A stretch of DNA of 64,000 nucleotides, from the IMG/VR virus record IMGVR_UViG_3300005573_001500, one strand, 5' to 3'. Shown one piece after another: positions 1-64,000 of this stretch. This DNA comes from a virus. Every line of letters starts with the position of its first letter. Within the stretch, counting starts at the first letter, position 1. Under the pieces are notes generated by a model. The model made no database searches. It was not told where the DNA came from and saw only the letters and a list, made by a program, of their open reading frames with translations. A program made the translations under genes and the position numbers.

Positions 1-217
1 TTCCCATAGGCAGGCTATCAGGAGGCAAGGAGAGGTATTTTATGCTTCCATTAGTTATTACAGAGCCAAAGAAAGAGTATGGTTGTACTGGAAAGGTTTT
101 GTATGGCATTTTGAATGGTATTGTTTGTGCTTTAATTGAAATATCATAATGCATCATTGACATTATTAGAACAGTAAATAAGCAAACTGTTGCAAGCATC
201 TTTTTGTAATCTCTCAT
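1..217 (-). CDS. Secreted/membrane protein, N-terminal part only (runs off left edge)
   Basis: Translated by hand: ATG at 217 after GGAGGTG; MRDYKKMLATVCLFTVLIMSMMHYDISIKAQ (signal peptide-like); open to position 1. Confidence 0.75.
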   Translation of the reverse strand, partial: MRDYKKMLATVCLFTVLIMSMMHYDISIKAQTIPFKMPYKTFPVQPYSFFGSVITNGSIKYLSLPPDSLPMG

Positions 218-231
218 TCTAAACACCTCCA

Positions 232-250
232 TTTTTTTTTTTTTTTTTTT
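232..250. repeat. T19 homopolymer (A19 in the 5' leader of the minus-strand gene)
   Basis: 19 consecutive T between TATA-like TTTAAATA (about 278-285, minus) and RBS GGAGGTG (224-230). Confidence 0.9.
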
Positions 251-290
251 CCTAAATAAAAATTAATCAACTTTGAATATTTAAAGTTAT

Positions 291-752
291 TTATGATATA
301 ACAAACGTTAACTGTTGACTTTCACTAGGCTGTAAAATGTTGTCTCCTTCAAAAACAGATTTAAACGCATATGTTCCTGAACTCTGAAATGTAAATGTAA
401 AAGTGCACGAACCTTCTTCAACCCCGAAGACAGTGTATTTAATGTCAACTATTTGCCAGTAAGTGCTGTTCTCAAGCTTCATTTCAAGTACTATAGGCTT
501 GTTGTTTAAAGCTATCTGCTCTAACTGACTCTTGAGTGAAGAAAGTTCACTTGGAATAGTAGTTGTAAGTATTGCTTTCATAGTTATGCTTTCGCCAACA
601 GTTAATGTTGTAGAATTAGTGTTTGCAGTCAGAGTTAATGTTGAAGGAAAGCTATATGAAGAAACATACGGTCTAACAAAACTTTCACCGAAATAGCCTA
701 TTCCAATGCCTATCAACAATCCTAACAGGAATATTAGCAACTCACGCATCAT
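291..752 (-). CDS. Membrane-anchored Ig-like protein
   Basis: N-terminal TM; C-terminal GTYAFKSVFEGD..LQPSES typical of bacterial-type Ig folds. Confidence 0.65.
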   Translation of the reverse strand: MMRELLIFLLGLLIGIGIGYFGESFVRPYVSSYSFPSTLTLTANTNSTTLTVGESITMKAILTTTIPSELSSLKSQLEQIALNNKPIVLEMKLENSTYWQIVDIKYTVFGVEEGSCTFTFTFQSSGTYAFKSVFEGDNILQPSESQQLTFVIS

Positions 753-1741
753 TCTTTCTTCACCTTCCTCCTATACCAAACTGCAAGAATAGCTATAACA
801 ATAATAACAATAGCAATAGTCCAAGTGACAACATAATTATCAGCCGCTTTTAAAGCATCGTAGCCTGTAGGGTCATACTGCCCGATAAAAGCTTCCGGGT
901 CATCTCCTTTGCCATATCTGAAGAAGTCAACTGTTGCAGATATTGTTTGGTTAATGTATTTATCAGCATCTTTAGTTGAAATAATTGGACGAATAAAATC
1001 TGAAAAACCTCTGTAAATGCTCCACCATCCTCCAGCTTGAGGAATCACATAACCTTTAGTGTAAAACTCGCCTCTTGAAAAAATAGTGTTAAAAGTGGCA
1101 GCTTCATCTGTAAAACTATCTTGTGCAGTTCTACCTAAAACCTCGTCAGCCCATTCGACAGGACTCAGATAACCGCCTTTCCAATCCCTATAGAAATATT
1201 GACAACCGTCAAAAGGTCTATTCCAAAGTTCAAAAGAATGAATAGACATAGCTTGCGTTAACGGGTCTTCACTTATAAGACGTGTTTCTAACAGTCCTTC
1301 ACTTAACGGGTGGATAATATTGTTTTGAACAAATGTTCCTCTAATCTTCTCAGGAATCCAGAAATTATGAGTAATGCTGTCTTGAAGAAGATGTATAGCT
1401 ACTCCGAGAGCAAAAGCTTTAGCTCTATCATCGCCAGATTCTTGTGCTTGACGCCAAAGTTCATCTTGAAAAGTCCAAGCATGAGTAGCTCTATAAGACT
1501 TCCATTCAGTATAATAGTAAATAACAGTAACATCAGGATACATCAAACCACACAAGAACCAATCTTTATTCTTGTAGATTATATTCGTCAGAGTAGTGTT
1601 ACCTGCAATCTTCAAAGCCCTCTCCGTAAAGTAAATGTGGGTGCAGGGACCCCATCCATAGGTTTTCTCCGTTTTAGCGGAAAAAGTGACAGTTAAGAAC
1701 AGTAGTGCTAGAATTGCTATTGTAATTATTCTATTCTTCAA
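749..1741 (-). CDS. Zinc-dependent phospholipase C / S1-P1 superfamily protein with C-terminal TM anchor
   Basis: Signal peptide then WGPCTH; GLMYPD; THAW; GVAIHLLQDSITH; HPLSE (tri-zinc ligand pattern); TM + RRKVKK tail. Confidence 0.8.
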   Translation of the reverse strand: MKNRIITIAILALLFLTVTFSAKTEKTYGWGPCTHIYFTERALKIAGNTTLTNIIYKNKDWFLCGLMYPDVTVIYYYTEWKSYRATHAWTFQDELWRQAQESGDDRAKAFALGVAIHLLQDSITHNFWIPEKIRGTFVQNNIIHPLSEGLLETRLISEDPLTQAMSIHSFELWNRPFDGCQYFYRDWKGGYLSPVEWADEVLGRTAQDSFTDEAATFNTIFSRGEFYTKGYVIPQAGGWWSIYRGFSDFIRPIISTKDADKYINQTISATVDFFRYGKGDDPEAFIGQYDPTGYDALKAADNYVVTWTIAIVIIVIAILAVWYRRKVKKE

Positions 1742-2942
1742 CTTTCTTTTCTCTCCTACTTATTAACCTTATGAAAAGGAAGAATATTATTATGCCTAAC
1801 GGAATGAAAACCCATGGGTTAGTTATGAAATCCCAAATGCGAAAACCTGTGCTCACTGTCGCTACTTTAATATAGTTTTGGTCCAACGGTACAAAATATG
1901 TTCCTATAGCTACTCCGCCAGTTAAACTTTTAAGTCTAATAATATACCATGATTCTGCAAGCGTGAAATATGCTCTAATCTTGTTATCTGCTAACTGTTC
2001 AACTTTAACATAGCCGTTTGTTCTTGAAAACTTTACACCTGAAGGGGATTCAATCTCAACATCTATAGAAGAAAAAGCAACATTTAACGGATTACCTCTA
2101 GCGTCTGTAAACTCAACATCGAAATACTTACAATTAGGTTTTATTTCAATTGACTGTCCAGTGTTTACTCCTGGAATTATAGTTAATGATTCACCTGTTT
2201 GAAAACTGTATTTTGTAGCTACAACTGGTTGACGAATATCTACTGTGAAACTAGTTGGTAACACGTAGTAGTCTGAATAATACGCTTTTACTGTTAAAGT
2301 GTATCTTCCTAAATAGTCATTGTTTATATCGCCCACAACTTCATAAATTCCAGTAGAATTTGTTGGCAAAACAGGTGGCACATACACAGAAGTGTCGGGT
2401 GGCGCTCCACTTGGAGGTATTACAGATACTTCCCATCTCGAAGGAACAGAAACATAAGACCATGCGGCTGTTTCTTTAGCTCTGACATTAATTGCAATAT
2501 CTTTTCTGCTTAAAGGGTCTATGAATTGAACTTTGCTTTTATCAGGGTCTAAAACTTCAACTACTATTCCCGGAACGCATTTAACATATGCTGTATAATC
2601 TGCAAAAGCTCCCTCTGTACTCTTAAACGTTATTGTTTGCACACCAGAATATGTAGGCTTAACTTTGAAAGTTACTTTTCCAGTGTTTGGGTCAGAATAA
2701 AATGTATTTCTTCCGCCCCATTGAAATGTTATTTCTACTGCAAACTGTGTTCCAGTAGCTGGTTGACCATCTGTTCTCTTTATTGTTGCAGATAATGTTG
2801 ATTCAATGTTAACCGGTATAGGAGTGTAGTCTGCAAAGTCTGCTTGTATATAATAGTCGTAAGCGTAAACTAAACGAACAGAAAAAGGGAAAAGTATAAG
2901 CAGTAGTGTTGCCAGTAGAATCAATAGTATTTTTGTTTTCAA
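1731..2942 (-). CDS. Surface protein, Ig-like repeats, C-terminal TM
   Basis: Signal peptide, beta-rich body, ITNPWV-TM-RREKK tail; last domain paralogous to that of 2939..5119. Confidence 0.7.
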   Translation of the reverse strand: MKTKILLILLATLLLILFPFSVRLVYAYDYYIQADFADYTPIPVNIESTLSATIKRTDGQPATGTQFAVEITFQWGGRNTFYSDPNTGKVTFKVKPTYSGVQTITFKSTEGAFADYTAYVKCVPGIVVEVLDPDKSKVQFIDPLSRKDIAINVRAKETAAWSYVSVPSRWEVSVIPPSGAPPDTSVYVPPVLPTNSTGIYEVVGDINNDYLGRYTLTVKAYYSDYYVLPTSFTVDIRQPVVATKYSFQTGESLTIIPGVNTGQSIEIKPNCKYFDVEFTDARGNPLNVAFSSIDVEIESPSGVKFSRTNGYVKVEQLADNKIRAYFTLAESWYIIRLKSLTGGVAIGTYFVPLDQNYIKVATVSTGFRIWDFITNPWVFIPLGIIIFFLFIRLISRREKKVEE

Positions 2943-5119
2943 TGCCTTCTCCTCCTGAATATCAGTATTAAGAATATCAGTGCTATAAAGCCTATCACGA
3001 ACGGGTTAGTTAGTATTGATGGAATAGGTGAAGGAGCCTCTGAAGATGTAACTGTAAATGTTGACGGGTCTTGATAGAACGGAAGCCCTGAATATTTAAC
3101 AACTACCTTATATGTTCCAACTTTGTCGAATGTGTAAACTATTGTTATCGCTTTATCTACATCGTTGAAGTAGTATTTATCTTTTAACTCGTTTGCTGTG
3201 CTCATTGAAACCCCATTCGGGTCTGTTATTATAACTTCAATGTTCTGCTCTGTTATTCCAGTATAAGGTTGCCCATACTTGTCTCTGAAAGCGATTGTAA
3301 ACGTGTTCTTTCCTACAGTAACACTTGAAGATTCAACAATAGCCATAACAGTAGGAGCTGTCATTTTAGCTGTTGCTGTTAAAGTTCCGTCAATAAATCC
3401 TGTTTTTCTGAAAGTTATAGTTAACGTTAAAGTGTGTTCTGTATAGCTTTTGTAATAATCGTAAACTTTAGCTTTAAAAGTGAAAGTACTAGCTGAAACG
3501 CTATAACTGGTATATTCAAACGGTATTGTTGTTCCCTTCTCATCTTTTAACGTTATACTATAAGCACTAAAATCTGATATTGGTTCACTCATAGATTCTT
3601 TATCAACAATTGAACCAGTATATATGAAATCGTAGTCCCCAGGCTTGTAAACTTGCTCATAATTGAAACTTATAACCTTTACTGCTAACTGTGGCAACAC
3701 GTATAAATTAAAACATGCTATTATTTTTCCTTCATATGAAACAGTCATGTTGTAAGGCGAATATTTAGACGATGGAGGTGTAAGGATTTCGATATTAGCA
3801 ATTCCATCAGTCCCAGTAACTCCTCCTTGAGTGTATCCGACATAGTTTGCTTCTGATTTAGGCATAATTATAATTGTTAATCCGATATTACTCATAGGTT
3901 GACCTGTTGTTTTCGATTTTGCACAGAGTGTTATTATTACATTAGTACTTGGAGGTACCCCTGATGGGTATTGTGAACACCACCAATCAACAATTATTTC
4001 TGGACTTGTAACAGTTATTGTAACAGTAGCTGTATCAGTTGTTCCTTCATCATCAGTTACTGTCAAACTAGCTACATAAGTGCCGGGACTCTGATATGTA
4101 TGAGATACTCTAACACCTGAACCGGTGGCTTTATCGCCGAAATCCCATTTATAAGAAACTATTCCCTTAGTTGGGTCTGTTGAAGGATTATCTGGGTCAT
4201 AAGAACGATTCGCATCAAAAGTTACAGTTAAAGGTGCAGACCCGCTTGTAGGATTAGCGTCTATCAAGGCAATTACATTATAACTTCCTATTTTAACTGT
4301 TTCTGTAGTTGAACCCTGACCTTCTAAATCATCTGTTACTGTTAACGTTACAGTTGCTTGTCCGCCTTTATTGAAAGTATATGTAAAAGATGCGGTATAA
4401 TAATAGTGAGTTGTATTATAAGTATCTATTAAAGTCCATTTATAAGATTTAATTTGTCCATCTATGTCTTGTGATTTGCTCCCATCAAACGTTACTATTT
4501 GATTCACCATTGGATTTTGAGGAGAATATTCAATCACGGCTGTAGGCAGTCTATTCGTTTCAATAGTTATTTGTCCCCCACTTTTCAAGTTTAAATTTTT
4601 TGTTGTAGAGTGATATCCGCTTTTGCTAACAGTAACAGAGTACAAAACGCTTACATCCGTTCTTAAAACTGGGTAATAACTTAAAGTACACGTCCCATCT
4701 TGAATCGTCACATTAGAACATTTTGTTTTTTCAACAGTTAGCCCGCAATGGTCTATTACCCAAGTCATATCTGCCATTGTGTACTTTCCATCACCGTCCA
4801 TATCTGCCCATGTTACATCTACTTGTCCAAAAGTCTGATTCATATATTTAACATCATAAGTGTCTATAACACCGTCTGTTGCAGGCTGATTTGTGTTTTT
4901 ATCCCAGACATCACCGTAGTAATGGAAAAGAGAAAGTGTAGCAACTGCTTCCACAGTTGCTCCTGAAACTTTGTTTCCAAAATCGTCAATAACTTGTATC
5001 TTTCCACTTGAGACTAATGTAAACATGGGTAATATTCCAGAAATCACTAAAACCCCAATTACAGCTATTATTAGAACAATCACCAGTAAAATTGATAATT
5101 TCTGATTCATTTCTACCAA
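2939..5119 (-). CDS. Surface protein with dockerin-like EF-hand pair and two PKD domains
   Basis: DGVIDTYDV and DMDGDGKYTMADM loops; PKD signatures VTFDGSKSQDIDGQIKSYKW and YKWDFGD...SHTYQSPGTYVASLTVTDDEG; LTNPFV-TM-RRRRH tail; likely start ATG at 5110. Confidence 0.85.
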   Translation of the reverse strand: MVEMNQKLSILLVIVLIIAVIGVLVISGILPMFTLVSSGKIQVIDDFGNKVSGATVEAVATLSLFHYYGDVWDKNTNQPATDGVIDTYDVKYMNQTFGQVDVTWADMDGDGKYTMADMTWVIDHCGLTVEKTKCSNVTIQDGTCTLSYYPVLRTDVSVLYSVTVSKSGYHSTTKNLNLKSGGQITIETNRLPTAVIEYSPQNPMVNQIVTFDGSKSQDIDGQIKSYKWTLIDTYNTTHYYYTASFTYTFNKGGQATVTLTVTDDLEGQGSTTETVKIGSYNVIALIDANPTSGSAPLTVTFDANRSYDPDNPSTDPTKGIVSYKWDFGDKATGSGVRVSHTYQSPGTYVASLTVTDDEGTTDTATVTITVTSPEIIVDWWCSQYPSGVPPSTNVIITLCAKSKTTGQPMSNIGLTIIIMPKSEANYVGYTQGGVTGTDGIANIEILTPPSSKYSPYNMTVSYEGKIIACFNLYVLPQLAVKVISFNYEQVYKPGDYDFIYTGSIVDKESMSEPISDFSAYSITLKDEKGTTIPFEYTSYSVSASTFTFKAKVYDYYKSYTEHTLTLTITFRKTGFIDGTLTATAKMTAPTVMAIVESSSVTVGKNTFTIAFRDKYGQPYTGITEQNIEVIITDPNGVSMSTANELKDKYYFNDVDKAITIVYTFDKVGTYKVVVKYSGLPFYQDPSTFTVTSSEAPSPIPSILTNPFVIGFIALIFLILIFRRRRH

Positions 5120-6114
5120 ACCTCTTCTTTCTTTCTTACTATTATTATTCCAGCAATAGCTAGTATTCCTCCAGCAAAAATCAGAGCATGTCCTAAAGTG
5201 AAAGCGGGTGATTCAGGTATTTTAATCGTTACAGATATTTTGTTTAGCTTAGTAGATGTTGACGCTTCAAGTACTATATTTGTAATCTCAGAAGATAATT
5301 CAATAGTTCCAATCCAAGTATAGTTCCCAACATATGTTAAAGTATGTGAAGTACCTGGAAAAATCGCTTTAACAGCAATACTTGACGCAGATATTGACGT
5401 GTCTTCACAGATAAATGTTATGTTAACCTTTCTTTCTGAAAGCTCAATCATCATATTATCTATCACTATTTTATCGTTAATTTTCCATGTTCCTGAAAGC
5501 TGTTCATAGTCTTCAATATTAAAAGAACCGCTTATCACTGCAAGATTTCCAGCTTCGTCTAAAACTGAAAAACTAAACGTTATATTTTCCTTTGCTGAAT
5601 ATACTGATGTGTTTACGGAAACGGCGAAAGTTGTTATTCCATAATAATCCATCAGTATTAGATAATCGCCTGTGTCAATAATACCATCTGAGTTCAAATC
5701 ACACTCTGATTTATATCTAGAATCACCATAGCTGGAACCCCAAGTTGAGTTAAGAATGCTCAAATCCGTGTTATCAACCACTCCATCTGTGTTAATGTCA
5801 GGGTACTTCTGTCCAGAAGGCATTATTAAACGATGTGATATTTGCGTGTAAGGCGTTAATATTAATGCTCTTTGCCCATATTTGTCAAAATAAGAAACAG
5901 CTGATATTCCTGATTTATCTCTAGCGTAGACGATTATTTCGTTTAACTCGCCAGGTTTATATGTCATTTTATCACATGGAAATGTATATATTACTTTAGG
6001 CGGAGTAGTGTCAACAACTTGAAGACTCAAATATCCTGCTACATTTAAAGCTCCAACAGCAATCAAAACTATCCCAAGAATTGTTAAGACATATCCAACA
6101 TACTTTCTATTCAT
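5113..6114 (-). CDS. Dockerin type I domain membrane protein
   Basis: DINTDGVVDNTDL...DLNSDGIIDTGDY duplicated Ca-binding loops; N- and C-terminal TM. Confidence 0.8.
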   Translation of the reverse strand: MNRKYVGYVLTILGIVLIAVGALNVAGYLSLQVVDTTPPKVIYTFPCDKMTYKPGELNEIIVYARDKSGISAVSYFDKYGQRALILTPYTQISHRLIMPSGQKYPDINTDGVVDNTDLSILNSTWGSSYGDSRYKSECDLNSDGIIDTGDYLILMDYYGITTFAVSVNTSVYSAKENITFSFSVLDEAGNLAVISGSFNIEDYEQLSGTWKINDKIVIDNMMIELSERKVNITFICEDTSISASSIAVKAIFPGTSHTLTYVGNYTWIGTIELSSEITNIVLEASTSTKLNKISVTIKIPESPAFTLGHALIFAGGILAIAGIIIVRKKEEVW

Positions 6115-6120
6115 TTCTTT

Positions 6121-6351
6121 CTATCTCCTTAATATTTCTTTCAAGAATTTTTCCAATTCATTACGAACAGTACCTATGAGTTCAGAAAAAGAAGAAGCAT
6201 GAACAGCTCCTTCAGCAAGTTTCTCTTTACCGTAATAGAATTCTACTCTATATGTTCCAGGAAATATTCGTTTTATTTTTCCATAAAGTGGTTTATCATT
6301 AACTTTTATTGGATGCTCAATAGTAAGCGTTTTAACAGACACTAATACCAC
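6121..6351 (-). CDS. Hypothetical protein
   Basis: 76 aa ORF overlapping the upstream stop, in operon. Confidence 0.65.
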   Translation of the reverse strand: MVLVSVKTLTIEHPIKVNDKPLYGKIKRIFPGTYRVEFYYGKEKLAEGAVHASSFSELIGTVRNELEKFLKEILRR

Positions 6352-8522
6352 ACTTCTCTTCTTCTTTTAACAGCATAAGCACCAATAGCTAAACCAATTA
6401 TTCCGATGCTTCCACCAATAATGTATGGTAGATATTTCTGCCAATCTATAATATTGTAACCGCTTCTATATACTGTTATTGTTATAGGATTATTCCCAGA
6501 TTTCACGTAATGCTCTTCTGACGGTGTTTCCAAATACTTATTTGCAGGGTCGTAAACTCTAACTATAATTGTACCCTCAAAATATTCTAAGACAAATAAA
6601 GCAGTACCATCTCCAGCTTCGCCTGTAGTATGTACGTAGCGGAATTTACCATATTTTTCTCTAACTTCAACGTTTAAGCCGTTAACTTTATGCTTATCTA
6701 AAGCGTCTATACAAATCACTTGTACACTTGTTTTTTCAACTCCAACGCCAGCTCCTAGAAGTAAAGTGAAAGTTTTAGAGTCAGTGATTTCATACTTGTT
6801 GCCAGTAAATAGTATTACAGTAAACTCTGCATCTTTACTTAAAGTTCCAAGATTTCTAATAGTTATTGTTATATTTCTAGTTTCGGAAGAATTCATTATA
6901 ATCCAACCTGTTCCACTAACTACTTGCAAAGGAGCTGTTCCAACGTTAAAGCCTATTCCGACCTGACCGCTATCACCTTCGTTCTTTATTGTTGCAGTAA
7001 TATAATAATCATAACCTGGAACTATCTTTTCTTTAGGGTAGCTATAACTAACGATTTTCGGTTTTGTCCTAGGTTCTTGAACAACATATATTGTATCTAC
7101 AAGTTCAGATGAAATGTCTAAATTGAAAGCCCAATGCCAAGAATTGAGTGGACAGTATATTTTATATTTTGCACTATCAAAATCTATGCTGTAACCTTCT
7201 CCGAAAACATCAGTCTTTATTCTGTCTAAAACCGCTCCTGGAACATACTCTTTTCTTTGTCCTGTAACAGGGGCTGTAATGTTTTTAGCGGCAAGATAGT
7301 TCACTAAGGATAAACCATAAGGAAGTGTTTTTTGGTCTTCCAACACTTTAGGTCTAATCGGAAATATATGGTCATACCAATCTGAATCTGAAATGTTTAT
7401 AGCTCCAGGTTCACTAGTAGCATGAGGTTTATACCAGCCCGGATACTCATACTTATCAAATTTATCTCCGCACCAATTATAGCCTTCTGCTATAGGTTCA
7501 TAAGCATTAGTGATATATATAAGTCCTGATGGAGAGCCGTTGTATTCAGAATTATCTGCCCAAATATAGAAGGACCCCGTTTCGTAAGATGGGTTGCCCC
7601 ACCAATCATGATATATATGTGTGCCTTTAAACGTGTCTCCTCCACCAAACCAATAGTAACCATACTTCCATGAAAATTGGGAATTCCAGCTAATGAGACT
7701 TTCTAATCTTGTTAAGTCATTTACAAAAGTGTTATAATTATCAAGTAAATATTTAGTAGCATTTTCAGTAACTATTAGAAACCCATTCTCAACTGGCCCA
7801 AGAGTTATATATGAAGCAAAATATCCCGTATAGTGTAATAAATCTATTGTAAAATTCTCTTTAGGGTCATTCGGATTATGAAACTCTATAACTGATGGAG
7901 CACTATATTTTGCTAAATCTCCTGTAATTTCAATAATCCATCTTTTATTTGCTTTATCATATTTAGCATATTGATAGTCAGTTACTAAAGGAATTTCTCC
8001 ATTATAAGTCCGTTTTATTGCTGTAACAGCAAAAGGTATAACAAGTACTCTAGGTTGAGATTCTACTTTGTAAACGTCAGCATAAACAGCATCTACTACA
8101 GCTCCTTGTCTAGTATCTTTTTGACCTAATGTAATTCCTCCACAAGTTTTGGGGGTTACTAAATATCTACCAACATATTCAAGAGGTAATAGCCAGTATG
8201 GTTTATCTACAACACTTATTTTAATATACAAACTGCTTTGAACAGCCATGCTAGAGTTAATAGCCCCATAATTACGTAAAACACTATCATCTATTGTCCA
8301 CTCTTTTTCCTGAATTACTAGTGCAGATTCCCTCGTGTCGCCATATATTCTCCATACGCCTTTAACCCATTCCCTTCCAACTAATTCCGGTTTCTTTATC
8401 GTGTCTATTTTAGTAATAGAATATATAGTTAATCCAGCAAACGGTCTAATGAATACTCCAACTATTAGCCCCATTAATATTCCAATAACTAAAGCTAATG
8501 CAACAACCTGTTTCTTACTCAT
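6342..8522 (-). CDS. Large surface protein (aromatic-rich core, CARDB/Ig-like domains, C-terminal TM)
   Basis: N-terminal TM; YITATIKNEGDSG Ig-like strand; TM + KRRR tail. Confidence 0.7.
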   Translation of the reverse strand: MSKKQVVALALVIGILMGLIVGVFIRPFAGLTIYSITKIDTIKKPELVGREWVKGVWRIYGDTRESALVIQEKEWTIDDSVLRNYGAINSSMAVQSSLYIKISVVDKPYWLLPLEYVGRYLVTPKTCGGITLGQKDTRQGAVVDAVYADVYKVESQPRVLVIPFAVTAIKRTYNGEIPLVTDYQYAKYDKANKRWIIEITGDLAKYSAPSVIEFHNPNDPKENFTIDLLHYTGYFASYITLGPVENGFLIVTENATKYLLDNYNTFVNDLTRLESLISWNSQFSWKYGYYWFGGGDTFKGTHIYHDWWGNPSYETGSFYIWADNSEYNGSPSGLIYITNAYEPIAEGYNWCGDKFDKYEYPGWYKPHATSEPGAINISDSDWYDHIFPIRPKVLEDQKTLPYGLSLVNYLAAKNITAPVTGQRKEYVPGAVLDRIKTDVFGEGYSIDFDSAKYKIYCPLNSWHWAFNLDISSELVDTIYVVQEPRTKPKIVSYSYPKEKIVPGYDYYITATIKNEGDSGQVGIGFNVGTAPLQVVSGTGWIIMNSSETRNITITIRNLGTLSKDAEFTVILFTGNKYEITDSKTFTLLLGAGVGVEKTSVQVICIDALDKHKVNGLNVEVREKYGKFRYVHTTGEAGDGTALFVLEYFEGTIIVRVYDPANKYLETPSEEHYVKSGNNPITITVYRSGYNIIDWQKYLPYIIGGSIGIIGLAIGAYAVKRRREVWY

Positions 8523-8564
8523 CTATTTCCCCTCCAAACAATTTTTATCAAATATTTCTTTCAT

Positions 8565-9326
8565 TTATCTCACCATCATTCTTGCAACTATATCATACAA
8601 TGCGTGAATAACTATCGGAACAGTAATATCTTTACATTGAACCATGAAATACAAAAGCCAAAAACCTCCAACATAAGCTGTGAGTGTCCAAATAATCATT
8701 TCTGGACCAGTATAACTCATAATAGTGTGCAGTCCAGCCCATAAAGCATTACTTATCATTCCACCTATCCAAGGGCTTTTAACAAGTTTAGCTAACAAGT
8801 AAGGTATTATCCCTCTAAAGACTAATTCTTCTCCTGGAGCTACGAGTAACCCTAATTTGAAAACGTCATATAACAAGTTAGCATCTATTCTCATTGTTTG
8901 TGCAAAAGACATGAAGTTTACATAAACTGGAGCTAAAGGAGTGTACAGTTGAGGTTCTGTTGGGAACTCTGTTGTGTATGGTTTCCAGAGTAGTATTGAA
9001 AACTGTTTAGTTGAAATTATCTGAAAAAGTATAGCTGTAAGCAAAAGAGCAAACAATCCCACTAAAGTATATAAAATATACGTTAAAGCTTCTTTCTTTT
9101 CTTTCCAATCAGTAATTATACCAGATAAAGCGAAAATAGTTATACTCCCTAAAGTCATACTAGTGAAAAGAAATATCGCAATAACTTCAAAAATGTTAGA
9201 CATAGCTAAATGCAACAATATTCCCACAACTGCAAAAGAAAGAGTCAAAATAATAACGTAAAGCAACGGACTGTTATCAATTATTTCTTTGAAATCTTCT
9301 ACATCGAATTCGGGGATTAACTCCAA
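8565..9326 (-). CDS. CPBP (Abi/CAAX type II) family intramembrane glutamic protease
   Basis: Multi-TM; APGEELVFRG (EExxxR), ALWAGLH, VIHALYD motifs. Confidence 0.9.
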   Translation of the reverse strand: MELIPEFDVEDFKEIIDNSPLLYVIILTLSFAVVGILLHLAMSNIFEVIAIFLFTSMTLGSITIFALSGIITDWKEKKEALTYILYTLVGLFALLLTAILFQIISTKQFSILLWKPYTTEFPTEPQLYTPLAPVYVNFMSFAQTMRIDANLLYDVFKLGLLVAPGEELVFRGIIPYLLAKLVKSPWIGGMISNALWAGLHTIMSYTGPEMIIWTLTAYVGGFWLLYFMVQCKDITVPIVIHALYDIVARMMVR

Positions 9327-9352
9327 TTTTATTCTATCCTATTTTGACTTTT

Positions 9353-9559
9353 TCATTTTATTATAACATTTAACACACAATATTCTAAATAAAGGTGCAT
9401 ATGGTCTCTAAGGTAAGTCGCTTCGTCTGGCTTGGCGTAACAGTACTGTCCTTTCCTAATCATTTTGCCACAGTTTCTGCATTGTGCACCAGTTTGTCCC
9501 CGTATCCAGAAAACATAATCTACTTTGGTTCTAAACCAACCATTACTTTTCTTTGTCAT
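9353..9559 (-). CDS. Small Cys/His zinc-binding protein
   Basis: CRNCGKMIRKGQY...H...C. Confidence 0.55.
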   Translation of the reverse strand: MTKKSNGWFRTKVDYVFWIRGQTGAQCRNCGKMIRKGQYCYAKPDEATYLRDHMHLYLEYCVLNVIIK

Positions 9560-9596
9560 TTAATCCAACACTCCTAGTTCTCCTCTTAAAACATCT

Positions 9597-9830
9597 TCAA
9601 ATCTTTTTGCTCACTTTTACTTTTCTCATTTTCGGGTTAAACTCAATTGGTTTGTCCGTGAAGAGTCTTAAGTAACTTTTCGCTTCTGGAATAAGCCAAG
9701 AGTATTTCTTTGGTGAAATTTTTCGCCCATCCTCCCAGAAGGTAACGATGTAACGTCCACGGTTTAACAACGCATCTACGAAAACCCTTTTTTCCATTGC
9801 GTTCAATCCAAAACAACATTTATTTTTCAC
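9597..9830 (-). CDS. Hypothetical protein
   Basis: 77 aa ORF with GGAGTG RBS, in operon. Confidence 0.6.
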   Translation of the reverse strand: MKNKCCFGLNAMEKRVFVDALLNRGRYIVTFWEDGRKISPKKYSWLIPEAKSYLRLFTDKPIEFNPKMRKVKVSKKI

Positions 9831-9855
9831 TCCTTTGTATTATCTTAACTCCAAA

Positions 9856-10275
9856 CTAGTCTAGTACTCCTGGTTCTCCTTTAGCAACTTTAATACCATA
9901 ATTCATCAGTTCTTTGAAACCGTTACTCATATACTTACGGAACACTTTTTGAGCCACGAACATTCCCACCGCCCGTTTTTGTCCATACTTTCTTCTTAAG
10001 TGTTCAGCTAGTATTGCTATTTCACGTTTAGATAAATCACTTATTCTTTCTCCCGGTTTAAGTAGTCCGATAGCTATTGCTTCTCTAGTCATTAATCCTT
10101 TTCTAAGCTCTGGAATATATTTTGGACCTCTTCCAGGCGCACCTCTATCTTCTATTTCGTATGTTGTTGGTGGAACATAGTATCCTTTACGGTGTATAGT
10201 TTTCCCTTTTCTTTTATATGTAGTAGGTTTTACATGAAAACCTTTTCTATGAACAACTAATTTTCTTCTACCCAT
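9856..10275 (-). CDS. Highly basic protein with internal repeat (putative nucleoprotein)
   Basis: Lys/Arg-rich; HRKGFHVKPTTY and HRKGYYVPPTTY repeats; own TATA-like element upstream. Confidence 0.6.
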   Translation of the reverse strand: MGRRKLVVHRKGFHVKPTTYKRKGKTIHRKGYYVPPTTYEIEDRGAPGRGPKYIPELRKGLMTREAIAIGLLKPGERISDLSKREIAILAEHLRRKYGQKRAVGMFVAQKVFRKYMSNGFKELMNYGIKVAKGEPGVLD

Positions 10276-10331
10276 TTTCTATACACCTTGGGTTATACTC
10301 TTCTAATCACCCCATATTATATTTAGATAGA

Positions 10332-10345
10332 CTAAAAAAAGGGGA
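10332..10345 (-). terminator. Putative oligo-T terminator after 10449..11330
   Basis: CCCCTTTTTTT on minus strand downstream of the stop. Confidence 0.4.
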
Positions 10346-10448
10346 AACTGGATTGTTTGAGGCGCCCATAATTTTGGAGGCGTGTAGGTAAGGAGAAGAG
10401 AGTTTTTATTTAAAAACAGTTTATTATTTTTATTGTGTGCCTTTTCCA

Positions 10449-11330
10449 TTATGAGCGCCTCGCTAATAGCAAGTACACTGCTCCAATTACTGCTATTATT
10501 AGTAGAACTACACAGGCTAATAGTAGTACTGGTATTCTCTGGTCAAATATTGTTATTATCCAATTCCAAGGCTGTTCTGGAATGTTTCCTGATGGTGCAA
10601 ATTCTATTTTGTATTCTATGTCGCTTGAATGTGTTCCTTTGAGCCATACTATTCTGTTTTCAGCATCGTAATACCAACAGTTAGCGTATCTTCCAAATTC
10701 AGCATCAGTAGTACCTGAAACTCTGTATGCTGTAATGTCTTGTCCATTTACGAAAACTTTTTGAGGTGATTGTAAATCTGTTCCATGATATACTTTGATT
10801 ATGCTGACACTCCCAGAATTTGCAGTTGCTGTTATAACTAACTCTTTTGTCAACTCACCGTAAGATGCTGACTTAAACGAAACCCCTGTACTGTTTTGCA
10901 GATAAGCCCACAAGTTAATGTTACTTGTTAAAGCATATCTGGTTAAGTTCTGCTGTTGTAAAGTTAGTTTGTTAGATGCTCCGGCAGTGTTGTTTGTTGT
11001 GAAATCGAATCCTTTAGTTGTTTGTCCAGAACCGTTGTAGATTAGTGTTCCTTGCCAATAAAACGCCAAGTAATATCTTGTTCCATTACCTATCCCTGTA
11101 TTCCATTTGTAACCAGCTGTACTGTTCAAAGTTGCAGTTCCGTTAAGAACATTTCCAGTATATTTGTAAAGCTTAACTGTTGCACCGTTAAAGTATCTTG
11201 AACCACTAAAGTCTGCTATTGCATGGTTAAACTCTAAAGACGAATTGTAAACTGTGCCTGCAAATGCTGAACTAACTAGAATCATAGAAATTGCTAGAAA
11301 AAGAATCGTGGTTAAGAGTTTTTTCTTCAT
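10449..11330 (-). CDS. Secreted, C-terminally anchored putative glycoprotein (candidate major envelope protein)
   Basis: Signal peptide, 8 N-x-S/T sequons, WYYD...HSS Ig-like end, TM + RRS. Confidence 0.7.
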   Translation of the reverse strand: MKKKLLTTILFLAISMILVSSAFAGTVYNSSLEFNHAIADFSGSRYFNGATVKLYKYTGNVLNGTATLNSTAGYKWNTGIGNGTRYYLAFYWQGTLIYNGSGQTTKGFDFTTNNTAGASNKLTLQQQNLTRYALTSNINLWAYLQNSTGVSFKSASYGELTKELVITATANSGSVSIIKVYHGTDLQSPQKVFVNGQDITAYRVSGTTDAEFGRYANCWYYDAENRIVWLKGTHSSDIEYKIEFAPSGNIPEQPWNWIITIFDQRIPVLLLACVVLLIIAVIGAVYLLLARRS

Positions 11331-11355
11331 GTCGCTGTCCTCCTAGTTAGGAGGT

Positions 11356-12333
11356 TTAGTATTCAATGTCGAAGGTAAAGCTGCCTAACTCTATATATCC
11401 AGTTGGATGTACTCCGTAGGTTTTATAATAAGCTTCGTTTGTAAAGGCGTACAATGTTATTGTTACAACAGCACCGTCAGTGTCAGAGAATCCGCTTGCA
11501 TCAAATGATAATGTGAAACTGTATATTCCTTCACTAGCATAAGTTCCGTCTGGCTTTTTATCTCTCACAAGATTTGACGGGTTGATTTGGAATCCAAAGT
11601 ATCTGTCTGATGTTGATAGACTGTACAGTGATGGTATGTTAGAAACGATTAGTTTTTCACTCGCAGTGTGAGTAGAGTCTTCATAAACATGTACTACAAC
11701 TAAGATTTGTCTATCTAAAGTTTTAATAGGGTCGTATGTGTTCATTATTCCAGTGTCATCGTCTGGCGGTCCAAACATTACTGTAAATGATGGATAAGCA
11801 TTATTTTCAGTGCTAATATCGTATTTTGGTGGAGTTCCAGATAGAAGTGTTCCATCTGGTTTAAATACTTTGACTGGATAGGTAGTGTCAAGAGAGTAGA
11901 AGTCAAGCGTTATGTAGTGATTTGATGCTGATGGACTTGACTCGTCCGGAACTGTTATGTCATAATATTTGAACCATGTTATGCTTCCTGATGTTTTGCT
12001 TAGTTTGACCCAATATCTGTCTCCAGAAGTTAACGGATTAGTTGTCGTGTATGTGTTTGATACAGTCCCAGTTTCTAACAGCTCCGGTTTAGTAGTATAC
12101 TTGTAAATTTCAATAGTTACACCAGTCATCGTTGAACCTTTCCAGATGTCATTAACAGTGAAAACTGTTGGCAGTGTCAATTTATATCGTGTCGGTGTTG
12201 GAGTCGGCGTTACTATTTGCTGTGCTGGAGGCGTAGTCATATATATGAAGATGAAGGCAAAGACGGCTATTATAGCGATAGCAACGAGAATTAATCCTAT
12301 CAATATTGTTTTATCTTTTTTGGTCATACTCAA
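11356..12333 (-). CDS. Type II membrane protein (candidate major envelope protein)
   Basis: N-terminal TM, TPTPTPT linker; first gene of the surface operon, RBS GGAGGT, TATA TTATATAT about 12379-12386; shares GxTxxxYKYT...GxRY with 10449..11330. Confidence 0.7.
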   Translation of the reverse strand: MSMTKKDKTILIGLILVAIAIIAVFAFIFIYMTTPPAQQIVTPTPTPTRYKLTLPTVFTVNDIWKGSTMTGVTIEIYKYTTKPELLETGTVSNTYTTTNPLTSGDRYWVKLSKTSGSITWFKYYDITVPDESSPSASNHYITLDFYSLDTTYPVKVFKPDGTLLSGTPPKYDISTENNAYPSFTVMFGPPDDDTGIMNTYDPIKTLDRQILVVVHVYEDSTHTASEKLIVSNIPSLYSLSTSDRYFGFQINPSNLVRDKKPDGTYASEGIYSFTLSFDASGFSDTDGAVVTITLYAFTNEAYYKTYGVHPTGYIELGSFTFDIEY

Positions 12334-12396
12334 TACCTCCTAAAGTTGTTCAACGTAATATATAGAGAACAACAAAACATATATAAGACTTATCAT

Positions 12397-12486
12397 CACA
12401 AAAAATTTTGACATTCTCACAAAATATTTTATACATCCCCACAAAATTCTTTGTAGTAAGATTCACGAAACACAAAAAATTTTGTG
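12397..12486. repeat. Four helically phased CACAAAA-NN-TTTTGTG-like palindromes
   Basis: Copies at 12397 (cacaaaaaattttgac), 12418 (cacaaaatattttata), 12440 (cacaaaattctttgta), 12471 (cacaaaaaattttgtg, perfect); spacing 21, 22, 31 bp. Confidence 0.8.
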
Positions 12487-12489
12487 ACA

Positions 12490-12505
12490 GAAAACTTTAT
12501 AAAGC
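12490..12505 (+). promoter_or_regulatory. BRE+TATA element with no ORF directly downstream
   Basis: GAAAACTTTATAAAGC, an exact 16-nt match to the minus-strand promoter at 32307..32322. Confidence 0.55.
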
Positions 12506-12726
12506 TCTAATCCTTCAATGGTCTAAGACTGAGTTTTAGCAGTAATTTCTCAGAATTTTACTTTTTTAAGTTTTCTGTTCTTGAAGTTGTTTTATGCTCT
12601 TTCCACAATCAAAAGTTTACATAAAAACATCGTTTATAACTTGTTCTTGAAGAATTTATTTTCTGATTCTTCTTTTTCATCGAAGAACTTATATATGACT
12701 TGTTATTACCTATAATGTGATGTTAT

Positions 12727-12879
12727 ATGTCGGAAGAGAAGGAACGTAAAAGTGCAATATGGTTACCTGTTTCTTTAATTGAGAAGCTCAAACAGGAAGG
12801 TAGAAAAGGGGAAACGTATGCTGACATTATTAGAAGACTTCTTGAAAAGCGTGGTCGTAAGCCTAAATCTGTGTCTTGA
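12727..12879 (+). CDS. Ribbon-helix-helix (CopG/antitoxin-like) DNA-binding protein, 50 aa; not in ORF track
   Basis: MSEEKERKSAIWLPVSLIEKLKQEGRKGETYADIIRRLLEKRGRKPKSVS; ETYxDIIRRLL RHH signature; TTATATAT at 12689-12696 implies a leaderless mRNA. Confidence 0.85.
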   Translation: MSEEKERKSAIWLPVSLIEKLKQEGRKGETYADIIRRLLEKRGRKPKSVS

Positions 12880-13321
12880 TTACTACTTTTCTTTCGTATC
12901 TTATTAGTACTATTAGTGATGCGAACATGCATACGCTTGTTATGATTAGCGGCATATATTGTTGTGTTATTATGAACCAGAAGATGCTGAAACCAAATGT
13001 TGAAAATAGTAGTGTGAATAGTGCTATTAAGTCTTTGAATGAGACTACTTTAGCTAATGTAATGTTACGTCTTTTTATTAAATGTATGACTTCTTTTCCG
13101 TTTTCGTATTCTATTTTGATGTTTCCTTTTTCTATTAACTGTTTCAAATGATGTTGCAATATTGCAGTTCTAGCACTACCTTTATTGCTGAACTCTTCAG
13201 ATAAAACATCTACGGCTTCTTCTATAAAATCATCTTTAGAAACTTTACCAGTCTTCTTACACATATCTTCCAGCAAAGCACACAACAAAGTTTTAGTAGA
13301 ATAAAGTTTATCCTTTTTCAT
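12863..13321 (-). CDS. Winged-helix-like domain plus two C-terminal TM helices
   Basis: HLKQLIEKGNIKIEY...VIHL wing pattern; hydrophobic C-terminus. Confidence 0.5.
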   Translation of the reverse strand: MKKDKLYSTKTLLCALLEDMCKKTGKVSKDDFIEEAVDVLSEEFSNKGSARTAILQHHLKQLIEKGNIKIEYENGKEVIHLIKRRNITLAKVVSFKDLIALFTLLFSTFGFSIFWFIITQQYMPLIITSVCMFASLIVLIRYERKVVIKTQI

Positions 13322-13743
13322 TTACTTTTCACTTCTCTCTTCATAAACGGAAGTGCAGATTTAAGAAGTCTTAGAAAAGCCGGGTGAGAACATTTTACTT
13401 CTTCAAACTTTATTCCTGTAGCGTCAAATCTAACGTGACATCCTGCTCTATACTTTACTTCTTTAGGATTGTAAACTCCAAAACGTTTACCTCTTCCATG
13501 AAGCGATAAGTAGTAGTGACCGTAAGGTGTTCCGTCTATTTGTTTTCCTTTTCTTAACATTACATGGTAAACTTCAAAGAAATTGTCTGGAATCTTCTCA
13601 AATTTATGAATACAAACAAAACGGTAAGGATACATGTGAGGATGTCTTTTTATTGCAGACGCTATATGTTCTGGTCTTTGAGGAATTATTTTGATTACCA
13701 TTAAACAGTATTGTGTACGTTCAACTTCCTCTTTAACACTCAT
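13318..13743 (-). CDS. Hypothetical protein (His-rich)
   Basis: 141 aa ORF with upstream TATA; stop overlaps next start. Confidence 0.65.
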   Translation of the reverse strand: MSVKEEVERTQYCLMVIKIIPQRPEHIASAIKRHPHMYPYRFVCIHKFEKIPDNFFEVYHVMLRKGKQIDGTPYGHYYLSLHGRGKRFGVYNPKEVKYRAGCHVRFDATGIKFEEVKCSHPAFLRLLKSALPFMKREVKSK

Positions 13744-13917
13744 TTCTTCTCACATGGAAAATATTTAAATTAAAGTTAATTAACAAATGTTAAGTTACGT
13801 TTTCATTTTTTAACTGTATTTCAACTTTTGCTATTCTTACCTTTAATTCCCACACGTGTGCGTATGTGCTTTCATTTTTCCTTTTTTGATTCTCAATATT
13901 ATAATTATATTATTTTC

Positions 13918-16900
13918 TTATTGTTGAACAAGATTTTTAACTTCTTCTCTCCAAGGAAGTTCAGGCAAATAAGGATAAATATTGTTTGCACAATATTTGT
14001 AAATGTTATTGCAGTATTCTTCTCCAAGTTGTTTTCTTATCTGTTCAATTACAACATCTACGACCCAGAATATCATTGTTTTATGTATTCTTTCTATTGC
14101 AAAAGCTTTATTGAAATACGTGTCTAAATATAATGATTGTACTTTATAGAAAAGTGAAGCACAATTTTGATGTTTTAAGGAAAGCTTTGAAGCTACGTCT
14201 GAAACAATAACTATTTTTCCTGATTTTATATATTCTTGAACTTTTTCATTCTTATTTTTTGTAGTTGTATGAATAAATCCGAATGGTGGTTTAAGAGCTA
14301 ATAAAAGCATTTTCAGTATTTTTGTTAAATCGTTCACTTTTTCTTCTGGTTTAACAAGTTCATTTATTGATGGCAATCCATAGTTAGCTATTAACTGTTC
14401 ATATTTGCTTCTCGGTATCACTATTTGGTCTTCGCTTACTGGTTTCGTTTCAACCAGCTTCTGCAAAGTTTCTTTTTCTATTAGAACTTTATCACCACTT
14501 GCAACAGATTGAGCTACTACTGCAACTTCTTTTGGAACAACAGTATGACCTGGTGGTATAGCCTCTGAAGAAATTTTCTCTATTTCTTCTTTATTTAATA
14601 CTACTTGGTTATCTGATACTGGAACTAATGTTTTTCCTTCTTCTAACACTTTTACTAGTCCTTGCCCAATTTCTATTTCTAATGCTTTTTTCAATGAAGT
14701 TTTGCGTTCTTCTTCTATTTTCTTGATAAGTTCTTTAGTTTCAACAGTTTCTTGAGGATATAGTTTACGATACAAGTCAAACACATCAATATTAGGACGT
14801 TCAATAGCACATGGCGGCAAAGCACTTAACAGTATTTTTATCTGGTCAGCCTCTGTACCATATTTCATTATAACCATGTGCTGTTCCATAAAGAAACGGC
14901 TTTTAACTAGCATTTTCAAGTTTGTTTGCATTTCCTCATTAGGTATATCACTAAAAGCGTAGTCTATATCTTTGTCATTTGTAGTGTGAAACACCATTAA
15001 TGCTCCTTGCTGTGATGGAAACTGTGTTTTCAACTGTCCAGGCATTTGAGTTAACGCTATAACGTATATTCCCAATCCTCTGAATTGTAATACTAAGTCT
15101 GAAACGTCTACTGCTGAACCGTATTTTTCAGATGAGAATAAACCTCCAACCATTTGCTGTGAAGGAACAACTGTTTGAGCTTCATTTAAGAAGAATGTTA
15201 GTTTAGTTGACGGGTTTTTTGATTTGTAGTCTATCCAACTATATATCCACCATTTGTTTATTAGATATGCTGTGTATTCGTCTAAGTGCCCCATATACAT
15301 TTGAATGAAAAGAGGATGTTCTGCTAACTCGTCAAAGTCTATTACTGTGCTTACTCTACTGCTACTTATAAGTTCTGAAGATAAAGATAGAGATGAAAGC
15401 GTTTTCTTAATAAGCGATAGTTCAAACTCGTATTTTCTTTCAAACTCCATATCGCCTATTTTTTCTCTTACCCATAAATAGTTTTGTTTTTTCTCTATTA
15501 ACCTTTTAAGATAATAACGTAGATTGTTTAAGTCCCAATCATCTGTAGCAACATTTTTAATAATCAAATCAACAAACTCAACAACGTCTTTGTCTGGAGG
15601 TTTATTGAACAGTAATGGATACGCATGTGGCTTTCCAGCTAGTGATTTAAGCGGTATAGTGAAGAACCTAGCACATGCTGGTAAATGTTTAGGAAGTAAG
15701 TTTTTGTTCATATATGGTATCAGTATGATAGAGTTTATTTTTTCTGGAACACATTTTTGAACGTTTGTTAGCTTATGAAACTCCTTTTTGTAGTATTTTT
15801 CGTTTAGAGGCATTATGACATAAATCATTTCTTGTGCTCTTTTAACGTTTAAGCTTATATCAACAACTGTATAGTTATTGTTCACAAACATTCTAATGAG
15901 ATTAATACCCATCACAGTTTTACCCGAACCTGTCTTGCCAATTCCAAGTAGGATTGCTGTATTTTCTAAATTTCTTGGTGTTAAAGTGTAAGGTTTTATT
16001 TCAAGTTCTAATTCTCTGAGTCTTTCTCCGAACTTCATCTGTTCTAATATGCCAACTAACAAGTCATAGTTTATTTCGAAACCGATAAGATTCTTCCTTT
16101 CATATTCAGTTAATTCTTGTTCTCCTGAAATTCTATATGTTATCAGTTCTTCCTCTTCTTCTCCTTCTTCTGATTCTTTTCTACGTTTTTCAAGCATTTC
16201 TCTTATAGCATTAGTTTTATCATAAGCTTCAACTGATATTCTTTCTAGTTGATTCATTAGAGTTAGATAAAGCTCTCTCAACTGTGGAGCTGTGATTGTT
16301 TTAAGAAGATATTTGACGAACTTGTATTGTTCCATCTTTTTAATCAGACTTGCGTTTAAAGCTAAAAGTTCTTTTATTTCTTGCTGGTTAATAAGTATTT
16401 TAGAAGCAGTTTGCAGTAAAGAGAAAACGTATGCTTCACAGTTGTTTATTCTTTTCTCAAACTCTGAATCTGTGTAAAACCCTCTTGCGAATTCGTCTAA
16501 AACGCTACTCCAAACTTTTAACACTCTTCTGAAACATATGTTCGTAGGTTCTATTTTCCTTGTTGTTTTCGGAGGCTTTATTTCAGATGTTATTTCATAT
16601 TCTACTGGCATCAAAGATGATTCTTTCTCTGCAGATAAAGCTTCTAGCAAAGTGTAAACTTCTGACATGTCTATTAAGTCGTTAGCGTAAATGCTTATCC
16701 AAATTTCACTTATAATGTCGTATAATAGTTCTCTTAGTTTCATGTTGATTTTGTTAATAGTGTACTGAATCCTATATTCTTGTTTTAGATAGGAATACTG
16801 TTCTATTTCCCCGTCTATTTGTTCATTAAAACTTATGTGCTTGAAATAGTTGTTTATATATTTGTTAGCTTCATACACTAAAGCTTCTGCATATTGGAAC

Positions 16901-17145
16901 ATTTGAGTTTCTAAAAGTTTCTTTCTAACATTTGTCCAGTATTCCCACTCGTCTATGAGACTTAAAAGTTTAGGATTTTCCATTTTTATTTGTCTGAAGA
17001 AGTTTTTAGCATAAAAACCGAAATAAATAACATTGTCTATTGGCAGTTCTCCTTTTCTAAGCATTAAAAGTATTTGTTCAAACTGTGAAGCTAAATAAGT
17101 TAGTTTAAACCTTCTAAAACGATATGTAGGAACTTCCAAAGACAA
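13918..17145 (-). CDS. Large FtsK/HerA/VirB4-superfamily ATPase
   Basis: Walker A GKTGSGKT, Walker B FFLNEAQ, FRGLGIYVIALTQMPGQL (R..G...TQ.P) signature; helical N-terminal half; short C-terminal repeats. Confidence 0.85.
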   Translation of the reverse strand: MSLEVPTYRFRRFKLTYLASQFEQILLMLRKGELPIDNVIYFGFYAKNFFRQIKMENPKLLSLIDEWEYWTNVRKKLLETQMFQYAEALVYEANKYINNYFKHISFNEQIDGEIEQYSYLKQEYRIQYTINKINMKLRELLYDIISEIWISIYANDLIDMSEVYTLLEALSAEKESSLMPVEYEITSEIKPPKTTRKIEPTNICFRRVLKVWSSVLDEFARGFYTDSEFEKRINNCEAYVFSLLQTASKILINQQEIKELLALNASLIKKMEQYKFVKYLLKTITAPQLRELYLTLMNQLERISVEAYDKTNAIREMLEKRRKESEEGEEEEELITYRISGEQELTEYERKNLIGFEINYDLLVGILEQMKFGERLRELELEIKPYTLTPRNLENTAILLGIGKTGSGKTVMGINLIRMFVNNNYTVVDISLNVKRAQEMIYVIMPLNEKYYKKEFHKLTNVQKCVPEKINSIILIPYMNKNLLPKHLPACARFFTIPLKSLAGKPHAYPLLFNKPPDKDVVEFVDLIIKNVATDDWDLNNLRYYLKRLIEKKQNYLWVREKIGDMEFERKYEFELSLIKKTLSSLSLSSELISSSRVSTVIDFDELAEHPLFIQMYMGHLDEYTAYLINKWWIYSWIDYKSKNPSTKLTFFLNEAQTVVPSQQMVGGLFSSEKYGSAVDVSDLVLQFRGLGIYVIALTQMPGQLKTQFPSQQGALMVFHTTNDKDIDYAFSDIPNEEMQTNLKMLVKSRFFMEQHMVIMKYGTEADQIKILLSALPPCAIERPNIDVFDLYRKLYPQETVETKELIKKIEEERKTSLKKALEIEIGQGLVKVLEEGKTLVPVSDNQVVLNKEEIEKISSEAIPPGHTVVPKEVAVVAQSVASGDKVLIEKETLQKLVETKPVSEDQIVIPRSKYEQLIANYGLPSINELVKPEEKVNDLTKILKMLLLALKPPFGFIHTTTKNKNEKVQEYIKSGKIVIVSDVASKLSLKHQNCASLFYKVQSLYLDTYFNKAFAIERIHKTMIFWVVDVVIEQIRKQLGEEYCNNIYKYCANNIYPYLPELPWREEVKNLVQQ

Positions 17146-17157
17146 ATTTGTTCACCT

Positions 17158-17328
17158 CTATTTTGTTCCGTTTAAGCCTAATATTTCTCCATAAAGTTCT
17201 TTTTCTATCTGAACAAGTATTCTAGCTATTTCACGAAGTTTCTGTTTAAACTCAAAACCTTTGTAGTTAAGTCTAGGGTCATGCTCAATCATATTTATAA
17301 TTTTTCTAAGTTCATGGAAGGATTTCAT
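17158..17328 (-). CDS. Small helical protein, 56 aa; not in ORF track
   Basis: MKSFHELRKIINMIEHDPRLNY...; fills the gap between coupled genes. Confidence 0.65.
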   Translation of the reverse strand: MKSFHELRKIINMIEHDPRLNYKGFEFKQKLREIARILVQIEKELYGEILGLNGTK

Positions 17329-17337
17329 TTCTATCAA

Positions 17338-17934
17338 CTATTCTGTTTTTGGAGGCGGTTTAGGCAATCTAAGTGAAGAGTCTGCTTGTGCCATTCCTTG
17401 TACTCTTAGTCTTGAAAGTTCTCCTTTTTTGAGTTCGGACGCTCCAGAAATGAATGTTTCTAAGAAAGCTATTATTGATTCTACATTACTTATTATTTTT
17501 AAGAGTAGAAGTTCAAGGTTCCACTGTGTTCCTTCAATTGGACTGGATATTTTCAAGTAACAATATTCTTCACTGGCTAAAAATCTAGGTGTTTCAGCTT
17601 TTAATGTTTGATAAACGTCTAATGTAATGTCTATTAGTTGTTTGTTTTGCCAACTTATCTCTATAATCTTATTGTATATTGTTTCAGGATTCACTTTCAT
17701 TTCTGTACTATAAACCGATTCAGGATGTAAACTTAATATTAGTCCATGTGCTTGTTGCATAGAACATAAAGCCTTTAAAAGTTCAGCGCCTTCTTCATCA
17801 CACAAAAGTTTATAAGCTAACCTTCTACCTATTCTTCCACGAAGATTATAAGCATACTTTTCAATAACAGCCTTCTGTGTTTTCATTTCATCCATAATAT
17901 ACGTTAGTTTATCTATCTGCTCTTGCATTATCAT
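17338..17934 (-). CDS. Hypothetical helical protein
   Basis: 198 aa, ATGA-coupled to upstream gene. Confidence 0.7.
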   Translation of the reverse strand: MIMQEQIDKLTYIMDEMKTQKAVIEKYAYNLRGRIGRRLAYKLLCDEEGAELLKALCSMQQAHGLILSLHPESVYSTEMKVNPETIYNKIIEISWQNKQLIDITLDVYQTLKAETPRFLASEEYCYLKISSPIEGTQWNLELLLLKIISNVESIIAFLETFISGASELKKGELSRLRVQGMAQADSSLRLPKPPPKTE

Positions 17935-19211
17935 TCACTTTCAGTTTTCTCTTTTTCTTCCTTCTTTTCTCCAGTTGTAGGAATAGTTGTTGGAGGTTTA
18001 GGTTTTTCTCCATATATTAAAGATGTTAGAAACTCTTTAGCCTTTTCAACTTTAGACTTCTTTTCTTCTATAACTGGCAAAAACGATTCAAGTTCTTTCT
18101 TTAAAGATTCTGGTGCTCCAGGCATTTTAGATATTACTCCAGCGGCTCTAGCTACTAGTGAATAAGCAGTCATTATATCGCTACTCACACTTGAAATTGT
18201 TGCTGTAGCTTGGTCTAATCCTTGCCTATAAATGTCTGATAATTCTTTATATCTGTCTCTTTCTGCTTGAACAATATGCAAATAAGCTAACGAAGGCAGA
18301 GCTTCTAAAACTTTTTCAGTATACAAACCTAAAGCACTAGCTATTAAACTGTACTTTTTAATGTTAAGGAATTTCTCTTGTCTATACTTTTCGTCTTGAA
18401 GAGGCATACACATTAAAACCTTCAGTTCTCTTTTTCCAATATACTGATATAAGTCTTTACCGCCCACAGTTACTTCTTTACCCCACATTTCAACTACTGG
18501 AAAACCGCTAATCCAAGGGAGAACATTCCAAGCTTTGAACCTCATTTTAGTTCTTTTAGTAGCATATTCAATTGGAGGAGCAAAGGCGAACCAGTAAATG
18601 TAAACTCCTTGTGTTAAAGAAGCTATTTGATAAACTTTTGGAGGGTTTGTTAATCCAAAATGTATTGCTAGTAGTAGTCTTGCTAGTTCTGCAACGTTTA
18701 TTTTTTCAGATGTTGATAATTTGTTGTACTGTTCAATTAATTGTGGATTACCAGTCTTTTTTACTAGAGTATCAAGAGATGTTTCAGGATTAGAAGTTGG
18801 GTTTGGTATTAGTTGTTTGAGGAATTCGTCTACAAGTTTGTAATATTCTTCTAGAAAGTCAAGTGTTATTTCGTTATTGTGAGGTTCAAATTTTCCTGTT
18901 TCTACGTTATATCTTTTTATTCTTAATTTTCTTTCTGTAACCATGTCTTTAGGAAGTTCATCTAGAACCCAATCTTTAGCTTTGAAACTAGCTAACATTC
19001 CAGCTTCATCATATATTTCACACGCAAACGGTGGAAGCTTGTAAACACCAAACTTTTTAGAGAACTTGAAATATCTAATTATGAACAGTGCTGGATAAGT
19101 TACTATTAGAGATGCTAAGATTATACCCCAAAGTGCTCCTGTAACTCCGAAACCTATTAACGAAGCAAAGAACCAGAAAACAGCAAGTACTGTTATTTCG
19201 TCTCTTTCCAT
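17931..19211 (-). CDS. Membrane protein (two N-terminal TM, large soluble domain)
   Basis: Hydrophobic N-terminus; coiled-coil and charged C-terminus. Confidence 0.7.
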   Translation of the reverse strand: MERDEITVLAVFWFFASLIGFGVTGALWGIILASLIVTYPALFIIRYFKFSKKFGVYKLPPFACEIYDEAGMLASFKAKDWVLDELPKDMVTERKLRIKRYNVETGKFEPHNNEITLDFLEEYYKLVDEFLKQLIPNPTSNPETSLDTLVKKTGNPQLIEQYNKLSTSEKINVAELARLLLAIHFGLTNPPKVYQIASLTQGVYIYWFAFAPPIEYATKRTKMRFKAWNVLPWISGFPVVEMWGKEVTVGGKDLYQYIGKRELKVLMCMPLQDEKYRQEKFLNIKKYSLIASALGLYTEKVLEALPSLAYLHIVQAERDRYKELSDIYRQGLDQATATISSVSSDIMTAYSLVARAAGVISKMPGAPESLKKELESFLPVIEEKKSKVEKAKEFLTSLIYGEKPKPPTTIPTTGEKKEEKEKTESE

Positions 19212-20383
19212 TACTTAACTATCACGCTCCTATATTCTTCTTTGCTACTGCTTTTGCTTTTTCTATATCCTACTCCGATTAAAACTGCAACAAATACTGC
19301 TAAGCCTCCAAAAAGCCATGTTGTTGTCTTTATATCCCCACTTTCTTCTACGAATATACTTCTAACAGTATCTTTGAATTCTCTAGTAAAAATGTTTAAA
19401 GTGTCTCTAACAATTTTAATGTTTGTGTCTATTTCTTTTATTTTTTCGTAGATTAAACTTGTTTTCTCATTTATATTGCTAACAGTAACATTTGATAGAT
19501 ATGTTAAACCGTCAAATATTTTTTGAAGTTTCGGTATTACAGTGTTGTTAATCATGTCTCTAATCTGTATAACTAATGACAAAAGTGTTTCAAGCATAGA
19601 TTCAATCTTGTTTAACTGTTCTATTTCTGGTCTAGTGAAAGTGAAAACTACAAAAGTTATTCTAACCCAAACATTTGCTGGAATCGTGTACAATGGGTCA
19701 GCTACTATGCTATAGCTTGCATTACTTCCTATTAACAGTCCTATGCTTCCTATTTCTGTAGATTTGAAGTTTATTGTTACAGTATAGTTCGGATAGAAGA
19801 TTTCACCTTTTTCAGTATATCTTGGTCCAGTAATGTCGAATGGTCTGAAAACGAATCTGTCTTCTAGTTTAGTCTGTTCAAATTTTAAGCCTCCGTAAGC
19901 GTCTATGTGTGATGTAAAGTTTGTGTATCTTGGTATTTTGAAGACAACTACTGATGGTAATTCAACTTTTATTGTTTGAAACACTGTTAGCTGGTCTCCT
20001 GCAAAGAATACTGCAAGTTTATACATATTGTCGTAAATGTATGTTATTTTGTATATGTCGTCAATATAGAATGTTTTATCTATGTGTTTGTAATCTTTAT
20101 AACTTGCAGTTAACCTATATTGTCCAGTATAATTAAGCCAGAATCTAGCCCAACCTCCATCAGAAGTATAAGCAACTTTTGATTCTCCAGTTTCTATCCT
20201 TGTAACTATTACTTGAACACCATCTAGAGGAGAAGATGTTAAATTACCATTCGGAAAAGTTTCAACTAAGTCTATGTGAACACGAAGATTCTCTGTTAAC
20301 TGAGCTTTAACTGAGACAATAGGAGTAATGCTGAATATTGAAAAAGTCAATAAGACTATTAAACATATATTTGCTATTTTCAT
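19211..20383 (-). CDS. Type I membrane protein with membrane-proximal coiled coil
   Basis: Signal peptide, carboxypeptidase-regulatory-like Ig domain, 7 sequons, heptad-rich stalk, TM + RKSK. Confidence 0.7.
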   Translation of the reverse strand: MKIANICLIVLLTFSIFSITPIVSVKAQLTENLRVHIDLVETFPNGNLTSSPLDGVQVIVTRIETGESKVAYTSDGGWARFWLNYTGQYRLTASYKDYKHIDKTFYIDDIYKITYIYDNMYKLAVFFAGDQLTVFQTIKVELPSVVVFKIPRYTNFTSHIDAYGGLKFEQTKLEDRFVFRPFDITGPRYTEKGEIFYPNYTVTINFKSTEIGSIGLLIGSNASYSIVADPLYTIPANVWVRITFVVFTFTRPEIEQLNKIESMLETLLSLVIQIRDMINNTVIPKLQKIFDGLTYLSNVTVSNINEKTSLIYEKIKEIDTNIKIVRDTLNIFTREFKDTVRSIFVEESGDIKTTTWLFGGLAVFVAVLIGVGYRKSKSSSKEEYRSVIVK

Positions 20384-20384
20384 T

Positions 20385-20570
20385 CTATGCTACCTCCTTT
20401 TTATTTTTTCTATAATCTAGCACCTTTTCACAAATAAATACAAATGTGCCAAGACTTGTAAAGGCTAAACTTCCGATAATATAGTTCGCATCTCTACTAA
20501 TAAAATACCAAACAAAATGTAATATGCCTAAAATTACCCATCCTACACAGAACCAAAGTATCATTTTCAT
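20385..20570 (-). CDS. Small two-TM membrane protein
   Basis: Two hydrophobic helices, basic tail. Confidence 0.65.
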   Translation of the reverse strand: MKMILWFCVGWVILGILHFVWYFISRDANYIIGSLAFTSLGTFVFICEKVLDYRKNKKEVA

Positions 20571-20571
20571 A

Positions 20572-21030
20572 TTAACATTTCCTCTTTTTCATTCCATCTT
20601 CAACTAACTTTAATCCTACAATGTCACTTACACCAGTAGGTTCAGGAAAAACTATTAAACTTAAACCTATAAAGATTTCTAATGGATATGGTAAACGTGT
20701 TAGTTTAGATGTTAGTGTTTGTTCTGTTGCTTGTAGTTTAAGTGTTGTAATGTTTACGAATTTAACTATTGGATTGTATCGACGTAGACTTGTATGGTAA
20801 AGAAAATAGAAGAAAGCGAAAAGTGGTATAGTTATGACAATAAATGATGAAAACAAACTTCCTTGAAGAAGTACAAAACAGATAAGTATTAAAGTTGCAT
20901 ATTTCAGAGTTGTCTTTATTGTTTCATACTCTGAAGATAAAAAATACTTATAAAAACGGAGAGTTACAAGTAAGATAGCAAAATACGCTAATAACGGAAG
21001 AATTTCACTAAGAAAAGGAAGTTGAAACAT
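20572..21030 (-). CDS. Multi-TM membrane protein
   Basis: 3-4 hydrophobic segments. Confidence 0.65.
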   Translation of the reverse strand: MFQLPFLSEILPLLAYFAILLVTLRFYKYFLSSEYETIKTTLKYATLILICFVLLQGSLFSSFIVITIPLFAFFYFLYHTSLRRYNPIVKFVNITTLKLQATEQTLTSKLTRLPYPLEIFIGLSLIVFPEPTGVSDIVGLKLVEDGMKKRKC

Positions 21031-21049
21031 TATAACTCATTCATGCTAT

Positions 21050-21340
21050 TTACCACTTTAATTGTAATCCTACTATTTTTGTTAATCCAGCATCTTTCAA
21101 CTGTCTTTCCAATTCTGAAGCTAACTGTTTTCCTTCATCTTCTACTTCATCAAATAAGAACTGTTTAGCGTTAAAGCTAACTATAATCAAGCATTTGTTT
21201 CCTTTAGAAAGTTTTACAGTATAGTTTGGTTTGAACCCTTGCGGATACTCTTTTAGTCTTTCAGTTGTTGCTTCTACTTCTAACCCTTTTTCTGAAGCAA
21301 ACGTTTCTATTGCTTTTAAAGGCTTTATCATTCTGACCAT
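21050..21340 (-). CDS. Hypothetical protein
   Basis: 96 aa ORF in operon. Confidence 0.65.
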   Translation of the reverse strand: MVRMIKPLKAIETFASEKGLEVEATTERLKEYPQGFKPNYTVKLSKGNKCLIIVSFNAKQFLFDEVEDEGKQLASELERQLKDAGLTKIVGLQLKW

Positions 21341-21342
21341 TC

Positions 21343-21711
21343 TTAACCGCCTCTTTTATAGTCGATATATGATTTGGCAATACCTATGATAAATGATAAT
21401 ACACCTAAAGCAAAAGCGATTGTGTCTCCTCTAAGTAAAGCTAAAATGGCTCCTGCTAATGCTATTACAGCTAAAAAGATTGTTGTTAGAATAGAAGCTA
21501 TTAGTAGTTCTTTTTTCTCGCTTTTGGGTATTATTGCTCCTATTATTGTAAGCATGAAAATATGGTAGAATGACGCTATGAAAGTGGGAATATTTGTTGC
21601 TTCTCCTACAATAGAGAATGGAACACGTAACCCAATTGTGAATATAGTTATTAGTGACCAAACGATGTACATCATGTTAATGCAATCTACAACTACTTTC
21701 TCATCTCTCAT
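21343..21711 (-). CDS. Four-TM membrane protein
   Basis: Four hydrophobic segments. Confidence 0.65.
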   Translation of the reverse strand: MRDEKVVVDCINMMYIVWSLITIFTIGLRVPFSIVGEATNIPTFIASFYHIFMLTIIGAIIPKSEKKELLIASILTTIFLAVIALAGAILALLRGDTIAFALGVLSFIIGIAKSYIDYKRGG

Positions 21712-21720
21712 ATCTTACAC

Positions 21721-22386
21721 CTATGGTAAAAATAGCCAAATTATGAATGCTAAAACAGCTAATCCGGCAACAGCAATTTTTCTTTTTCTAGTCCAAAAAC
21801 CTTTCTTCTTATATACAGTGAAACCACATTGTGGACAATGAACTTCTACGATTTTCTTATCTTTAGGAACATTTTCAGAAAATATGTTATTGCATGATGG
21901 ACATTTGAAAGTTACTGTTTGCGTAGGAACTGTTGGGGAAATTGTTTGAGTTGTTTCTTGTGGTTTTTCTAATCTACTTTTGAAACCAAGTTTTGGAGGT
22001 TCTTCTTTTGGCAAGTCTGGAAACGGTGGGAATGTTATTTCTTCTTGTTTTGTTTGAGTGATAACTTGTGTTGTTTCTTCTATTTTTGAAGAAGGAGGTT
22101 CTATTGATTTTAATGCTTTTAGTTCTTGTATTGTTGTTTCTATGTTTTCAATTTTCTTTTCTAAAGATTCTATTTTCTGTTTTAAAACTAATGTTGTTAT
22201 TGGTATTTCATCTCCGAATTTTCCAAGTATAAAACTTTCAGATGTTCCATCAGTCATGTAATATACTGACTGACCTATACTACGTAGTTTTCTTACAAAA
22301 TCTATTGCTTCTTGGTCTGTCAAACCTAATTCTTTTATGTTTATTTTACTAAGAGAAGACACAAACACAACTCTCCTTCTTCTCAC
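21721..22386 (-). CDS. Tail-anchored protein with coiled coil, Pro/Thr linker and zinc ribbon
   Basis: CPSC...CPQC; C-terminal TM; upstream AAAAACTTTAAATA promoter. Confidence 0.7.
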   Translation of the reverse strand: MRRRRVVFVSSLSKINIKELGLTDQEAIDFVRKLRSIGQSVYYMTDGTSESFILGKFGDEIPITTLVLKQKIESLEKKIENIETTIQELKALKSIEPPSSKIEETTQVITQTKQEEITFPPFPDLPKEEPPKLGFKSRLEKPQETTQTISPTVPTQTVTFKCPSCNNIFSENVPKDKKIVEVHCPQCGFTVYKKKGFWTRKRKIAVAGLAVLAFIIWLFLP

Positions 22387-22430
22387 TTAAATTTGAACGT
22401 ATCAACTATTTAAAGTTTTTGTCAAATACG

Positions 22431-22619
22431 TTATTCTTCCCATTCTGCTTCAACTGTTTCTTTTTCTTTCTCTAAAGCTTTAACTAATAAATCAAAACAT
22501 GCAAGAATAATCTGATGACACGAAAGATTAGTATTAACTCTTACTAAGAATCTGTCTTTTCGTTTCTTATCAAACCAGAAAGCAATATCTGGTTCATTTA
22601 TCACTTTAGTTTTTGTCAT
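22431..22619 (-). CDS. Small hypothetical protein
   Basis: 62 aa ORF abutting the upstream stop. Confidence 0.55.
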   Translation of the reverse strand: MTKTKVINEPDIAFWFDKKRKDRFLVRVNTNLSCHQIILACFDLLVKALEKEKETVEAEWEE

Positions 22620-22970
22620 CTATTTTCCTTCTAGTGCACTTGATATTTCTTGTACCATTCTATGCCATAATAAGTTAGCTTCTGGGCTTTCGTAAAATGA
22701 AAAGCCTTCTTCTATGATTATTTCTCCTCTCTTTTTTCCTTGTCTTATCACTAAAAAGTTTGTTCTTGTTCTAGACGATAAGTCTTTTTGATACAATTTC
22801 TGTTTTTCGTTATAAGGCGTATTTTTTCCTTTAAGCTCTAATGGTACAGCAATTTGGTTTTTGATAGCTACAAGGTCAAACGGTTTACTTCTTGCACAAT
22901 TGATAACTAAAAATCCATAATTTTCTAATAGATGCTGAATCTTATACTCAAAAGATTGCTCTCTTCTCAT
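22620..22970 (-). CDS. hjc: Archaeal Holliday junction resolvase (Hjc-like PD-(D/E)XK)
   Basis: FEYKIQHLLENYGFLV...SKPFDLVAIK...LELK; ATGA-coupled start at 22970. Confidence 0.75.
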   Translation of the reverse strand: MRREQSFEYKIQHLLENYGFLVINCARSKPFDLVAIKNQIAVPLELKGKNTPYNEKQKLYQKDLSSRTRTNFLVIRQGKKRGEIIIEEGFSFYESPEANLLWHRMVQEISSALEGK

Positions 22971-23221
22971 CCTTTTGTTTCCTCTAGTATTTTTCTTTGA
23001 ATAATATAACGTTTGAAGAACCAAACAACATAGGCTAATCCTAGTCCGTACATTATTATTTCTGTAGATAGTATGTAAATGTTTGGCTCCATTAGTATTG
23101 TACGTCCAAATCTTAAAATGTCTAAGAAAATTATAAACTGATTGAGAACACTAGTAATGATGACACCTATTCCGAAACCGTGAAATACACATCTGAGATA
23201 ATATTTTGTTTTACTTTGCAT
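22967..23221 (-). CDS. Two-TM membrane protein
   Basis: MQSKTKYY start; two hydrophobic helices. Confidence 0.6.
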   Translation of the reverse strand: MQSKTKYYLRCVFHGFGIGVIITSVLNQFIIFLDILRFGRTILMEPNIYILSTEIIMYGLGLAYVVWFFKRYIIQRKILEETKG

Positions 23222-23339
23222 TTTGTTCGTCTCCTTTCTTTTTCTCAATATATTTTAACAGTCTTTTAGCTGAAAACCCACTTATGAACCCCACTGCAAC
23301 TCCTAACAGATTTAGAAAGACAAATTCTAATATACTCAT
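23211..23339 (-). CDS. Single-TM micro-protein, 42 aa; not in ORF track
   Basis: MSILEFVFLNLLGVAVGFISGFSAKRLLKY...; overlaps both neighbours. Confidence 0.55.
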   Translation of the reverse strand: MSILEFVFLNLLGVAVGFISGFSAKRLLKYIEKKKGDEQNAK

Positions 23340-23575
23340 TTCTTTTCGCCTATAATGTTTAATTTTTTAGCACAGTTATAGCAATACCATTTTCTACTTA
23401 CTGAACGAGTTTTATAAGCTTTAGAAAATTTGCTTACCACATAATCTCCAACCTTAAAAGGTTCACCACAATTACTACACTTCTCTTTGTAGCATCCTCT
23501 GCCTTTTAGTCTCTTAGCTAGTACCTCTGTCAATCTGAAGACTCTGTTAATTTTTCCCATATGTTTTGACAGCAA
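23336..23575 (-). CDS. Zinc-finger protein (CxxCG..FKVGD family, copy 1)
   Basis: CSNCGEPFKVGDYVVSK...WYCYNCAKKLNI. Confidence 0.7.
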   Translation of the reverse strand: MLSKHMGKINRVFRLTEVLAKRLKGRGCYKEKCSNCGEPFKVGDYVVSKFSKAYKTRSVSRKWYCYNCAKKLNIIGEKK

Positions 23576-23693
23576 CCTTCTCTAACACTTCAAGCCTATT
23601 CTTTATCGCTTCATACAAATCTTCATAGAACACTAATTGTAGTTCTAAAGGTAGTTTATCTATTCTTTCTTTCAAACTTTTCTCTATTCTCAT
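23547..23693 (-). CDS. Small helical protein, 48 aa; not in ORF track
   Basis: GGAGG RBS; MRIEKSLKERIDKLPLELQLVFYEDL... Confidence 0.6.
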   Translation of the reverse strand: MRIEKSLKERIDKLPLELQLVFYEDLYEAIKNRLEVLEKVAVKTYGKN

Positions 23694-23714
23694 AAAGCCT
23701 CCTCCTTTCGCTTC

Positions 23715-24383
23715 TCAAGTAGCTTCTTCAACATATATAACTATATCAAATGAGAAATTAGTTATTCCAGTTGATACTATACTACTATTAACGTGTAAAC
23801 CAAAAGTTATTAACGTGATATTACCTCTTCTTAAAGCAAGATTGTTATAACTCCAACTAAGCCACATATGTTTACTAGCTTCAGACGGTTTCCAGTTTTC
23901 TGTTTGCATAGAAAGTTTACAATCTTTTTGACCAATATTTTTAATATAAACGTTTCTATAAACTGAAACAACACTAGCTGGAGTTATTTCTCCCCAATCT
24001 ATCTGTGTTAAAGGAACAGAAGCGGCGGGGTCTTCATACACCCCTATCCCAAATTCTCCAGATGGAGGTGCGCCACCTGGAGGGTAAACGATTTTTATTA
24101 TTCCTACATTTCTTAAAACTGTGAAAATGTATTGTGAGAAGTACATCATAGAGATTACGTATATTATAAAAAGTGCGGTTATTATGGAGCCTGCTAGTGG
24201 TTTTTTGACTATTAGTATGTATGTTGCTGTGTAGAATATTAGTGTTGCTCCTATAATTATTAGTTTTGTTTGTTGTGCTATTTCTAGTTTCCAGAATCCA
24301 TAAATGATTAGTATTAACGCTAAGATGTAGATTAGTTTTTGTAGTGGTGTTAGTTTATATTCTTTCTTTTTCTTTTCACTCAT
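23715..24383 (-). CDS. Membrane protein with C-terminal IDWG-type Ig domain
   Basis: 3 TM then IDWGEITP...VYIKNIG...ENWKPSEA...LSWSY...GITNFSFDIVI, a pattern I associate with Bathyarchaeia surface proteins. Confidence 0.65.
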   Translation of the reverse strand: MSEKKKKEYKLTPLQKLIYILALILIIYGFWKLEIAQQTKLIIIGATLIFYTATYILIVKKPLAGSIITALFIIYVISMMYFSQYIFTVLRNVGIIKIVYPPGGAPPSGEFGIGVYEDPAASVPLTQIDWGEITPASVVSVYRNVYIKNIGQKDCKLSMQTENWKPSEASKHMWLSWSYNNLALRRGNITLITFGLHVNSSIVSTGITNFSFDIVIYVEEAT

Positions 24384-24401
24384 TTTTACGAACCCTTTTT
24401 A

Positions 24402-24722
24402 TTATGGCACTTGATATCCTGCTTGGAAGTAGTATGTTCCGTTTGATGGAAAAACATACGTATATGTTGCTATGCCACTAGAATTTGTGTTACTTGTTCC
24501 TAACAAATTACGATTACTTCCTGAATAGTCAGCACAACTGTAGAAATGAATTGTCGCATTATTTTTGGGATTGCCATTTAAATCAGTCAATTTAGCAATT
24601 AAAGTGACATTACCATTATTTACTGTATATGTTAGATTGAGTGTATACCCGACAGTTACTTTAATAACGTTACTCCAGACCCAATAGCTTGCATATATTT
24701 TCAAGTTTTTATCCATTCTCAT
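24402..24722 (-). CDS. Single Ig-like (Big_1-like) domain protein
   Basis: VTLIAKLTDLNGNP...TNSSGIATYTY...GTYYFQA. Confidence 0.6.
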   Translation of the reverse strand: MRMDKNLKIYASYWVWSNVIKVTVGYTLNLTYTVNNGNVTLIAKLTDLNGNPKNNATIHFYSCADYSGSNRNLLGTSNTNSSGIATYTYVFPSNGTYYFQAGYQVP

Positions 24723-24762
24723 AACACCTCCTTATTTTATTCCCTCTATTATTTTATGTTTA

Positions 24763-24984
24763 CTAATCAGAATATTTCATGTAATATTTTCCACAAACTA
24801 TGAGTACTATTCCGATAAGAAACGTTAGAACTGTCAATATCGTTCCTAATGGAACATCTGAAGGAGCAAATGTCGCTGACATAGCTGTGGCAATCCAAAA
24901 AACCATACTAAGAAGTATTAGTATGAATCCGAATATTATTAGAAAAAATCCCGCCAAATATTTCTTTAGCACCATTCTTTTCAC
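24763..24984 (-). CDS. Two-TM membrane protein
   Basis: Hydrophobic hairpin. Confidence 0.6.
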   Translation of the reverse strand: MKRMVLKKYLAGFFLIIFGFILILLSMVFWIATAMSATFAPSDVPLGTILTVLTFLIGIVLIVCGKYYMKYSD

Positions 24985-24986
24985 CT

Positions 24987-25331
24987 CTATTTTAACTCTT
25001 TTTTAATAATCTGATGACAGTAGGGACATTCTATTTCATTTTCATGAATCAAGTGACCACAAACATTACATTTAATGCTTACTTTAAACTGTTCTGTCTT
25101 TACTTTATAATACAAGATAGACTCAAAAACAAAAAGTGTTAACGATAAAATGAAGTTTAGTTTGTTTATCTCGTTAGTAGAGTTCCATGCTTCTATTAGA
25201 GTTTTATTCCAAATAAAGATTTCCCAATAAAATATCCAGTAAGCTGAGTGAATAAACTGAACAATTGCTATTATTAAGATTAGATATAGGACTATTGTTT
25301 CTTTTTTAATATTTGATGACAATTTGGACAC
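24987..25331 (-). CDS. Membrane protein with C-terminal zinc ribbon
   Basis: 2 TM; CNVCGHLIHENEIECPYCHQIIKK. Confidence 0.7.
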   Translation of the reverse strand: MSKLSSNIKKETIVLYLILIIAIVQFIHSAYWIFYWEIFIWNKTLIEAWNSTNEINKLNFILSLTLFVFESILYYKVKTEQFKVSIKCNVCGHLIHENEIECPYCHQIIKKELK

Positions 25332-25501
25332 TCTTCTTCTCCCTCATAAATTTTAGCTCCGCAAACATTACAAATTATAAATTTTTCTCTCTTTATTGTC
25401 TCTCTATTGTGTTTAGAGAATGAACGAACAATAACAACTATTACTGAAACAACATAAATAACCAGAATTATAGTAATTGGAATCCAAACGTCATTACTCA
25501 T
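25292..25501 (-). CDS. Membrane protein with C-terminal zinc ribbon (paralog of 24987..25331)
   Basis: 1 TM; CNVCGAKIYEGEEECPNCHQILKK. Confidence 0.7.
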   Translation of the reverse strand: MSNDVWIPITIILVIYVVSVIVVIVRSFSKHNRETIKREKFIICNVCGAKIYEGEEECPNCHQILKKKQ

Positions 25502-25512
25502 TTGAGAACACT

Positions 25513-25893
25513 CTAGCCAAAATATCTAGAAAGCAAACCACCCTTCTTTATTTTAGCCATCACTAATATTTTTCTCATAGCATATGGAAGACTCTGTGGC
25601 GAACCGCTATAGACTTGTGCTATTTCTCTTGTTTGATTTGTCTTTCCAGAAATGTTTATTCTACCGTTAAAGTTGTATTTGTTTCTTTCTCCTTCGGCTC
25701 TTTCAATTGTTAATTCAGTATCTACTGTTTCATCTTTTGTTTGAGCATGAGTTTTCAAAGTTATAGCCATTCTATCAAACTTGTCTTGAACATTCACTTC
25801 CACATCTGTAGGTTTAACTCCTGTTATTCTTGCAAACTCGTTTATCAACTGTTTCTCTAATTCTTCAGATACAAATGGCATTTTCATATACAC
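25513..25893 (-). CDS. Hypothetical protein
   Basis: GGAGGTG RBS; 126 aa. Confidence 0.65.
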   Translation of the reverse strand: MYMKMPFVSEELEKQLINEFARITGVKPTDVEVNVQDKFDRMAITLKTHAQTKDETVDTELTIERAEGERNKYNFNGRINISGKTNQTREIAQVYSGSPQSLPYAMRKILVMAKIKKGGLLSRYFG

Positions 25894-25900
25894 CTCCTTT

Positions 25901-26074
25901 TTATCCTGTAATCTTTAGAATAATAATATAAGCGATTAGGAACAAAACTAAGATAGCTCCACAGAATAGTAATCTAATTCCTAAACTGATATTCTCAATT
26001 AACATTAAACCTATAACTATTAAGAGATAAGCTATAATAAAAATTAACTTTAAAGGTCTTTTCGGAAAGCTCAT
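25901..26074 (-). CDS. Two-TM micro-protein, 57 aa; not in ORF track
   Basis: MSFPKRPLKLIFIIAYLLIVIGLML...; ATGA-coupled. Confidence 0.6.
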   Translation of the reverse strand: MSFPKRPLKLIFIIAYLLIVIGLMLIENISLGIRLLFCGAILVLFLIAYIIILKITG

Positions 26075-26277
26075 TTGTTTTCCAACCTACATTTTGGACA
26101 TACAAAATAGCCTTTATATCCATGTTTATAGTCTTCAAAATAACCATGTTTTTTACATTTGACTATGTAAATTGGTAGGTAATCTTTCCATCCTTCTTGT
26201 TTTTCCCAACGTAGAAATGCATATCCATTTATCATCAACTGAATTTTTTGCCACAAAGACAGCTTTACGTTACTCAT
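26071..26277 (-). CDS. Small zinc-binding protein
   Basis: CKKHG...CPKC. Confidence 0.65.
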   Translation of the reverse strand: MSNVKLSLWQKIQLMINGYAFLRWEKQEGWKDYLPIYIVKCKKHGYFEDYKHGYKGYFVCPKCRLENK

Positions 26278-26699
26278 CTTATCTCTTCCACCTTGCTGAA
26301 AGGGCTAACTATAATTTCTTGTTCTTGATACTTCTTATAGCATTCTAAATGATAACGTCTTGTTCCTTTTCCTCCTGCTCCAATAGAAACTATTTGGTCT
26401 CCAACCTTAAGTTCTTTGCCGCAATATTGACATCTACGCCTTCGCTTCATTAAAGACCAGAATCTGTTGTTTACTGTGTAAATTTTCATCTTTTTGTTAT
26501 GTTTTAACAGAGGTTTTTGTTCGAGTAACGGTGTAATTTTATATTCAGCAGTTTTAACATGAAACACATGACCACACTTTTGGCATTTTTTACCTTCTAA
26601 AGACCAAGCATCGAACTTAGCAAGCAAATCTGGGTCGTTTATCTGTTTAACTATATTTCCACATTGTTTACATCTAACTATTAAAGGCAAAAAATTCAC
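26274..26699 (-). CDS. Double zinc-finger protein (C-terminal CxxCG..LKVGD family, copy 2)
   Basis: CKQC...CQKC and CQYCGKELKVGDQIVS...YHLEC. Confidence 0.7.
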   Translation of the reverse strand: MNFLPLIVRCKQCGNIVKQINDPDLLAKFDAWSLEGKKCQKCGHVFHVKTAEYKITPLLEQKPLLKHNKKMKIYTVNNRFWSLMKRRRRCQYCGKELKVGDQIVSIGAGGKGTRRYHLECYKKYQEQEIIVSPFSKVEEIR

Positions 26700-27314
26700 C
26701 TACACCATGTTTAAGACTATTGAAGATGCAATTGTTGAAACTATTGCTACTATATAGAATTTTAGAAAACTGTTTAATTCTTCGTCAACAAACAATTTTT
26801 TCAGATGATAAGCAGAATATAGTATTGTTGTTATGATTATTGTTCCAACTATAAAAATGTATCCTATTCCTGTTTCAACGTTTACAAAGAATGCTATATC
26901 TGGATAAAACGAAATTGCTAAAACTAGAACCATTAACATACAAACTTTTATTACATCTTTGAATGTTTTTATTTCTCCTAGTAAATGACCGTAAAAGTAG
27001 TAGATTAAGAATAAGAACACTAGCATGAATACTGCTGGAAATGTTGTTAGAATCATTATTAGTGTTGCTGGTAAGAATAGATGTTCAAGTGTTTCAGCAT
27101 ATAGTAATCCATATATTGATGAGTGTTTAGGGTTTGGTGTTAATACGTCTATTGTGCAGTAGTACATTATTGCTATTGGAAGTAGTATTGGTGTTGCTTC
27201 GTAAAGTTCTAATGTTATGAATGTTAATATTGGAGAAAAGTAAATAGCTAAGATAATAATGTAAACTATTACAAATGCTATGAACAGTTTACGTAAAAGA
27301 TTTTCTAGTTTCAA
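26700..27314 (-). CDS. Polytopic membrane protein
   Basis: About 6 TM segments. Confidence 0.7.
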   Translation of the reverse strand: MKLENLLRKLFIAFVIVYIIILAIYFSPILTFITLELYEATPILLPIAIMYYCTIDVLTPNPKHSSIYGLLYAETLEHLFLPATLIMILTTFPAVFMLVFLFLIYYFYGHLLGEIKTFKDVIKVCMLMVLVLAISFYPDIAFFVNVETGIGYIFIVGTIIITTILYSAYHLKKLFVDEELNSFLKFYIVAIVSTIASSIVLNMV

Positions 27315-27315
27315 G

Positions 27316-27531
27316 TTATTTCACCCAAATATTCAACTTTTTAACGCAATCAAGACAATACCATTTCCTTCTGCAATCTCTTCCTCTAGTTACAGTTGCC
27401 TTACTCAAAACGTAATCTCCAACTTTAAACTTTCTACCACAATTATAGCATCTACTATGAAACTTACCCTTATTCTTCAACGAATTTATCAAATTTTTAG
27501 TAAGTTTAAACAACACACGTGTACTAACCAT
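27316..27531 (-). CDS. Zinc-finger protein (CxxCG..FKVGD family, copy 3)
   Basis: CYNCGRKFKVGDYVLSK...WYCLDCVKKLNI. Confidence 0.7.
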   Translation of the reverse strand: MVSTRVLFKLTKNLINSLKNKGKFHSRCYNCGRKFKVGDYVLSKATVTRGRDCRRKWYCLDCVKKLNIWVK

Positions 27532-27625
27532 TTATATCATCTTTCAGTAGATTGTGAGAATGACAGACACACAGCACTACAGCCGGTAGCTCTTTACCAA
27601 ATCCATATAGCCGTGTGTCTGTCAT
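27524..27625 (-). CDS. Possible 33-aa micro-ORF spanning the hairpin
   Basis: MTDTRLYGFGKELPAVVLCVCHSHNLLKDDING; ATGA-coupled upstream, stop overlaps the next start. Confidence 0.35.
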   Translation of the reverse strand: MTDTRLYGFGKELPAVVLCVCHSHNLLKDDING

Positions 27626-27628
27626 TCT
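27557..27628. repeat. Perfect 16-bp inverted repeat (72-nt hairpin)
   Basis: AGAATGACAGACACAC (27557-27572) and GTGTGTCTGTCATTCT (27613-27628); inner GGTA/TACC mini-stem. Confidence 0.9.
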
Positions 27629-27765
27629 TTCCACCTACTATTATTCATATTATCTATGAACTTTGTTATTGCTCTGTCAAACGCTTCAGCGGCACTCTTA
27701 TAATATTTAAACTCGTTGCGTATTTCTTCTAATTTGTTAATGATTAGTGCTGTGTTGTTTTTCAT
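27622..27765 (-). CDS. Small helical protein, 47 aa; not in ORF track
   Basis: MKNNTALIINKLEEIRNEFKYYKSAAEAFDRAI... Confidence 0.55.
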   Translation of the reverse strand: MKNNTALIINKLEEIRNEFKYYKSAAEAFDRAITKFIDNMNNSRWKE

Positions 27766-27782
27766 TTTAGTTAATGTTTGAA

Positions 27783-27989
27783 TTATCTCATCCAACTTTT
27801 CACCATCTTTTTAATCCTATCCCGATAAACGACTAAGAAACCAATAACCACTCCAACAGCTAAAAGTGCCAATCCGCTTATAATCCAATCTGTTAAACTC
27901 ATTGAATAACCTCTTCCGAAGGGAGACGGACATGTGCAAGTCATTAATATTGGACATACTATACTCTCACCTTCTTGATTTTTCAACAT
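27783..27989 (-). CDS. Small single-TM protein
   Basis: C-terminal TM + basic tail; start uncertain. Confidence 0.55.
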   Translation of the reverse strand: MLKNQEGESIVCPILMTCTCPSPFGRGYSMSLTDWIISGLALLAVGVVIGFLVVYRDRIKKMVKSWMR

Positions 27990-28225
27990 TCCTTATCATT
28001 TAGAATTTCAGCGTAATCCCCAAAACTTCTGATTCTGGCAACAACCATTTCAGCAAATGTTTTGCTTTCAACAGTAAATTCAAACTCAATAGGTCTATTC
28101 TCAGATTTGAATGGCGAAATGTCAATTACCCCAGCATAGCGTAAATGTTCAAGAACTATTCGTTTGTAGGGTTCACCAAAAGGTGACATTTTAACTTTTA
28201 TCCTCACCATACTACAAGCCCCCAT
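27983..28225 (-). CDS. Hypothetical protein
   Basis: 80 aa, alpha/beta pattern. Confidence 0.6.
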   Translation of the reverse strand: MGACSMVRIKVKMSPFGEPYKRIVLEHLRYAGVIDISPFKSENRPIEFEFTVESKTFAEMVVARIRSFGDYAEILNDKEC

Positions 28226-28421
28226 AATGTTCAGACATTTGCTCTAAATGACGACCAAGCAAACAGCATAGACAGATTAAGTGTCGTTCGTTGTATGAAC
28301 ATGCCATCCTAATTTGGTTTGGAAATCTACACTCAAGCTGTTTGTTTTTAATCCAAGGACAAAATATTTTAGTTTGACGTTTTTGTTCTTCCTCTTTAAT
28401 CATTTCTTCTGAAACGCCCAT
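28212..28421 (-). CDS. Cys-rich small protein
   Basis: CPW...C...C...CLCC; GGTGA RBS. Confidence 0.6.
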   Translation of the reverse strand: MGVSEEMIKEEEQKRQTKIFCPWIKNKQLECRFPNQIRMACSYNERHLICLCCLLGRHLEQMSEHYGGL

Positions 28422-28645
28422 ACTATCACCTATATTTTTCTAGCCTAGTTACTATATCGTTCCGTTGTTTTTGCTTTTTCTTTCAAACTCAAATTTTTAC
28501 ACCTCGCATGGTTTTCTTAAACCCAGAAATTGATATGGACAAGACCAACAGATTGGTTTTTTACATTGCTTTCTTTTCAAACTACTCATGTTTGCTCAAC
28601 CTCTTCTAATAGGATGCTTTTCAATCTCTCTTCCAAGTTTTTCAG

Positions 28646-28861
28646 CTAAACATTTCTTACAGATGTCTTCCTCTTCGTGTTCACTTCCGTTAGAAACTCA
28701 TCTATCAATATTCTCCCATCAAAAGTTTGAACAAACCAGACTCCACATTTTCTGCAATAATATTGGTAGCCGCTGTCTTTTCCAGAGTTACAGCACATTC
28801 CATCTGGTTTAAACCGTATTGCACCGCAGTTAGGACATTTTACACTTTTCATTTTCATCAC
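28646..28861 (-). CDS. Zinc-ribbon protein
   Basis: CPNCG...YYCRKCG. Confidence 0.65.
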   Translation of the reverse strand: MMKMKSVKCPNCGAIRFKPDGMCCNSGKDSGYQYYCRKCGVWFVQTFDGRILIDEFLTEVNTKRKTSVRNV

Positions 28862-29278
28862 TTATTTTGTTATTTTTACTTCTACCTGTATTCCTTTTGC
28901 TTTCAATATTTCTTTGTAAGTGTTTATTAACTCTTGATAAGGATTAACTTTACCTGAAAATTGAGAATAGAAATCCATTATTTCTGTTAATCTGTATAGG
29001 AATTTTGAACTGAATGTTATTGCTCCTCTTTTTTCTATTATGCCTTTCTTTTTCAAATCATGTATTATGTAGTAGAATGTTGTTTGTGGAATTTCAAGTT
29101 TTTTAGATACATTCTGTAGTGTATCCTCGTTTATTGAACCATTCTTGATAGCTTCTAATATTTTAACAGCATAATGTCTATACGACTTACTCCTTGTGAA
29201 GAGTGTACTGGCGAAATCTTCTAAAGTTTCAATCTTTTTATCCTTACCTATACGTATGGAAGAACTCATTAGTATCAC
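28862..29278 (-). CDS. Winged helix-turn-helix regulator
   Basis: LQNVSKKLEIPQTTFYYIIHDLKKKGIIEK. Confidence 0.7.
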   Translation of the reverse strand: MILMSSSIRIGKDKKIETLEDFASTLFTRSKSYRHYAVKILEAIKNGSINEDTLQNVSKKLEIPQTTFYYIIHDLKKKGIIEKRGAITFSSKFLYRLTEIMDFYSQFSGKVNPYQELINTYKEILKAKGIQVEVKITK

Positions 29279-29309
29279 ATTCTTTCAAGTAATTTTGCAA
29301 TTTTTACTA

Positions 29310-29483
29310 TCACTCATCTGGTATTCCTTTATTTAACAGAACATCTTCTAAGTTTTTCTTATACACTTCTATCATCTTCTTCAAACCGTCATTTTCTGCT
29401 TCTAGTGCTAATATACGTGCTTTTAGCTGTTCTAATGTTAAACCTTCCATTTCTTTTAGCAATTTTTTATAATCAAGACCCAT
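29310..29483 (-). CDS. Coiled-coil micro-protein, 57 aa; not in ORF track
   Basis: MGLDYKKLLKEMEGLTLEQLKARILALEAENDGLKKMIE... Confidence 0.65.
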   Translation of the reverse strand: MGLDYKKLLKEMEGLTLEQLKARILALEAENDGLKKMIEVYKKNLEDVLLNKGIPDE

Positions 29484-29489
29484 TTTCTC

Positions 29490-29789
29490 TCACTCTTCGC
29501 TTACTGTAAACTTTACACCAACCGGTCTATCATCTGCAAACTCAATTGCTTTTACCTCATAGAGTTTATATCCAGCACTAATAAAACTTTCTTTGAAATT
29601 TTTTATTTCTTCATCTGACACAGCCTTATAGTATGCATAGGTTAATGGTCTGGAAGTTTTTAATGGATACATCAGTATTTCTCTGTCTCCTGAAATGTAA
29701 ACTCCATATTTGTCGGCTGTTGCATTTTCACTTATCCAACGTTCAAACTCTTTCTGTTGATCAAACACAAACCTAGTCATTTTTATCAC
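29490..29789 (-). CDS. Hypothetical protein
   Basis: 99 aa, GGTGA RBS. Confidence 0.7.
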   Translation of the reverse strand: MIKMTRFVFDQQKEFERWISENATADKYGVYISGDREILMYPLKTSRPLTYAYYKAVSDEEIKNFKESFISAGYKLYEVKAIEFADDRPVGVKFTVSEE

Positions 29790-30051
29790 CTATTATTTTC
29801 TTGTATCTGTTTAATATAAGATACTGAACAACTATTGCTCCCAAAGTAAAGAAAAACGCAGAAAACATTGTATTGAAGAAAAACTCTGGAGATTTTAATG
29901 AGTATCCAATACAACCCATTATTGCAAACACTAAACTTATCATCAACAAAAACAACGTATCATTTCGGAGCATAAGTATGTCAAACTGTATTGACTTGTA
30001 TAGTTGCCACAGCTTCTTGTTTCTTTCGCTTAACTCATTTCTCTTTTTCAT
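29773..30051 (-). CDS. Two-TM membrane protein
   Basis: Hydrophobic hairpin. Confidence 0.6.
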   Translation of the reverse strand: MKKRNELSERNKKLWQLYKSIQFDILMLRNDTLFLLMISLVFAIMGCIGYSLKSPEFFFNTMFSAFFFTLGAIVVQYLILNRYKKIIGDKND

Positions 30052-30283
30052 TTTGCTTCACCTTTCTTACCTTTTTCCTTATAACTATTTCATAATCATT
30101 TGCACCTACATTTGGTATTTCCCCGATAAACTGTTTATCAACTTCTTGCAATAATCCTTCTAAAAGCTCTAAAGTTTGAAGTGTTTTATTTGGTTCAGTT
30201 TTTGCTATTTGACAGTAGGCTTTAAGCGTTCCTAACTGCGTTCCTGTTAAATAATATCGCTCTCCCATGCTATCACCAACCAT
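30035..30283 (-). CDS. Hypothetical protein
   Basis: Likely start ATG 30268 after GGTGA. Confidence 0.6.
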   Translation of the reverse strand: MVGDSMGERYYLTGTQLGTLKAYCQIAKTEPNKTLQTLELLEGLLQEVDKQFIGEIPNVGANDYEIVIRKKVRKVKQNEKEK

Positions 30284-31218
30284 ATGATTTCATTAGTTGA
30301 CTTGCTATTTTCTCTTGTTTCTCAACATCTTTCTCCCAGATTATAGCTCGTTTCAACCATTTTCTAATAGCTTCTTTCATTGTCTTCACCACACTACTTA
30401 TAATTATTGATTTTATTTATAAACTTTTCGGTTGAATTTATAAAACCTTTCATCTCATTTTTCTCTACATTATTGTTTTGTTAAGTTTTTCTTATAATCA
30501 TTGTTGTTAAGTGTTTTGTTTGATTGTTTTATCGATACTTTGACTAAGAGTTTAGCCTTCACAGTTTTTAAGTATTAATTATAATTTTCACTTCTCTTTG
30601 CCTTGTATAAGTTTTTCCCAACATTTTTCGTATTCAGGACATTGTCTGCAACTTATCATTTTTCTAATAGTTTCAAGCATAGGACAGAGTTTAAGCACTT
30701 TTCTATTCTTATAACTTCGCTTTGTCATTCTGTTGTTACTCCTCTTTATTGTTTTTTAAGTTCTGTTTATAATTAAGGAGTGGACACAAATCTTTTCTGC
30801 AATATCCCACTGTTCCGTCTATTGCTAGACAATTTGCATCTCCTAATTGGTCAAAAACCCGATACTGACAATCTCTTTCAATAATCTTTTCCTTCAAATT
30901 GTTTCACTTTTTTCTAATTTTGTCTAACCATAATATTTCTTCGCTTTTTCCTTTAGCTAGATTAACAACATATTTTTCATAGATACAATCAATAAATGCA
31001 CATCCACGACCACCATTAACTATGTTATGTGGACAGTCTTTACAGAGAGAGCCGATATTAATAACGACAAGTTCTTTCATTCTATTGTCGCTCCATCCTT
31101 ATTCTATTGTTACTCCTATTAGTTTCAAGTATTCTTCAAACACTTTCAATTGTTTTTCTGTTGGCTCTCTGTTATAAGTGTTTTTGAATATCTGTTTTAA
31201 CTGTTCACGTTTAACCAT
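30273..31218 (-). other. Cluster of five micro-ORFs missing from the ORF track: 30273..30380 (35 aa), 30588..30728 (46 aa), 30736..30897 (53 aa), 30904..31080 (58 aa), 31099..31218 (39 aa)
   Basis: Translated by hand; RBS-preceded; three carry 4-Cys patterns; BRE+TATA elements at about 30410-30428 and 31255-31270. Confidence 0.6.
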
Positions 31219-31273
31219 TCACTTACCCTCCACAACTGATTATTTATGAATAACAGTATATAAGTTTTTCTAC

Positions 31274-31525
31274 TTATTCAAAATTGAACTCTATTTCGCC
31301 TGTTATCGTCTCAGTTCTACCATCTTTAGTTATCCATATCCTTGAAATGTTTACAGAACTTGTTATTTTTGAAAGGTTCACTTCTTTATGCGTGTTAAAA
31401 ATGATGTGTATAACGTTTTCTGCAAAAGAGTGCACTTTCACATCTTCAATGTTCATATTTTTAAGTAAATTGACAACTGTTGGAATCTGTTTTTCATCTC
31501 TTAAAATCATCTCATACCTAGGCAA
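31274..31525 (-). CDS. Small alpha/beta protein ending in EIEFNFE
   Basis: 83 aa; acidic-aromatic tail. Confidence 0.6.
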   Translation of the reverse strand: MPRYEMILRDEKQIPTVVNLLKNMNIEDVKVHSFAENVIHIIFNTHKEVNLSKITSSVNISRIWITKDGRTETITGEIEFNFE

Positions 31526-31538
31526 TATTGTTCAACTC

Positions 31539-31748
31539 CTATCTCATTATTGTTACGGTTTTTATTTCTTTTACTTTTTCAACTGGTATTTCTTGTCTTT
31601 CGCTATTATGCCTTATTACTATTTTGACCTGTTTTTCATTATGCACATAAGCTTCCAATCTAACATTAACAATTACAGAATCATCTACCAATTTAACATT
31701 AACTCTTTTACCAAGCAACTCTTTAATATATGTATATGTTATTGACAT
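31539..31748 (-). CDS. Sm/LSm-like fold protein
   Basis: LLGKRVNVKLVDDSVIVNVRLEAY...IVI...EIPVEKVKEI matches Sm1/Sm2 spacing. Confidence 0.5.
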   Translation of the reverse strand: MSITYTYIKELLGKRVNVKLVDDSVIVNVRLEAYVHNEKQVKIVIRHNSERQEIPVEKVKEIKTVTIMR

Positions 31749-31752
31749 AATT

Positions 31753-31791
31753 GTGAAAGAGAAAAAGAAAAGAAAGTTAGGAAAAAGATGG
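31753..31791 (-). terminator. Pyrimidine-rich terminator after 31797..32258
   Basis: CCATCTTTTTCCTAACTTTCTTTTCTTTTTCTCTTTCAC on minus strand. Confidence 0.5.
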
Positions 31792-31796
31792 TGTTT

Positions 31797-32258
31797 TTAC
31801 TTTAGTGTTTTTTCGATTTCTTCTGGTGTTATTTCTTTAGGTGCTTCTGGTTTTTCTGTTATTTCTGGTAGAAACTCTTTTATTGCTTCTGGACTATAAG
31901 TGTAGAATTTAACTTTGACTTTTTGCCCTTCTGGAGTTGTCACAGTTCTCTCAACTTTCACAATATATCCGTGACGAGTAATGTAACCCAAAGAAAATGC
32001 GAAGTCCTTACCGATTTCCTTTGAGATTTCACTTTTCGCTTCTTCCACTAACTTTCTAAGTTCAGTTCTAGTTTTTGCTAGTCCCCCTTTGTTATAAAGT
32101 TTCTTCATAAAAACAGCGGTTGCTCTTCGTCTCAGTCCTACTGGAGCTTTCTTCTTCAATGTTTCGAGTCTTGCTTGTACCTCTTTTTCAATTATCTCTG
32201 ATAAAGGTTTCATTCCTTCTGGTGTAGGTATCATTATCTTCTCATATTCTTTTGCCAA
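31797..32258 (-). CDS. Basic, probable winged-helix DNA-binding protein with own promoter
   Basis: Lys/Arg-rich; LGYITRHGYIVKVER wing; promoter at 32307..32322. Confidence 0.55.
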   Translation of the reverse strand: MAKEYEKIMIPTPEGMKPLSEIIEKEVQARLETLKKKAPVGLRRRATAVFMKKLYNKGGLAKTRTELRKLVEEAKSEISKEIGKDFAFSLGYITRHGYIVKVERTVTTPEGQKVKVKFYTYSPEAIKEFLPEITEKPEAPKEITPEEIEKTLK

Positions 32259-32306
32259 ACATTTTACCTCCTCAAGTTGTACGTTTCTATAAATAAGTAA
32301 TGTATT

Positions 32307-32322
32307 GCTTTATAAAGTTTTC
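32307..32322 (-). promoter_or_regulatory. BRE+TATA promoter
   Basis: GAAAACTTTATAAAGC on minus strand upstream of 31797..32258. Confidence 0.65.
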
Positions 32323-32327
32323 GTTTG

Positions 32328-34721
32328 TTATTCAAAGTTGAAATGTATTGTGTCATCTTCAAACTCTAATTTTATCTCTTCATCTATATAATCTGTTAAT
32401 GTTCTTTCAGCTCCAATATTCATTTTCAACGGTATTGTCACTTGACTAACAAGGCTATCTAAAAGTTCAATGTACTTTTCAACATTAACATTATTCTTAT
32501 CTTTGACAACCTCATAAGGTTTTGCAGTATAACGTTTATCATTAACTAAAATTTTATGTATATAATCTCCAGCTTTTTTGTGTACGCCTAATTCACGGTA
32601 TTGATGTGCAACTTCATAGTCTTGACCTTCACCGTCATCTTTTTTAAGTCTTCTTTTTATTATTAGTTCTTCAAGTTTAAAGCTTCTCATTCTAAGCTGT
32701 TTATGACTCTCATGTAATATCTTACGTATTTCGTCTTTAGCACGTTCAAGTTCTACAGTATTATTGACATTTTTTAATGTTTCAGCTATTTGAATAAACA
32801 CTTTCTTGAAAAACACGCACACGTCCTTCTTTTTACCTACAAGACCTACAATATCACATTTGTTTTCTTTTGTTATTCCAAGATAGTTCTTCTTTTTCCA
32901 TAAAATACATAGCTTATAATTTTTCTGGACATCCAGCTTAATCTTCAACTGATTATACACATCATCTATAAACTTTTGAATGTTCTCAGATTTATCAGTT
33001 TTAATGAACAAGCTGTCAGTATCTCCGTATAGTACTTTTATGTTGTGTTTTTCAGCTATTTTCATCATTTGCCTAAAAGAGTATCTAGCACATGCTGTTA
33101 TTGTTGAAGCTACTGCCGGTATAATGTTCTTGTAGATTCCATAACTACTATTACAATGTAGTTTAAGAGTTTCTATAAAACTTGGGTCTGCATTATTATG
33201 TTTCATTTCTATTCTTAAATCTTTTAAGCATCCTATTGTCATACTGAATAACGATTTGTTTTTAGTGCAAATGTGAAACGAATGTTCAGGAGCAATATTT
33301 GTTTTGCATTCTTTATGTGGGCATGCTAGTGTTTCTGGGCCAATATTGAATTTGTCTATTACGTTAGGATACATTGACGGAACATCTAACACGTAAACGT
33401 TGAAATATACGTTTGGTTCGGGTTCTAATGTTATTGCTCCTTCGTATGAGTTTTCTTTTTTATTTGATTTTTTGATTGGTAATAATGTTTTTGGTGTTAA
33501 GTCGTTTTTGTTTGGTATCAAAGTGTTGAACAATCTGTATATCCAGTTCATTTGGTATTTTGCTATTATTTTTGTTAAGTTTATTCTATAAATGTCTTGA
33601 AGAGAAATGTTTGTTATTCTTGAAAACAGAAAGAGTAGTTTGAATATTTTGTAGTTGTCTTTCTGTGCTATTTTATATACTATTTCTGAATCTTTCAAAC
33701 ATCTTTTCTTAAGTTCTATGTCCGTACAGAAGTTAAGGTTAGGCATAGGTTCTTTTGTTTCGTTTAGTAGTACTCGTGCTATTTCTTCTAGTGTGTTATT
33801 TTCTGCTTCTTCTAACTGTTTGAATGCTGGTCTAAACAGGGAATGCGTTAGTATTTTGTAAATGTCTAAGTGTATGCTGTTTTTCAAATTGCATATTGTT
33901 TGTGTTTCTGTTTTTTCTATTTTTATTGGGGATTCTACTTGTAATCTTTTTGCTCTATTATGTAGATATTGTAGGTCAAAGTTGTCTGAGTTAAATCCTA
34001 AAACGAAAGGGTAACTCTCGATAATACTGAATGCTTTTCTCAATAATTCTTTTTCGTCTTTGAAGTATTCTATTTCTTTATCGTTTGCTGATTGTACAAT
34101 TAAGTGAGAATCTTTAAGTATAAACACTTTCCTATAATCGTCTGAACAAAAAGAACATGCTACTATTGGTTGTTCAGCTTTCTCTACGTCTGGATATTCG
34201 TTTTGAAGTGTTCTCACTTCTATGTCTAATGCTACGTATTTAACTTTAGGAACATACAAGTTGAAAACTGTTTTGTACAACTGAAATAGTGAGTTTCTGT
34301 CGTTAGGCTTTAACGTTAAACTGTGTAAACCATTAGGGTATTGATAGCCGAATATTAATCTGTTATCGTATGCGAAACAGTATGGGTATTTAATGTCGTC
34401 TTCATATGAGCTTCTAAGTTTTGTTCTTAATCCAGTTTTGCTTCTTTTATCATACACTATGCTTGGGTTTGAAACAGATATTTTATATAAACTTTCATAT
34501 TTATCGTGAATAATGTTATACTTTGTTATTGGTTCTATTTTAAGTATGCCGAATGTTTGCGGTACAATTTCATCTCTTGTTAAAAGGTATGGATTGTGTT
34601 CTTGAGTGTTTAGTTCTTTTTCTATTTCTTTTTTTGATTTTCTAGTTATAGTATGTGTGATGTCATCATATAACCAGAATGTTAAGTCATTATCGTAACT
34701 GTAATTTACGAGAAAAAGCAT
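32328..34721 (-). CDS. polB: Family B DNA polymerase, RNA-primed type, resembling the archaeal PolB1 clade
   Basis: ExoI ALDIE, ExoII GFNSDNFD, DVPSMYP, KLHCNSSYG, YGDTDS, KKNY; ETLACPHKECK..APEHSFHICTK insert and YEDDIKY..FAYD N-terminus resemble PolB1. Confidence 0.95.
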   Translation of the reverse strand: MLFLVNYSYDNDLTFWLYDDITHTITRKSKKEIEKELNTQEHNPYLLTRDEIVPQTFGILKIEPITKYNIIHDKYESLYKISVSNPSIVYDKRSKTGLRTKLRSSYEDDIKYPYCFAYDNRLIFGYQYPNGLHSLTLKPNDRNSLFQLYKTVFNLYVPKVKYVALDIEVRTLQNEYPDVEKAEQPIVACSFCSDDYRKVFILKDSHLIVQSANDKEIEYFKDEKELLRKAFSIIESYPFVLGFNSDNFDLQYLHNRAKRLQVESPIKIEKTETQTICNLKNSIHLDIYKILTHSLFRPAFKQLEEAENNTLEEIARVLLNETKEPMPNLNFCTDIELKKRCLKDSEIVYKIAQKDNYKIFKLLFLFSRITNISLQDIYRINLTKIIAKYQMNWIYRLFNTLIPNKNDLTPKTLLPIKKSNKKENSYEGAITLEPEPNVYFNVYVLDVPSMYPNVIDKFNIGPETLACPHKECKTNIAPEHSFHICTKNKSLFSMTIGCLKDLRIEMKHNNADPSFIETLKLHCNSSYGIYKNIIPAVASTITACARYSFRQMMKIAEKHNIKVLYGDTDSLFIKTDKSENIQKFIDDVYNQLKIKLDVQKNYKLCILWKKKNYLGITKENKCDIVGLVGKKKDVCVFFKKVFIQIAETLKNVNNTVELERAKDEIRKILHESHKQLRMRSFKLEELIIKRRLKKDDGEGQDYEVAHQYRELGVHKKAGDYIHKILVNDKRYTAKPYEVVKDKNNVNVEKYIELLDSLVSQVTIPLKMNIGAERTLTDYIDEEIKLEFEDDTIHFNFE

Positions 34722-34740
34722 AGACTATTCAATCTCCGTT

Positions 34741-34962
34741 TTAAGATAGTGCCGTTTGTACGTGTTTGTTTAACCAACAATACCGAGAATGACGTTTATT
34801 AGAGTTTTTGCATTCATTATTTGAACAGTTAACTACTACACCATTAATAATGTTACAGTAAATTGAACCGTTGACAGTTAAAACAACAACATCTTTAACA
34901 ACAGGACAATATTGATGCACTATACTTGTTTGGTCTTTCCATAAAACTCTTATGTCACTCAT
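34741..34962 (-). CDS. Small Cys-rich protein
   Basis: CP...C...C...C...C. Confidence 0.6.
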   Translation of the reverse strand: MSDIRVLWKDQTSIVHQYCPVVKDVVVLTVNGSIYCNIINGVVVNCSNNECKNSNKRHSRYCWLNKHVQTALS

Positions 34963-35906
34963 TTCTTTTTCTCCTCGTCTATTCCTTTGTCTGAAGGATA
35001 AATTATAAAACTTTCACTTAAAGGGGCTTTAGACTGATGACGCCAAATAGTCACTTCTCTTCTATAATCTGTTAATGAATCTGATAATGTTCTGAATAAT
35101 GTTATGAATTTACAGTTGAAGCTTATTATTGTTTCAGCATTAAGTTTCTCTCTTTTCTTATTCGGGTCAGCAGGGTCTCTACTTGTATGAGCTATTCCAA
35201 CTACTGGTATACTATATGTTTCAGCTATTCTCTGCATACAACCTAATAAGTTATGAAGTAGGTATCCTCTTGATGGAAAGTTTTCTCTTGTTGATGGTAT
35301 TCTCTGTTTAAACAGTTCTAATAGACTATCATAGATTATGCCACATGCTCTAGTTTGGCTTAACAGTTTACCTATAGGAGTACTTTCTATCGGCAGTTCT
35401 TCTGAAGTAACTTTCTTTTCACCTACATAAATGTCTAAAGCGTCTGGTTTCAACCTTTTAACATCTATTCTTCCACCTTCTTCTGTAATTTTGAAGTCTA
35501 TTGGTGTTCCATGTAAACTGAAAAGTTTAAAAATGTCTCTTACAGTTACAACTATTAATGTATTGTCAAACTTATTATTTTTCAAGTTACAGTATTTCCA
35601 GTTTAACCCGTCAAAGTATGCTTCAGCAACGTTATATTTATAGTCAAATCTTTTCTCGAAATTCTCTTTCCATAAAGCAATAGTTAAAAGTGTACCCCCT
35701 TCCGTGTCCAGATATACACATGGTGTTTGTGTTTGTTTTATGAAGCTGAAAGCTTTCTGTATGTTTGTTAATGTTTTATAGCATCTTGTTGTTCCACAGT
35801 CTATTGTTATTATTTTTGATGGTACTCCATGACATAACAGTTCATCATAACTGTTTAAACCGCTTTTTAACGCTTTTATTCCAAGTTCTTCAAGTATGCT
35901 GTTCAA
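34959..35906 (-). CDS. RecA/RadA-family paralog with degenerate Walker A
   Basis: GVPSKIITIDCGTTRCYKT (GxxxxYKT), VYLDTEGG, IIYDSL, IAETYSIPVVGIAH. Confidence 0.7.
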   Translation of the reverse strand: MNSILEELGIKALKSGLNSYDELLCHGVPSKIITIDCGTTRCYKTLTNIQKAFSFIKQTQTPCVYLDTEGGTLLTIALWKENFEKRFDYKYNVAEAYFDGLNWKYCNLKNNKFDNTLIVVTVRDIFKLFSLHGTPIDFKITEEGGRIDVKRLKPDALDIYVGEKKVTSEELPIESTPIGKLLSQTRACGIIYDSLLELFKQRIPSTRENFPSRGYLLHNLLGCMQRIAETYSIPVVGIAHTSRDPADPNKKREKLNAETIISFNCKFITLFRTLSDSLTDYRREVTIWRHQSKAPLSESFIIYPSDKGIDEEKKK

Positions 35907-35917
35907 ATTGTTTCAAC

Positions 35918-36892
35918 CTATATTTCGTTTTTATCTTTCTTTTTATAATATTCTTGGTAAATCCAACAGAAATGGTAATTTGGAAAACGGTACTGTTCAA
36001 AACAGTAAGTGTTTCTTTTCGGTACAAAAACGTATGGTTTTCTAGCGTTTACTCTTATCGGTTTAGCAAACTTTGAAAGTACTTTACATCTGCCTATTCC
36101 GCCTACTTGTTTCGCATAATTGTCTATTATTATCAATGGACAAAAATGTTCTTTTTCTAGTCTATGTATTTCTTTTTCTATTGAAGAGCATACTTGACTG
36201 TAAACTTCAAAGCTTACATTTTTTATTCTCTGTAAAGTTTCATCATCTCCCTTCTCAATTATTATTGTTTTCAATTCACTATTTTTAACTTCTATGCAAT
36301 TATTATCAACAGTCTTACTGACTTCAACATTATTGTTATTGTTTTTCTTTTCAGCTTGAAGAGATAATGCTACTTTCAAAACTAACTGTTCATAGTGAGG
36401 TCTCAGATTTTCTTCTATTTGTTCAAGTTCTAGTTTAGGAACATCATCAGAATTGTTAGATAGAAACAATTTTTCTGCTATATCTCCAGTTGCAATGCAC
36501 TCTTTAGGTTTTTCTCCATTATTCAACATTAAACAAGTCGTATATCTATGACATTTGAAATCTTTATTCAGCAGTACTGAAGGGTGCTTTCTACATCTGT
36601 ATTTTTCTAGGTATTTTTGTTTTATTCTTTCCTTGAAAAGCTTATAGTTACCGTCAAAGTCTAAATCTCTGTCTACTAACATGACATTATCTTCTACAAA
36701 CACATATTCAGGAAACACTTCACACATTAAGTCTGCTAACAGTTTAAGCCTCAAACTATTCAACTGTATTTTTCCTTGACTCAGCAACTCTGAAATCTCT
36801 TGTTTACTGTACGAGAATTTTTTGCTGTTAAAACTTATTGTCGTTATGCTATCATTAGTCTGAGACACATAAAGACCGTTAGATTTTTTCAA
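35918..36892 (-). CDS. Hypothetical protein with own promoter
   Basis: 324 aa; upstream GAAAAATTTTATAAATA. Confidence 0.7.
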   Translation of the reverse strand: MKKSNGLYVSQTNDSITTISFNSKKFSYSKQEISELLSQGKIQLNSLRLKLLADLMCEVFPEYVFVEDNVMLVDRDLDFDGNYKLFKERIKQKYLEKYRCRKHPSVLLNKDFKCHRYTTCLMLNNGEKPKECIATGDIAEKLFLSNNSDDVPKLELEQIEENLRPHYEQLVLKVALSLQAEKKNNNNNVEVSKTVDNNCIEVKNSELKTIIIEKGDDETLQRIKNVSFEVYSQVCSSIEKEIHRLEKEHFCPLIIIDNYAKQVGGIGRCKVLSKFAKPIRVNARKPYVFVPKRNTYCFEQYRFPNYHFCWIYQEYYKKKDKNEI

Positions 36893-37014
36893 TTAAATCA
36901 CAAAGAACACTATAATGTCAAATTGTATTTATAAAATTTTTCAATAAAACTATGTTAAAAACAGAAAAAGAGAAGAGTAAACGTATGTTTGATTTTAAAT
37001 ATTCTTGTTTATTT

Positions 37015-37197
37015 TTAGACTCCTCTTTTTTGCCATATTGTTTTTCTTACTGGTTCTCCGTTTAAGAGTTTAAGATAACATTTAGGACAATAGTATGTGT
37101 CAAAGAATATGATGTAGAAAGCATCTTTCTTGTTTATGATTTTTCTACAGTTGAAGCATACTACTTTTTCTTGTTCTTGTTGTTTTGTTATTCCCAT
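37015..37197 (-). CDS. Small zinc-finger protein
   Basis: CFNC...YYCPKC. Confidence 0.6.
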   Translation of the reverse strand: MGITKQQEQEKVVCFNCRKIINKKDAFYIIFFDTYYCPKCYLKLLNGEPVRKTIWQKRGV

Positions 37198-37846
37198 ATT
37201 ACTCTCCTGTCTTCTTTATGAGCTTTCACGTTTTCAGGGTCACTGTCATCTACTATTATTGGTGTTATTCCTTGTTCTTCTAGTTTTCTAATTTTTTCAG
37301 TTGTTGCTTCTGACTTCCATATTAGCATTTCTATACGTTGTGGTATAAAAGCGTAAAATATCGCTTTCTTATATGCTGGTTCAGATTTTAAAGGTGTATT
37401 TTCTATTGAACTGTTGAATGGTACTTTAGGATGTGCTAGTAGTACCCATGTTTCTCCTAGTTTTAAGTCTTTTGGTATTTTTGCTATTCTTTTTGATACA
37501 CCCATTGTTTGTGCTTCTTTTATGAACGATTCTGGTGTGTAGTATTGACTTCCTACCCACATTAGTCCATATTTGTCTAAATTGTATTGTTCAGGTGTAC
37601 ATAATGTTTTATACAGAGACATTTCTGTTTGTCATGATTGTTTGAATAATGCAGAATGTATTTTTTACTTATCCACAGAAAAGCCTTGGTAAATGGTATT
37701 TCATAACCACAGCATTCGCATTCTTTAATTTCTAGTGGTAACATATCACATGGAACAGATATACCGCTACCTGCAAGATATAGACCACCAACTTTTCTGT
37801 ACCCGCATCCACGTTTAGGCTCAATCGGCATATTTAATCCCACCAA
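37188..37846 (-). pseudogene. Split homolog of a phage-type protein (RGCGYRK.GGLYL...GLxWVG...TPESF.EA..MGVS.RI); frameshift near 37580-37625
   Basis: Two overlapping ORFs (37577..37846 and 37188..37622) read as N- and C-halves of one family as I recall it; one added base would fuse them. Confidence 0.55.
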
Positions 37847-38238
37847 AGTATGATATAATCATTTTCAAATCTGACTTCAGATGGGTTGTATATATTCATT
37901 AGGTTTACTATCAAATCTACATGCTTTCTATGTACGTAATCTGATTTTATAGGAATACAAATTGCATCTATGTCTATCCGTTCATCAGACCTTCTTTTTC
38001 CAATAATATATCCACTAAATTTGACTCCGGGATATTTAATTGCTATGTCTATGCACTCTTTGAATGATGGTGCATCGTTATGTTTAGTATTGTAAGTCTC
38101 TGGTAACATTTTGGCAATTTCGATTAATTGACTATCTGTTATAGTAAAACCAATTATGTCAGGCTTGTCTTTCTTTGGTATTTTAATGTTTAAGTATTTT
38201 ATAATTTTATCGGTAAAACCCTTCCTCATTTTTATCAT
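37834..38238 (-). CDS. Hypothetical protein with own promoter
   Basis: 134 aa; GAAAGATTTATATAG upstream. Confidence 0.65.
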   Translation of the reverse strand: MIKMRKGFTDKIIKYLNIKIPKKDKPDIIGFTITDSQLIEIAKMLPETYNTKHNDAPSFKECIDIAIKYPGVKFSGYIIGKRRSDERIDIDAICIPIKSDYVHRKHVDLIVNLMNIYNPSEVRFENDYIILWWD

Positions 38239-38410
38239 CTCTTTTTGTCGGTTATAACATACTCACAACAACTATATAAATCTTTCTATAACTAGAACAA
38301 ACTTGACAATAATTAAAATATTCTTCATAACTATTCGGAAATTGAAAACTATATCATCAAGTGATAAGTTGGTTAACTTGTTTGAAAATTTCACGATATG
38401 ACATAATTAT

Positions 38411-38584
38411 CTACTCAAATTCAAACTTTATTTCTTCCTCTTCCTCGATAAAATCAAATTTTATTTCCTTAGTTTTCTCTTTTGCCTCAAGTATTTCTTT
38501 AGGCATAACACCGTCTTGTTTAATATGTCGTGTTATTGAAAATCCACAAGTGCACTTAGCACTTTCATGTGTTTCATTAATCAT
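38411..38584 (-). CDS. Small CxC protein with doubled acidic tail (EIKFDF...EEIKFEFE)
   Basis: ATGA-coupled start at 38584, 57 aa. Confidence 0.65.
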   Translation of the reverse strand: MINETHESAKCTCGFSITRHIKQDGVMPKEILEAKEKTKEIKFDFIEEEEEIKFEFE

Positions 38585-38718
38585 GTCAAAAACAATCTGG
38601 CTATTATGTCTTCTTTGTCTATGTAGTTCCACTTTTTAGTGCCTCTTGTATTCATTTTGAATCCGCTTGGAGTTAATAGCACATCAAATATTTTATCTTT
38701 GAAGACTATACTGAACAT
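38581..38718 (-). CDS. Micro-protein, 45 aa; not in ORF track
   Basis: MFSIVFKDKIFDVLLTPSGFKMNTRGTKKW... Confidence 0.5.
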   Translation of the reverse strand: MFSIVFKDKIFDVLLTPSGFKMNTRGTKKWNYIDKEDIIARLFLT

Positions 38719-38720
38719 TT

Positions 38721-39785
38721 TTATTCACCTTTATAGTATTTGCATTTTTGTTTTATGCACCATCCTAGTTGTTGTATTGTTTTGCATCTGTATGGTTTTA
38801 TGAATTTTGTTCTTTTGATTATGTCGTTTACTTGGTATAAGCTTCTTTCCATTTTGAAGTCTGACTGATTACTGAAGAGTTTAGCTATTTCTATTGGGTC
38901 TCTGTAGCCGCTTGCTAATGCTTCGTTTACTGTTGCTATTCTTTGTTGATGTGGCATGTCTTTTGTGTTTTTTAATGCATGTTCAAAGCATGGTCTTAAT
39001 TTCTTGTTTCTTATGCTGTGATGTTCTTCTATTGGTATATCGTTTATGTTTAAGCCTTCAACTAAGCTTTTACCTATTTCTAGAGCATAATCTATAAACT
39101 TGTTGAATCCTAAACATACTTGTTCTTTTTCTACTGTTGAAAGGTTTTCTCCTTTCCATATTTGTTCTACTTGTTTAAAAGTTAAAGCTTTAAAGTCTTT
39201 GTCATAGAATATTTGCAGTTGTTTTGTTTCTAAATGGAAAGTGTATGGACATCTTATTTTGTGTCTATTTACATACCAGAGTCCAGAGTCTATTTCACAT
39301 TTGTTTTTAACGTCTGTACAAGCATATATGAATTCTTTGATGTATTGTGCTGTTTTTCTTTCGTACAGTTGATTCCAGTCTTCTCTTAAATAATGAGTGT
39401 ATGATGGAAGCCAAATGTGCATTCTAGTGTCTATTAAATATGTTATGTTGAATTCTTCTAATAGTTTTGTTATTTGTTTGCATATTTGTTTTCTCTCTGT
39501 TAAACTGCATTTGTCTATGTCTATTATGAAGTCCCAATCGTAGAAACTGAAGGATTTTGCATCGTTAAATTTTTGTACAGAGAATGTTAGTTCGAAAGTG
39601 TTTAACGGTTTGTATTCTGCTTTACTTATAATGTCGTATGCTGAGTTTATGAAGAATGGTTTAACGTATTTGTCGTTTTCATGTTTTATTTGCCATTCTC
39701 TATTGTAACCGTCAAACAGTTGTATAAGTCTGTCAAGATATTTGAGTAATGGTGTTTTATATTCAGATAAAATGCTTCTTAGCAT
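38721..39785 (-). CDS. Archaeo-eukaryotic primase: PriS-like catalytic domain fused to PriL-like Fe-S domain
   Basis: WDFIIDID, MHIW, KIRCPYTFHLET; C-terminal LRPC...PHQQR...QSDF...YQV...PYRCKTIQQLGWCIKQKC; start reassigned to MLRSIL (TAATG overlap, GGGTG RBS). Confidence 0.8.
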   Translation of the reverse strand: MLRSILSEYKTPLLKYLDRLIQLFDGYNREWQIKHENDKYVKPFFINSAYDIISKAEYKPLNTFELTFSVQKFNDAKSFSFYDWDFIIDIDKCSLTERKQICKQITKLLEEFNITYLIDTRMHIWLPSYTHYLREDWNQLYERKTAQYIKEFIYACTDVKNKCEIDSGLWYVNRHKIRCPYTFHLETKQLQIFYDKDFKALTFKQVEQIWKGENLSTVEKEQVCLGFNKFIDYALEIGKSLVEGLNINDIPIEEHHSIRNKKLRPCFEHALKNTKDMPHQQRIATVNEALASGYRDPIEIAKLFSNQSDFKMERSLYQVNDIIKRTKFIKPYRCKTIQQLGWCIKQKCKYYKGE

Positions 39786-39958
39786 TAGTGACACCCGAAC
39801 CTTACTATATGCTCGTAACACTGAAGACATATCACTATAAAATGTCTTCCAGAATAAACTTCTATTCCCCAATCAGTATCCCATTTAGCTGTGACAGTGT
39901 GTTCTGATGGAATAATTTTCTCTTTTATTGTTTTTCCGCAAAGATAACATTTTAGCAA
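39785..39958 (-). CDS. Zinc-finger micro-protein, 57 aa; not in ORF track
   Basis: TTG start after GAGGT; CYLCG...ICLQC. Confidence 0.65.
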   Translation of the reverse strand: MLKCYLCGKTIKEKIIPSEHTVTAKWDTDWGIEVYSGRHFIVICLQCYEHIVRFGCH

Positions 39959-39993
39959 TTTTATAACCTCTTTTTCTTTTTCTTCATAAAGTT

Positions 39994-40708
39994 CTACTCG
40001 AAATCAAATTTTATTTCTTCTTGTTCTTCAACAAAGTTAAACTGAATTTCCTCTTTTTTTTTCTATCAATTCAATCTCTTTAACCATAAACGATTGAAGA
40101 TTTATAAAAGACGGTTTTTCTGCGAAAAGCTTTGACAAGAAAAGTTTAAAGTTTATAATGTTGAGTTCTAGAATTTCAAAAGTTGATAAGCCTGGATATA
40201 AGTTTGAAATGGTTTGATGCTTATTCCAATCTTGCCATATTTCTCCGTGATTTAAAGTTAAAAAGGGAATTGTAGTGTCAAAACCGTTAAAATAGTAAAG
40301 GACACGTGGAGATATTCCTTCTCTTACTCCGAGAAACCATCTTTTCTTTCCCTCTGTTAACTTCAGAAAAGTCTGCAAATCATAGTCACGCCGGTAGTAA
40401 GGCATCCCGACCCATTCAAAATCGCTAAAATCCTCCTTTACACTATGTAGAGGAAAAATCCAATTAATGTCTGGATATTGATTTTTGAATTTTCGCATTT
40501 CCGTATAACATAAATCTGGAGCAACTGCAAAGTGAATTAGACCGCAACCATATCTACGAAGTTCTCTCTCCAACCATTTTATATCAGGCTTTCCCTTTTT
40601 TTCTATAAATTTATTATCTAAAAACTGTGGGTATGTTAGAAATCCATGTCTATTGACTATTTTACGTATTTCCCGTAAAGTTTCCATTGTGGGAAGAGCT
40701 ACAATCAT
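39994..40708 (-). CDS. TGT/DpdA-like TIM-barrel protein (DUF6610-like); apparent +1 shift in A9 near the 3' end
   Basis: FLDNKF, FAVAPD, IFPLH, WVGMP, WFLG, GFDTT, HGEIW follow TGT-fold motif order; removing one A at 40054-40062 gives 237 aa ending EEIQFNFVEEQEEIKFDFE. Confidence 0.55.
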
Positions 40709-40731
40709 TTCTGTAACCTCCTTTTACTAAC

Positions 40732-41838
40732 TTATAACCTCTTTTTCTTAAATCTGTCTTCACATATACTAAAATATGAACACGTTTCAACCGTACACAA
40801 AGAACCTCTCGGTCTACCAATAGGCATCTTCATGTTCTTTATGAAATCGCATAGTCTATCACATACTTGTACAAATCCTTTAGAATCACATAGTACTGGT
40901 AACACTTGAAAGTATCTGCTTAACTCTATTTCACCTATCACGTTAACGTTTACTCCATAAAACTGTTCAAGCAAATACTTATAACCACCTAACTGTAATT
41001 GAGTGTCATAAAAAGAGCCTTGTTCTGTTTCAGATAACAATAATGTTCTAGTTGTTTTGACATCTCTAATCACAAAAGTGTTATCGTTTAATCTGTAAAG
41101 TTTGTCTATGTGTCCTACAAGAAGCAAATTCACATCATAGTTACTGTAATAGCCTACTGTTTTCAGTTCTGTCCATTTTCTACTAACTATTTTATGATAT
41201 TCGCCTTCATGTTCAATATTGTGGCATATACGATAAGCATTTACTTCAGCAAACTCTTCTAAAACTGTGTTAAACATTCTTTCTAATGTAGACTGTATTA
41301 AATCTTCAGGTACAGATTCTTCAACTGTTTCCAACGCTTTAGTTAAAAGTTCATTTTCTATTATTTTTAGTATTTCTTGTTGTATTAAATCTCTGTCTGG
41401 ATATAGTTCTTTGAATCTTTTATAGTTGTTTTTGTTGTCTAAATATTCTGTTAGTAAATTGTCAATAGCATGTGTTAATGAACCTTCAAGCATAAAACTG
41501 TTTGTCACTTGTGGAACCCCATAAACGTTGTCGAGGTACCATGCTATGTCACAGTAGTTGAAAGAACATATGCTTGTTACCCTTTGTAGTATATACGGCG
41601 TTTTCAGTTTACATTTGTTGCAGACTTCTCTTTTTATAAACTCTAACTGTTCAGAGCTTAAATGAGTTTGATTAACTGCACATACATAACACATGTCAGA
41701 TTTAACATTATTAGGGTACATTCTGTTCTGTGATATAGCCCTTTTAATGCTTACTTCAACGATATTAAACAAGTAGTCTGGAAGCTCAACTGAAACAGAA
41801 CAACCATTCTGAAGTTTCAACTTTAAAACTTTCAACAT
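40732..41838 (-). CDS. Cas4-like/AddB-like PD-(D/E)XK nuclease with Fe-S cysteines
   Basis: YCDIAWY...EGSLTH...GHIDKL...RDVKT...QLQLGGY...C....CSYFSIC. Confidence 0.8.
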   Translation of the reverse strand: MLKVLKLKLQNGCSVSVELPDYLFNIVEVSIKRAISQNRMYPNNVKSDMCYVCAVNQTHLSSEQLEFIKREVCNKCKLKTPYILQRVTSICSFNYCDIAWYLDNVYGVPQVTNSFMLEGSLTHAIDNLLTEYLDNKNNYKRFKELYPDRDLIQQEILKIIENELLTKALETVEESVPEDLIQSTLERMFNTVLEEFAEVNAYRICHNIEHEGEYHKIVSRKWTELKTVGYYSNYDVNLLLVGHIDKLYRLNDNTFVIRDVKTTRTLLLSETEQGSFYDTQLQLGGYKYLLEQFYGVNVNVIGEIELSRYFQVLPVLCDSKGFVQVCDRLCDFIKNMKMPIGRPRGSLCTVETCSYFSICEDRFKKKRL

Positions 41839-42078
41839 TCATTCCCTCAATACATTTTTCCTCATTAATTCTATCAGTTTCAATTTCTTTATGAAAATTT
41901 CAAGATTTCTCTGATTACTCTTTCTTGTTCTAGTTCTAAGTAGATTTCCACAGTAAGGACATTTAGGTTGACCTCGAATATTCCATTCTACAGTATCAAA
42001 ACTACGCCACTTTCCACATCTGCCACAATAAAGATGTGTAATGTAAAAGTTTTTTGCTCTTTCTAGTAGCTTTTTCAT
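41839..42078 (-). CDS. Zinc-ribbon protein
   Basis: CGRCGKW...CPYCGNLLRTR; ATGA-coupled start at 42078. Confidence 0.7.
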   Translation of the reverse strand: MKKLLERAKNFYITHLYCGRCGKWRSFDTVEWNIRGQPKCPYCGNLLRTRTRKSNQRNLEIFIKKLKLIELMRKNVLRE

Positions 42079-42212
42079 AATGCTAACTTCCTTGCTGTAT
42101 GCCCACATCTAGGACAAATATAGAGTATATATTCACAATCGTTAAACTGGTCAAGTCTATATTCTTCTCTCATTTCTGAACCACATTCTGGGCAGACTTC
42201 TTTCTTTTTCAT
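42075..42212 (-). CDS. Zinc-ribbon micro-protein, 45 aa; not in ORF track
   Basis: MKKKEVCPECGSEM...YICPRCGHT. Confidence 0.7.
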   Translation of the reverse strand: MKKKEVCPECGSEMREEYRLDQFNDCEYILYICPRCGHTARKLAL

Positions 42213-42580
42213 TTTATTTTCTTCCTTAATAAATTATAAATTTTAGTAGCGTAGTATCTTGTCATGTAAACGTTTTTGTATGTTTCGAACACGTTATTGT
42301 TTATAATAGACTGTTTAGCATCTGTTAACAGTTTACTTATAGGCGTGCTGTTCTTTTCCATTTCATTTTGTTTAGGTAAATACTGTTCATATTCTTCTCT
42401 GTTAAACATTAATGATAAAACAAATAAAGTGTACTCTAACTCTGAAAGTATATGCCAAAAATGGTTTTCTAATGCTTCTTTATCTTTTGTAGTGTTTATT
42501 ATTGAAAGTGAATTGTTATAGTAGTTTAATGCTGTGTCTAATGATTTCAAAACTTTATTGTTATAAGACATTTTATACAC
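42209..42580 (-). CDS. Helical hypothetical protein
   Basis: 123 aa; WHILSELEYTLFVLSL helix bundle. Confidence 0.65.
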   Translation of the reverse strand: MYKMSYNNKVLKSLDTALNYYNNSLSIINTTKDKEALENHFWHILSELEYTLFVLSLMFNREEYEQYLPKQNEMEKNSTPISKLLTDAKQSIINNNVFETYKNVYMTRYYATKIYNLLRKKIK

Positions 42581-42950
42581 TCTGCATTAGATTTTGAACA
42601 TACAAATCGAAAAGTATACATGCTCCTATATGAGTGCAGAGTTGAACCATTCTTTCTTGACCGTATTTGCCATAGAAACAGCTACACCATCCACGATTAT
42701 GACTGTACAAATAAACTCTATAATATGAAAATTTACTTTCATACTTGTCTAGTTTCTCGTTTCTATAAACTTTAAACTCTTTACGATTTCTATGTTTACC
42801 TAAATAGACAACATCATATATTCTCATAACACTTCTGTCAAACCAGTTCTTCTCTTTTTCAGGAAACAATTTTAGAAAAGTGTCTAATGCTTTAAAGAAT
42901 GCAGATTCATTAATTGTTTTCTTGTCAAGTCTGAAAAGTATTTCAGTCAA
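42573..42950 (-). CDS. SWIM zinc-finger protein
   Basis: YRVYL...WCSC...LCTHI (CxC-xn-CxH). Confidence 0.8.
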   Translation of the reverse strand: MTEILFRLDKKTINESAFFKALDTFLKLFPEKEKNWFDRSVMRIYDVVYLGKHRNRKEFKVYRNEKLDKYESKFSYYRVYLYSHNRGWCSCFYGKYGQERMVQLCTHIGACILFDLYVQNLMQSV

Positions 42951-42966
42951 ACTTCTTCAGCCTTTT

Positions 42967-44262
42967 TCACTCTATGTTCACTTCCTTCATAGCACGTTTA
43001 ACTTCTTCTTCAGAATACAAAGGCTTATTATCAATCCACCATTTGAAATGCTCATTTAAATACTGAACAGTCTGTTTCTCATTATAACCTAAATAATTCA
43101 ACAAACTAACCATAAAATGCAATCTACTACCTAAATCTCTATATTCGTCTCCAACTTGTATTCTCTTACATAAACTATTTATTAACGCTTTAACAAAAAT
43201 GACATGTTCATACCTAACTTTAAAGTCTAAATTTAGAAAAGCGAAAGCTCTAAGAATTCTTTTAACATCTTTTGTTGCTCTTAATCCCGGCTTTTCAAGT
43301 CTTATCTGTTTTAGACTGTTTTCTAGTTCTATAATATGCTGTTCTACTTCGTTTCCGCTATATTCTATTGTCACTTTCTTTTTAGAGTTTAAATGACTAA
43401 GCATTTTGCTAACTTCAAAATAAAACTCTGGACTATCATCTAACAAGTTATTTCTTATTCCATGTCTAATGTACAAGTTTTCACAGTCTAAGTTCTCCCA
43501 TACTGCAAGAACACATCTACTGTTCCAACCTACGTCTGTTAAGATATACTTGTTGAAATTGTCTGTTGTACATGCAAGTATTAAACCATGCCTTACACGG
43601 TTATCTGGAGAACCTATGACATAATGACCGCTATACTGGTCTCCTCCTCTGTAAAAGCCTTGCTCTAATATTGCATTCCAAAACTGTAAAAGTTTTTCTA
43701 AGTCTGTCTGATAAAATATTGATTCACCATCTGTTATAATGTCAACTCTATCTGTTATTCTATCTTCAGCTTCACTAACATCTATAACAGATTCACCGTC
43801 ACGCCATTTAGCACGCTTATCATATTTCACTCCATGTGGTAGTCTTTTGCCTACTGCTTTTAAGAATTTTCCACAATGCATTAACATGTAATCTGCATAT
43901 GTTGTTCTATTCATATAATTAACGAATGGTATAGTGCAGAACTGTGACAGTATCGTTGTTTTTCCTTGTCCTACTGGTGCTCCGAAAGCTAGATTAAATT
44001 GTCTATCCATGTTTATGCACATACTTGACAGTTGAGAAGCTACCAGTAACGCTACGTGTCCAGTTGTTGGCAGTTTTGTTTCAAATAGATTGTAGAGTTT
44101 AACTGCATTTTCGCATGTTTTTATTATTTCTTCTGGCAGATATTTGTTTTCTATTTTTGTTGTTGTTTCTGTTTTCTGTATTAGTTTTTTAGATAAGAGT
44201 TCACCTGTTAAAGGTTCAGGAACTTCAGACTTTCTAGTTGTAATAATAGGCATTTTATTCAA
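42967..44262 (-). CDS. MCM-like AAA+ ATPase/helicase lacking the MCM N-terminal domain
   Basis: Walker A APVGQGKT, atypical Walker B IITDGE, ILACT, GWNSRC arginine finger, GLRATKDVKRI...A.L...V..EHV sensor-II lid. Confidence 0.6.
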   Translation of the reverse strand: MNKMPIITTRKSEVPEPLTGELLSKKLIQKTETTTKIENKYLPEEIIKTCENAVKLYNLFETKLPTTGHVALLVASQLSSMCINMDRQFNLAFGAPVGQGKTTILSQFCTIPFVNYMNRTTYADYMLMHCGKFLKAVGKRLPHGVKYDKRAKWRDGESVIDVSEAEDRITDRVDIITDGESIFYQTDLEKLLQFWNAILEQGFYRGGDQYSGHYVIGSPDNRVRHGLILACTTDNFNKYILTDVGWNSRCVLAVWENLDCENLYIRHGIRNNLLDDSPEFYFEVSKMLSHLNSKKKVTIEYSGNEVEQHIIELENSLKQIRLEKPGLRATKDVKRILRAFAFLNLDFKVRYEHVIFVKALINSLCKRIQVGDEYRDLGSRLHFMVSLLNYLGYNEKQTVQYLNEHFKWWIDNKPLYSEEEVKRAMKEVNIE

Positions 44263-45136
44263 CTCCTATGTTTGATATTTTAAATTCTATCTTCTCTTTA
44301 GACTCGTAAAAGTTTTCACCTACTTTTCTACGTGTTATAACCATATATCTCTTCATTTCTCCTTGTTCGTCTATAACTTTCATAAAATAAAGCCAGAGTT
44401 TAGCCAGGTATTCAAACCTTCTACCTACTCCAGCAAACAGTTCTGGTTCACTGGCGAGAGTTTTCATTTGTCTTTCAACGTCTTCTTTCTTTTTACTTAC
44501 TTGTTTTGCATGGCAAACTATTATAACTATTATTTTGTTGTCATGTGCTGATTCAAATAGTTTGTAAACTAAGTTTTCACGTTCATTAGTTATGAACCAT
44601 TTATCATACTGTTTAGCTGGGTCTGTAAAGTCTTTCATAAACACTGGAGTAAAACTGTCTATTACAAGCATGTCCGGTTTTTCTAGAGATATTATTCTTG
44701 AAACATCATCAAACAGTTTCTTCCAATCTAGTTTTTCAGGGTAAACAAAAGTTTTGTACAGTAAATTGTAATCGAATGTCCAATTGTTACTTTTATAGAT
44801 TTGTATTATTCTGTCTGGGTGTACCCCGTGTTCTGTGTCGTAGTATATTACTTTCATTCCTTTTTCTAAAGCGTTAAAAGCTAAGTTCATGCAACTGCTT
44901 GTTTTTCCAGTTTCTGGGTCTCCATAGAACAAGTTTATTCCGTTTTCTATTGTTATTTTTTCTGCTAGTCTTGGACTTGTAAATGTTATTGTTCTATACT
45001 GATATTCTAATACTGGTTTTCTAAATGATGATTTAAACTGTGTTTTCAGTGTTTGAGAAACTGTTGAAATATTAGAAAAAGAAGAAGTGTTTTGTTTGAT
45101 GTTTTCTTCTGGTTTTTTATTTGCTACTATTGGCAT
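44255..45136 (-). CDS. RadB/RadA-like RecA-family ATPase
   Basis: GINLFYGDPETGKT, IYYDTEHG..PDRI, LVIDS, VIIVCH. Confidence 0.85.
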   Translation of the reverse strand: MPIVANKKPEENIKQNTSSFSNISTVSQTLKTQFKSSFRKPVLEYQYRTITFTSPRLAEKITIENGINLFYGDPETGKTSSCMNLAFNALEKGMKVIYYDTEHGVHPDRIIQIYKSNNWTFDYNLLYKTFVYPEKLDWKKLFDDVSRIISLEKPDMLVIDSFTPVFMKDFTDPAKQYDKWFITNERENLVYKLFESAHDNKIIVIIVCHAKQVSKKKEDVERQMKTLASEPELFAGVGRRFEYLAKLWLYFMKVIDEQGEMKRYMVITRRKVGENFYESKEKIEFKISNIGVE

Positions 45137-45161
45137 TTCTGTTCACTTTAGAACTTTTTGT

Positions 45162-46634
45162 TTATTCTACGAGTGAAATGAACATAGGTGTTATTGTTAA
45201 ACCTTCACTTATTCTGCCTCTAGGCTCATTGTAAGTCATTATGCCGAAACAGAGTATAGTCTTGTCAACACTGTTACTTATTATGCCTTCGTCTAATCCA
45301 AATGGATTCTCATATGGAAGCTTTATTTTAACAGCATACACTGGAATATTAGGGTCACTTCCATCATGCACAGCTAAGAAGGCTCCTGTTCCTTGTCCCC
45401 ACTCGTTTATCTGTTTTATTGTAACGTATATTGCGTCTGTTATTTCTTTTGTTGGTGATTCTTTAGCTTTGTCTATTGCTTCTCTTATTGTTATCGGTTC
45501 AAACACTTTATGTGTTCCAGCTATTGGTATTGCAGGTAAATCAGCTATAGGCTCAATTTTAGAAATTAAAGGCATATCACTACTATAAGTGCTCACATCT
45601 CTCAAGAACGGTGGAAAAGTCATAGCTATTAGTCTTCCTTCTAGTTTTAGTTCTGGTATTCTGTAGCATCTGTTTATTTTTAATCCTTCTATTGACTTGT
45701 CAGCTAACACTTCTTTGTATTTCAAGTCTTCATTTTCTCTATACAAGAATATTAAATGATAGACTCTCCTTCTAATGAACTGTATAATGTTATGTTTACT
45801 AGCTTCATTAAAGAGTATGTGTGCTATTAATGCTCCCGTTTTTGCATGTATTTTCTGTTTTAGTTGTTCGGCTTCTTTCTTATAACGTAGAAATAGTGTG
45901 TCTTTGTCAATATTGTAGACTTTATGTGCTAATGCTTCAAGCCATTCTAAATGTTTACTAGTTATATACTCATATCCTTCTATTTCTTCGATAGCTTCAG
46001 TTACTGGTACAGAAGGTGCAGTTGTTGGTTGTGGCTGTTCTGGTACTGCTGGTTTCACTTCTTTCATCATTTTTTCAAGAGGTACCGTTTCTTTCGGAAT
46101 AGGCAACACACATATTAGAACATCTTTAGGTACATTAAACTCTTTTTCTAACATTTCGTATGCTTTCTGAACTGGTATTCCTTGGCGCATTAGTTCTTGA
46201 AATCTTACAACTACTTGACTCATATCTACAGTTGGTATTTGTTCTTTCTTTTTCTCTTCTTTTGGTTTCTCTTCAACTTTAGCTTCAGCAAACTTTGTTA
46301 AAGGCACAGTTATCTCTGCAACTTCTTTAACTTCCTCTTTAGGTTTCTCCTCTTCTTCAGCAAACTCTAAAGATATTTCTTCTTTGCCTCTTAGAAAATC
46401 AGCAAACTGTTTGATACAATCGTTCAATTCATCTTCAGACACAGCAAACACTGGAACTCCATACTTGTCTTTTGCTTTTGACAAGCTTACAAAGAATTTC
46501 TGTGCAAACTCTTCTGGTTCTCCTCTGATGAGTATTGCTGTTGTAGTTTTTCTAGGTTTAACCATAGTTATAGATGTTCCGTCATCTGACAAGTGTATTT
46601 CTACTTTGTCTTGCCATGTGAATGTTCTAACCAT
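45162..46634 (-). CDS. Large protein with acidic linker and possible C-terminal OB fold (ssDNA-binding candidate)
   Basis: Glu/Lys/Pro linker; C-terminal beta pattern IYVTIKQI...FLAVHDG...TILCFG; located in the replication operon. Confidence 0.35.
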   Translation of the reverse strand: MVRTFTWQDKVEIHLSDDGTSITMVKPRKTTTAILIRGEPEEFAQKFFVSLSKAKDKYGVPVFAVSEDELNDCIKQFADFLRGKEEISLEFAEEEEKPKEEVKEVAEITVPLTKFAEAKVEEKPKEEKKKEQIPTVDMSQVVVRFQELMRQGIPVQKAYEMLEKEFNVPKDVLICVLPIPKETVPLEKMMKEVKPAVPEQPQPTTAPSVPVTEAIEEIEGYEYITSKHLEWLEALAHKVYNIDKDTLFLRYKKEAEQLKQKIHAKTGALIAHILFNEASKHNIIQFIRRRVYHLIFLYRENEDLKYKEVLADKSIEGLKINRCYRIPELKLEGRLIAMTFPPFLRDVSTYSSDMPLISKIEPIADLPAIPIAGTHKVFEPITIREAIDKAKESPTKEITDAIYVTIKQINEWGQGTGAFLAVHDGSDPNIPVYAVKIKLPYENPFGLDEGIISNSVDKTILCFGIMTYNEPRGRISEGLTITPMFISLVE

Positions 46635-46980
46635 TTTTTGTTTTTCTCCTTTTCTTTTTCATAAACGGAGAGCTTGAATGCTGTTTTAACCATTTGAGTA
46701 TCGTTATAATTTCATTTTTCAATTTCTCTTCATCTGAAGAATGCAACAACTTAATCGGAATACCAAGAATAATGTCGTCTGCTGTTAGAACCATCTCTGA
46801 CAAATCGTTCTCTTCAGCTTTAAAACCAAACTCTTTAGGAATTGTCAGAACATACTGATTATACTGCTTACCCTTGACGTTCTTTATGCTTTTAGTGATT
46901 TTAACTTTCTTTATCGTTGGAACATACACGACTTCTTTCTGAGACAACGTTAGCTCTCCGTTTAGTGAATGTGAATTCAT
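46627..46980 (-). CDS. AbrB/MazE-like DNA-binding protein
   Basis: KGKQYNQYVLTIPKEF; first gene behind the promoter at about 46987-46997. Confidence 0.5.
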   Translation of the reverse strand: MNSHSLNGELTLSQKEVVYVPTIKKVKITKSIKNVKGKQYNQYVLTIPKEFGFKAEENDLSEMVLTADDIILGIPIKLLHSSDEEKLKNEIITILKWLKQHSSSPFMKKKRRKTKNG

Positions 46981-47106
46981 AGTAAAAGTATATAAAATTT
47001 TACTAACTAAACGTGTATAAAGAATGATTATTGAAAACTAGATTTTTAACATAAAAATGTTAATATAGATAAAAGTTCATGTTAATTTTAATGTTTCTTT
47101 AATGTT
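46981..47106. promoter_or_regulatory. Promoter with flanking inverted repeats and phased ATGTT half-sites
   Basis: AGTAAAA/TTTTACT (46981-87, 46998-47004) bracket the TATA; TTAACAT-N4-ATGTTAA (47046-47063); ATGTT at 47057, 47079, 47091, 47102. Confidence 0.55.
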
Positions 47107-47110
47107 CGTT

Positions 47111-48172
47111 TTACTTCAATTTGTTTTTAAGATAAACTTCACTTATGAAGTTGATTCCATATTTTGAGAACGCTTCTAATTCAACTTTCTTTTTGAGTTT
47201 GTCCCATAGTCTTAGCTGTTCCATTATGAATGGGTCGTTTTTGCATCTTACGTCTTTCATTAAGTCGTATAGTCTTTTTGTGTCTTTGTCTGTGAATTTT
47301 CCTTTTTTAGGGTCTACTGGTAGTTTATAGTCTATTATGTCTTGTGGATATATGCCTATCCATTTTGCATTCATAACATTTAATCCTTTAACATGTGCGA
47401 GAGAGATACTGTTATACTTAATTGTTAAAAATATTGACAGTCCGTAGGGGTCAGAATCCGTTAACACAAATACTGGTAATTTGAACTGTTCACTTAACCT
47501 TCTAACTAGTATTCTACAGTTTCTTGGCGGTTGTCCTTCACTGAAAACTAATAAAGCATTATATTTCTTATAAACACCGTCTTCTACGAATCTTCTGAAG
47601 ACTGCCTGTTTTTCAGCTATTATTATTTTGTCTGCATTTACTTCTAAGAATTCTGTGTTACTTGTTAGTTCTGGTCCTATTGCTAAACCGTCAGGATGTT
47701 CGTTTAAACTGTATATTTTGTCTGTGTGTGGAATCCAAGGTCTAGGTTGAACATATCTGAATTTTGCATCTCCGAATATTACTGCTCGTTCTTTCGGGTA
47801 AATGTTGAAGTTTTCTCTTGTTAATCCTGTTAATGCTTCTAAGTCTTCTATTATACTGTTACTTTCATGTTGTTCTTGAAAAGCAATATCTTCAAAACCC
47901 ATACTAGTGTAGTAGATGTCTCTTAAAGTTGTTGTTCTATTTGTTGACAGTAATTCTTTATTAACATACCAGATTAGCCAACATAATTGTGCAAAAGGTT
48001 TAACTGTTGAAAGTTTACCGGCACTTCTAACAAACTTGTGAGAGCCTAATGTTAAGCCTTCTTCCGAAAGTTTAACGTTTTTAGCTGTTCTATCTGGAAC
48101 AAACAGCTTAGGAATTTCTTTTCTACTTAATTGTTCATAAACAGATTCTGCAACTTTAACAATACTATTCAT
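47111..48172 (-). CDS. top6A: DNA topoisomerase VI subunit A / Spo11 homolog
   Basis: TLRDIYY catalytic Tyr, EQHESNSIIEDLE, IIAEKQAVF and LTDSDPYG Toprim motifs, KVELEAF. Confidence 0.95.
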   Translation of the reverse strand: MNSIVKVAESVYEQLSRKEIPKLFVPDRTAKNVKLSEEGLTLGSHKFVRSAGKLSTVKPFAQLCWLIWYVNKELLSTNRTTTLRDIYYTSMGFEDIAFQEQHESNSIIEDLEALTGLTRENFNIYPKERAVIFGDAKFRYVQPRPWIPHTDKIYSLNEHPDGLAIGPELTSNTEFLEVNADKIIIAEKQAVFRRFVEDGVYKKYNALLVFSEGQPPRNCRILVRRLSEQFKLPVFVLTDSDPYGLSIFLTIKYNSISLAHVKGLNVMNAKWIGIYPQDIIDYKLPVDPKKGKFTDKDTKRLYDLMKDVRCKNDPFIMEQLRLWDKLKKKVELEAFSKYGINFISEVYLKNKLK

Positions 48173-48554
48173 TTATTCCCACCCCATTTCTTGAGCCGGT
48201 TATAATGGTATCTTTTCGTTCTGAATTTGAAATGGCTAACGTTTTCACCGCATAGCCTTGATGAAAATAGGGCTTTTTTTGAGAATCCCCATTGAAAATT
48301 ATCTCAGCAACGGCTTCCCTAACTATTGGATGTATGCCATACTTTTGCGATACTGTATCCCAATTTTCTTCCCATAACATTGGTGGTAGAATTTTCTCAA
48401 TATAAGGCCCATACACTTGAATTACTTCGTTCAGAAATTCTTCCGCATTTTCAAAGTATTTTTTGTCATATATTTTTGTTAGGTATGTATTCCACACAAA
48501 TATTTCTTTGAGTCGCTCTAGGGTGCGATTCATTATTTGGGAAGGAGGGATCAA
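48165..48554 (-). CDS. Hypothetical protein coupled to top6A
   Basis: 129 aa; 8-nt overlap with the top6A start; no GHKL motifs. Confidence 0.55.
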   Translation of the reverse strand: MIPPSQIMNRTLERLKEIFVWNTYLTKIYDKKYFENAEEFLNEVIQVYGPYIEKILPPMLWEENWDTVSQKYGIHPIVREAVAEIIFNGDSQKKPYFHQGYAVKTLAISNSERKDTIITGSRNGVGINE

Positions 48555-48578
48555 TAAGGTTCTCCCTCAACATGAATA

Positions 48579-48619
48579 TTTAATCTGTTAGGATTAAAGT
48601 TTTTTTTTTTTTTAATCCT
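48579..48619. repeat. T14 tract inside overlapping inverted repeats
   Basis: AGGATTAAA (48590-98) pairs with TTTAATCCT (48611-19); its GATTAAA core also pairs with TTTAATC (48579-85); T14 at 48600-48613. Confidence 0.75.
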
Positions 48620-48724
48620 CGGGAAATATCAAAAATAACTACTATAAGTTCAATGCCTTTACAAAAATGCAAACTAATACCATGTCAAAAATAAAAAATA
48701 AAGCTAGCTAACTAAGTTAGAGGG

Positions 48725-49874
48725 TTATCCAGCAAATTTGTTGGCATAAACGCCCATTTTAACTAGTTGTGAATCAGCGTATTTAATTAATGACTTCCAG
48801 ACGCTTTTTTCAAGTCTGTTAAAGACAAAATCCCGAAACGTTCCCTCATTTATATGTTCTCTCATTTTCCATATTTCCGTCTGATAAACGTGAACGTTAT
48901 GGATGGCCCGGAGAAGTCTCGCATGCGGCGTTCTATCTGCGAATTTTGATAGAGAATTTCCGCGACAAGCAGGACAAGAGCATTCCAACAACTTTTTCTT
49001 TTCTTCTTCATTTAAAGTTTTACGTTTTTCTCTTTCTGAAATAAATCGGTCAGATACTCCAGGAAGTTGTATCACACCATAACCCGCTTTCTGAACCCAT
49101 CCAACGTAATCGAAACTATCTGCCCCGCAAAATGTTATTAGGTACGCCATGGTTCCACCGGTTCCAAATACATGCAAAAATGCATCAGGCAGTTTTTGCC
49201 GAATGTAGATCAACATATCTATAACCTTTTTCTTCCCCCCCAACCGTCCCAGAACCCTTCGATGTCATCAAAAGGGGGACTAGGCTTCCAACTCCAATAG
49301 CGGGTGGATCACAACCAAGAATTTCTCCGACTTTTTCCAACATATAATCAAGCGTTTCTCTGTCATATCCATGAATGACTGGCAATATACTTAACTTATC
49401 ATTTATAGTCAAGACTTCTTCCAAATTTTTAAGAGTTTTATTGATTCTTCTCTGGTTTGATGCTCTACTAGCTTGGGGGCTTAAGGGGAAATCTAATTGG
49501 ACCGCAATATCACATTCTATTTCTTGTTGAATTGAATAAACTTGATTAACCGTCAAACCGATTTCACGTTTTGACGTTTGGAAACCTCCGCTATCACATT
49601 TCAAGCGCATTTTGGTTGATAGATGTTTTACAAGTCTCTTTCTTTCACCATTCTTATCTTGATATAGTAGATCGTAAGCGTTAGCAAGAAAACATTCCAC
49701 ATTATTAACTGAAAGAACTGTATGCTGAAACTCATAATTTTCTATAACTGAAAGCCCGAACCATATCGCAGGAGTATTCACCTCTTTTTTCCAAGTCCTT
49801 AAAACACCTGTTCTAGCAAAACCATCTTGCGCGCGCTTCTCAAAGTTTAATCTAAGCTGATTAATCATTAACAC
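48725..49874 (-). pseudogene. tRNA-guanine transglycosylase-like (archaeosine TGT/DpdA-type) gene split by one extra G in a G7 run
   Basis: ARTGVL, DSGGFQ, QLDFP, PVIHG, GVGSLVP, HVFG, ADSFD, CSCPAC...HN; G7 to G6 at 49235-49241 gives one 382-aa ORF; no PUA domain. Confidence 0.85.
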
Positions 49875-50463
49875 CCCTTTTTAATAAAGTGAAGAGCATC
49901 AAATTACCTCGCGTTTCTTGGTCGCATACTAATTTGAAATCAAGCATCTTACTAAGCCTCTGATGAAAATTTATATTAATTTTATGGGTAATGGACATTA
50001 TATCATTTCTCTAATAAGCTTCATCTTAAAAACGTCATTTAGAAATAATTGATGTTATAGTTCATAAGCCTAAATTTGGCGTTGCAGCTGCATGTTATAA
50101 TATTACGTTTGGATTCTTATATAATTGCACAACCATAGTTTTCACCTTGGGTGATACCTAATATTATAGCAGTATTCATCGCGTTTGTTCTAATATTACA
50201 CATTTACCTACTGAAAACTCCTAATTCATGCTATTGTCTTCGTCATCAAAATCTGCGAACAAGCAACTATATTGATAAGGACCGCTTTTATTTATCATTG
50301 CATTGCCTTGAGTTATGTTTTAACAGCAGTTCCATTAAATGAATGACTTAGAAAGGTTGTTGGCCCACTCCACTCTCGTTAAATTATCGACATATACTTT
50401 CCTTAAAAAGTCTGCCGAAATGTTTTATCAAGACCTTTCTTAACTAAAATGTGGTGATATCAC

Positions 50464-51105
50464 TTGAAAGTCTTTGTTTTGACAGAATGCGCTGCAACTA
50501 AAAAATATGATCCATCTAAGGCGCCTATAAAGTTAATCTTGGAGAAACACGGTTTACCGATTCCACATTATGATCTGGAGAATGAAGATAAATACAGGGA
50601 AGTGTTAAAAGAATACATTCTCCCTGCACTGGACATGTATGAGGGATCGTTTAACTTTGTTAAGAATCTTGTTACCCAATTACGTGAAAAAGGAAACTCT
50701 GTTTTATTGTTAATGATCTCTGCACGATATGGGTTGATAAATGAGCATACACCTATTATTCCTTATCAATGTACTTTTAAATGTCTCACAAAAGATGAAA
50801 TCCGTGAAAGGGCAAATAAATTGCAGATCTATGAAAAACTTGTACAGATAGTTAAAAATGAGTTCTTCCACTTATCCATAATCATATTAGGAAAGGATTA
50901 CTTTCTTACAATATTCGACAAAGAAAAGTCGAAGAATTTATTCAACGAATTGAAGACTGAGAGGCTAATAATTTTCGGAAGTAAAGATCTTGAACGAAAA
51001 ATTAAGTGTAGAGGAGCGAAAATAGAGTTTATTACTGTTAAAGGCATCGGAGATCGAAACAAAAAAATTGAAAAATTCGTTAATAAACTAACTTACAACA
51101 ATTAA
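50464..51105 (+). CDS. YaaA-like / DUF6884-like protein
   Basis: ECAATKK...PALDMYEG...MISARYGLI...IIPYQCTF...ILGKDY. Confidence 0.7.
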   Translation: MKVFVLTECAATKKYDPSKAPIKLILEKHGLPIPHYDLENEDKYREVLKEYILPALDMYEGSFNFVKNLVTQLREKGNSVLLLMISARYGLINEHTPIIPYQCTFKCLTKDEIRERANKLQIYEKLVQIVKNEFFHLSIIILGKDYFLTIFDKEKSKNLFNELKTERLIIFGSKDLERKIKCRGAKIEFITVKGIGDRNKKIEKFVNKLTYNN

Positions 51106-51126
51106 AACTTGTAAGTTGTCTTTTTA
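51090..51126 (+). terminator. Stem-loop plus T-run terminator
   Basis: AACTTACAA/TTGTAAGTT 9-bp stem followed by GTCTTTTT. Confidence 0.55.
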
Positions 51127-51266
51127 GTATTGTTTTGAAAAACCTCATATAGCCTTTTCTATAAAATCACCAAATTTACAAGTGATCACTATATTCAAAA
51201 ATCCAAGATGCCATGCATAAACGAGGTTAAGGTTCGATTTTCACTTTAAATCCTTTTAAGACATTT

Positions 51267-52424
51267 TTAGAAAGATAGGGTTGACTCTATGGTCGAAAAT
51301 AACTTTGAACCCTTGTCTAAAATTGCAATTATCTTTGGGAAGTTAATTGAAATTCCCCTTCCCACTATAAAACGATTATCTGCAATACCGCAAAAATATC
51401 GCTCGTAAGCGAATAGCATTCGTGGAAGGTCTATTCTGAAATCGTCTTTAGAAAAATAGTAATTCTGTTCTCTGAGTTTTCTAACCATTTCCTCAGCCCA
51501 TATCTCCCAAGAAGTAAGTTGTTCTGCGCTCATTTGCCTTTGTGCTTCATATATTTTCGATAAGAGAACATAATGTCCACCATATTTCAAAAGCACGTAC
51601 GTGATTATCTCTTTAAAAGTCTCGCTTTCCTTTCCAAACCGTTCGCCTAAGTTTAGCGTATATCTGCCTATAGCCGTGAGATGTCCTGCAGCATCAAGCA
51701 ATGCATTTTGTATCAAAAAGAGTTTGTAATTCAGCAGAAATGAAGATACTCTCGTTGTTCTTTGGAATCTTCTTGATAATACTTCATTCCATAATGTTGT
51801 TAGAACCTCGTTCAAGATATTAGGTTCTTGAGCTCCTTCTAACTCTTTTGAAATTCTCAGAGCTTCAAAAACTTCTTCAGGCGTTGTTTCTCTCCAGTAA
51901 GAATAAGAACGCCTAATACCCTTCACTGACTCTTTTATGCGTCTTGCTTGAGTCTTAACTATTGAAGCTTCTTTTGCTAGTTCTATTTCCTCAGGATTCT
52001 CCATTTTGTATGAGAAGAGCCCAATGTTCAAATCATTAATTTCTATAATTTCTTTCACAAAATCTGAAACTTCAAACCCTTCCATATTAGTATCAGGAAC
52101 AACAAGGTATGAAAGTGGAAAAATCGAATTATAGCTAATTGCTTGTCCAATTCCTGTAATATATTCATGTTTATAAACGTATGGTGTTTTTACTTCAAAA
52201 GAGACTGGAAGAGGTAGATGTTCTCCTGTTAATGTTGATTGTCCCATGTATCTCTCTAACTCTCTAATGTCTATATTTCTCATTCCATAAGGGACATAAA
52301 TGAAATCCGGTTTAGGAAAATCCATTGAAACATTTGAGATAAAAACATCGCCAAATAAATGTCTAAAATTTCGTAATATAACCCTGGATAAAAACTCGGT
52401 CAACTCGTCATGACTCAGACTCAT
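51267..52424 (-). CDS. Putative type II restriction endonuclease (PD-(D/E)XK)
   Basis: PKPDFIY...SFEVKT...GIGQAISY...YLVVP; overlaps the methyltransferase stop. Confidence 0.65.
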   Translation of the reverse strand: MSLSHDELTEFLSRVILRNFRHLFGDVFISNVSMDFPKPDFIYVPYGMRNIDIRELERYMGQSTLTGEHLPLPVSFEVKTPYVYKHEYITGIGQAISYNSIFPLSYLVVPDTNMEGFEVSDFVKEIIEINDLNIGLFSYKMENPEEIELAKEASIVKTQARRIKESVKGIRRSYSYWRETTPEEVFEALRISKELEGAQEPNILNEVLTTLWNEVLSRRFQRTTRVSSFLLNYKLFLIQNALLDAAGHLTAIGRYTLNLGERFGKESETFKEIITYVLLKYGGHYVLLSKIYEAQRQMSAEQLTSWEIWAEEMVRKLREQNYYFSKDDFRIDLPRMLFAYERYFCGIADNRFIVGRGISINFPKIIAILDKGSKLFSTIESTLSF

Positions 52425-53415
52425 AAATTAATCCGCCGTAGAGTTTTCTAATCAATGCATTGAATAATTTCTTTTGTTGATCGATTTTCTTTTCTTCTTT
52501 TCTAAAAATGAGGCAATATTGATGATGCCTGTTGCCAATATAACTTGAATAAACTCCCAAGGGAATGAGAGGCTTATCATCTTGCAACCATAATTTTTCG
52601 TCTTTAGGAACCCATTTTTCGCTTAATAACAATAACGTATCGAATGCGAGAGGGTAGAGTCTTCCATCAGCATAAATGTTGTTTGTAATTATGGTGAGAT
52701 ACCCTCCATCTTCGACCACATCATAAACCTTATCAAATATCCTCTTCTGTTCAAGCAGAAACCGTGCGTAATCATCGATGTTTCCCAAATCCCTCGGATC
52801 AGCTGAATACAGAGTAGGTAAACCTTCTTCTGTTCTCTTTTTTTGTCGGATATAGTTTCTTTTCAGCTGGTTCCAATATGGTGGCGATGTAATAACATAT
52901 TTAACTCTTGGGAGGCTGTGTTCTCTCCATATTTTGTCGATTTCTCTCGAATCTCCTACAATAATTATTTGTTTTGTCTCTCCTTTACCGGTGAATTTAT
53001 CAATTTTGGTTTGATTTTTTACATTTTCTAGCCTTAACTTAGCGATGTTTGCCCAATGTTCGGATAATTCTATTCCTATGCCATTTCTATCACATTCGTA
53101 ACATGCAATCAATGTTGAGCCACTGCCGAGAAATGGGTCTAAAACCCAATCTCCCTTTTTTGTAAAGAATTCTATGAATTCTCCTATTAAAGACTCTGGA
53201 AAGCTTGCGGGATGTTTGATTTTATCATTATCCCTTGGAGGGGGGACATGTATAAACCAGCTCTTTTCTGATATTCTTCTATTTTCTGGTTTGTTATAGT
53301 CGCAGATTTTTCCTCCTTCAGAATTGTAAACAGCCCACGATTTCGTGAATTTCAACCATTCTTTGCCAGATAAATCATTTAGCTTGTTATTGCTCCTTTT
53401 TTCCTTCTCTATCAT
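52408..53415 (-). CDS. Amino (N4-C/N6-A) DNA methyltransferase
   Basis: HPASFP, VLDPFLGSGST (motif I), GIEL, ITSPPYW (motif IV). Confidence 0.9.
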   Translation of the reverse strand: MIEKEKRSNNKLNDLSGKEWLKFTKSWAVYNSEGGKICDYNKPENRRISEKSWFIHVPPPRDNDKIKHPASFPESLIGEFIEFFTKKGDWVLDPFLGSGSTLIACYECDRNGIGIELSEHWANIAKLRLENVKNQTKIDKFTGKGETKQIIIVGDSREIDKIWREHSLPRVKYVITSPPYWNQLKRNYIRQKKRTEEGLPTLYSADPRDLGNIDDYARFLLEQKRIFDKVYDVVEDGGYLTIITNNIYADGRLYPLAFDTLLLLSEKWVPKDEKLWLQDDKPLIPLGVYSSYIGNRHHQYCLIFRKEEKKIDQQKKLFNALIRKLYGGLIYESES

Positions 53416-53706
53416 TTTTATTATCCAAATTAAGCTATGCGTTTAAAGATTTATAAATTCTCTTAGGTTGTCTTTAATTTTTAAATTTTAGGAAGCGCCG
53501 TTTAACCTTGCTTACCATAGACGTTTTGGTGCCATTTATTGTTCAATCAGAATTATTTTTGGTTTTTGTTCAGTTCGAAAGAAAATTGCCAAGAATTGTG
53601 AGGTTGGGAAGTGAAAATCTGGAATCTGACAAAAGCTCAACTGGTTGCGAAGAATAATGGTCATATACTTTTCAAATTTTATATGTCTATGTAATGGAAT
53701 TATTCT

Positions 53707-54357
53707 TTAAAGAAATTTTGTCAAGCCGACAACTATTAACGATGACCCGACAGTTGCCACGACCCTTTCATAAACCATCAGAGGCAAAATTCCAACAAAT
53801 AGTTCCCATGGAAGCCCAAGTAAATGTACCGCAAAGATCATCATCATTCCTTGCTCAGTCATAGTTGAGATATAAGCATACAATGGTGTCTTCAAATGCA
53901 TTAGTGTCATTTTCTTAAAAGCACTTAATGCGGCAAACGCTATTGCGATCGAATGAGGAACTACGAAGTATGGGAACGGGTAATTTTTGATTAGGTAAGC
54001 TGTAATGGCAATCGCTAGAAAAGCGGAGGTTGCTAGAGCGCCTTTATTTGCTTTATGATAGGTCAAGCTTCCAAATGTTGCTCCCACAACTGGCAGTAGA
54101 ATTGTGTATGGGCCGAACATGGCTTGCGACGGCGCAATATAAAAGGCTAGGGTTCCTCCAAAAAGTGATGCAAAAAAGGCCTCTAATGGAGGTAAAATAA
54201 TGGCGATTACGGGAGTTATTATGAGGTTTAGCGCTAGGAAGCTTGGTGTTCCAATAAAGACGCTTATCGGCACAAGGCTTGTAGCTGCGTAAAGCGCGGC
54301 AAAAACCCCTATACGAGAAGCCCTAAGCGCCTTATCAGACGATTTAACCAGCTTCAT
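53707..54357 (-). CDS. ECF transporter S-component-like membrane protein
   Basis: VFAALYAA...PVIAIILPP...SLFGG; about 6 TM. Confidence 0.65.
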   Translation of the reverse strand: MKLVKSSDKALRASRIGVFAALYAATSLVPISVFIGTPSFLALNLIITPVIAIILPPLEAFFASLFGGTLAFYIAPSQAMFGPYTILLPVVGATFGSLTYHKANKGALATSAFLAIAITAYLIKNYPFPYFVVPHSIAIAFAALSAFKKMTLMHLKTPLYAYISTMTEQGMMMIFAVHLLGLPWELFVGILPLMVYERVVATVGSSLIVVGLTKFL

Positions 54358-54677
54358 TTCTTCACCTTACCAGCAAGCAAGTCCTCATAAACCCGTCTCA
54401 TATGAAAAATAGCCGCAACAGTCTCTTCAGGAAACATGCATCCGCAAGCACCACATTTAGGACATATCATCCAACTGCATTTTACACAGATCTTCGCTTC
54501 AGAAGAGCTGAAACGTTCACCGCACTTAAAGCAGTAAACATATGGGTCAACCATAAATTGCAAAAAGTTTTCTATAAGCCTTGAAAGAGGAATATGTTTT
54601 TGATCCGCCACGAGCTTTGCCCTGCTTAAAATTGTTCCATCCAATGTTATTGTAAGCTTAACTCTAGACGTACTCAC
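54354..54677 (-). CDS. RHH (DUF6364/CopG-like) regulator with Cys-rich C-terminus
   Basis: KLTITLDGTILSRAK...LSRLIENFL; CFKC..CVKC..CPKCGACGC. Confidence 0.75.
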   Translation of the reverse strand: MSTSRVKLTITLDGTILSRAKLVADQKHIPLSRLIENFLQFMVDPYVYCFKCGERFSSSEAKICVKCSWMICPKCGACGCMFPEETVAAIFHMRRVYEDLLAGKVKK

Positions 54678-55033
54678 ACATATTCACACTTACAAGCACA
54701 GCAGAATACGTATATAAAAATTTTTAACAGAATTCTGAAAAATAACGTTTGCTTTCTTCTTCTGTTACAGTCTTGCCCTTAAATGTGAAAGGAATAAATG
54801 AATCAAGATCTATTTCAAAATTTTCCAAACATAACCTTTTCATAAACTTGTAAACCCATTCATGTATCTTGGAGTTCGTATACAGCTATTTTTCCTTCTG
54901 TATTGTGCGTCATTTCTCGCTTTGTGTACCTCTTCTTCAAGTTCCAAAGATTCTCCTCTCAAGGGTTGCAAATCTAACAAAACCATCATGCAATTAAAAT
55001 TTTAATTTTGATGTTTATTAACATGCTAACTGG

Positions 55034-55822
55034 TTGGTGTTTATGTTTCAATGGCCTGAGGAAATTCCTTACAAGGAGTACATTAGGCTCTATATTTTAG
55101 AGAAAACACTTAGACAGTTTGTCGTTTTTCAACTGACAAAAATAAGTGAAAAATGGTGGAGACGGAGAATACCCAATGACGTCTGGGATAAAGCTGAAAA
55201 ACGAAAGATGGAAGAGGAACGTAGATTGACATACTCACTTGACTTGCATCCAATCTGGTACGTTGACTTCGGTGATTATGTGAAAATTATCACACGAGAA
55301 GATAACTGGAAAGACATTTTTAAGGAAATTTTCATCAGCGAATGCCGATTTATGGCAGCTATGGAAATGCTTGAGCCAATACGAAATAAAATTGCGCATA
55401 TGCGACCGTTAAGTGTTAGAGAGAAGAAAAACTTAGATGCGTTAACTGAGGATCTCTTAATACCAATATGGAAAGTTTACAACACTATATACGTAGAAAA
55501 GGCTGAAAAGCTAACAAAAGAGAGCATGTGGAAAGAAGCAGAGCAAATTCTCAAGAAGGGATACGAAGAGACAAGAGGTGATCCATGGATAGCGTACAAA
55601 CTTGGAGAACTCTACATTCACGTGAATAAAATAGAAGAAGCTAGGCATTGGCTAAAGATTGCAATTAAGTATTTACCCCTCAATCGGTACAAGAGATTTG
55701 TTCTCCAAAAACTTCGTGAAATAAAAAACAAAACAAAATTAAAAATGAAAGTTTGCCCTCAATGCGGAAACAAAACGCAAGCAGAGCACAAGTTCTGCAG
55801 TATGTGCGGCTTCAAATTCTAG
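55034..55822 (+). CDS. Swt1-like HEPN domain protein with TPR-like repeat and zinc ribbon
   Basis: LEKTLRQFV...WW...YVDFGDYVKII...W..IF...IRNKIAH (Rx4H); CPQCG...CSMCG. Confidence 0.8.
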   Translation: MVFMFQWPEEIPYKEYIRLYILEKTLRQFVVFQLTKISEKWWRRRIPNDVWDKAEKRKMEEERRLTYSLDLHPIWYVDFGDYVKIITREDNWKDIFKEIFISECRFMAAMEMLEPIRNKIAHMRPLSVREKKNLDALTEDLLIPIWKVYNTIYVEKAEKLTKESMWKEAEQILKKGYEETRGDPWIAYKLGELYIHVNKIEEARHWLKIAIKYLPLNRYKRFVLQKLREIKNKTKLKMKVCPQCGNKTQAEHKFCSMCGFKF

Positions 55823-55834
55823 AGGGCTATTTAT

Positions 55835-55996
55835 TCAAGTTTTATTTTCTACAACTAAGCAATTTCCATCAATTCGTATTACTATTTTTTTCTTTATGTC
55901 AAGCGGGAAGTTAGAGTCTGTAATTAAGTCTTTAGGTAAATAAAGGTAATGTCGACCATTTGTCCGGTAAATTTTTGACTCTGCCTCTTTAACCAT
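55835..55996 (-). CDS. AbrB/MazE-like DNA-binding protein, 53 aa
   Basis: MVKEAESKIY...YLYLPKDL...FP...IVIRIDG..LVVE; start reassigned to ATG 55996. Confidence 0.75.
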   Translation of the reverse strand: MVKEAESKIYRTNGRHYLYLPKDLITDSNFPLDIKKKIVIRIDGNCLVVENKT

Positions 55997-56060
55997 GTTA
56001 TCGTCATAAAATTGGTTATTCGAAAGTATAAAAATTTTTCTAAACCTTTGTATAGAAAAG

Positions 56061-56104
56061 CTTATATAAGAGTTTATACATGAGTATAAACTAGGGTTTA
56101 TACA
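56061..56104. promoter_or_regulatory. Divergent promoter with operator array
   Basis: Palindromic CTTATATAAG (56061-70); AGTTTATAC-N4-GTATAAACT (56071-92); third half-site GTTTATACA (56096-104). Confidence 0.65.
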
Positions 56105-56107
56105 ATA

Positions 56108-56866
56108 ATGAAGGAAAAGTTTCAAAACAACATGGATGCGCTATTAAGGCAATTGTTAGACTGCCTTGACAAGGTCTGTGAGAAAATAGCTGAAAAGTTC
56201 GACTTGTATGATATGCGGGGCAGAGCTAGAAAGGCGTTCATCGTGGATACGTTGATGAGATACCATTGTTGCGGCTGCATTGCGAAAGTGCTTATGGAGC
56301 GAAAAAGCGGCGGAGCCGACGCATTATATATCGAGAACCACGCGCTTGCAGTGAACCTACTCATAGGAATGTTAAAGTATCAAATTAGTGTCAACGATCT
56401 ACCACTCGATGTTTTCGGAGAATTAAACGGAAACCTCGGCATAATTGACTTAGTTATAACCCCAACAAGGAGCGGCTTAATTCTGGAGGCAAAAGACCAT
56501 GAAGTCATCGTTGAAGTTAAGACTGGCAAAACTTTCTCCTATTTTCAGCTCTTTCGATATCTTTTCGGAAGACCAAACGCAACAATGATATTTTGGAGAG
56601 TTACCGAAGGGCAAGTTATTGTATTGGAAGGCAAAAAACTACAAAAGCTATTAATGCTATGCGCTGCAGCTGCTATTCACCGCGGGCTGAGTATACTTAA
56701 CGCAGCAAACGTTACATGTAACCATTCCCCTAACTGCAATAAAAAAACGACAATTGATGATCCACAGGAATTAGTGGTAGATTTTCTAGAATCGCTTCAA
56801 GAGGGCATCCCAAAAGTTGTTGGAGTGATTTTATCGATACTAAATCAAGAGGTAGGATCGATATAA
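56108..56866 (+). CDS. PD-(D/E)XK nuclease-like protein
   Basis: GIIDLV...IVEVKTG...FQLFRY. Confidence 0.6.
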   Translation: MKEKFQNNMDALLRQLLDCLDKVCEKIAEKFDLYDMRGRARKAFIVDTLMRYHCCGCIAKVLMERKSGGADALYIENHALAVNLLIGMLKYQISVNDLPLDVFGELNGNLGIIDLVITPTRSGLILEAKDHEVIVEVKTGKTFSYFQLFRYLFGRPNATMIFWRVTEGQVIVLEGKKLQKLLMLCAAAAIHRGLSILNAANVTCNHSPNCNKKTTIDDPQELVVDFLESLQEGIPKVVGVILSILNQEVGSI

Positions 56867-56867
56867 C

Positions 56868-57812
56868 ATGAACGAAAATAAATTAAAAGAAAATGTAACG
56901 TTTGCAGCTATATACGCTAGAACATCATCCCCGAATCAGCGTTTTAACTACAGCATAAAAGAACAGGTTCATCAGTGCTGGAATTTCTGCCTTCATAGAG
57001 GCTGGGTTGTCAGATATGTGTTCATCGACGAGGCGCAAAGCGGCGGAACTGTTGAAAGGCCAAAGTTTCAGCTGATGTTGCAAAGGGCAAAAGAAGGCAG
57101 ATTCAACGTTATTGTGTTCTGGAAGCTTGACAGATTTTGCCGGTCGCTTGTGGATCTGGTCAATATTGAAAGGATGTTGAGGCAGTGGAATGTCGGGCTA
57201 TGTAGTGTAACGGAGTTTATTGACACAACAACACCTGTTGGACGCTTTAACTTCCGAAATCTAGCTTCTGTGGCTGAGCTTGAGCGAGAGATTATAGGCG
57301 AGAGGGCACGTCTCGGATTGCATGCACTTGCCCGCCAGGGTAAGTGGCCCAACCCTCATCCACCGCTTGGGTACGACAAACATGAAGATGGGCGTCTCGT
57401 GATAAACAGGGCAGAAGCTGAGCTCGTAAAGAAGATTTTCCAACTTTACCTCAAATACAAATCTATGAGCCATGTAGCTTACCTCTTGAATAAGGAAAGG
57501 GTTCAGACCAAGAGAGGCAGACGATGGAATGCCAGGGCCGTTAAAGACGTACTCGCTAACAAGTTGTATATAGGTGGGTTTGATGTTGCGGGCGCTAACA
57601 TCAGCATAGAAGAATATAGAATTATTGACGATAAAACATTCAATACCGCCCAAAAGCTGAGAGCCAGATTTATTTCTCAAAAGAGCAAGAGATCACCTAT
57701 GCAGCATGATAGAAAGCTGGAGCAAATTGAAAGGATCATTTCCAGATATTATGAGACGTTAAGAAAATACAATATAAAACTAAACTTCATGGAGGATTCA
57801 GCTGAATGGTAG
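56868..57812 (+). CDS. Serine recombinase (resolvase + Recombinase domain)
   Basis: IYARTSSPNQ, WKLDRFCRS, AELEREIIGER...G...A.QGKW, W....VKDVLANKLYIG. Confidence 0.92.
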   Translation: MNENKLKENVTFAAIYARTSSPNQRFNYSIKEQVHQCWNFCLHRGWVVRYVFIDEAQSGGTVERPKFQLMLQRAKEGRFNVIVFWKLDRFCRSLVDLVNIERMLRQWNVGLCSVTEFIDTTTPVGRFNFRNLASVAELEREIIGERARLGLHALARQGKWPNPHPPLGYDKHEDGRLVINRAEAELVKKIFQLYLKYKSMSHVAYLLNKERVQTKRGRRWNARAVKDVLANKLYIGGFDVAGANISIEEYRIIDDKTFNTAQKLRARFISQKSKRSPMQHDRKLEQIERIISRYYETLRKYNIKLNFMEDSAEW

Positions 57813-58645
57813 ATGATACTCTAACGGTCTTCAAGGTCAATTCATGTCCAGCGTGCAATTCCACAACGCTGGAGAATTTCATGAATAGGCAAGTAGTATG
57901 CTGTGATTGCGGCTTAGTAATAGATTCAGAAATTAGAGGAGACAATTATGTGAGGAGTACAGACGGATCGCGCCAGGCAACTGGTAAACGATTAACAGCT
58001 GTAGCCAATCAACATGAAAACGATTTTTCAGAGTGGCAAAAGCTCCTAAAAGTTTCAGATAGTACGGAAAGGAATGCTGCAATCATATTATATTACATTA
58101 CAAAAATCGTCAGAAAACTTCAACTTCCATTTTCTATTCTGGAGAAGTCCGTAAATATCTATAGGACTTTGATTGACAAGTGTAGCTTTAAGGGCATGAG
58201 GCTTAGGGCTGCAAGCGCCGCAATAGTTTATGCATCATGTAAAATCGCAGAAATACCATGTAGTATACGAGAAGTCGCGAGTATCTTAAATGAAGACTCC
58301 CGAAAAGTTTTTCGTATCTATTCGACTATAGCTGAGCACCTAGAAGTCCCACCCACTCAGTCAAATATTAGCAAACTTCTACATCAAATATGCGAAGTAA
58401 TCAATGTCAAAGAGTTGCCTCGGAATATTGCCAACAAAATTATAGATATTATAGGGAAAACTAGAATAACACAAGGGAAAAACCCATATAGCTGCGTTGC
58501 GGCAGCTATTTATATTTCATCAATTCTTGTAGGAAGAAAGAAAACTCAAAGGGAACTATCTAAAATTACTCATGTGACTGAAGCGTCCATTAGAACAAGA
58601 TACAAAGAGATAATTCAGAATTTACTTTTCACGATCTCCATTTAA
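57806..58645 (+). CDS. tfb: Transcription initiation factor IIB paralog
   Basis: CPAC...VCCDCGLVI zinc ribbon; DSTERN; two cyclin repeats (KGMR..AAIVY; QGKNP..VAAAIY...TQREL...VTEASIRTRYKE). Confidence 0.9.
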   Translation: MVDDTLTVFKVNSCPACNSTTLENFMNRQVVCCDCGLVIDSEIRGDNYVRSTDGSRQATGKRLTAVANQHENDFSEWQKLLKVSDSTERNAAIILYYITKIVRKLQLPFSILEKSVNIYRTLIDKCSFKGMRLRAASAAIVYASCKIAEIPCSIREVASILNEDSRKVFRIYSTIAEHLEVPPTQSNISKLLHQICEVINVKELPRNIANKIIDIIGKTRITQGKNPYSCVAAAIYISSILVGRKKTQRELSKITHVTEASIRTRYKEIIQNLLFTISI

Positions 58646-58752
58646 CTTTCAATATGTTGGTGTTATTTATGAGAACTTTAGCAAGATTTCGCATTTTCAA
58701 CCGCTACGAGTATCTTCACTCTCATCTCAATTCCTTTCCGTTTAGTTTTATT

Positions 58753-60267
58753 TCACATGTAGCTTGATAAGATACGTTGAATTCCTTTTTCCTTGAATTT
58801 TGTCAGGATATAGTCAAGGTTATTGGTTGATCGTAGCGCTTTAATAAAAGTTTTCAGAGCTTCTTCCCGTTTGATAATCCACTCGGCGATACGTTCTAGC
58901 TCATCTCTCTTTATTAACCTACGTTGAACTCTATCTCTTTTGCAAATGTAAGATTGCCCATTTAATATCATAGCTTGCTTACAAATTGGACAATACGGGG
59001 CGACATTATCGAAACATTGAAGTATATCATATCCGAAAACTTCCACCATTTCATCTATAGGCTTTCTTTTACGTTTATATTCCTCTTTTTTACTTTGAAT
59101 GATTTCCTGAGCCTTCATGAATATTTCCATTGGGATGAAAGTGAGAGAAGGGTCTTCAACCTCCACGTTGCCAAACAGCTTTTCAACGTTTCGAGAACCA
59201 AACTTTGGCTTTCCTATGTATACAGGGTTCGTTAATATGTTAGCCACACGCTCAGGATTTAAAGGCCTAGGAAGTAAGTCTTTATACTTTGCGTTAATCA
59301 CCTCTGCCACCTTACTATACTCTTTACTTTCTAAAAATGATCTAAATAGGTCGGTAATTAGGGGTTCATATGTTGGTGTCTTCTTAATCCATAGACCACA
59401 TTTCTCATAACCAATGGGTATGGGCATGTTCCATCTGCGGTTCTTAAAGTTATGTATTTTTGAGCTAAGTGAGACATACGTGCGCCGTTTATTCTCTTCC
59501 TCAGCTTGATAGGCCTTGAGCGACGTTAACACTAGGTCATATAAACGTTTAACATCGATTTCTTCTGTTAACGTAATCGTCAATACGTTGTGAGCTCGCA
59601 ACTGCATTATAAAACCTAGTAGTTCAAAAGATGCTCTCCCTATACGGTCTACGTTGCGTATCAAAAACTCGCTAATTTCTCCCTTCTCTGCTAAATATAG
59701 AATGGCACCTAGCTTTTTACGATTAAAATTTTCACCACTTTTTGCCTCTACGAAAAGGTAAAGCGTACTTACACCTCTTCTCTTAGCCAACTCCACAAGT
59801 TCTTGCCTTTGAACTTGTAAGCTCTCTCCCTTGGAAACTTGTCTGGAGGTGCTAACTCTTGCATAACCCACAGCTTTTTTACCCGATCCACCCTCAAGAT
59901 TGATAATTTCATCGATCGGCAAAAGTATCCTTAAGGCAATTCCCCTAAGATTATCCTCACCTTGATCCCGCTCAGTGTTATCTGCTACCTCTTCAATAGC
60001 GCAAGAGTTGGGTTTCAAAATAAATTTATCGAGGGTGACTCCCAACAGAAATACCGGCACGTGTATGATTGGCATGTGGATTATATGCGAAATATATGAT
60101 TGGTATAAGCCTTCAAAAATCAGAAGTATGATTATGGGATATGTTTTGCGAAAAGATTTTATAAAAAATATGATGCGCTTAGCCAAGGCAGATCGCATCA
60201 TACAGAGTTCATAAATTTTGCGAAAAATTATAGTATCAAAGGCTAGTTTCATAATTTTACTTTTCAT
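58753..60267 (-). CDS. Large serine recombinase with N-terminal extension and zinc ribbon
   Basis: VGYARVSTSRQ, RNVDRIGR, YQAEEENKRR, NILTNPVYIG, CPIC...YIC; true start uncertain. Confidence 0.9.
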   Translation of the reverse strand: MKSKIMKLAFDTIIFRKIYELCMMRSALAKRIIFFIKSFRKTYPIIILLIFEGLYQSYISHIIHMPIIHVPVFLLGVTLDKFILKPNSCAIEEVADNTERDQGEDNLRGIALRILLPIDEIINLEGGSGKKAVGYARVSTSRQVSKGESLQVQRQELVELAKRRGVSTLYLFVEAKSGENFNRKKLGAILYLAEKGEISEFLIRNVDRIGRASFELLGFIMQLRAHNVLTITLTEEIDVKRLYDLVLTSLKAYQAEEENKRRTYVSLSSKIHNFKNRRWNMPIPIGYEKCGLWIKKTPTYEPLITDLFRSFLESKEYSKVAEVINAKYKDLLPRPLNPERVANILTNPVYIGKPKFGSRNVEKLFGNVEVEDPSLTFIPMEIFMKAQEIIQSKKEEYKRKRKPIDEMVEVFGYDILQCFDNVAPYCPICKQAMILNGQSYICKRDRVQRRLIKRDELERIAEWIIKREEALKTFIKALRSTNNLDYILTKFKEKGIQRILSSYM

Positions 60268-60469
60268 AAACTCTAGGCTCCACCCTTAATATGTTCAGCC
60301 AGGTTTCCAGTTTGGCCAAGAAGTCTCCAGTCTCTAGTACGTCCCTCTCAGCAAGCAGGACAAAACGTAGTGGATGATTGGGAGGAAACCTCTTTAAGAT
60401 TAATGACTTTAGAGGTTTTATGTCCACTTTAGCCGTACATCGGGTTCGCGGATTTTTTCTTTTGCGCAT
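60257..60469 (-). CDS. Small helical protein upstream of the recombinase
   Basis: PLRFVLLAERDVL...FLAKLETWL; coupled to the recombinase. Confidence 0.6.
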   Translation of the reverse strand: MRKRKNPRTRCTAKVDIKPLKSLILKRFPPNHPLRFVLLAERDVLETGDFLAKLETWLNILRVEPRVYEK

Positions 60470-60630
60470 TATCGTTTATTCCCTTTCATTTAGAGCCACA
60501 AAATCTTGGGTTTTTAAGCTTTTTCAAAAATTTTTTTAAGCCCTTTTGCGTAAATAAGCTCCAATTCGGATCTGGAATACAAATTGATGACTTTTAAAAA
60601 GATTTTTTATAAAGTTTAAAAAGGAGAAGT

Positions 60631-60951
60631 TTGAATCTGTTATTTTGGGTTAAGGCCATGAGGATGCATAGGAAGTTCATGTTGTTTGATTGTGTGGAGT
60701 TTATGTTGAGCGGGGCTATTCCTGAGAATGAGGTGCTTTGCACGTTAGGTCCTGATGGGCGGTTGATTTTCCGTTTTTGGTGTGAAATGAGTGAAGATGA
60801 AATCATAGAGGTGCTTGTTAGTGCGCTAACTGAAACGGCTATTGAAGCAGCGCTTAAAAATTTGGGATTTCTTAAAAAAGCAAGGTCAGCTAGATTCAAA
60901 ATTATAAAGGCTAATGTCCCGCAGATTCTCACACAAATGTCCAGGAACTGA
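60631..60951 (+). CDS. Hypothetical protein
   Basis: GGAG RBS; acidic helix. Confidence 0.5.
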   Translation: MNLLFWVKAMRMHRKFMLFDCVEFMLSGAIPENEVLCTLGPDGRLIFRFWCEMSEDEIIEVLVSALTETAIEAALKNLGFLKKARSARFKIIKANVPQILTQMSRN

Positions 60952-61294
60952 AAATTCTAGAGGTTTGGTGTTGGTGGAGAGCGACGTTCTTAAGGTTTTG
61001 GCTAGGGTTTTTCCATTGAATATTGAATTGCGACTGGTGGAGCAGGGGATTGCCGTGAGGTATGCGAACCAGCCTCAAGCAGAGAGGATTGTTGAAATGC
61101 CCATTGATGTTAGGGATAGGGTTTGGAAGTGGATTCAAAATCCTAAAGTAGTCGCAGAGAAGGAGTGGGTGGAACTGAGAGAACCGATAACGTTGGTTAT
61201 TTTTGAAATCGCAAAAGTTATTTGGCAATATGGTTCTCCTTTGCAGCGTGAAATGCTTTCAAGAATGCTCAAGGAGCTATCACAGTCGCGCTAA
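60914..61294 (+). CDS. Hypothetical protein
   Basis: 126 aa; start probably downstream (GAGGT before TTG/GTG). Confidence 0.5.
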   Translation: MSRRFSHKCPGTENSRGLVLVESDVLKVLARVFPLNIELRLVEQGIAVRYANQPQAERIVEMPIDVRDRVWKWIQNPKVVAEKEWVELREPITLVIFEIAKVIWQYGSPLQREMLSRMLKELSQSR

Positions 61295-61495
61295 ATTTGT
61301 TGATTAAATAATTTGATGGATAATTTCCTTAATTTTATGTTCACATGAAGTTTTGATATATATGCCTTTGAGAGCGTTTATGGGTGTATCAACTGCTACA
61401 ATTGATCTGACCCTTTTAAACTACAAGTATCTCCAGTTTAAAGGCACGTAAGCTTTAAGCAAATGTTTAAAACCTTCTGATGGAATCTGGAATCG

Positions 61496-61879
61496 TTGCT
61501 GAGGAGGGAACGGTTGTTGGGTAGGTATGTGTATTTTGAAGAGGGGAATGTCAGGTGGTGTTGGAAGTTTCGTTTTGCAGTTCAGTGTTCAAATTTTGGT
61601 GAGGTCTTAGACCTTCTATCGGGACAAAGGAGTATAAGGGTTAAGAGGTACGCTGGTGAAGACGGGGAGTATGTTACCATTTGGGCTTTAAAAGATGTGT
61701 TGCTTGAAGTTTTGGAAAAGCTTATGGACAGAATAGCCGAATGTCCGATTTGCTGGAGTCCAGAGTGTGGAAAAGCTACGAAAGAGATGCTTGAAAGCTT
61801 CATGAACGCCATAAAAGCTAAGAATGATGGGACCCAAAACGGAGAAATTTATGCAAAATTCTTTATAGAGTACATGTAG
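61496..61879 (+). CDS. Hypothetical protein with CxxC
   Basis: CPICWSPEC; start uncertain. Confidence 0.45.
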   Translation: MLRRERLLGRYVYFEEGNVRWCWKFRFAVQCSNFGEVLDLLSGQRSIRVKRYAGEDGEYVTIWALKDVLLEVLEKLMDRIAECPICWSPECGKATKEMLESFMNAIKAKNDGTQNGEIYAKFFIEYM

Positions 61880-61984
61880 GTTTGAGTATTTCGGGAGAGA
61901 AGTATGAGTTAAGTGATCTGAAAGCTTGGTGAGAAAATAGGGTTTGAAGTTGAGCGGCATGTTCGGCATACACTTCAGCTTGGG

Positions 61985-63793
61985 TTAATAGTATCTAATG
62001 TATTTCTCGCGGTCATATGTTTTAGGCGGTCTTTTCTGTTGTACAAGTAATGCCAATCTTTGAGTTAGGTTAAGATGTATTTTATCAACAAATGTTGCCA
62101 AATCTTTCTGATATTCTGCGGCTTCCGCAACTGCTATTATTTTATATATTAAACTTGAATCAAGGCTTATTGTGCCAATAGTATTACCCAACTCTATCAT
62201 TCTGCGTTGTAAGCTATAACCAAGTTGCGAGTTATCTTCAATTGCCCATATTAGAAGTAGCAAACCATGAGAGGCTTTGTCTGCGTCAATAAGGGATATT
62301 AAATCTACGTAATCTTGGAACTTAGTTTTACCACCATATAAACGTGCATGGGGAATATGCAACTTTTCATCCCCAATTACATATTTCACTGCAATTTTTG
62401 CATCTCCAAAAGACCATATCTTTAATGTATCACAAGGTTGAATAGGCTTGGCGCTTGGATTAAAAGAGTTTTCAACTATAGGTATCTGTGACACAACAAC
62501 ACCAATTAAATCTGCAAATCGTTCTATACTACCAACTATTGTCTGAACTGATACACCCGTACTATACTTTATGATTATTGATTTTTCAATAGCCTCTAAT
62601 CTTCTGGCGAGCGTCTTCTCTAAAATTGTCGGACCGAATTCCTCAAGTATCGACTTTGCGCGCTCCACCCATCCAAGCCATGGATATGATTTTGTAATTT
62701 CTAATAAATTCTCAATAGTAAGTTCGTCTCTAATCACTTCGACTTTTCCCTTACTCCGCATTCTGTTGATGCATTCACCGCAAAAACATACTATGTCTCC
62801 TGCAAGTTGATCTGTCACTCTATATGACATTTCAATAGCTAATGGTGTAAAAGGATAAATTGATAATTTTTCAGACCCCGCAGTACACGTGCAATCGTCG
62901 TCTACTGGCAATTCAACGCTGTTGTTTGCACACCATTGTTTTATGTATTCATGAACCAGTTTAAAACATTGATGTAGAGTTAGTTCAGTTATAACTTGTC
63001 CTTCTTCAGCAAATTTGAATCTCCTTGCTTTTGTTCGTGCAGGTTCCGTTTCTTTGACCTCTGCCCATGCGGGTGTGGTAAGTGCAAGCAATATTATGGC
63101 TCTTTTCAAATCGCTAGTCATATTTCGAATTTTTTCTAAGAGCATTCTGACAGCTTCTGCGCTTGCTTTTTGTTTTGTTAAATTTTCTTCCGGAGCTGTT
63201 TTTGCCCTCACCAGATACTCTGTTTCCCTGGCGCTGAGATATTCTTCTACGTTGTCAAAAGCAATGCATATCACCGATTGTTCCGGCAACAAGTTTGTAA
63301 TGTTTTCTGCTAGTTTGCGTATGGCCTCAACGCTAAGTGAACCTACATCGAGGCTTTGATCGATTAGTTTCAACAAATTTGTCTTTATATCTGATCGAAT
63401 TTCAGCATTTAATATCTTTTCTTTAGGTATTAGCGTGGATAAACGCCTGATCGAATCGGGGTTTAAGAATAACTCTTTCCATATCTCCTTTTCGTCAATT
63501 TCTAAGTCACTTAATCGGTAAATCATGTAGATTCCTGGGTAAATGCCTTTTTCATAGAATAAGTAATCAAGATGCCGAAGTAGATGAGTTTTGCCTGATC
63601 CTGGCATTCCAACTATAAACACGCATTCTGTTCCTTCCTGTTTTGTCCTATTGTTGTATAGTTCTTTAAACCATTGTAGATACACATCACCTCCAATCAT
63701 AAAGGAAGGTCGTCGTGGTGGTTCTGGATAAGGAAAAGGATTTTCGCTTTCAAGTAACTTTCTATTAAATTTTTCATATGACATGGAATTCAC
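61985..63793 (-). CDS. AAA+ ATPase with helical lid and C-terminal domain (defence-island type)
   Basis: FIVGMPGSGKT, IAFDNVEE, YPFT...GDIV..C. Confidence 0.75.
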   Translation of the reverse strand: MNSMSYEKFNRKLLESENPFPYPEPPRRPSFMIGGDVYLQWFKELYNNRTKQEGTECVFIVGMPGSGKTHLLRHLDYLFYEKGIYPGIYMIYRLSDLEIDEKEIWKELFLNPDSIRRLSTLIPKEKILNAEIRSDIKTNLLKLIDQSLDVGSLSVEAIRKLAENITNLLPEQSVICIAFDNVEEYLSARETEYLVRAKTAPEENLTKQKASAEAVRMLLEKIRNMTSDLKRAIILLALTTPAWAEVKETEPARTKARRFKFAEEGQVITELTLHQCFKLVHEYIKQWCANNSVELPVDDDCTCTAGSEKLSIYPFTPLAIEMSYRVTDQLAGDIVCFCGECINRMRSKGKVEVIRDELTIENLLEITKSYPWLGWVERAKSILEEFGPTILEKTLARRLEAIEKSIIIKYSTGVSVQTIVGSIERFADLIGVVVSQIPIVENSFNPSAKPIQPCDTLKIWSFGDAKIAVKYVIGDEKLHIPHARLYGGKTKFQDYVDLISLIDADKASHGLLLLIWAIEDNSQLGYSLQRRMIELGNTIGTISLDSSLIYKIIAVAEAAEYQKDLATFVDKIHLNLTQRLALLVQQKRPPKTYDREKYIRYY

Positions 63794-64000
63794 CCTCGTA
63801 AGAGTTTCACATAAAAAAATGAACTTTGTCCATATTTTAAATATTTTACATTCTCTCTGCCTATAGGTGCTCCTACATCAAGTTTGACATATCCTCTTTT
63901 CCAAGCCTCTATTAATTGTTCATCGAAGATCGATTCACTTATGCCTAGCTTTTGTGAAACTCTTTCCCTTAAAGTTGGGATTTCTGCTTGATTTGGGAGA
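63790..64000 (-). CDS. C-terminal end of a winged-helix-ending protein (partial)
   Basis: Translated by hand: IPTLRERVSQKLGISESIFDEQLIEAWKRGYVKLDVG...FYVKLLRG*; GTGA-coupled to the ATPase. Confidence 0.7.
   Translation of the reverse strand, partial: LPNQAEIPTLRERVSQKLGISESIFDEQLIEAWKRGYVKLDVGAPIGRENVKYLKYGQSSFFYVKLLRG

Follow-up and report, generated by a model that had tools for sequence, protein, structure and literature searches.

A large archaeal mobile element of an undescribed family, apparently inserted in a helicase gene and encoding a HerA/VirB4-type ATPase

Borgs are AT-rich, with long one-strand gene runs, many surface proteins and ORFans and their own replication genes; their genomes are linear, pervaded by tandem direct repeats and bounded by long inverted terminal repeats. 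Pleolipoviruses and the plasmid-vesicle element pR1SE transfer DNA wrapped in membrane and without a capsid, and combine membrane proteins with a P-loop NTPase. The ICEs and cryptic integrated elements of Thaumarchaeota, the ICEs having a median size of 64 kb, encode a VirB4/HerA-type ATPase among membrane proteins, lack a relaxase and carry diverse replication modules that may include PolB, primase and a type IA topoisomerase (Krupovic et al. 2019, PMC6563490). The archaeal chromosomal systems Ced and Ted import DNA with a minimal apparatus, in which a VirB4/HerA-like ATPase is joined by a polytopic membrane protein and a 2-TM hairpin protein; these parts have diverged too far between lineages to be recognized by sequence (Beltran et al. 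2023, PMC9905601). Finally, the Fsx1 (fusexin) elements of Haloarchaea are insertions of more than 50 kb that encode HerA/VirB4-type ATPases and membrane-anchored surface proteins, carry XerC/D recombinases and are proposed to move in a conjugation-like, cell-fusion-dependent manner (Moi et al. 2022, PMC9259645).

Upon analyzing a 64-kb stretch of DNA (hereafter, the window), we determined that positions 1–48196 are the right-hand part of a large dsDNA archaeal mobile element from hot springs, which belongs to an undescribed family (Table 1). As the initial annotation had described, this segment is AT-rich and modular and is coded on one strand: its GC content is 0.327, versus 0.374 in the flank, and 68 of its 76 ORFs of at least 50 aa lie on the minus strand, the eight on the plus strand resembling shadow frames. 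Coding sequence occupies 89% of the segment, and the genes form four modules (surface, HerA/VirB4-type ATPase, micro-ORFs and replication) that are syntenic with relatives L001/L018/L020–L023, L004, L005 and L009–L014. Of the limits originally proposed, 1 and 48172, the right one, at the start of Top6A, falls within 25 nt of the junction reported here, whereas position 1 is no boundary: it cuts a gene, relatives continue past it, and the left end of the element lies beyond the window. The product of the cut gene shares 46% identity with the N-terminal part of a 401-aa gene in L020, where genes of 1278 and 196 aa and then about 20 micro-ORFs follow. The element is much larger than 48 kb. Its longest known family member, an 85-kb contig, retains this gene order throughout the approximately 67 kb read, all of it coded on one strand, with surface, ATPase, Top6B, Top6A and replication genes; it adds Top6B and TopoIA, and PolB P0060 is on record for it.

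Table 1. Coordinates of the element, its genes and the adjoining flank in the window
Feature	Coordinates	Strand	Basis
Mobile element, in-window part	1–48196	-	One-strand coding, GC, synteny, depth
Secreted-protein gene, 5' part, cut by window edge	2–232	-	Start codon, signal peptide
Surface/envelope module	291–12333	-	Pfam; TM/signal predictions
Ig-like protein, 153 aa	within 291–12333	-	Pfam
Zn-dependent PLC	749–1741	-	Pfam
403-aa protein	within 291–12333	-	
Protein with two PKD domains and a dockerin-like domain	2939–5119	-	Pfam
Dockerin protein	5113–6114	-	Pfam
Hypervariable 726-aa protein	6342–8522	-	Strain comparison
CPBP protease	8565–9326	-	Pfam
Basic (+21) 139-aa protein	9856–10275	-	ORF charge
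Sequon-rich 293-aa protein; 325-aa protein	within 291–12333	-	
Conserved core module	12863–22386	-	Gene order in relatives; TM predictions
1075-aa FtsK/HerA/VirB4-superfamily ATPase	13918–17145	-	Motifs, AF2 core model, fold matches
390-aa type-I membrane protein	19211–20383	-	Signal peptide, two beta-sandwich domains, long helical stalk, TM anchor (AF2)
Micro-ORF block, many 50–140-aa proteins	22431–32258	-	ORF list with TM and charge; Pfam
Hjc-like protein	22620–23024	-	Pfam
7-TM 204-aa protein	26700–27314	-	TM prediction
wHTH protein	28862–29278	-	Pfam
Family B DNA polymerase	32328–34721	-	Pfam E 4e-31
Rest of replication/recombination module	34959–48172	-	Pfam; identity and order in 85-kb relative
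RecA/Rad51-like proteins (two)	34959–35906 and 44255–45136	-	Pfam
AEP primase with PriL-like C-terminus	38721–39872	-	AEP motifs; NCBIfam PriL
Cas4-like PD-(D/E)XK nuclease	40732–41838	-	Pfam
Top6A/Spo11	47111–48172	-	Pfam
Right junction element/flank	48196..48197	.	L025/L026 and contigs of runs X2, X3, X4
DEAD/Helicase_C gene (1358 aa), first 119 codons, cut off by element	48198–48554	-	100% identical to P0056 N-terminus
Flank, outside element: TGT/DUF6884/methylase cassette, HEPN, nuclease, two serine recombinases, TFB	48725–60267	.	Pfam; element-free L025; depth

The right junction is defined by element-free versions of the same site. Two independent contigs are 99.9% identical to the flank, L025 from 58541 and L026 from 57065, up to exactly 48197 and diverge beyond it, and contigs of runs X2, X3 and X4 likewise follow the flank to 48197 before diverging. 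Both L025 and L026 contain an intact helicase gene, followed by MZB and PLDc_2 genes; at the empty site the helicase frame runs on through ..IITAPTATGKTEC, a Walker A motif. As assembled in the window, the insertion is at codon 120 of this gene, in a deazaguanine-type defence island. The flank between 48725 and 58541 is present as identical sequence in L025, including the gene for a 314-aa serine recombinase (56868–57809); the comparison ends at 58541, so that a 504-aa serine recombinase (58753–60267) falls in the stretch beyond it (58542–60267), at the flank-level depth found throughout 48725–60267. The TFIIB seen in the window is likewise a flank gene outside the element. Pfam detected no integrase or recombinase within 1–48196, and none was found in the 67 kb read of the 85-kb relative.

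The element is more abundant than its insertion site in the same communities. In four hot-spring metagenome runs, summed contig depth left of about 48.2 kb was 3–6 times that of the flank (e.g., 270–430 versus 44–106 in X2 and 18–50 versus 5–11 in X1), a sum that pools strains and does not give a copy number. In runs X2–X4, the flank was overwhelmingly element-free, its depth there matching that of the remaining flank. This, together with the lack of an integrase, would also suit a free extrachromosomal replicon, i.e., a large plasmid or small Borg-like element that is not integrated, with the join at 48197 arising either as an artefact of assembly or from a rare recombination event; the junction in the window could indeed be chimeric. 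Such a replicon would further be consistent with the 85-kb relative, which contains element genes only in the part read and whose contigs from two samples begin at the same base, and with the one-strand, AT-rich coding also seen in Borgs. However, no repeat that could explain a chimera exists at the junction, where the element-bearing and empty versions part at a single base, and the TGT gene beside the broken helicase is frameshifted in the window version only, as expected for decay after helicase disruption. Moreover, tandem repeats, the Borg hallmark, are essentially absent, TRF reporting just four trivial arrays over 64 kb. We regard an exclusively unintegrated state as unlikely.

The gene order is common to more than ten contigs, drawn from JGI, ENA, Logan and one GTDB MAG, and PolB and the ATPase module are linked even in the distant relative L005. 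Among 1.84 billion (1.84e9) proteins, the ATPase forms 11 clusters at E<1e-30. A single MAG carries it, and of 401 genomes sampled from the class of that MAG, one matches the ATPase profile. The outcome that the initial annotation had named as contrary to its interpretation, namely that these are ordinary syntenic chromosomal genes in relatives, was not seen in 400 sampled relatives. Because of the empty-site insertion polymorphism, the depth above that of the flank, the sporadic distribution and an element-specific PolB clade (see below), the data support the original view that 1–48196 is mobile rather than ordinary chromosome. It might be argued that PolB1-type polymerase, primase, Top6A and RecA-like proteins also have cellular functions, and that rpL35Ae, RuBisCO and aIF-2B-like genes adjoin the ATPase module in L004, as would be the case if an AT-rich archaeon carried the block as a non-mobile island of its chromosome, with cell-surface and DNA-repair functions. 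The L004 junction, however, sits on a TnpB 3' remnant where another assembly breaks, and this join may be IS-mediated or chimeric; furthermore, an element-free allele exists, and the 48 kb contain no tRNA, ribosomal or metabolic gene. An island of this kind is largely refuted and, in our estimation, highly improbable.

The replication module would render the element self-replicating, by means of its own PolB, a fused PriS/PriL-like primase, RecA-like ATPases, a Cas4-like nuclease and Top6A. In PolB, Exo I (DIE) and motifs A (SMYPN), B (NSSYG) and C (YGDTDS) are intact; among solved structures, Sulfolobus PolB1 (1s5j, E 3e-74) is its closest relative, and it is of the PolB1-like, primer-dependent type. 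Identities of 95, 87, 66, 48, 48 and 44% within an element-only clade are followed by a drop to 33% with cellular PolB1, and in the tree this clade lies outside all cellular PolB1 groups, including that of Bathyarchaeia. Assignment to Bathyarchaeia, initially considered probable, is accordingly not borne out: one MAG bears this label, and another relative is labelled Pacearchaeota. The genes beyond PolB, among them two conserved unknowns of 431 and 490 aa, recur in unchanged order in the 85-kb relative, at 64–79% identity. The PriL match of the primase (NCBIfam, E 3.6e-7) is below the family cut-off.

The conserved core module encodes, in order, a tail-anchored Zn-ribbon protein (221 aa), proteins of 122 aa (4 TM), 96 aa, 152 aa (3 TM), 61 aa and 390 aa, a 426-aa protein with N-terminal TMs, proteins of 198 and 59 aa, the 1075-aa ATPase, a basic 141-aa protein and a second 152-aa protein, which has TMs and a possible, sub-threshold winged helix. 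This order is kept in L001, L004, L005, L009–L012 and L017, down to 30% identity. In the ATPase, the Walker A motif GIGKTGSGKT at 401, LNEAQ at 653 and RGLGIYVIALTQ at 689 are invariant in the family alignment; with Walker A and Walker B-type (hhhh[DN]E) motifs, an R-x-G...TQ sensor/arginine-finger segment and a RecA-like core, the protein is a member of the FtsK/HerA superfamily. Using an AF2 model of the core (pLDDT 62), Foldseek retrieved HerA (8xau_E, E 2.7e-7), and VIA-align scored HerA (4d2i_B) at Z 15.4 and VirB4 (4ag5), within about 1.6 Z of it, at 13.8, ahead of FtsK (9.9), TrwB (9.0) and STIV2 B204 (8.3). Distant sequence relatives bear DUF87, TrwB_AAD_bind and FtsK_SpoIIIE domains, and the ATPase itself matches neither the VirB4/AAA_10 nor the TraG models of Pfam. 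For the 390-aa protein (AF2 model, pLDDT 60), the top Foldseek match was SlaB (8qox_B, E 7e-7), the only chain spanning residues 32–309 in VIA-align (Z 11.4, rmsd 27 A); the modelled resemblance to SlaB is one of architecture only.

Nearly all surface-module products begin with a signal or TM segment and end in a TM anchor, and the surface proteins are rich in N-glycosylation sequons. The 726-aa protein, which resembles a generic Ig-like archaeal surface protein, is 27–28% identical between strains whose adjacent genes share 85–95%. The micro-ORF block includes 2-TM hairpin proteins of 57–73 aa and three paralogous basic Zn-ribbon proteins, marked by repeat family D1.

Pfam, PHROGs and NCBIfam revealed no integrase and, in agreement with the initial annotation, no capsid, terminase or portal in a scan that covered most ORFs of at least 100 aa and a minority of the micro-ORFs. 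For the tailed-virus set (HK97-fold capsid, large terminase and portal), there was no Pfam or PHROG match beyond the P-loop of the ATPase; a 'terminase' match, phrog_2666 (E 6e-6), was rejected, as it covers this P-loop only. The DJR capsid family had no match in the scanned proteins, fold-level tests for jelly-roll and other capsid folds covering two proteins, and Cas1 casposase, which casposons combine with PolB, had none in Pfam scans of the window. Precomputed Pfam assignments for the 85-kb relative and a PHROG scan of ten of its unique ORFs were equally devoid of capsid and terminase families, and a capsid/terminase module just left of the window, which the initial annotation had named as contrary to its interpretation, was not seen in that region of this relative. 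An FtsK/HerA-superfamily ATPase and many membrane proteins, with no recognizable tailed-virus or jelly-roll module, support this part of the initial interpretation.

The element could nevertheless represent the provirus of an archaeal virus with enveloped, pleomorphic or spindle-shaped particles, whose genes for capsid or nucleoprotein have diverged beyond recognition, the HerA-type ATPase acting in packaging or virion assembly at the membrane and the surface module supplying spikes and a fusogen. Hypervariable surface proteins and many micro-ORFs, here with Zn-ribbons, are typical of viruses too, and the elevated depth and the sequon-rich surface proteins point in the same direction. A virus of any of these three types could account for the small hydrophobic hairpins and the very basic 139-aa protein, and the 390-aa protein is spike-like in its ectodomain, helical stalk and C-terminal anchor; neither the two-helix proteins nor this model, however, could be linked to viral structural proteins by sequence, profile or fold. 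While the FtsK/HerA superfamily includes viral packaging ATPases (B204 and A32-like matches), the protein described here, at 1075 versus about 200–250 aa, is 4–5 times their size and closest to HerA and VirB4. In addition, the basic 139-aa protein is absent from the 85-kb relative, no PHROG or Pfam structural family was recognized in the proteins scanned, and no relatives were found in IMG/VR (2.9 million contigs), INPHARED or PLSDB. The element is also unlike all four described Bathyarchaeia virus families (PMC10541130). We consider a viral nature doubtful, albeit well worth entertaining.

The explanation that we favor, with a probability of roughly 45%, is a large self-replicating archaeal element of an undescribed family that is inserted in a helicase gene and spreads without a conventional capsid. 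Its conserved core would constitute a membrane-embedded DNA-translocation machine, composed of the HerA/VirB4-type ATPase and small polytopic membrane proteins, with the tail-anchored Zn-ribbon and possibly winged-helix proteins as putative DNA binders. The downstream surface module may dress the donor membrane, or a membrane bud, with a SlaB-like stalk, PKD/dockerin adhesins, the hypervariable 726-aa protein and a membrane-anchored phospholipase C, which would bind and breach the recipient. From this we infer a mode of transfer like that of conjugation, cell fusion or plasmid vesicles, together with the functions given here for the surface proteins. A bolder version, which we think improbable, is a new lineage of capsid-less or unconventionally coated replicons that would travel from cell to cell in a membrane coat of their own (SlaB-like stalk and lattice/adhesin proteins), HerA/VirB4-type DNA loading and a PLC that opens the recipient. 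If true, the mode of transfer would be intermediate between virus, vesicle and conjugation, and its driver would be a deep-branching PolB1-like replisome with topoisomerase VI among its components.

Membrane proteins and a P-loop NTPase are shared with pleolipoviruses and pR1SE, the source of the initial analogy to capsid-less, membrane-wrapped transfer, from which the element differs greatly in genome size and replication machinery, with no sequence or profile link found. By description rather than sequence, it resembles Borgs in AT-rich, one-strand coding, surface proteins, ORFans and its own replication genes, but it is ten times smaller, has almost no tandem repeats and inhabits hot springs. 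Like the Fsx1 elements, it combines a HerA/VirB4-type ATPase with membrane-anchored surface proteins; unlike them, it has no identified fusexin, the 726-aa protein being generic Ig-like and the 390-aa protein SlaB-like. For each part of Ced/Ted, the element has a candidate by architecture: the 7-TM 204-aa protein may correspond to VirB6 or CedA/TedA and the 2-TM proteins of 57–73 aa to VirB2 or CedA1/TedC, with no family match. Unlike in known archaeal conjugative elements, no FlaI/PilT ATPase, prepilin peptidase, recognizable VirB6 or integrase of the element's own was found, and a VirD4/TraG coupling ATPase was not detected as a TraG, T4SS-DNA_transf or FtsK Pfam match in the scanned window ORFs or the 67 kb of the relative. 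With Thaumarchaeota ICEs and Sulfolobus conjugative plasmids, the element shares its large size, an ATPase with a VirB4/HerA-like core among membrane proteins, the lack of a relaxase, diverse replication genes and polymorphic integration with empty sites. It is set apart from both by a single, much larger ATPase that matches no VirB4/TraG Pfam model, a far more extensive set of surface proteins and coding strictly on one strand.

Consistent with the initial annotation, which had described a one-strand, AT-rich coding block, we determined that the leftmost 48,196 nt hold 76 ORFs no shorter than 50 aa, 68 of them on the minus strand (coding density 89%; GC 0.327 against 0.374 right of the block), and that its surface, ATPase, micro-ORF and replication modules are all present in the order then proposed. 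The other eight ORFs, which lie on the plus strand and overlap longer minus-strand genes, look like shadow frames. In our view the block is a mobile element that represents a new family (probability about 0.9). No tRNA was detected in the window or in eight loci, and a repeat search of the window revealed no att-like or terminal-repeat-like long direct or inverted repeats, nor any tandem arrays of note.

The right end had been placed at 48172, which is indeed the Top6A start codon, but the true junction lies 25 nt beyond, at 48196|48197. A 129-aa ORF crosses this junction (see the table) and shares its first 119 residues, at 100% identity, with the N-terminal end of a 1358-aa DEAD/Helicase_C protein. 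The intact helicase is encoded by two element-free contigs from other samples, L025 (JGI, 31 kb) and L026 (Logan, 25 kb), where an intact 380-aa TGT comes before it and MZB, PLDc_2 and other genes after it. Their match to the window (99.9%) starts at 58541 and 57065, respectively, and stops at exactly 48197, beyond which they diverge; contigs of three further hot-spring runs diverge at the same position and continue in the ORF's frame with ..IITAPTATGKTEC, which is the Walker A motif of the helicase. A defence-island helicase is therefore broken at codon 120 by the element, or by other DNA left of 48197, and alleles without the element exist. The join at 48196|48197 may be chimeric, although the breakpoint carries no repeat.

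The left border lies outside the window, as the leftmost gene, which has a start codon and a signal peptide, runs off its edge; in a relative, the homolog of this gene is 401 aa long and is followed by 1278-aa and 196-aa genes and approximately 20 micro-ORFs. Two short near-identical contigs from other samples end near 195-227, within about 40 nt of a poly-T run, and these ends are probably assembly breaks at that run.

Coordinates of features in the window and in related contigs
Feature	Window	Other contigs	Remark
Element (minus-strand block)	1-48196		
Leftmost gene	starts near 232		
Poly-T run, 18 nt	233-250		between two surface genes
Zn-ribbon proteins	23336-23575, 26274-26699, 27316-27531		three very basic paralogs; 28-nt coding repeat in common (family D1)
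383-aa candidate primase	38721-39872		
Helicase-derived ORF	48554-48168		
TGT gene	48725-49874	L025 8674-9816	two ORFs in window; single 380-aa gene in element-free contigs
HEPN gene, nuclease, 314-aa serine recombinase, TFB paralog	55034-60267	L025 1-3499	
504-aa recombinase	58753-60267		
Raised depth	60009-62009		summed depth 2-5x neighbouring flank in all four runs
Both topoisomerase VI subunits and type IA topoisomerase, 85-kb relative		L023 10441-11949, 13516-14619; L001 516-2282	
TnpB (IS200/IS605 OrfB) C-terminal remnant and 3' end		L004 6500-6720; L010 1-125	

The HEPN gene, a nuclease, the 314-aa serine recombinase and a TFB paralog are identical in element-free L025, and so form a separate feature of the flank, which holds the cassette, TFB and at least the 314-aa recombinase, the L025 match stopping at 58541, short of the 504-aa recombinase. 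The TGT gene is split in the window and whole in element-free contigs; its frameshift is therefore either specific to the element-bearing allele or an assembly error. Relative to the window, runs X2-X4 (three of the four hot-spring metagenomes used for depth) are shorter by one base at 49235 and by seven at 48600. Contigs of runs X1 and X3 join 47000 to 60446 via 26 foreign letters, with no shared k-mers to explain the joint; together with the depth rise at 60.0-62.0 kb, this may reflect a short module present in several copies or an alternative arrangement of the element. Three further joints (44965 to 63166, 45327 to 63399 and 46645 to 63177), having sides of only 21-22 nt, were held to be spurious.

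Relatives close in length to the 1075-aa ATPase are few: 5.8 billion clustered proteins contain only 13, and a search of 1.84 billion representatives gave 11 clusters at E<1e-30. The contigs of these relatives have a common gene order (by length in aa or by domain: 221, 122, 96, 152, 390, 426, 198, ATPase, 141, 152, 325, 293, (139), CPBP, 726, 76, dockerin, PKD). Reading along two sibling Logan contigs (85 kb and 52 kb) covered about 67 kb, with all genes on one strand: TopoIA, ATPase module, surface genes, 1278-aa gene and micro-ORFs, then a methylase, more unknowns, a C25 peptidase, Top6B and Top6A, the last 78% identical to that of the window. After Top6A come homologs of the 490-aa, RecA-like, 431-aa, 125-aa and Cas4-like genes (57-79%), and the contig also bears a homolog of PolB (66%). 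From this order and the PolB on that contig, it follows that the window has the same circular order. Judged by this relative, the full element is probably of the ~85-kb size class. In a distant relative, with an ATPase identity of 33-44% that varies with the stretch chosen, PolB lies directly upstream of the ATPase module; the replication and ATPase modules therefore belong together.

No relatives were found in IMG/VR by scans with the ATPase, PolB and an ATPase alignment, nor in INPHARED and PLSDB by tblastn with the ATPase; PolB reached only ~24% identity, to T4-like phage polymerases. Intein domains (PF14890/PF14528) are present in the ATPase relatives P0012 and P0013 and in the PolB relatives P0131, P0136, P0142 and P0160, and are lacking in the window copies. 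In the close relative L004, a TnpB remnant lies exactly where the ATPase module meets GC-richer genes (an FtsX fragment, rpL35Ae, RuBisCO and an aIF-2B-like gene). This ribosomal/RuBisCO link was rejected as evidence for a chromosomal site, the join lying on the TnpB 3' remnant where another assembly stops.

The replication module includes a PolB with intact Exo I and motifs A, B and C, whose nearest solved structure is Sulfolobus PolB1 (E 3e-74). Its close relatives form an element-only series, followed at 33% identity by chromosomal Bathyarchaeia PolB1; in a quick maximum-likelihood tree, with a long branch and skewed composition, the element clade falls, with full support, outside every cellular PolB1 group. 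AEP motifs and a PriL-like C-terminus (NCBIfam PriL E 3.6e-7, far below the family cut-off) give the 383-aa protein the look of a PriS-like AEP domain fused to a PriL-like Fe-S C-terminal domain. PDB sequence searches with this candidate primase and with the 431-aa protein gave no match. Top6A (E 3e-47) keeps the expected catalytic tyrosine and Toprim motifs (RDIYY and DSDPYG, read off the translation), while tblastn detected no Top6B anywhere in the 64-kb window; of the Top6A, Top6B and type IA set of the 85-kb relative, the element in the window keeps only Top6A. In L001 and L009, contigs bearing relatives, one or two copies of the Zn-ribbon gene adjoin a basic 141-aa-type gene downstream of the ATPase.

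The model of the ATPase core (pLDDT 62; our structural models are of middling confidence) matched HerA (Foldseek E 2.7e-7, VIA Z 15.4), DndH-C (Z 14.0), VirB4 (Z 13.8), EccC, FtsK, TrwB and, more weakly, the STIV2 packaging ATPase. Distant sequence relatives bear DUF87, TrwB and FtsK domains; neither a profile search of PDB sequences nor a search with the ATPase C-terminus produced a match. Its neighbours encode a tail-anchored Zn-ribbon protein, several polytopic or hairpin membrane proteins, and a membrane protein with a possible winged-helix domain (sub-threshold, Pfam E 0.04-0.2). Such a HerA/VirB4-type motor, tethered among membrane-anchored putative DNA binders, would translocate DNA at or across the membrane.

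The surface module encodes PKD, dockerin, Ig-like and CPBP domains and a Zn-dependent phospholipase C (Pfam). Its 726-aa protein shows only 27-28% identity between strains that keep 85-95% identity in the flanking genes; in the ESM Atlas, neither this protein nor the 426-aa one yielded more than generic Ig-like surface-protein leads or noise. In the 390-aa protein, a signal peptide is predicted to be followed by two beta-sandwiches, a long helical stalk and a TM anchor; by structure comparison its best, and only full-length, match was SlaB, the S-layer stalk, a resemblance we take as one of predicted architecture only, and an ESM Atlas fold search returned generic matches. A large, fast-evolving adhesin set and a membrane-anchored phospholipase C could serve to recognise and open the recipient envelope.

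The claim that the window has no recognisable capsid, terminase or portal held up: Pfam, PHROGs and NCBIfam detected none of these, and no integrase, in about 60 window proteins, which comprise most ORFs of at least 100 aa and a minority of the 50-99-aa micro-ORFs. A lone 'terminase' PHROG match was rejected as a P-loop match inside the ATPase. For the 85-kb relative, precomputed Pfam and a PHROG scan of ten unique ORFs likewise gave no hit of these kinds. A capsid fold beyond family recognition is possible, the structure-level look having covered two proteins, and the element may have an enveloped or spindle virion that went unrecognised, which we consider less likely. The motor and the adhesin/phospholipase C set lead us instead to favour, tentatively, capsid-less transfer by contact, fusion or vesicles.

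Summed contig depth left of ~48.2 kb is 3-6x that of the flank in four hot-spring metagenomes, these depths being sums over strains, and three of the four contain the flank in its empty form, at flank depth. At least part of the stretch occurs in 18 runs from 15 studies, nearly all hot-spring or sediment metagenomes, and half or more of its words in six. The gene set (PolB1-like polymerase, PriS/L primase and Top6A, with TFB in the flank) is archaeal. A Bathyarchaeia host, as initially suggested, was not borne out: one relative lies in a 'Bathyarchaeota' MAG, but one PolB relative is labelled Pacearchaeota, and the PolB tree carries no host signal. Of 401 genomes sampled from the class to which the sole ATPase-bearing MAG belongs, one matched the ATPase profile. 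Uninformative as to host are the absence of the 431-aa replication protein from MAG G001, which bears a 9.3-kb relative, and that of the flank helicase from 401 genomes of its class.

Hot-spring archaeal mobile elements beyond the classic crenarchaeal viruses are poorly known, and this family was wholly missed by standard virus and plasmid catalogues. Its self-contained replisome, with a PolB clade outside the cellular groups and topoisomerase VI on a mobile element, bears on the origin of archaeal and eukaryotic replication genes, and the very large ATPase in a conserved membrane module is a candidate new DNA-transfer machine. The disrupted deazaguanine-type defence island is a natural case with filled and empty alleles both at hand, and the element offers a concrete test case for the spread of large capsid-less elements among archaea.

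The element is unlike all four proposed families of Bathyarchaeia viruses (PMC10541130). Thaumarchaeal ICEs are defined by a VirB4 and VirD4 pair, VirB6, pilus genes and TFIIB (PMC6563490); the element has only the VirB4/HerA-like ATPase, and is therefore not to be filed as an ICE. The parts of Ced and Ted systems may diverge past sequence recognition (PMC9905601), and Fsx1 elements, from which the element differs in that no fusexin was seen, are a precedent for fusion-based transfer (PMC9259645).

Follow-up and report, generated by a model that had tools for sequence, protein, structure and literature searches.

The 64,000-nucleotide stretch of viral DNA analysed here (the window), part of an archaeal virus-like element, encodes a TIM-barrel protein of 223 aa, P0001, which is probably a minimal (~200-220 aa) DpdA4-related 7-deazaguanine transglycosylase. 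Its most likely substrate is the DNA of the element, and the base would normally come from a co-encoded importer of the QueT type. We identified the fold, a set of invariant residues, a link to the DpdA4 family, a recurrent linkage of the family with QueT genes, and a deletion that removed QueT from the lineage of the window.

Gene, frame and genomic surroundings

The P0001 gene occupies 40037..40708 on the minus strand. Its translation contains both TGT-like strings that the initial annotation had noted, LDNKF at residues 30-34 and WFLG at residues 124-127, and the observation on this ORF is confirmed. The lower boundary given at that time, 39994, marks the stop of another frame, not of the 223-aa ORF. 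The P0001 gene is part of a long array in which replication and recombination genes share one strand; the array is AT-rich (~31% GC) and includes RecA-like ATPases and a family B DNA polymerase (PolB) at 32328..34721 on the minus strand (PF00136, E 4e-31; PF03104, E 2.7e-22) that ends in EEIKLEFEDDTIHFNFE before its stop codon. The gene had been placed between a primase and a Cas4-like nuclease. The nuclease was verified, as the upstream neighbour (40732..41838, minus strand) encodes a Cas4-like PD-(D/E)XK nuclease with a C-terminal Cys cluster (PF12705, E 1.3e-9). The primase stood only in part, because the downstream ORF (38721..39872, minus strand) resembles only the C-terminal domain of PriL; it hit NCBIfam PriL models at E 3.6e-7, far below their cut-offs, and gave no Pfam match. 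None of the window ORFs matched FolE, QueC, QueD, QueE or QueF of Halovirus HVTV-1 at E <= 1e-3, in agreement with the earlier statement that the window has no queC/D/E or folE gene. No tRNA genes were found in the window.

A canonical TGT-family gene (PF01702), which had been omitted from the initial annotation, was detected at 48725..49874 on the minus strand. A frameshift at a G7 run (near 49236-49242) divides it into ORFs of 229 and 172 aa. Its product is most like the ArcTGT catalytic domain, with a second half like ArcS, and is devoid of PUA and C-terminal domains. The nearest deposited viral relatives are the genes annotated as queuine tRNA-ribosyltransferase in STSV1 and STSV2. Together with P0001, this gene gives the window two different guanine-transglycosylase candidates, both frameshifted at a homopolymer. 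The window also contains a full-length Top6A/Spo11 gene at 47111-48172 on the minus strand (PF21180, E 3e-47); no recognisable Top6B adjoins it, and the neighbouring 490-aa and 129-aa ORFs gave no Pfam match. Two large serine recombinases with Resolvase and Recombinase domains flank a TFIIB-family gene (57806..58645) at 56868-60267, and a HEPN_Swt1-TPR-zinc-ribbon protein is encoded at 55034..55822. This higher-GC flank looks like another mobile or defence patch.

At an A9 homopolymer at 40054..40062 on the minus strand (T9 on the plus strand), the frame of the P0001 gene shifts and the protein ends in EKKRGNSV. The initial annotation ascribed to P0001 the same tail as PolB. The motif is indeed present after the A9 run, but in the window copy it is out of frame: the acidic-aromatic C-terminal tail common to PolB, KKEEIQFNFVEEQEEIKFDFE, is encoded at 39994..40059 (minus strand) up to the stop codon of the second frame. 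In P0002, the homologue on locus L012 that is described below, the tail is in frame and the run reads AAAAAACA. The closest copy of the tail is found in a small ORF at 38411..38632 (minus strand), which ends in KEIKFDFIEEEEEIKFEFE. The pattern [ILVM]x[FLYW]xF[ED]-stop terminates three in-frame ORFs (PolB, 38411..38632 and one ending at 31274) in addition to P0001 out of frame, whereas shuffled windows contained 0.3 such ORFs on average and at most 2. The A9 run recurs unchanged in L009 and L010, two contigs with 100% identity to the window, and in L011 (99.0% identity), which comes from a different sample, indicating that the run is not a one-off assembly error. Since all 25 SNPs of L011 fall in the primase-like gene, this locus is uninformative on selection on the P0001 gene.

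The tail was absent from the family members other than P0001 and P0002, and its coding DNA (L012:1223-1301, which corresponds to 39994-40059 of the window) is ~76% identical over 79 nt to positions 38402-38480 of the window, at the end of the small ORF. This suggests that the tail is a recent lineage-specific add-on common to unrelated proteins of the element, and the likeness of the two DNA stretches suggests that it was transferred from gene to gene as a piece of DNA. The proteins that bear the tail probably share a binding partner; for the C-terminus of a PolB, a sliding clamp comes first to mind. No candidate for a clamp or another hub was identified in the window. The replication coupling of the base exchange that was proposed earlier is hypothetical, because its only basis is a tail that is unique in the family to this lineage and is out of frame here. 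Conceivably, slippage at the A8/A9 tract, either during replication in the population or during transcription of the A9 run, works as a switch that adds or removes the PolB-type tail, so that the enzyme would be tethered to the replisome hub of the polymerase for insertion at the fork or would be free to act after replication. We consider such phase-variable tethering doubtful, with a low probability.

Fold and family membership

An AlphaFold2 model of P0001, built on an alignment of 18 homologues, was a TIM barrel (pLDDT 87.1, pTM 0.82) with seven parallel strands, a hairpin, and two C-terminal helices after the barrel. When the model was searched against the PDB with Foldseek, the matches were nearly all bacterial TGT entries, at E about 8e-4. 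In a comparison with representative structures using VIA-align, ArcTGT (1iq8) came top with Z 12.8, followed by Cap10, Tgt, QTRT2, and bacterial DpdA (7ui4) with Z 11.0-11.5 and 194-217 residues aligned. Generic TIM barrels also reached Z 10-12, but with only ~150-166 residues aligned, and the TGT-family matches thus align 30-50 residues more than the generic barrels do. After re-ranking of the best 1000 chains from Foldseek, the top 50 rows were all TGT or ArcTGT (Z 12.2-12.8), with ~198 of the 223 P0001 residues aligned at an rmsd of 3.4. Among the predicted viral structures of BFVD, the list was led by two uncharacterised proteins, A0A0N9NY60 of Acidianus rod-shaped virus 2 (ARV2; E 2.3e-7) and ORF192 of Acidianus two-tailed virus (ATV; E 3.2e-7); the lower matches were phage queuine tRNA-ribosyltransferases and proteins of the haloarchaeal tailed virus HCTV-1 (R4THZ2), Cellulophaga phage phiST and Vibrio phage nt-1. 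The TIM barrel that had been proposed from the order of the motifs is thus borne out by the model. In the structure search against DpdA, TGT and DUF6610, TGT/ArcTGT were the best solved folds, DpdA 7ui4 gave Z 11.0, and DUF6610 clusters came first in the Atlas. We regard the fold and the placement of P0001 in the TGT superfamily as very likely to be correct.

P0001 itself matched no Pfam (E <= 0.1) or NCBIfam (0.01) model, including PF01702, TIGR00449, PF20314 and PF23859, and neither the single protein nor two profiles matched any PDB sequence. Of the PHROGs, only phrog_17844, of unknown function, was matched. An exhaustive phmmer search yielded 40 representative relatives, and none was found in the 185,579 species genomes scanned. 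PF01702 was not found on three family-bearing IMG/VR contigs, which are fragments. The relation to a described family emerged from PF20314 (DUF6610), which was matched by 4 of the 50 aligned relatives; P0039, which matched P0001 at E 4e-10 in phmmer, scored 27.1 bits against PF20314 at a cut-off of 27. DUF6610 was renamed DpdA4 by Hutinet et al., with HVTV1_69 of Halovirus HVTV-1 as type member; the DNA of HVTV-1 carries dPreQ1 at 30% of guanines, and DpdA4 activity could not be shown in E. coli (PMC10516641). In hhalign, the family profile matched an alignment of HVTV1_69 homologues, all labelled PF20314, with moderate strength (E 3e-5, probability 73%, 115 columns). D31, D65, H88, and G101 of P0001 were paired with D163, D190, H225, and G240 of the HVTV1_69 homologues. 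The alignment also pairs WxLG of the family with HxLG of DpdA4, which agrees with the earlier reading of WFLG as a substitution for HxxG, and ends before D144. Comparison of the family with the single HVTV1_69 sequence by hhalign gave no match. When the Atlas was searched by shape and by language-model features, DUF6610 clusters ranked first in both, and the language-model neighbours were all DUF6610; glycerophosphodiester phosphodiesterase clusters also appeared in the Atlas list.

Conservation was evaluated in 52 unique near-full-length members, including those of ATV and ARV2, with a median pI of ~9. D65, H88, Y109, W124, and D144 were present in all 52 and D31 in 51. In the model, the conserved residues are all located at the C-terminal ends of successive strands, which form the usual active face of TIM barrels. 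The Zn-binding CxCxxC...H subdomain of TGT was absent; P0001 has only two cysteines, C55 and C67, and since no cysteine is conserved in the family, there is no Zn site. The best local hhalign alignment with E. coli Tgt placed GFDTT against DMFDCV, with D144 opposite D264 and G127 opposite MGVG, although this match is weak (E 0.05) and not significant alone. We take D89 and D264 of E. coli Tgt to be the catalytic aspartates, D264 being the nucleophile, and D143 to be a substrate-binding residue. The DpdA4 alignment gave nothing useful against E. coli Tgt by hhalign. We propose D31, D65, H88, and D144 as candidate catalytic residues.

We placed the P0001 family in the TGT superfamily as a sister to DpdA4, outside PF20314 as now drawn. 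Both are viral, archaeal-lineage TGT-like TIM barrels with a common order of FxD, xxD, PH, G, xLG, and xD. DpdA4 proteins are 340-390 aa long, contain HxLG and come from haloviruses, whereas the members of the P0001 family have ~220 aa, contain WxLG and come from metagenomes of the hot-spring and sediment type and from crenarchaeal viruses. Furthermore, HVTV-1 has folE, queC, queD, queE, and queF beside DpdA4, whereas members of the P0001 family were never seen next to these genes and are paired with a QueT importer instead. Tgt and ArcTGT (PF01702; 1iq8 and Z. mobilis TGT) are the best solved folds and appear to have aspartates at equivalent strand ends. They are, however, only ~10-12% identical to P0001, which is devoid of the Zn site, the insertions, the PUA and C-terminal domains and an HMM match, and the substrate of both enzymes is tRNA. 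The likeness to bacterial DpdA (PF23859; 7ui4, Z 11.0 with 196 residues aligned) is structural only.

Two proteins of cultured crenarchaeal viruses belong to the same family, ATV ORF192 (Q3V4T8; hhalign probability 99.2%, E 1.4e-19) and ARV2 ALG96901 (98.1%, E 1.4e-13). Both have the invariant Asp, His, and Asp residues of the family, are on long branches of the tree and have no Pfam family. The ATV gene (L078:2429-3007) lies between a transposase and a ParB-like gene, and both this gene and that of ARV2 (L077:2483-3106) are annotated as hypothetical. No QueT annotation was found in the 2.5-kb flanks of these genes, and no function for ATV ORF192 was found in the open literature. A metagenomic protein of 242 aa, P0031, combines a partial N-terminus of an MT-A70 adenine methyltransferase (PF05063, E 2.5e-8) with the C-terminal half of the P0001 domain; the two parts may be truly fused, or gene calling may have run across two DNA-modification genes.

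The QueT partner gene and its deletion

P0002 (239 aa, 97% identical to P0001) is encoded on L012, whose DNA is 95.5% identical to the window. On L012, the Cas4-like gene and the enzyme gene are separated by a gene of 153 aa, which overlaps the start codon of the enzyme gene (ATGA). It encodes a full-length QueT protein (PF06177, E 1.9e-19, 70.8 bits vs a cut-off of 33.7). QueT/QrtT proteins are ECF S-components that import preQ0, preQ1, queuine, and queuosine (PMC11130926). The same QueT-enzyme arrangement was found for P0015, a homologue of 45% identity, and all ORFs of 61 further loci were scanned. QueT adjoins the homologue in 27 loci, being upstream in all but one of these (26/27), and the overlap is usually 1-4 nt. 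With their genes abutting or overlapping, QueT and the enzyme are probably co-translated. FolE, QueC, QueD, QueE, and QueF were found in none of the ~75 family loci, many of which are on short contigs. We read precursor salvage as the usual supply route of the family, and a 7-deazaguanine is likely to be the substrate.

Cas4/PD-(D/E)XK nucleases (in 5 other loci), N6/N4 DNA methylases, and Hjc resolvases also recur near family members; dpdB-like or dpdC-like genes were not among the recurrent neighbour families. A maximum-likelihood tree groups P0001 with the QueT-linked P0002 as its sister (support 100/100), inside a set of further QueT-linked genes; for nearly all close relatives of P0001, the enzyme gene adjoins one for the transporter. 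Another clade, of 29 rows, shows neither QueT nor any other deazaguanine-linked neighbour. In this clade, a PAPS-reductase-like PP-loop protein recurs, often encoded directly downstream of the enzyme gene (L003:5037-5948, L004:5113-6024, L007:10570-11328 and ~7 more); its match to PF01507 has an E of 3.6e-14 in L007 and is weak in L004. Since QueC is likewise a PP-loop enzyme, this neighbour may be another base-processing partner. Among 50,697 deposited records, a QueT-like gene was detected in only two, MT837821.1 (4319-4792) and MT836442.1 (4310-4756), with 34% identity and E of 6e-8 and 2e-7; these phage fragments derive from human faecal viromes, and neither is annotated.

Exactly 469 bp of L012 (nt 87-555), which carry QueT, have no counterpart in the window, and the flanks are 95.5-96.5% identical. 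The deletion junction is between 40725 and 40726. The last 17-20 nt of QueT are retained at 40709..40725 (minus strand), and this 3'-end remnant now serves as the spacer, with GGAGG, before the start codon of P0001. The absence of exactly 469 bp together with the retention of the last codons of QueT indicates that QueT was deleted in the lineage of the window. The proposal in the initial annotation that the enzyme uses a host precursor thus needs revision: the clade normally encodes its own importer, which this element has deleted. The window copy either relies on the 7-deazaguanine pool of the host or belongs to a module that is being lost.

Proposed reaction, alternatives and significance

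The reading of P0001 as a TGT-fold, DpdA-like enzyme is well supported by the structure, by the link to DUF6610/DpdA4 and, independently, by the occurrence of QueT beside the homologue in 27 loci. By analogy with TGT and DpdA, D144 in GFDTT would attack C1' of the target deoxyguanosine, and guanine would leave. A 7-deazaguanine of the preQ0 or preQ1 type would then be bound with the help of D31, D65, and H88 and be joined in place of guanine. In the clade of P0001, the base would be supplied by the QueT-type importer, with no biosynthesis genes alongside. The modified DNA of the element would then be less readily recognised by host nucleases.

We favour DNA as the target, with somewhat better than even confidence, over tRNA because P0001 has no tRNA-binding domains, its setting is one of viral replication genes, and DpdA provides a precedent; these are the only points that separate the two substrates. 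A transglycosylase acting on tRNA would re-tool host or viral translation with imported preQ0 or preQ1. In favour of such a function, the closest solved folds are those of tRNA enzymes, and bacterial QueT serves tRNA queuosine salvage (PMC11130926). However, P0001 has neither the PUA or C-terminal tRNA-binding domains nor the Zn subdomain, the window contains no tRNA genes, and the gene lies in a replication/recombination array while the family recurs beside nucleases, DNA methylases, and resolvases. Moreover, the viral TGT-like enzymes studied so far all act on DNA (PMC10516641), and an action of P0001 on tRNA is improbable. The TIM barrel might instead perform other chemistry on the imported compound, such as releasing or converting a queuosine-precursor nucleoside, in which case the likeness to TGT would be one of fold only. 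Such a function would fit the Z of 10-12 reached by generic TIM barrels, the glycerophosphodiester phosphodiesterase clusters in the Atlas list and the failure of P0001 to match PF01702 and PF20314. The TGT structures nevertheless align 30-50 more residues and fill the Foldseek list, the motif order is the same as in DpdA4, and the language-model neighbours are all DUF6610, which makes this explanation very improbable.

The deletion in the window raises the question of whether the gene still functions. If the deazaguanine module is being lost here, the remaining ORF would be a decaying remnant that modifies nothing. The 469-bp deletion that took QueT and left its last codons would then be one of several lesions, along with the 1-nt homopolymer change that truncates the protein and the homopolymer frameshift in the second TGT-family gene 8 kb away. 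On the other hand, the barrel is complete, with none of the invariant residues lost, and the same haplotype was found in at least two samples. The codon differences between P0001 and P0002 comprise 8 synonymous and 5 nonsynonymous changes. In addition, 29 homologues make up a clade that does without an adjacent QueT, and the tail lost by truncation is a recent add-on foreign to the rest of the family. We regard decay as an unlikely explanation and retain the reading of P0001 as a probable DpdA4-related transglycosylase.

DpdA enzymes are taken as a signature of viral 7-deazaguanine DNA. To our knowledge, no DpdA branch other than DpdA4, which was defined on haloviruses, is specific to archaeal viruses. 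Both DpdA4 and precursor-importing phages are already published. The compact subfamily, the membership of ATV and ARV2, the consistent QueT-enzyme pair, and the presence of QueT in archaeal virus-like elements were not found in the open literature or the deposited virus records that we searched. The nearest parallel is the preQ0 importer YhhQ/QPTR, which is present in phages alongside DpdA and does not correlate with any phage group (PMC6884629). In both cases, a virus with an insertase imports the precursor instead of making it; the transporter of the P0001 family differs in being QueT, an ECF S-component, and in being tightly and consistently coupled to the enzyme gene.

The P0001 family approximately halves the size of the DpdA4 enzyme and is missed by the Pfam models now in use. 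With it, the candidate modification reaches the cultured crenarchaeal viruses ATV and ARV2 and many uncultivated archaeal elements, and in the cultured members the prediction is open to a direct test by mass spectrometry. Owing to its small size, the enzyme is also an attractive minimal scaffold for studying DNA base exchange. The QueT-enzyme pair points to a two-gene module for import and insertion that needs no biosynthesis genes. If this is true, counts of queC/D/E would underestimate the viruses with deazaguanine DNA, and these viruses and their hosts would be rivals for the queuosine precursors in the environment.

Follow-up and report, generated by a model that had tools for sequence, protein, structure and literature searches.

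What does a TGT-like gene do when it lies directly beside a restriction-modification (R-M) pair? We analysed a 64-kb stretch of DNA (the window), in which a preliminary description had interpreted four adjacent genes, coding for TGT-like, YaaA-like, endonuclease and methyltransferase proteins, as a compact dual-mark defence system involving a 7-deazaguanine modification of DNA. The ORF map placed all four where they had been reported, i.e., the TGT-like gene, the YaaA/DUF6884-like gene, the gene of the 385-residue protein and the PF01555 methylase gene, and confirmed that the YaaA-like gene is divergent from the TGT gene (Table 1). The ORFs of the methylase, endonuclease, DUF6884 protein, membrane protein and DUF6364 protein are intact, and the endonuclease and methylase genes overlap by 17 bases (52408-52424). 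As argued below, the region from 48165 to 54677 is probably a degraded copy of a two-layer defence island of the Bathyarchaeia type, combining deazaguanine marking with R-M.

Table 1. Features of the island, numbered from the first nucleotide of the window
Feature	Position	Strand	Evidence or remark
DUF6364 small protein	54354-54677	-	Pfam DUF6364, E 4.4e-9; Cys-rich CxxC-type tail
Polytopic membrane protein, ECF-transporter S component-like	53707-54357	-	Weak Pfam ECF-ribofla_trS match, E 0.0027
Beta-class N4/N6 DNA methyltransferase, SPPY motif	52408-53415	-	Pfam N6_N4_Mtase (PF01555), 104.7 bits
Type IIS-like PD-(D/E)XK restriction endonuclease, 385 aa	51267-52424	-	Best Foldseek match PaqCI
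DUF6884/YaaA-like gene, DpdC/ArcS2-related	50464-51105	+	Pfam DUF6884, 27.1 bits
Divergent intergenic region, 589 bp, DUF6884 gene to TGT gene	49875-50463	.	ORF map
PUA-less TGT paralogue, STSV-type DpdA clade, frame broken	48725-49874	-	Two ORFs
G7 homopolymer, +1 frameshift	49235-49241	-	Inside TGT gene
Helicase remnant, residues 1-120, DruE/DpdJ/DrmA-like	48165-48554	-	tblastn with helicase of L008
Breakpoint, cassette versus virus-like element DNA	48197	.	Alignments with L001 and L060 both stop here

The TGT paralogue and its small partner

Both halves of the TGT gene are matched by Pfam TGT (E 2.8e-12 and 7.1e-12). The protein had been described as PUA-less with all catalytic residues and Zn ligands. 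The motifs are present (catalytic Asp motifs DSGGF, LDFP and GADSFD; Zn ligands CxCxxC...H), but the reading frame that encodes them is broken in the window. D92, D126, D250, C296, C298, C301 and H323 vary little or not at all, and alignment with PDB 1iq8 backs the catalytic and Zn positions. The intact homologue P0001 (380 aa) stops at the catalytic domain, the C-terminal C1-C3/PUA domains being absent.

Membership in the TGT superfamily is clear (TIGR00449, 84.9 bits for a cut-off of 47.6), and by sequence the closest family is ArcTGT (PDB 1iq8, 1.2e-43, versus 6.8e-9 for the DpdA structure 7ui4). We rejected a housekeeping ArcTGT, as the match to TIGR00432 (archaeosine TgtA) reaches 114 bits, below the 350-bit cut-off, the PUA domain is lacking, the hosts have their own enzyme and the tree sets the clade apart from ArcTGT (support 98/96). 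A separate ArcTGT of 541 to 667 residues (matched frames, 544 to 673) was found in all five host genomes with a clade member, four of which also gave a strong QueC match. An HMM of the clade scored its members at 396 to 503 bits, canonical ArcTGT at 110 to 131 and DpdA at 40. Assignment to the bacterial DpdA family was likewise rejected: P0001 scored 16.6 bits with NCBIfam NF041059 (equivalog cut-off, 200; a true DpdA used as a control, 536 bits), and the PADLOC DpdA match is weak (E 9e-5). The only matches in a phage collection were the TGT genes of STSV1, STSV2 and STSV4. STSV2_15 aligned with the clade at an hhalign probability of 99.6% and shares with it the clade-specific insertion KA..G...LPG..R after the nucleophile Asp. 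By sequence, then, the TGT belongs to a PUA-less clade whose nearest characterised relative is DpdA of the Sulfolobus virus STSV2.

A partner gene with a C-x3-K motif is present in 19 of the 20 metagenome loci whose TGT has 3 kb or more of sequence on both sides, and the arrangement is therefore not due to chance. The window protein falls just below the 30-bit cut-off of DUF6884 (PF21818) and carries both motifs (C9..K13; ISARYG), and all its homologues with 40 to 96% identity have precomputed PF21818 annotations. YaaA is a distant match, both in Pfam (E 0.095) and in a weak Foldseek search with the model, in which it ranked fourth (E 1.7e-3). PADLOC returned DpdC (E 1.3e-7), limited to the N-terminal ~120 residues. 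C9 and K13 are invariant among the 19 partners, of which 12 match DUF6884, 7 match DUF5591 and 4 match YaaA. The segment C-AAT-KKYDPS of the window protein aligns with C-TYR-KKVRPS of a DpdC that PADLOC identifies as genuine (6.7e-77), and the (I/L)SAxxG motifs are also aligned, at an hhalign probability of only 27%. The profile of the partner family finds a true DpdC at E 1.1e-7 and matches ArcS2 of STSV2 (STSV2_16) with 97.6% probability. Seven of the 19 partners of related loci match PF17884 with the exact ArcS motif, PC-X3-KPY-X2-S-X2-H (PMC5699537); the window protein reads E-C-x3-K-K-Y-x2-S and has no PF17884 match. DpdC, a DUF328 protein, turns preQ0-DNA into ADG-DNA (PMC5699537, PMC10164549). 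Because the Cys-x3-Lys motif is that of the DpdC and ArcS catalytic core, the sequence makes an enzyme acting on the nitrile of inserted preQ0 more likely than the DNA-binding partner first envisaged. The TGT and YaaA-like genes form a conserved pair of the DpdA plus DpdC/ArcS2-like type, in keeping with the kind of DNA modification originally proposed; the base-excision variant of the proposal gained no support.

The cassette may also see to its precursor supply. The membrane protein belongs to atlas clusters named ECF S component (score 0.95) and co-occurs with the TGT in L001, L002, L004, L008 and L005. The matching slot is occupied by QueT in L058 and by Vut_1/YhhQ in L059, which are known queuosine-precursor transporter families (PMC5372724, PMC11130926), and there the next gene codes for a DUF6884 homologue (50 to 53% identical). 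No sequence similarity was found between the window protein and QueT or YhhQ. It may import a 7-deazaguanine precursor. Homologues of the DUF6364 protein head the same cassette in L001, L002, L004, L008 and L059, suggesting that it is likely a cassette regulator.

That the substrate is DNA and not tRNA is suggested by context and by the one characterised viral relative. Alternatively, the TGT and DUF6884 proteins might modify RNA, for example at an extra tRNA site, or salvage 7-deazaguanine by handling an imported base or nucleoside, their proximity to defence genes reflecting island clustering only. The closeness to ArcTGT would fit this explanation, as would the DUF6884 genes that directly follow precursor transporters, the ArcS-like protein of 567 residues also found in L058, and the reported ability of ArcS to use preQ0 nucleoside derivatives (PMC11298593). 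However, the tRNA-binding C-terminal domains are missing from the TGT, the hosts retain full ArcTGT and ArcS, the nearest characterised relative comes from a virus with modified DNA (PMC10516641), and linkage to defence genes (DNA methylases, helicase/PLD, BREX-like, NurA/HerA) recurs over three subclades. We thus regard an RNA or salvage function as unlikely.

Two lesions and the effector module of intact relatives

An extra G in the G7 run splits the TGT gene into two ORFs, 49185-49874 and 48725-49243. P0001 is 98% identical to the window TGT, and two close relatives, L001 (99.8% DNA identity) and L060 (97%), show a G6 run and encode an uninterrupted TGT of 380 residues. In other relatives the Gly-Gly pair is encoded by GGAGGA or GGTGGA, without a homopolymer. 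The second lesion affects the neighbouring helicase. The 129-residue ORF represents the first ~120 residues of a 1355-residue DEAD/Helicase_C protein, the only part of the L008 helicase to find a match in the window, and the cut falls just upstream of the Walker A motif. Similarity to intact relatives stops 24 bases ahead of the Top6A start codon; to the left lies DNA of a virus-like element that begins with Top6A at 48172. In L001 and L060 the helicase gene is complete, and DUF1998/MZB and PLD genes come after it; for neither of these two is there a match anywhere in the 64-kb window.

Both lesions are very likely real, as they are common to L049 (JGI 3300027863), which has the G7 run and a truncated helicase adjoining Top6A, whereas L001 and L060 have G6 and a whole helicase. 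There is a small chance that a shared error or a single variable population lies behind the agreement between the window and L049. The TGT gene of the window is either a pseudogene or an allele in the OFF state. Together, the frameshifted TGT, the cut helicase and the lost DUF1998 and PLD genes indicate that the first layer is most likely dead. They also qualify the statement that the window has no dpdB-K genes: this absence holds, but only since the rest of the helicase module was lost at the breakpoint, and the N-terminal remnant of the helicase is still there.

The G run could be a reversible switch instead of the mark of a dead gene. The cassette would then be alive, either through slippage between G6 and G7 or because the extra G is a sequencing error, and would serve as a compact dual-mark system that needs no helicase trio. 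Near-identical sequences do differ by one G in a homopolymer, the remaining ORFs of the cassette are all intact, and some relatives pair their TGT with other effectors. Yet the G tract is limited to the window lineage and is not conserved, the helicase, MZB and PLD genes have disappeared from the same lineage as well, the TGT of L049 carries a 102-bp internal duplication, and the trio persists in each of the four close relatives whose flanks are long enough. A living cassette therefore seems improbable to us.

The relatives show what the decayed copy has lost. Helicase, MZB/DUF1998 and PLD genes lie next to a DNA methylase in L002, L008 and L060-L063, and PADLOC assigns the full helicase to DruE (3e-52), then DpdJ (6e-35) and DrmA (4e-21). 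Contrary to what had been supposed, the system is thus not compact by nature, since in intact relatives it also comprises a DruE/DpdJ/DrmA-like helicase together with a DUF1998/MZB protein and a PLD nuclease resembling DrmC. Other clade TGTs lie beside BrxL and PglZ (L010) or NurA and HerA (L055). ParB_N is fused to a methylase in L002 and L004 (28.8 bits) and has no match in the window methylase; PADLOC found no ParB-like DpdB among the window proteins scanned.

The restriction-modification pair

In each of the six close relatives, as in several Asgard loci, all four genes are found together. The TGT and YaaA-like pair adjoins the PF01555 methylase and the 385-residue endonuclease in L008, L060-L065, L010, L011, L005, L014 and L076-L078, so that the linkage is no peculiarity of the window and the original proposal is not refuted by a lack of co-occurrence in other loci. 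PADLOC classified the methylase as a type II MTase (1.6e-32), and its SPPY motif presumably denotes N4-cytosine specificity. The endonuclease has no Pfam match. Its AlphaFold model (pLDDT 89.6) gave PaqCI, a type IIS enzyme (PDB 8em1), as the best Foldseek match (E 3.3e-13, TMq 0.69), with a similar whole-chain fold and PD...ExK core; P39-D40 and E77-x-K79 are invariant in 32 homologues. The window endonuclease is only 15% identical to PaqCI and about 100 residues shorter. The suggested link to methylation-based restriction stands insofar as the adjoining pair recurs, but L036 has the MTase and endonuclease alone, without a TGT, which makes the pair separable from the deazaguanine arm. Sequence and fold predict a type II R-M unit, the only part of the cassette that looks intact.

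Relation to known systems and proposed function

The cassette is of a kind already known, that of Dpd and DpdA-ArcS2, of which it is a variant, decayed in the window copy. STSV-2, in whose DNA dCDG is found, encodes DpdA and ArcS2 only (PMC10516641). As here, a short PUA-less TGT and a small C-x3-K protein (STSV2_15 and STSV2_16) are adjacent. In contrast to the viral pair, the window TGT retains the Zn site and is ~90 residues longer, the partner is of the DUF6884 rather than DUF5591 type, without the leading Pro and trailing His of the ArcS motif, and the cassette is cellular or island-borne, with links to restriction modules, a methylase and a membrane protein. Bacterial Dpd systems, such as that of Salmonella Montevideo (dpdA-K; PMC10164549, PMC5699537), follow the same logic: they combine a TGT paralogue with an enzyme of the DUF328 superfamily that converts the nitrile, and with restriction genes of the helicase and PLD types. 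Bacterial DpdA requires DpdB (PMC10164549), whereas the cassette has no free-standing DpdB, some relatives having the ParB_N-methylase fusion instead. In addition, the cassette TGT derives from ArcTGT and falls short of the DpdA model, the partner is ~100 residues shorter than DpdC, and DpdD and DpdG-I genes were not recognised. DISARM combines a DrmA helicase, the DUF1998 protein DrmB and the PLD protein DrmC with a methylase, and L002, L008 and L060-L063 likewise have helicase, MZB/DUF1998 and PLD genes beside a DNA methylase, but DISARM has no TGT or DpdC-like genes, DrmA is a weaker match than DruE/DpdJ for the relatives' helicase, and the window retains just 120 helicase residues. Finally, BREX-related TGT capture systems, a computational proposal (PMC12839542), place a TGT paralogue in BREX-like or HerA-type defence loci of archaea and bacteria, as in L010 and L055; no DpdB or DpdC homologue was reported for them (PMC12839542), whereas a DpdC/ArcS2-type partner is nearly universal here.

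Most likely, then, an intact cassette marks its own DNA with both a 7-deazaguanine base and a methyl group. In the first layer, the DpdA-like transglycosylase would swap guanine for preQ0 in double-stranded DNA, the preQ0 coming from the host archaeosine pathway or through the ECF-S-like membrane protein. The small Cys-x3-Lys enzyme would attack the nitrile, yielding an amide, amidine or acid, and unmarked DNA would be the target of the DISARM/Dpd-type helicase-DUF1998-PLD trio present in intact relatives. The PF01555 methylase and PaqCI-like endonuclease would form the second layer, a self-sufficient type II(S) R-M pair. That the TGT-fold enzyme puts 7-deazaguanine on protein instead of nucleic acid, like Cap10 of type IV CBASS, is highly improbable: a preprint ascribes such activity to a TGT-family enzyme of a defence system (bioRxiv 10.1101/2025.04.06.647259), but among the proteins of the window and related loci that were scanned, PADLOC and Pfam detected neither a CD-NTase nor a QueC-like Cap9, and a DpdC/ArcS-type partner acts on preQ0 carried by nucleic acid.

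More tentatively, Bathyarchaeia and Asgard archaea might possess a dual-mark immunity in which four linked parts, an ArcTGT-derived DNA transglycosylase, a DUF6884-type Cys-x3-Lys enzyme, a 7-deazaguanine precursor importer belonging to a new family and a DNA methylase, license a DISARM-like helicase-DUF1998-PLD machine. If true, this dual-mark immune system would be undescribed, and the DUF6884-type enzyme may write a derivative other than ADG, G+ or CDG. The window would then show the helicase-DUF1998-PLD machine after its inactivation by a virus-like element.

Gene content of the cassette and the TGT paralogue

The window has a low G+C content (30 to 37%), and nearly all of its genes from 1 to 54.7 kb are on the minus strand. 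ORF and Pfam analyses bore out the four genes of the preliminary description and their coordinates; that description had missed a frameshift in the TGT gene and the truncation of a helicase gene. A reading of the window as a Borg-like element was rejected as the tandem-repeat signature is absent. A promoter and terminator scan of the window, ill-suited to archaea, gave signal at shuffle level, and no tRNA genes lie within the window.

Features of the cassette and other genes of the window
Feature	Position	Strand	Remarks
Candidate second TGT-fold ORF	40037-40708	-	No match to the clade TGT profile or any PADLOC model
Helicase remnant, 129-aa ORF	48165-48554		Residues 1-120 of a 1355-aa DEAD/Helicase_C protein
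TGT, two overlapping ORFs	49185-49874 and 48725-49243	-	Jointly one TGT domain; Pfam positions 2-203 + 211-354 of 357
213-aa protein	50464-51105	+	Pfam DUF6884, 27.1 bits (cut-off 30); YaaA E 0.095
385-aa protein	51267-52424	-	No Pfam match; 17-base overlap with the methylase
PF01555 DNA methylase	52408-53415	-	Pfam 104.7 bits
HEPN_Swt1 + TPR + zinc-ribbon protein	55034-55822	+	PADLOC candidate PDC-M34B, E 4.5e-16
Serine recombinase	56868-57812	+	
Serine recombinase	58753-60267	-	

The HEPN_Swt1 gene, which adjoins the cassette and is present in the related contig L001 too, may have a defence role as well. Just beyond the right edge of the island, a TFIIB paralogue is flanked by the two serine recombinases, which suggests a mobile cassette boundary.

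P0001, an intact 380-aa homologue encoded by L001, was analyzed in place of the broken TGT of the window; decoding across the frameshift with four-letter codons (GGGG, GTTG) was rejected, as both words occur again in frame. P0001 scored above the cut-off of the general TGT model (84.9 versus 47.6 bits) and below those of the ArcTGT (114 versus 350 bits) and DpdA (16.6 versus 200 bits) equivalogs. The family profile matched P. horikoshii ArcTGT (E 1.2e-43) exclusively across the catalytic domain, where the two catalytic Asp residues, the substrate Asp and the zinc site (CxCxxC...H) all align, and DpdA 7ui4 at E 6.8e-9. Directly after the nucleophile Asp is a clade-specific insertion, W..KA..G.IQLPG..DR, at a site where ArcTGT has a gap and DpdA a longer insertion. 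All five genomes holding a clade member also encode a canonical ArcTGT (ORFs of 541 to 667 aa), a strong QueC match is present in four of them, and ArcS-like proteins were observed in several. In a maximum-likelihood tree the clade stands apart from those ArcTGTs with support of 98/96; the single DpdA included falls on the side of the clade, on a very long, unreliable branch. By model thresholds, the system is outside bacterial DpdA, ArcTGT and DISARM. His versus Gln at PVIHGY was rejected as a marker of the DNA type, as His also occurs in Asgard ArcTGTs and Gln in the alphaproteobacterial DpdA.

The C-x3-K partner and its viral relatives

The preliminary description had cast the YaaA-like protein as a DNA-binding partner of the TGT. 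Its C-x3-K motif, common with DpdC and ArcS, indicates that this partner is probably an enzyme instead. The nearest PADLOC model for the DUF6884 protein of the window is DpdC (E 1.3e-7), a member of the DUF328/YaaA family that turns preQ0-DNA into ADG-DNA independently of DpdA and DpdB (PMC5699537, PMC10164549). Among 19 partners encoded beside clade TGTs, 12 matched DUF6884, seven DUF5591 (the ArcS core) and four YaaA, and their sole invariant residues besides the start Met are Cys9, Lys13 and Tyr101 (window numbering). The ArcS signature PC-X3-KPY-X2-S-X2-H (PMC5699537) is exact in the DUF5591-type partners. The motif reads C-AAT-K-K-Y-DP-S in the window protein and C-TYR-K-K-V-RP-S in a true DpdC (PADLOC 6.7e-77), whose gene belongs to a canonical dpdC-dpdB-dpdA cluster, and the two proteins align both here and at (I/L)SAxxG. 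According to the Pfam authors, CxxxK and LSAxxG are the likely active site of DUF6884, whose fold is related to YaaA (PMC11701544). The structural model of the window protein is confident (pLDDT 87) but gave weak, generic Rossmann/vWA-like Foldseek matches, with YaaA fourth at E 1.7e-3.

QueF and QueF-L use a Cys to convert the nitrile of preQ0 into a thioimide (PMC5485725), and by analogy the partner Cys would do the same. The Cys-x3-Lys motif that joins DUF6884, DUF5591 and DUF328 suggests a common nitrile chemistry.

Among 50,697 phage records, matches to the clade TGT came solely from the Sulfolobus viruses STSV1, STSV2 and STSV4, and the viral contig collection yielded a single related locus. 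STSV2_15 matched the clade profile with 99.6% probability and has the clade insertion, and the product of the next gene, STSV2_16 (ArcS2), matched the partner profile with 97.6%. Cui et al. reported that STSV-2 encodes DpdA and ArcS2 alone and has dCDG in its DNA, and that ArcS2 of Vibrio phage nt-1 yields dG+ (PMC10516641). The viral DpdA-ArcS2 pair is the closest known system to the cassette. A window-type system would function as Dpd does, and the mechanism first proposed, deazaguanine DNA modification beside a methyl-based restriction-modification pair, appears right in kind.

Neighborhoods, effector modules and possible precursor supply

On genome contigs, 26 loci carry a clade TGT, in Bathyarchaeia, Asgard groups, Archaeoglobales, Methanobacteriaceae, Thermoplasmata, Korarchaeia-like Thermoproteota and a few bacteria. 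On metagenome contigs, 167 stretches matched and 80 were kept; where a kept locus was flanked by 3 kb or more in each direction, a C-x3-K partner was present in 19 of 20 cases. By profile, these 19 partners comprised 13 of the ArcS2 type and seven of the DUF6884 type, one matching both; the profile for this count was built from stand-alone partners, since an iterative profile seeded with an ArcS2-type partner merged with the TGT family via full-length ArcS. The six closest relatives (L060-L065, 67-98% identity) have the endonuclease in every case, and the methylase and the DUF6884 gene in five each. In the clade neighborhoods examined, the four genes do co-occur elsewhere: the set is repeated in L008, L010, L011, L005, L014 and L076-L078, at 30-48% identity and in varying gene orders.

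The module had been described as compact, which it is not by design. Relatives carry a helicase, MZB/DUF1998 and PLD genes, found in all four of the closest relatives with enough flank. The full-length helicase, which matches DruE (3e-52), DpdJ (6e-35) and DrmA (4e-21), is followed by MZB/DUF1998 and a DrmC-like PLD protein. Other effectors occur as well. BrxL and PglZ abut the TGT cassette in the Asgard locus L010; no DpdC homologue is reported from the TGT-containing, BREX-related systems of a recent paper (PMC12839542). A single operon, L055:38-9044, runs from NurA and a HerA-like DUF87 protein through an unknown protein of 1419 aa to ArcS2 (DUF5591) and a clade TGT, and appears to represent a further set of effectors for this modification pair.

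The slot between TGT and DUF6884 holds a methylase and an endonuclease (L008) or a ParB_N-methylase fusion (L002 and L004; ParB_N 28.8 bits). These fusions directly adjoin the clade TGT (L002:4602-5942, L004:9203-10543); ParB_N was confirmed in L002, the record for L004 is weak, and L010:8058-9392 was confirmed as a 444-aa methylase only. The fusions might substitute for DpdB, the ParB-like ATPase required by bacterial DpdA.

The 385-aa protein had no PADLOC match. It has 65 homologues, mostly from Bathyarchaeia and Thermoproteota. P39-D40 and E77-x-K79 are invariant across 32 homologues, and its model (pLDDT 89.6) matched the type IIS enzyme PaqCI (E 3.3e-13, TMq 0.69). The window methylase has an SPPY motif, which in a beta-class methylase we take to predict specificity for N4-cytosine rather than N6-adenine. 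In L036, the methylase-endonuclease pair stands among housekeeping genes with no TGT nearby, and it is therefore a separable restriction-modification unit.

As first described, que genes are absent from the window. Two genes lie upstream of its methylase, one for a DUF6364 protein and one for a polytopic membrane protein of 216 aa that gives a weak ECF S-component signal; both accompany the TGT in L001, L002, L004 and L008. Homologues of the DUF6884 protein (50-53% identical) directly follow QueT in L058 (420-1613), and DUF6364 and Vut_1 (PF02592, YhhQ family) in L059 (7946-9639). Both loci encode a short TGT that is divergent (36-43 Pfam bits), and in L059 a DNA methylase is present as well. 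QueT/QrtT and COG1738/YhhQ are the two known families of queuosine-precursor transporters, and YhhQ transports preQ0 (PMC5372724, PMC11130926). Comparison of the window membrane protein with QueT and Vut_1 by hhalign revealed no similarity, so that an importer role is suggested by its position alone. Three unrelated membrane families, QueT, Vut_1/YhhQ and the ECF-S-like protein, fill the same slot beside DUF6884 genes, and a third type of importer for 7-deazaguanine precursors may be represented by the 216-aa family.

Probable decay of the window copy and significance of the clade

The two TGT ORFs are linked by a +1 shift within a run of seven G (49235-49241). L001, which matches the window at 99.77% identity along 8.2 kb and whose P0001 is 98% identical to the window TGT, has six G, as does L060 (97% identical). 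Because more distant relatives write the Gly-Gly at this position as GGAGGA or GGTGGA, the G homopolymer is specific to the window lineage.

The helicase is complete in L002, L008, L001 and L060. Identity of the window to both L001 and L060 ends at one base, 48197, shortly before the Walker A motif of the helicase and 24 bases ahead of the Top6A ATG. To its left lies a virus-like element encoding Top6A, a RecA-like ATPase, a PD-(D/E)XK nuclease and more. This breakpoint, where the defence island meets the element, cuts the helicase, and no further matches to the remaining helicase, MZB and PLD genes were found anywhere in the 64 kb. The junction may represent an insertion into the helicase gene, a deletion or a recombination.

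A shared artefact is a less likely reading of the two lesions. Homopolymer length differs among near-identical contigs: the A14 run at 48601-48614 is A7 in L001 and L049. A second contig, L049 (JGI 3300027863), has the same junction (L049:1366-2788), with the same truncated helicase beside Top6A, and the same G7 run. It differs from the window by the A-run length, a 24-bp indel (window 48701-48724, absent from L049) and a 102-bp duplication; the first two fall within the spacer that separates TGT from the helicase remnant. That the lesions are shared by a contig that differs elsewhere argues for real decay in one lineage. The tandem duplication, inside the frameshifted TGT (L049:~770-972; window 48959-49060), is a second disabling change in that lineage. 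Judging from these lesions, the deazaguanine arm of the window copy is probably inactive. Elsewhere, a clade TGT in an alphaproteobacterial MAG (L031:9932-11137) is split over three reading frames, which may reflect decay of this copy too or faulty assembly.

The main value of the window lies in illustrating natural decay, with one lineage frameshifted and deprived of its restriction module at the junction to a virus-like element. Chemical evidence for 7-deazaguanine in DNA exists from bacteria (Dpd), phages and archaeal viruses; we found no report in the literature of its presence in archaeal cellular DNA. Effector modules of the clade are interchangeable (DISARM-like, BREX-like or NurA-HerA), and known queuosine-precursor transporters are present in some loci. 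With a short, ArcTGT-derived enzyme almost always accompanied by an ArcS/DpdC-type partner, the clade represents a testable candidate, defined by sequence, for 7-deazaguanine in archaeal DNA.

Follow-up and report, generated by a model that had tools for sequence, protein, structure and literature searches.

Proteins of the TFB/TFIIB type are among the most conserved transcription proteins of archaea and eukaryotes. The locus described here raises the question of why the gene of such a protein lies between the genes of two serine recombinases. It was found in a stretch of 64,000 nucleotides from a virus record (IMGVR_UViG_3300005573_001500), which is referred to as the window. The initial annotation had proposed a coupled operon of a nuclease, a recombinase and a TFB, facing a second recombinase and a small gene, and the reading frames bear this out (Table 1). 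The plus-strand genes for the nuclease, the mid-size serine recombinase (SR) and the TFB are tightly coupled, with a gap of 1 nt between nuclease and SR and an overlap of 7 nt between the start of TFB and the stop of SR. The genes of the large serine recombinase (LSR) and of a 70-aa protein, which overlap by 11 nt, converge on them from the minus strand. The cassette TFB, which is without B-reader and B-linker, is abbreviated as TFB*.

Table 1. Genes of the cassette and their positions in the window.
Feature	Coordinates	Strand	Remarks
Predicted Cas4-like PD-(D/E)xK nuclease	56108..56866	+	252 aa; first gene of operon
Serine recombinase (SR), mid-size	56868..57812	+	314 aa; PF00239 and PF07508
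TFB-like protein without B-reader and B-linker (TFB*)	57806..58645	+	279 aa; TFIIB repeats
Large serine recombinase (LSR)	58753..60267	-	504 aa; PF00239 and PF07508
Small conserved protein, first in LSR operon	60257..60469	-	70 aa; homologs upstream of LSR

A synteny survey of recombinase-TFB-recombinase units showed that the arrangement is not unique to one genome and recurs at every related locus of sufficient length. The cassette loci came from two metagenome contigs and eight Bathyarchaeia genomes. SR is followed by TFB at each of the 11 loci whose length reveals the order, at a spacing of -80 to +14 nt. A convergent LSR is present at 10 of 11 informative loci, and the identity of the TFBs between loci falls as low as 30%. 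The identities co-vary for SR and TFB (r=0.84), TFB and LSR (0.76), and SR and LSR (0.68), with the proviso that locus pairs are not phylogenetically independent. The corresponding values for the nuclease against SR, TFB or LSR lie between -0.26 and 0.05. Loci L103 and L105 share a nuclease (85% identical DNA) and a tyrosine integrase (84%), and have very different SR, TFB and LSR. On these comparisons SR, TFB*, LSR and the small protein are passed on together, independently of the nuclease, and the SR-TFB-LSR arrangement is a cassette that has been conserved and inherited jointly in the genomic islands of uncultured Bathyarchaeia.

The TFB of the cassette has kept the general build of the family. 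Two TFIIB repeats (PF00382 x2, 1.8e-23 in Pfam) appear in the AF2 model as two five-helix repeats, and the protein matches the P. woesei TFB core (1D3U/1AIS) with 204 bits over 196 residues. The Zn ribbon (PF08271) scores 26 bits, under the 29-bit cutoff, with all four Cys present; C14, C17, C32 and C35 are invariant in alignment A3, and the model places the ribbon strands at 22-39. The NCBIfam TFB model PRK00423 gives 160 bits, short of the whole-protein cutoff of 384, and its match covers only residues 55-277, equivalent to profile positions 88-310. When cassette and canonical Bathyarchaeia TFBs were aligned together, the B-reader (GPEWRAF..R[ST]RVGAP) and the B-linker (HDKGLST) were found in 4/4 canonical and 0/10 cassette sequences. 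In their place the cassette TFBs have a spacer whose sequence and length (about 40 aa) are not conserved. Residues 42-72 of TFB* are predicted to be disordered: the AF2 model shows no secondary structure there, and the pLDDT stays under 50. The divergence of the B-reader/linker segment in a TFB that keeps its Zn ribbon and cyclin folds, as noted in the initial annotation, is thus a family-wide trait. In TFBs, the B-reader and B-linker serve promoter opening and start-site setting, and the Zn ribbon recruits RNA polymerase (PMC6212726, PMC7289017).

The BRE-reading helix is mostly retained across the cassette TFBs. The recognition helix differs from one to another (RTRYK, RSTYK, RNQCK, RARCR, CTRYQ) and is less variable in canonical TFBs; such variability suits site-specific DNA recognition and promoter competition equally. 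TFB* is a fast-evolving protein. The cassette TFBs form one clade apart from the canonical TFBs (100% SH-aLRT), which includes at least 30 further 50%-identity clusters (at least 40 overall), and each member with readable context lies between two serine recombinase genes. By its separate clade, its missing B-reader and linker and this position, the cassette TFB is not an ordinary paralog.

The two recombinases share their domains and differ in their ends. Pfam recognises Resolvase (PF00239) and Recombinase (PF07508) in SR at 1.9e-34 and 1.3e-14, and in LSR at 6.1e-18 and 5.6e-07. The catalytic motifs YARTSSPNQ and DRFCR are kept in intact copies of SR, which is assigned to the integrase family phrog_95 (1.1e-80) and is 49-95% identical across all cassette loci. 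SR ends about 50 aa past PF07508 with no Cys cluster and appears to lack the zinc-ribbon/coiled-coil domain that large serine integrases carry. Its family comprises 846 90%-identity clusters at E<=1e-60, some of them named from Bathyarchaeia, Jordarchaeaceae, Odinarchaeia and Hadesarchaea. An identity of at least 60% extends to proteins with names from Bathyarchaeia, Asgard lineages and Hadesarchaea, and suggests movement of the family between phyla. LSR carries the catalytic motifs YARVSTSRQ and DRIGR, and its top NCBIfam match is XisF at 80 bits, well below the cutoff. Conserved at its N-terminus is an extension of about 125 aa with a hydrophobic, membrane-helix-like stretch; the motif FRxIY..MIRSALAxRI together with the hydrophobic segment occurs at 8/9 loci. 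A zinc-ribbon-like motif (CPICK...C) and a helical tail were recognised by eye at the C-terminus, where profiles of zinc-ribbon recombinase domains gave no match.

The nuclease had no match in Pfam, PHROG, NCBIfam or PADLOC. Two sets of residues are invariant in 26 homologs, namely D114...E136-V-K138 and C54/C57/C204/H206 (CxxC...CxH, three Cys and one His), the latter a putative metal site, where Cas4/AddB have an Fe-S cluster with four Cys. The closest neighbours of its AF2 model (pLDDT 85) reach only middling Z scores of 6-7.5 and include Hjc (7.5), restriction-endonuclease-like proteins, D212, Bax1 and the Cas4-like ACE1. Most of these nearest folds are PD-(D/E)xK enzymes, the strand order of the model is also that of PD-(D/E)xK, and the language-model (Atlas) neighbours are all PDDEXK_1/Cas4 clusters (0.95). 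Motif, model and language-model neighbours together predict a Cas4-like PD-(D/E)xK enzyme. An unrelated DUF2130 protein takes its place at two loci, and the nuclease family is also found without recombinases or TFB; by this distribution the nuclease is an exchangeable rather than a fixed member of the cassette. The 70-aa protein had no match in any of the profile libraries (Pfam, PHROG, PADLOC, NCBIfam). Homologs with the conserved core LPxxSPLRxILLxEEDE...FLAKLPVWLKLSR are encoded directly upstream of LSR (L001, L002, L100, L102, L103, L104, L105, L106), and the protein is a candidate directionality or regulatory factor.

Relatives of the window have a tyrosine integrase of about 430 aa, encoded directly next to tRNA-Pro or tRNA-Arg, at a distance of 1-2.7 kb from the cassette (integrase adjoining a tRNA at L091, L103, L105 and L106). 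These islands are small, from about 7 kb upward, with the cassette as conserved core and defence genes as variable cargo. In G556 a related island (G556:C3), also with an integrase beside a tRNA, shares these ends and has neither recombinases nor TFB. No tyrosine integrase or tRNA was found within the 64 kb of the window, whose membership in such an island is proposed by analogy with the relatives and from left-flank genes in common with L102. Defence genes in the flanks are HEPN/PDC-M34B and a STAND NTPase in the window, Dnd in L106, UvrD+PDDEXK+DpdA and AbiJ in L102, SNF2-NOV_C in L100, and Csm6 near L083. The earlier suggestion of a mobile cassette stands in part: joint inheritance and the tRNA-integrated islands of the relatives speak for it, but searches of the examined loci yielded no recombination sites, element ends, empty site, excised form or conserved flanking repeats, and no partial tRNA repeat at the far end of the islands.

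Since TFB* has lost the segments that serve initiation and belongs to a conserved, jointly inherited recombinase cassette, it probably works with the recombinases and not as an ordinary initiation factor. Because ribbon and core are kept and the B-reader and B-linker are lost, the most likely role is that of a promoter-occupying, initiation-dead TFB, and our best guess is a promoter binder that gates or assists recombination. SR and LSR, whose catalytic motifs are intact, would act as a pair in a CcrAB-like logic. Produced in step with the small SR, TFB* would sit on TBP/BRE-TATA DNA and touch RNA polymerase by means of its cyclin core, BRE helix and Zn ribbon. With B-reader and B-linker gone, it could neither open promoters nor set start sites, and would compete with the host TFB at the promoters of the cassette, and perhaps at others. 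This competition would gate the convergent recombinase operons and couple the state of transcription to recombination. The full picture of a conserved recombination cassette of archaeal islands, gated in this way, is offered tentatively, at a little under even chances. The same end could be reached more simply by a plain repressor than by a promoter-occupying TFB*. A missing canonical B-reader is also no proof of inactivity, for TFB paralogs such as TFB3 can work in unconventional ways (PMC7289017).

Another explanation places TFB* inside the recombinase complex as a structural or targeting subunit, which with host TBP would bind and bend BRE-TATA-like DNA. It would supply the DNA-binding or architectural function missing from the small SR, which appears to lack the third DNA-binding domain that large serine integrases have, or aim recombination at promoters. 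The translational coupling of TFB* is to SR specifically, its co-variation is strongest with SR, its DNA-reading helix has diversified, and the lost segments are precisely those that serve RNA synthesis alone. TFB* has also been seen only beside recombinases and is missing from the G556 island that has none. The Zn ribbon, known for recruiting RNA polymerase, is however strictly retained; none of the 26 long proteins among the best 150 representatives is an SR-TFB fusion, no candidate sites were found, and a literature search gave no precedent. A subunit role appears rather unlikely. We also consider rather improbable the broader claim that TFB*, lacking its B-reader, functions within a site-specific recombination machinery, in which a TBP/TFB promoter-recognition module would select or bend the site. 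The integrase of Ty3 is targeted through TFIIIB/Brf1. If the claim were true, the cassette would be an archaeal counterpart of this targeting that may aim at promoters, and TFB* the first prokaryotic basal transcription factor recruited into DNA recombination.

TFB* might also be a working alternative initiation factor for genes of the island or cassette, in the manner of the TFBs on haloarchaeal plasmids and in some archaeal viruses, with the task of the B-reader passed to its divergent linker or to TFE. Its ribbon and core are intact, and TFBs are common on mobile elements (224 plasmid records, Halorubrum tailed viruses, the Sulfolobales viruses YNP1 and YNP2). This reading is nevertheless improbable, as the linker is unconserved and predicted disordered, the plasmid and virus TFBs inspected have no adjacent recombinases, and a general activator role leaves the strict sandwich position unexplained. 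Still more doubtful is an anti-virus or host-takeover device, in which TFB* would jam viral or host promoters while the nuclease and recombinases attack or rearrange invading DNA. The flanks are rich in defence genes and TFB* evolves fast, but these genes are cargo around a conserved core, recombinases are not known to act as defence effectors, and PADLOC had no match for the nuclease, SR, TFB*, LSR, the 70-aa protein, the partner protein, the DUF2130 protein or the tyrosine integrase. A chance neighbourhood of an ordinary TFB paralog and two unrelated recombinase genes, for which only the frequent presence of several TFBs in archaea speaks, was refuted by the synteny survey and has a negligible likelihood, given the constant order over 11 loci despite TFB identities down to 30%, the separate clade and the co-variation of SR, TFB and LSR.

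The literature search found no description of a cassette with TFB* between recombinases. A whole clade has shed exactly those segments of a polymerase partner that contact the active site, and yet is under selection and welded to a recombinase pair. It provides a natural experiment on the capabilities of a TFB reduced to ribbon and core, be it as a repressor, in forming a poised complex or as a recombination cofactor. The cassette is also a recognisable core that defines a family of small, defence-gene-collecting islands in archaea, and its serine recombinases, with new accessory logic, are potential tools for genome engineering.

Among known systems, the canonical archaeal TFB (P. woesei/P. 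furiosus, 1AIS/1D3U, PRK00423) shares with TFB* the four-Cys Zn ribbon, the two cyclin repeats and a C-terminal HTH of the TQREIAE..VTE.T.R.RYKE type; TFB* differs by the variable, disordered spacer in place of the B-reader helix/loop and B-linker. TFB3 of the Sulfolobales keeps the ribbon and is without the cyclin core, the opposite truncation to that of TFB*. Like TFB*, TFB3 and TFB2 derive from TFB, act in a specialised role and do not stand in for the housekeeping TFB (PMC7289017, PMC6101594). They have, unlike TFB*, no known link to recombinases or mobile islands. Mobile elements with a TFB-family gene of their own, as in the cassette, include the Halobacterium pNRC plasmids, T. barophilus pTBMP1, Halorubrum tailed viruses, YNP1 and YNP2; these plasmid and virus TFBs are less than 30% identical to the cassette TFB, and those of pTBMP1 and YNP2 have no recombinase neighbours. 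SCCmec likewise has two serine recombinases of the large-recombinase lineage with Resolvase and Recombinase domains, CcrA and CcrB, whose genes stand side by side and in the same direction on a genomic island, and CcrB, CcrA and XisF are the best NCBIfam matches of the cassette recombinases. The analogy to CcrAB, drawn in the initial annotation, holds for the pairing but is otherwise loose, for the scores are far below the cutoffs (CcrB 133.7 bits against 900, CcrA 97.7 against 700), and the cassette genes are convergent, unequal (314 and 504 aa), separated by a TFB gene and found in archaeal hosts. Compared with other large serine recombinases (XisF, SPbeta SprA, TP901-1, phiC31-type), SR appears to lack the zinc-ribbon/coiled-coil and LSR has the N-terminal hydrophobic extension. 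Archaeal tRNA-integrated elements with non-split tyrosine integrases of the pNOB8 type resemble the relatives of the cassette in the nearby integrase and tRNA; the cassette islands have no replication genes and add a core of two serine recombinases and TFB*.

The cassette consists of five ORFs in two convergent groups (table), with a 107-bp gap between the TFB gene and the oppositely oriented gene for the large serine recombinase (LSR). The genes of each group are coupled by close spacing or overlap. In Pfam, both the shorter serine recombinase (SR) and the LSR match the Resolvase and Recombinase domains, and the TFB matches two copies of the TFIIB repeat. The catalytic motifs of both recombinases are intact (YARTSSPNQ/DRFCR in SR, YARVSTSRQ/DRIGR in LSR). 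The G+C content of the window is about 36%, and neither tRNA nor Rfam matches were found across its 64 kb. Eight of nine cassette LSRs carry the N-terminal extension, in which the motif FRxIY..MIRSALAxRI precedes a hydrophobic stretch; Kyte-Doolittle means over 19 residues reach 2.6 in the metagenome contig L002 and 1.76 in the window. A recombinase tethered to the membrane would be unusual. Upstream of the nuclease gene, a perfect inverted repeat, GTTTATAC-ATGA-GTATAAAC, is followed by a third GTTTATAC and looks like a candidate operator.

Features of the cassette and its surroundings, with positions in the window
Feature	Position	Strand	Remarks
Cassette	56108-60469		five ORFs
252-aa nuclease-like protein		plus	first ORF of plus-strand group
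SR, 314 aa		plus	starts 1 nt after 252-aa ORF
TFB, 279 aa		plus	ATG overlaps SR stop by 7 nt
LSR, 504 aa	58753-60267	minus	overlaps 70-aa gene by 11 nt
LSR N-terminal extension, ~125 aa	59893-60267	minus	conserved
70-aa gene		minus	
8-bp inverted repeat	56073-56105		just 5' of nuclease start codon
16-nt inverted repeat	56702/56893		
20-nt direct repeat, AT-rich, TATA-like	56030-56049 and 60526-60545		17/20 matching
Small ORF, 53 aa from internal Met	55838-55996	minus	
Swt1-like HEPN + TPR + zinc-ribbon protein	55034-55822	plus	PADLOC candidate PDC-M34B, 4.5e-16
STAND/AAA NTPase, 602 aa	61985-63793	minus	weak mads_8 match
Left-flank block	48725-54677		DpdA-like, 216-aa and DUF6364 genes

Relatives of the TFB form a family of short proteins, 263-304 aa in length. 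In an alignment, the B-reader (GPEWRAF...RTRVGAP) and B-linker (HDKGLST) motifs are identical in four canonical TFBs from Bathyarchaeia-like contigs and absent from all ten cassette TFBs, which carry in their place a spacer variable in length and sequence. In the AF2 model of the window protein, residues 42-72 adopt no secondary structure and stay below a pLDDT of 50. The four zinc-ribbon cysteines, both cyclin repeats (204 bits against 1D3U for the window protein) and the TQREIAE..VTE.T.R.RYKE helix are retained, the last in a form more variable than in canonical TFBs. The NCBIfam TFB model scores the window protein at 160 against a cutoff of 384, matching the core alone. A profile search covered 1.8 billion representatives; in the tree that followed, the ten cassette TFBs and 30 motif-less representatives lie on one side of a branch with 100% SH-aLRT support, and the other side holds 69 motif-bearing sequences plus 13 scored as motif-less by regular expressions. 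In TFB, the ribbon recruits RNAP and the core binds TBP and BRE, while the reader and linker contribute to opening of the DNA and work at the active site (PMC6212726, PMC7289017). Since ribbon and core are kept and reader and linker lost, this TFB is predicted to assemble on promoters without normal initiation.

The locus had been read in the initial annotation as a mobile cassette, with a TFB paralog and a nuclease accompanying two convergent serine recombinases, and a synteny survey has shown that the arrangement recurs. A nuclease-SR-TFB group faces an LSR on two metagenome contigs, L001 (94% DNA identity) and L002 (TFB 53% identical). The pattern used in the metagenome scan also fits canonical TFBs, and ordinary TFBs made up 78 of 80 loci; neither the TFB nor the nuclease alignment found a match in IMG/VR. 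Bathyarchaeia genomes, the name given in the titles of the seed loci, were searched with SR in two overlapping samples of 401 genomes each. SR matches of 61-69% identity occurred in two genomes of the first sample, with distant recombinases only (29-33%) in four more, and close matches in seven of the second. TFB lies directly 3' of SR in all 11 loci long enough to show it, with the two genes overlapping by up to 80 nt or separated by up to 14 nt; a convergent LSR is present in ten of these, and a 70-aa homolog upstream of it in 8/10. Relative to the window, TFB goes as low as 30% identity, and SR ranges from 49 to 80%. One cassette (L103) sits on a 2.35-Mb contig and is therefore chromosomal. 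SR homologs at least 60% identical are named from Bathyarchaeia, Jordarchaeaceae, Odinarchaeia and Hadesarchaea. Co-occurrence with SR homologs is only hinted at for the TFB homologs P0007, P0010, P0015 and P0016, whose longest contigs equal those of SR homologs in length. The best 150 representatives include no fusion of SR with TFB. The copy in locus L106 has decayed (L106:8467-9870 and 4197-6789): SR is now two ORFs, the LSR region is broken up into several, and the TFB gene is still open. A second copy in genome G414 was assembled across the SR gene only; it may stem from a mixture of strains in the bin.

Pairwise identities across eight loci show that the recombinases and TFB are inherited jointly (SR-TFB r=0.84, TFB-LSR 0.76, SR-LSR 0.68), while nuclease identities are uncorrelated with those of SR, TFB and LSR (r -0.26 to 0.05); as locus pairs are not independent, these figures are descriptive. 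Between loci L103 and L105, the nuclease and the tyrosine integrase share 85% and 84% DNA identity, against just 67% for SR, and TFB and LSR cannot be aligned as DNA. An unrelated DUF2130 protein takes the nuclease place in L092 and L106, and L081-L084 contain the window-type nuclease, mostly accompanied by a 175-aa partner gene, but neither SR nor TFB. The DUF2130 replacement, the SR/TFB-free copies and the missing co-variation rule out the nuclease as a fixed member. Together with the L103/L105 contrast, they define SR-TFB plus LSR and the 70-aa gene as the coherent unit, with a modular nuclease slot. In L084 a DDE/SWIM (IS240-like) transposase follows the window-type nuclease (L084:9941-11954), and in genome G556 a homologous one, 38-40% identical, follows a DUF2130 protein (G556:C3, L124:10169-12559). 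Two unrelated nuclease types thus precede homologous transposases, in parallel to both types preceding SR-TFB elsewhere.

The 252-aa protein itself matched no profile in the libraries searched. Among 26 aligned homologs, D114, E136-V-K138, C54, C57, C204 and H206 are invariant. The nearest folds of its AF2 model (pLDDT 85) are mostly PD-(D/E)xK enzymes with middling scores, including Hjc (Z 7.5), D212, Bax1, restriction-endonuclease-like proteins and the Cas4-like ACE1, and in the ESM Atlas every neighbour of the protein is a PDDEXK_1/Cas4 cluster (0.95). The invariant motif and both sets of neighbours make a predicted nuclease activity a fair reading. The region 55839-56098 was considered as a remnant of the 175-aa partner gene and rejected, as it corresponds to the small minus-strand ORF. 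This ORF appears AbrB/SpoVT-like by eye, with no profile match, and is about 90% identical to its L001 counterpart and 79% to a gene that precedes the partner-nuclease pair of L083; the adjacent nucleases of L001 and L083 are only about 38% identical.

We infer that the two recombinases act together and that the TFB acts with them. The favoured, still tentative, explanation is that a TFB unable to initiate would occupy promoters and, so bound, gate expression of the convergent recombinase operons. A somewhat less probable alternative makes the TFB a targeting or architectural cofactor of SR, which lacks a zinc-ribbon/coiled-coil domain of its own. The TFB could also be a genuine alternative initiation factor; its ribbon and core are those of a TFB, its reader and linker are gone, and this reading is unlikely.

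The flanks of the cassette are rich in defence genes, and the proteins of the cassette itself had no PADLOC match. That the cassette is a defence or takeover device is improbable. Both immediate neighbours, the Swt1-like protein and the STAND NTPase, are of defence type. The left-flank block is shared with L102:1765-7487, where it holds an intact PD-(D/E)xK and UvrD helicase pair. In L002, L103, L105 and L106, homologous tyrosine integrases of about 430 aa are encoded 1-2.7 kb past the 70-aa gene, and L091 has a more distant homolog in the corresponding place. tRNA-Pro directly adjoins the integrase in L103, L105 and L106, as tRNA-Arg does in L091; the smallest such islands (L091 and L103) span about 7 kb with little other content. 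The end genes recur in a related island in G556:C3, which has an integrase at tRNA-Arg and lacks SR, TFB and LSR. At L119 (G498:C7; 9000-9061 and 9827-9904), a 63-nt partial tRNA-Pro(CGG) about 770 bp from the intact gene looks like the scar of a previous integration event at this tRNA.

Searches of the window and of relatives revealed no cassette ends, att sites or empty sites, and around the cassette no inverted or direct repeat recurs consistently from locus to locus. The 16-nt inverted repeat has no counterpart in other loci. The two copies of the 20-nt direct repeat, each about 76 bp ahead of an operon start codon, enclose the five genes; the repeat is marginal (p ~0.01 by shuffling) and absent from six other loci. 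Partial tRNA repeats were absent from L091, L103, L105 and L106, apart from one borderline 26-nt match at L103:5228. No empty site was established in genome G553: the host block found beside tRNA-Pro in relatives is some 640 kb distant there and adjoins a 96% repeat, an indication of a rearrangement.

The cassette is of interest for both archaeal transcription and mobile-element biology, and a literature search on archaea and mobile elements returned nothing linking TFB with serine recombinases. TFBs are carried by haloarchaeal plasmids, pTBMP1, Halorubrum tailed viruses and the Sulfolobales viruses YNP1/2; unlike the cassette TFB, they had no recombinase neighbours in the two contexts inspected. 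Paired serine recombinases are known from CcrAB, but the cassette recombinases score far below the CcrAB models and are arranged differently.
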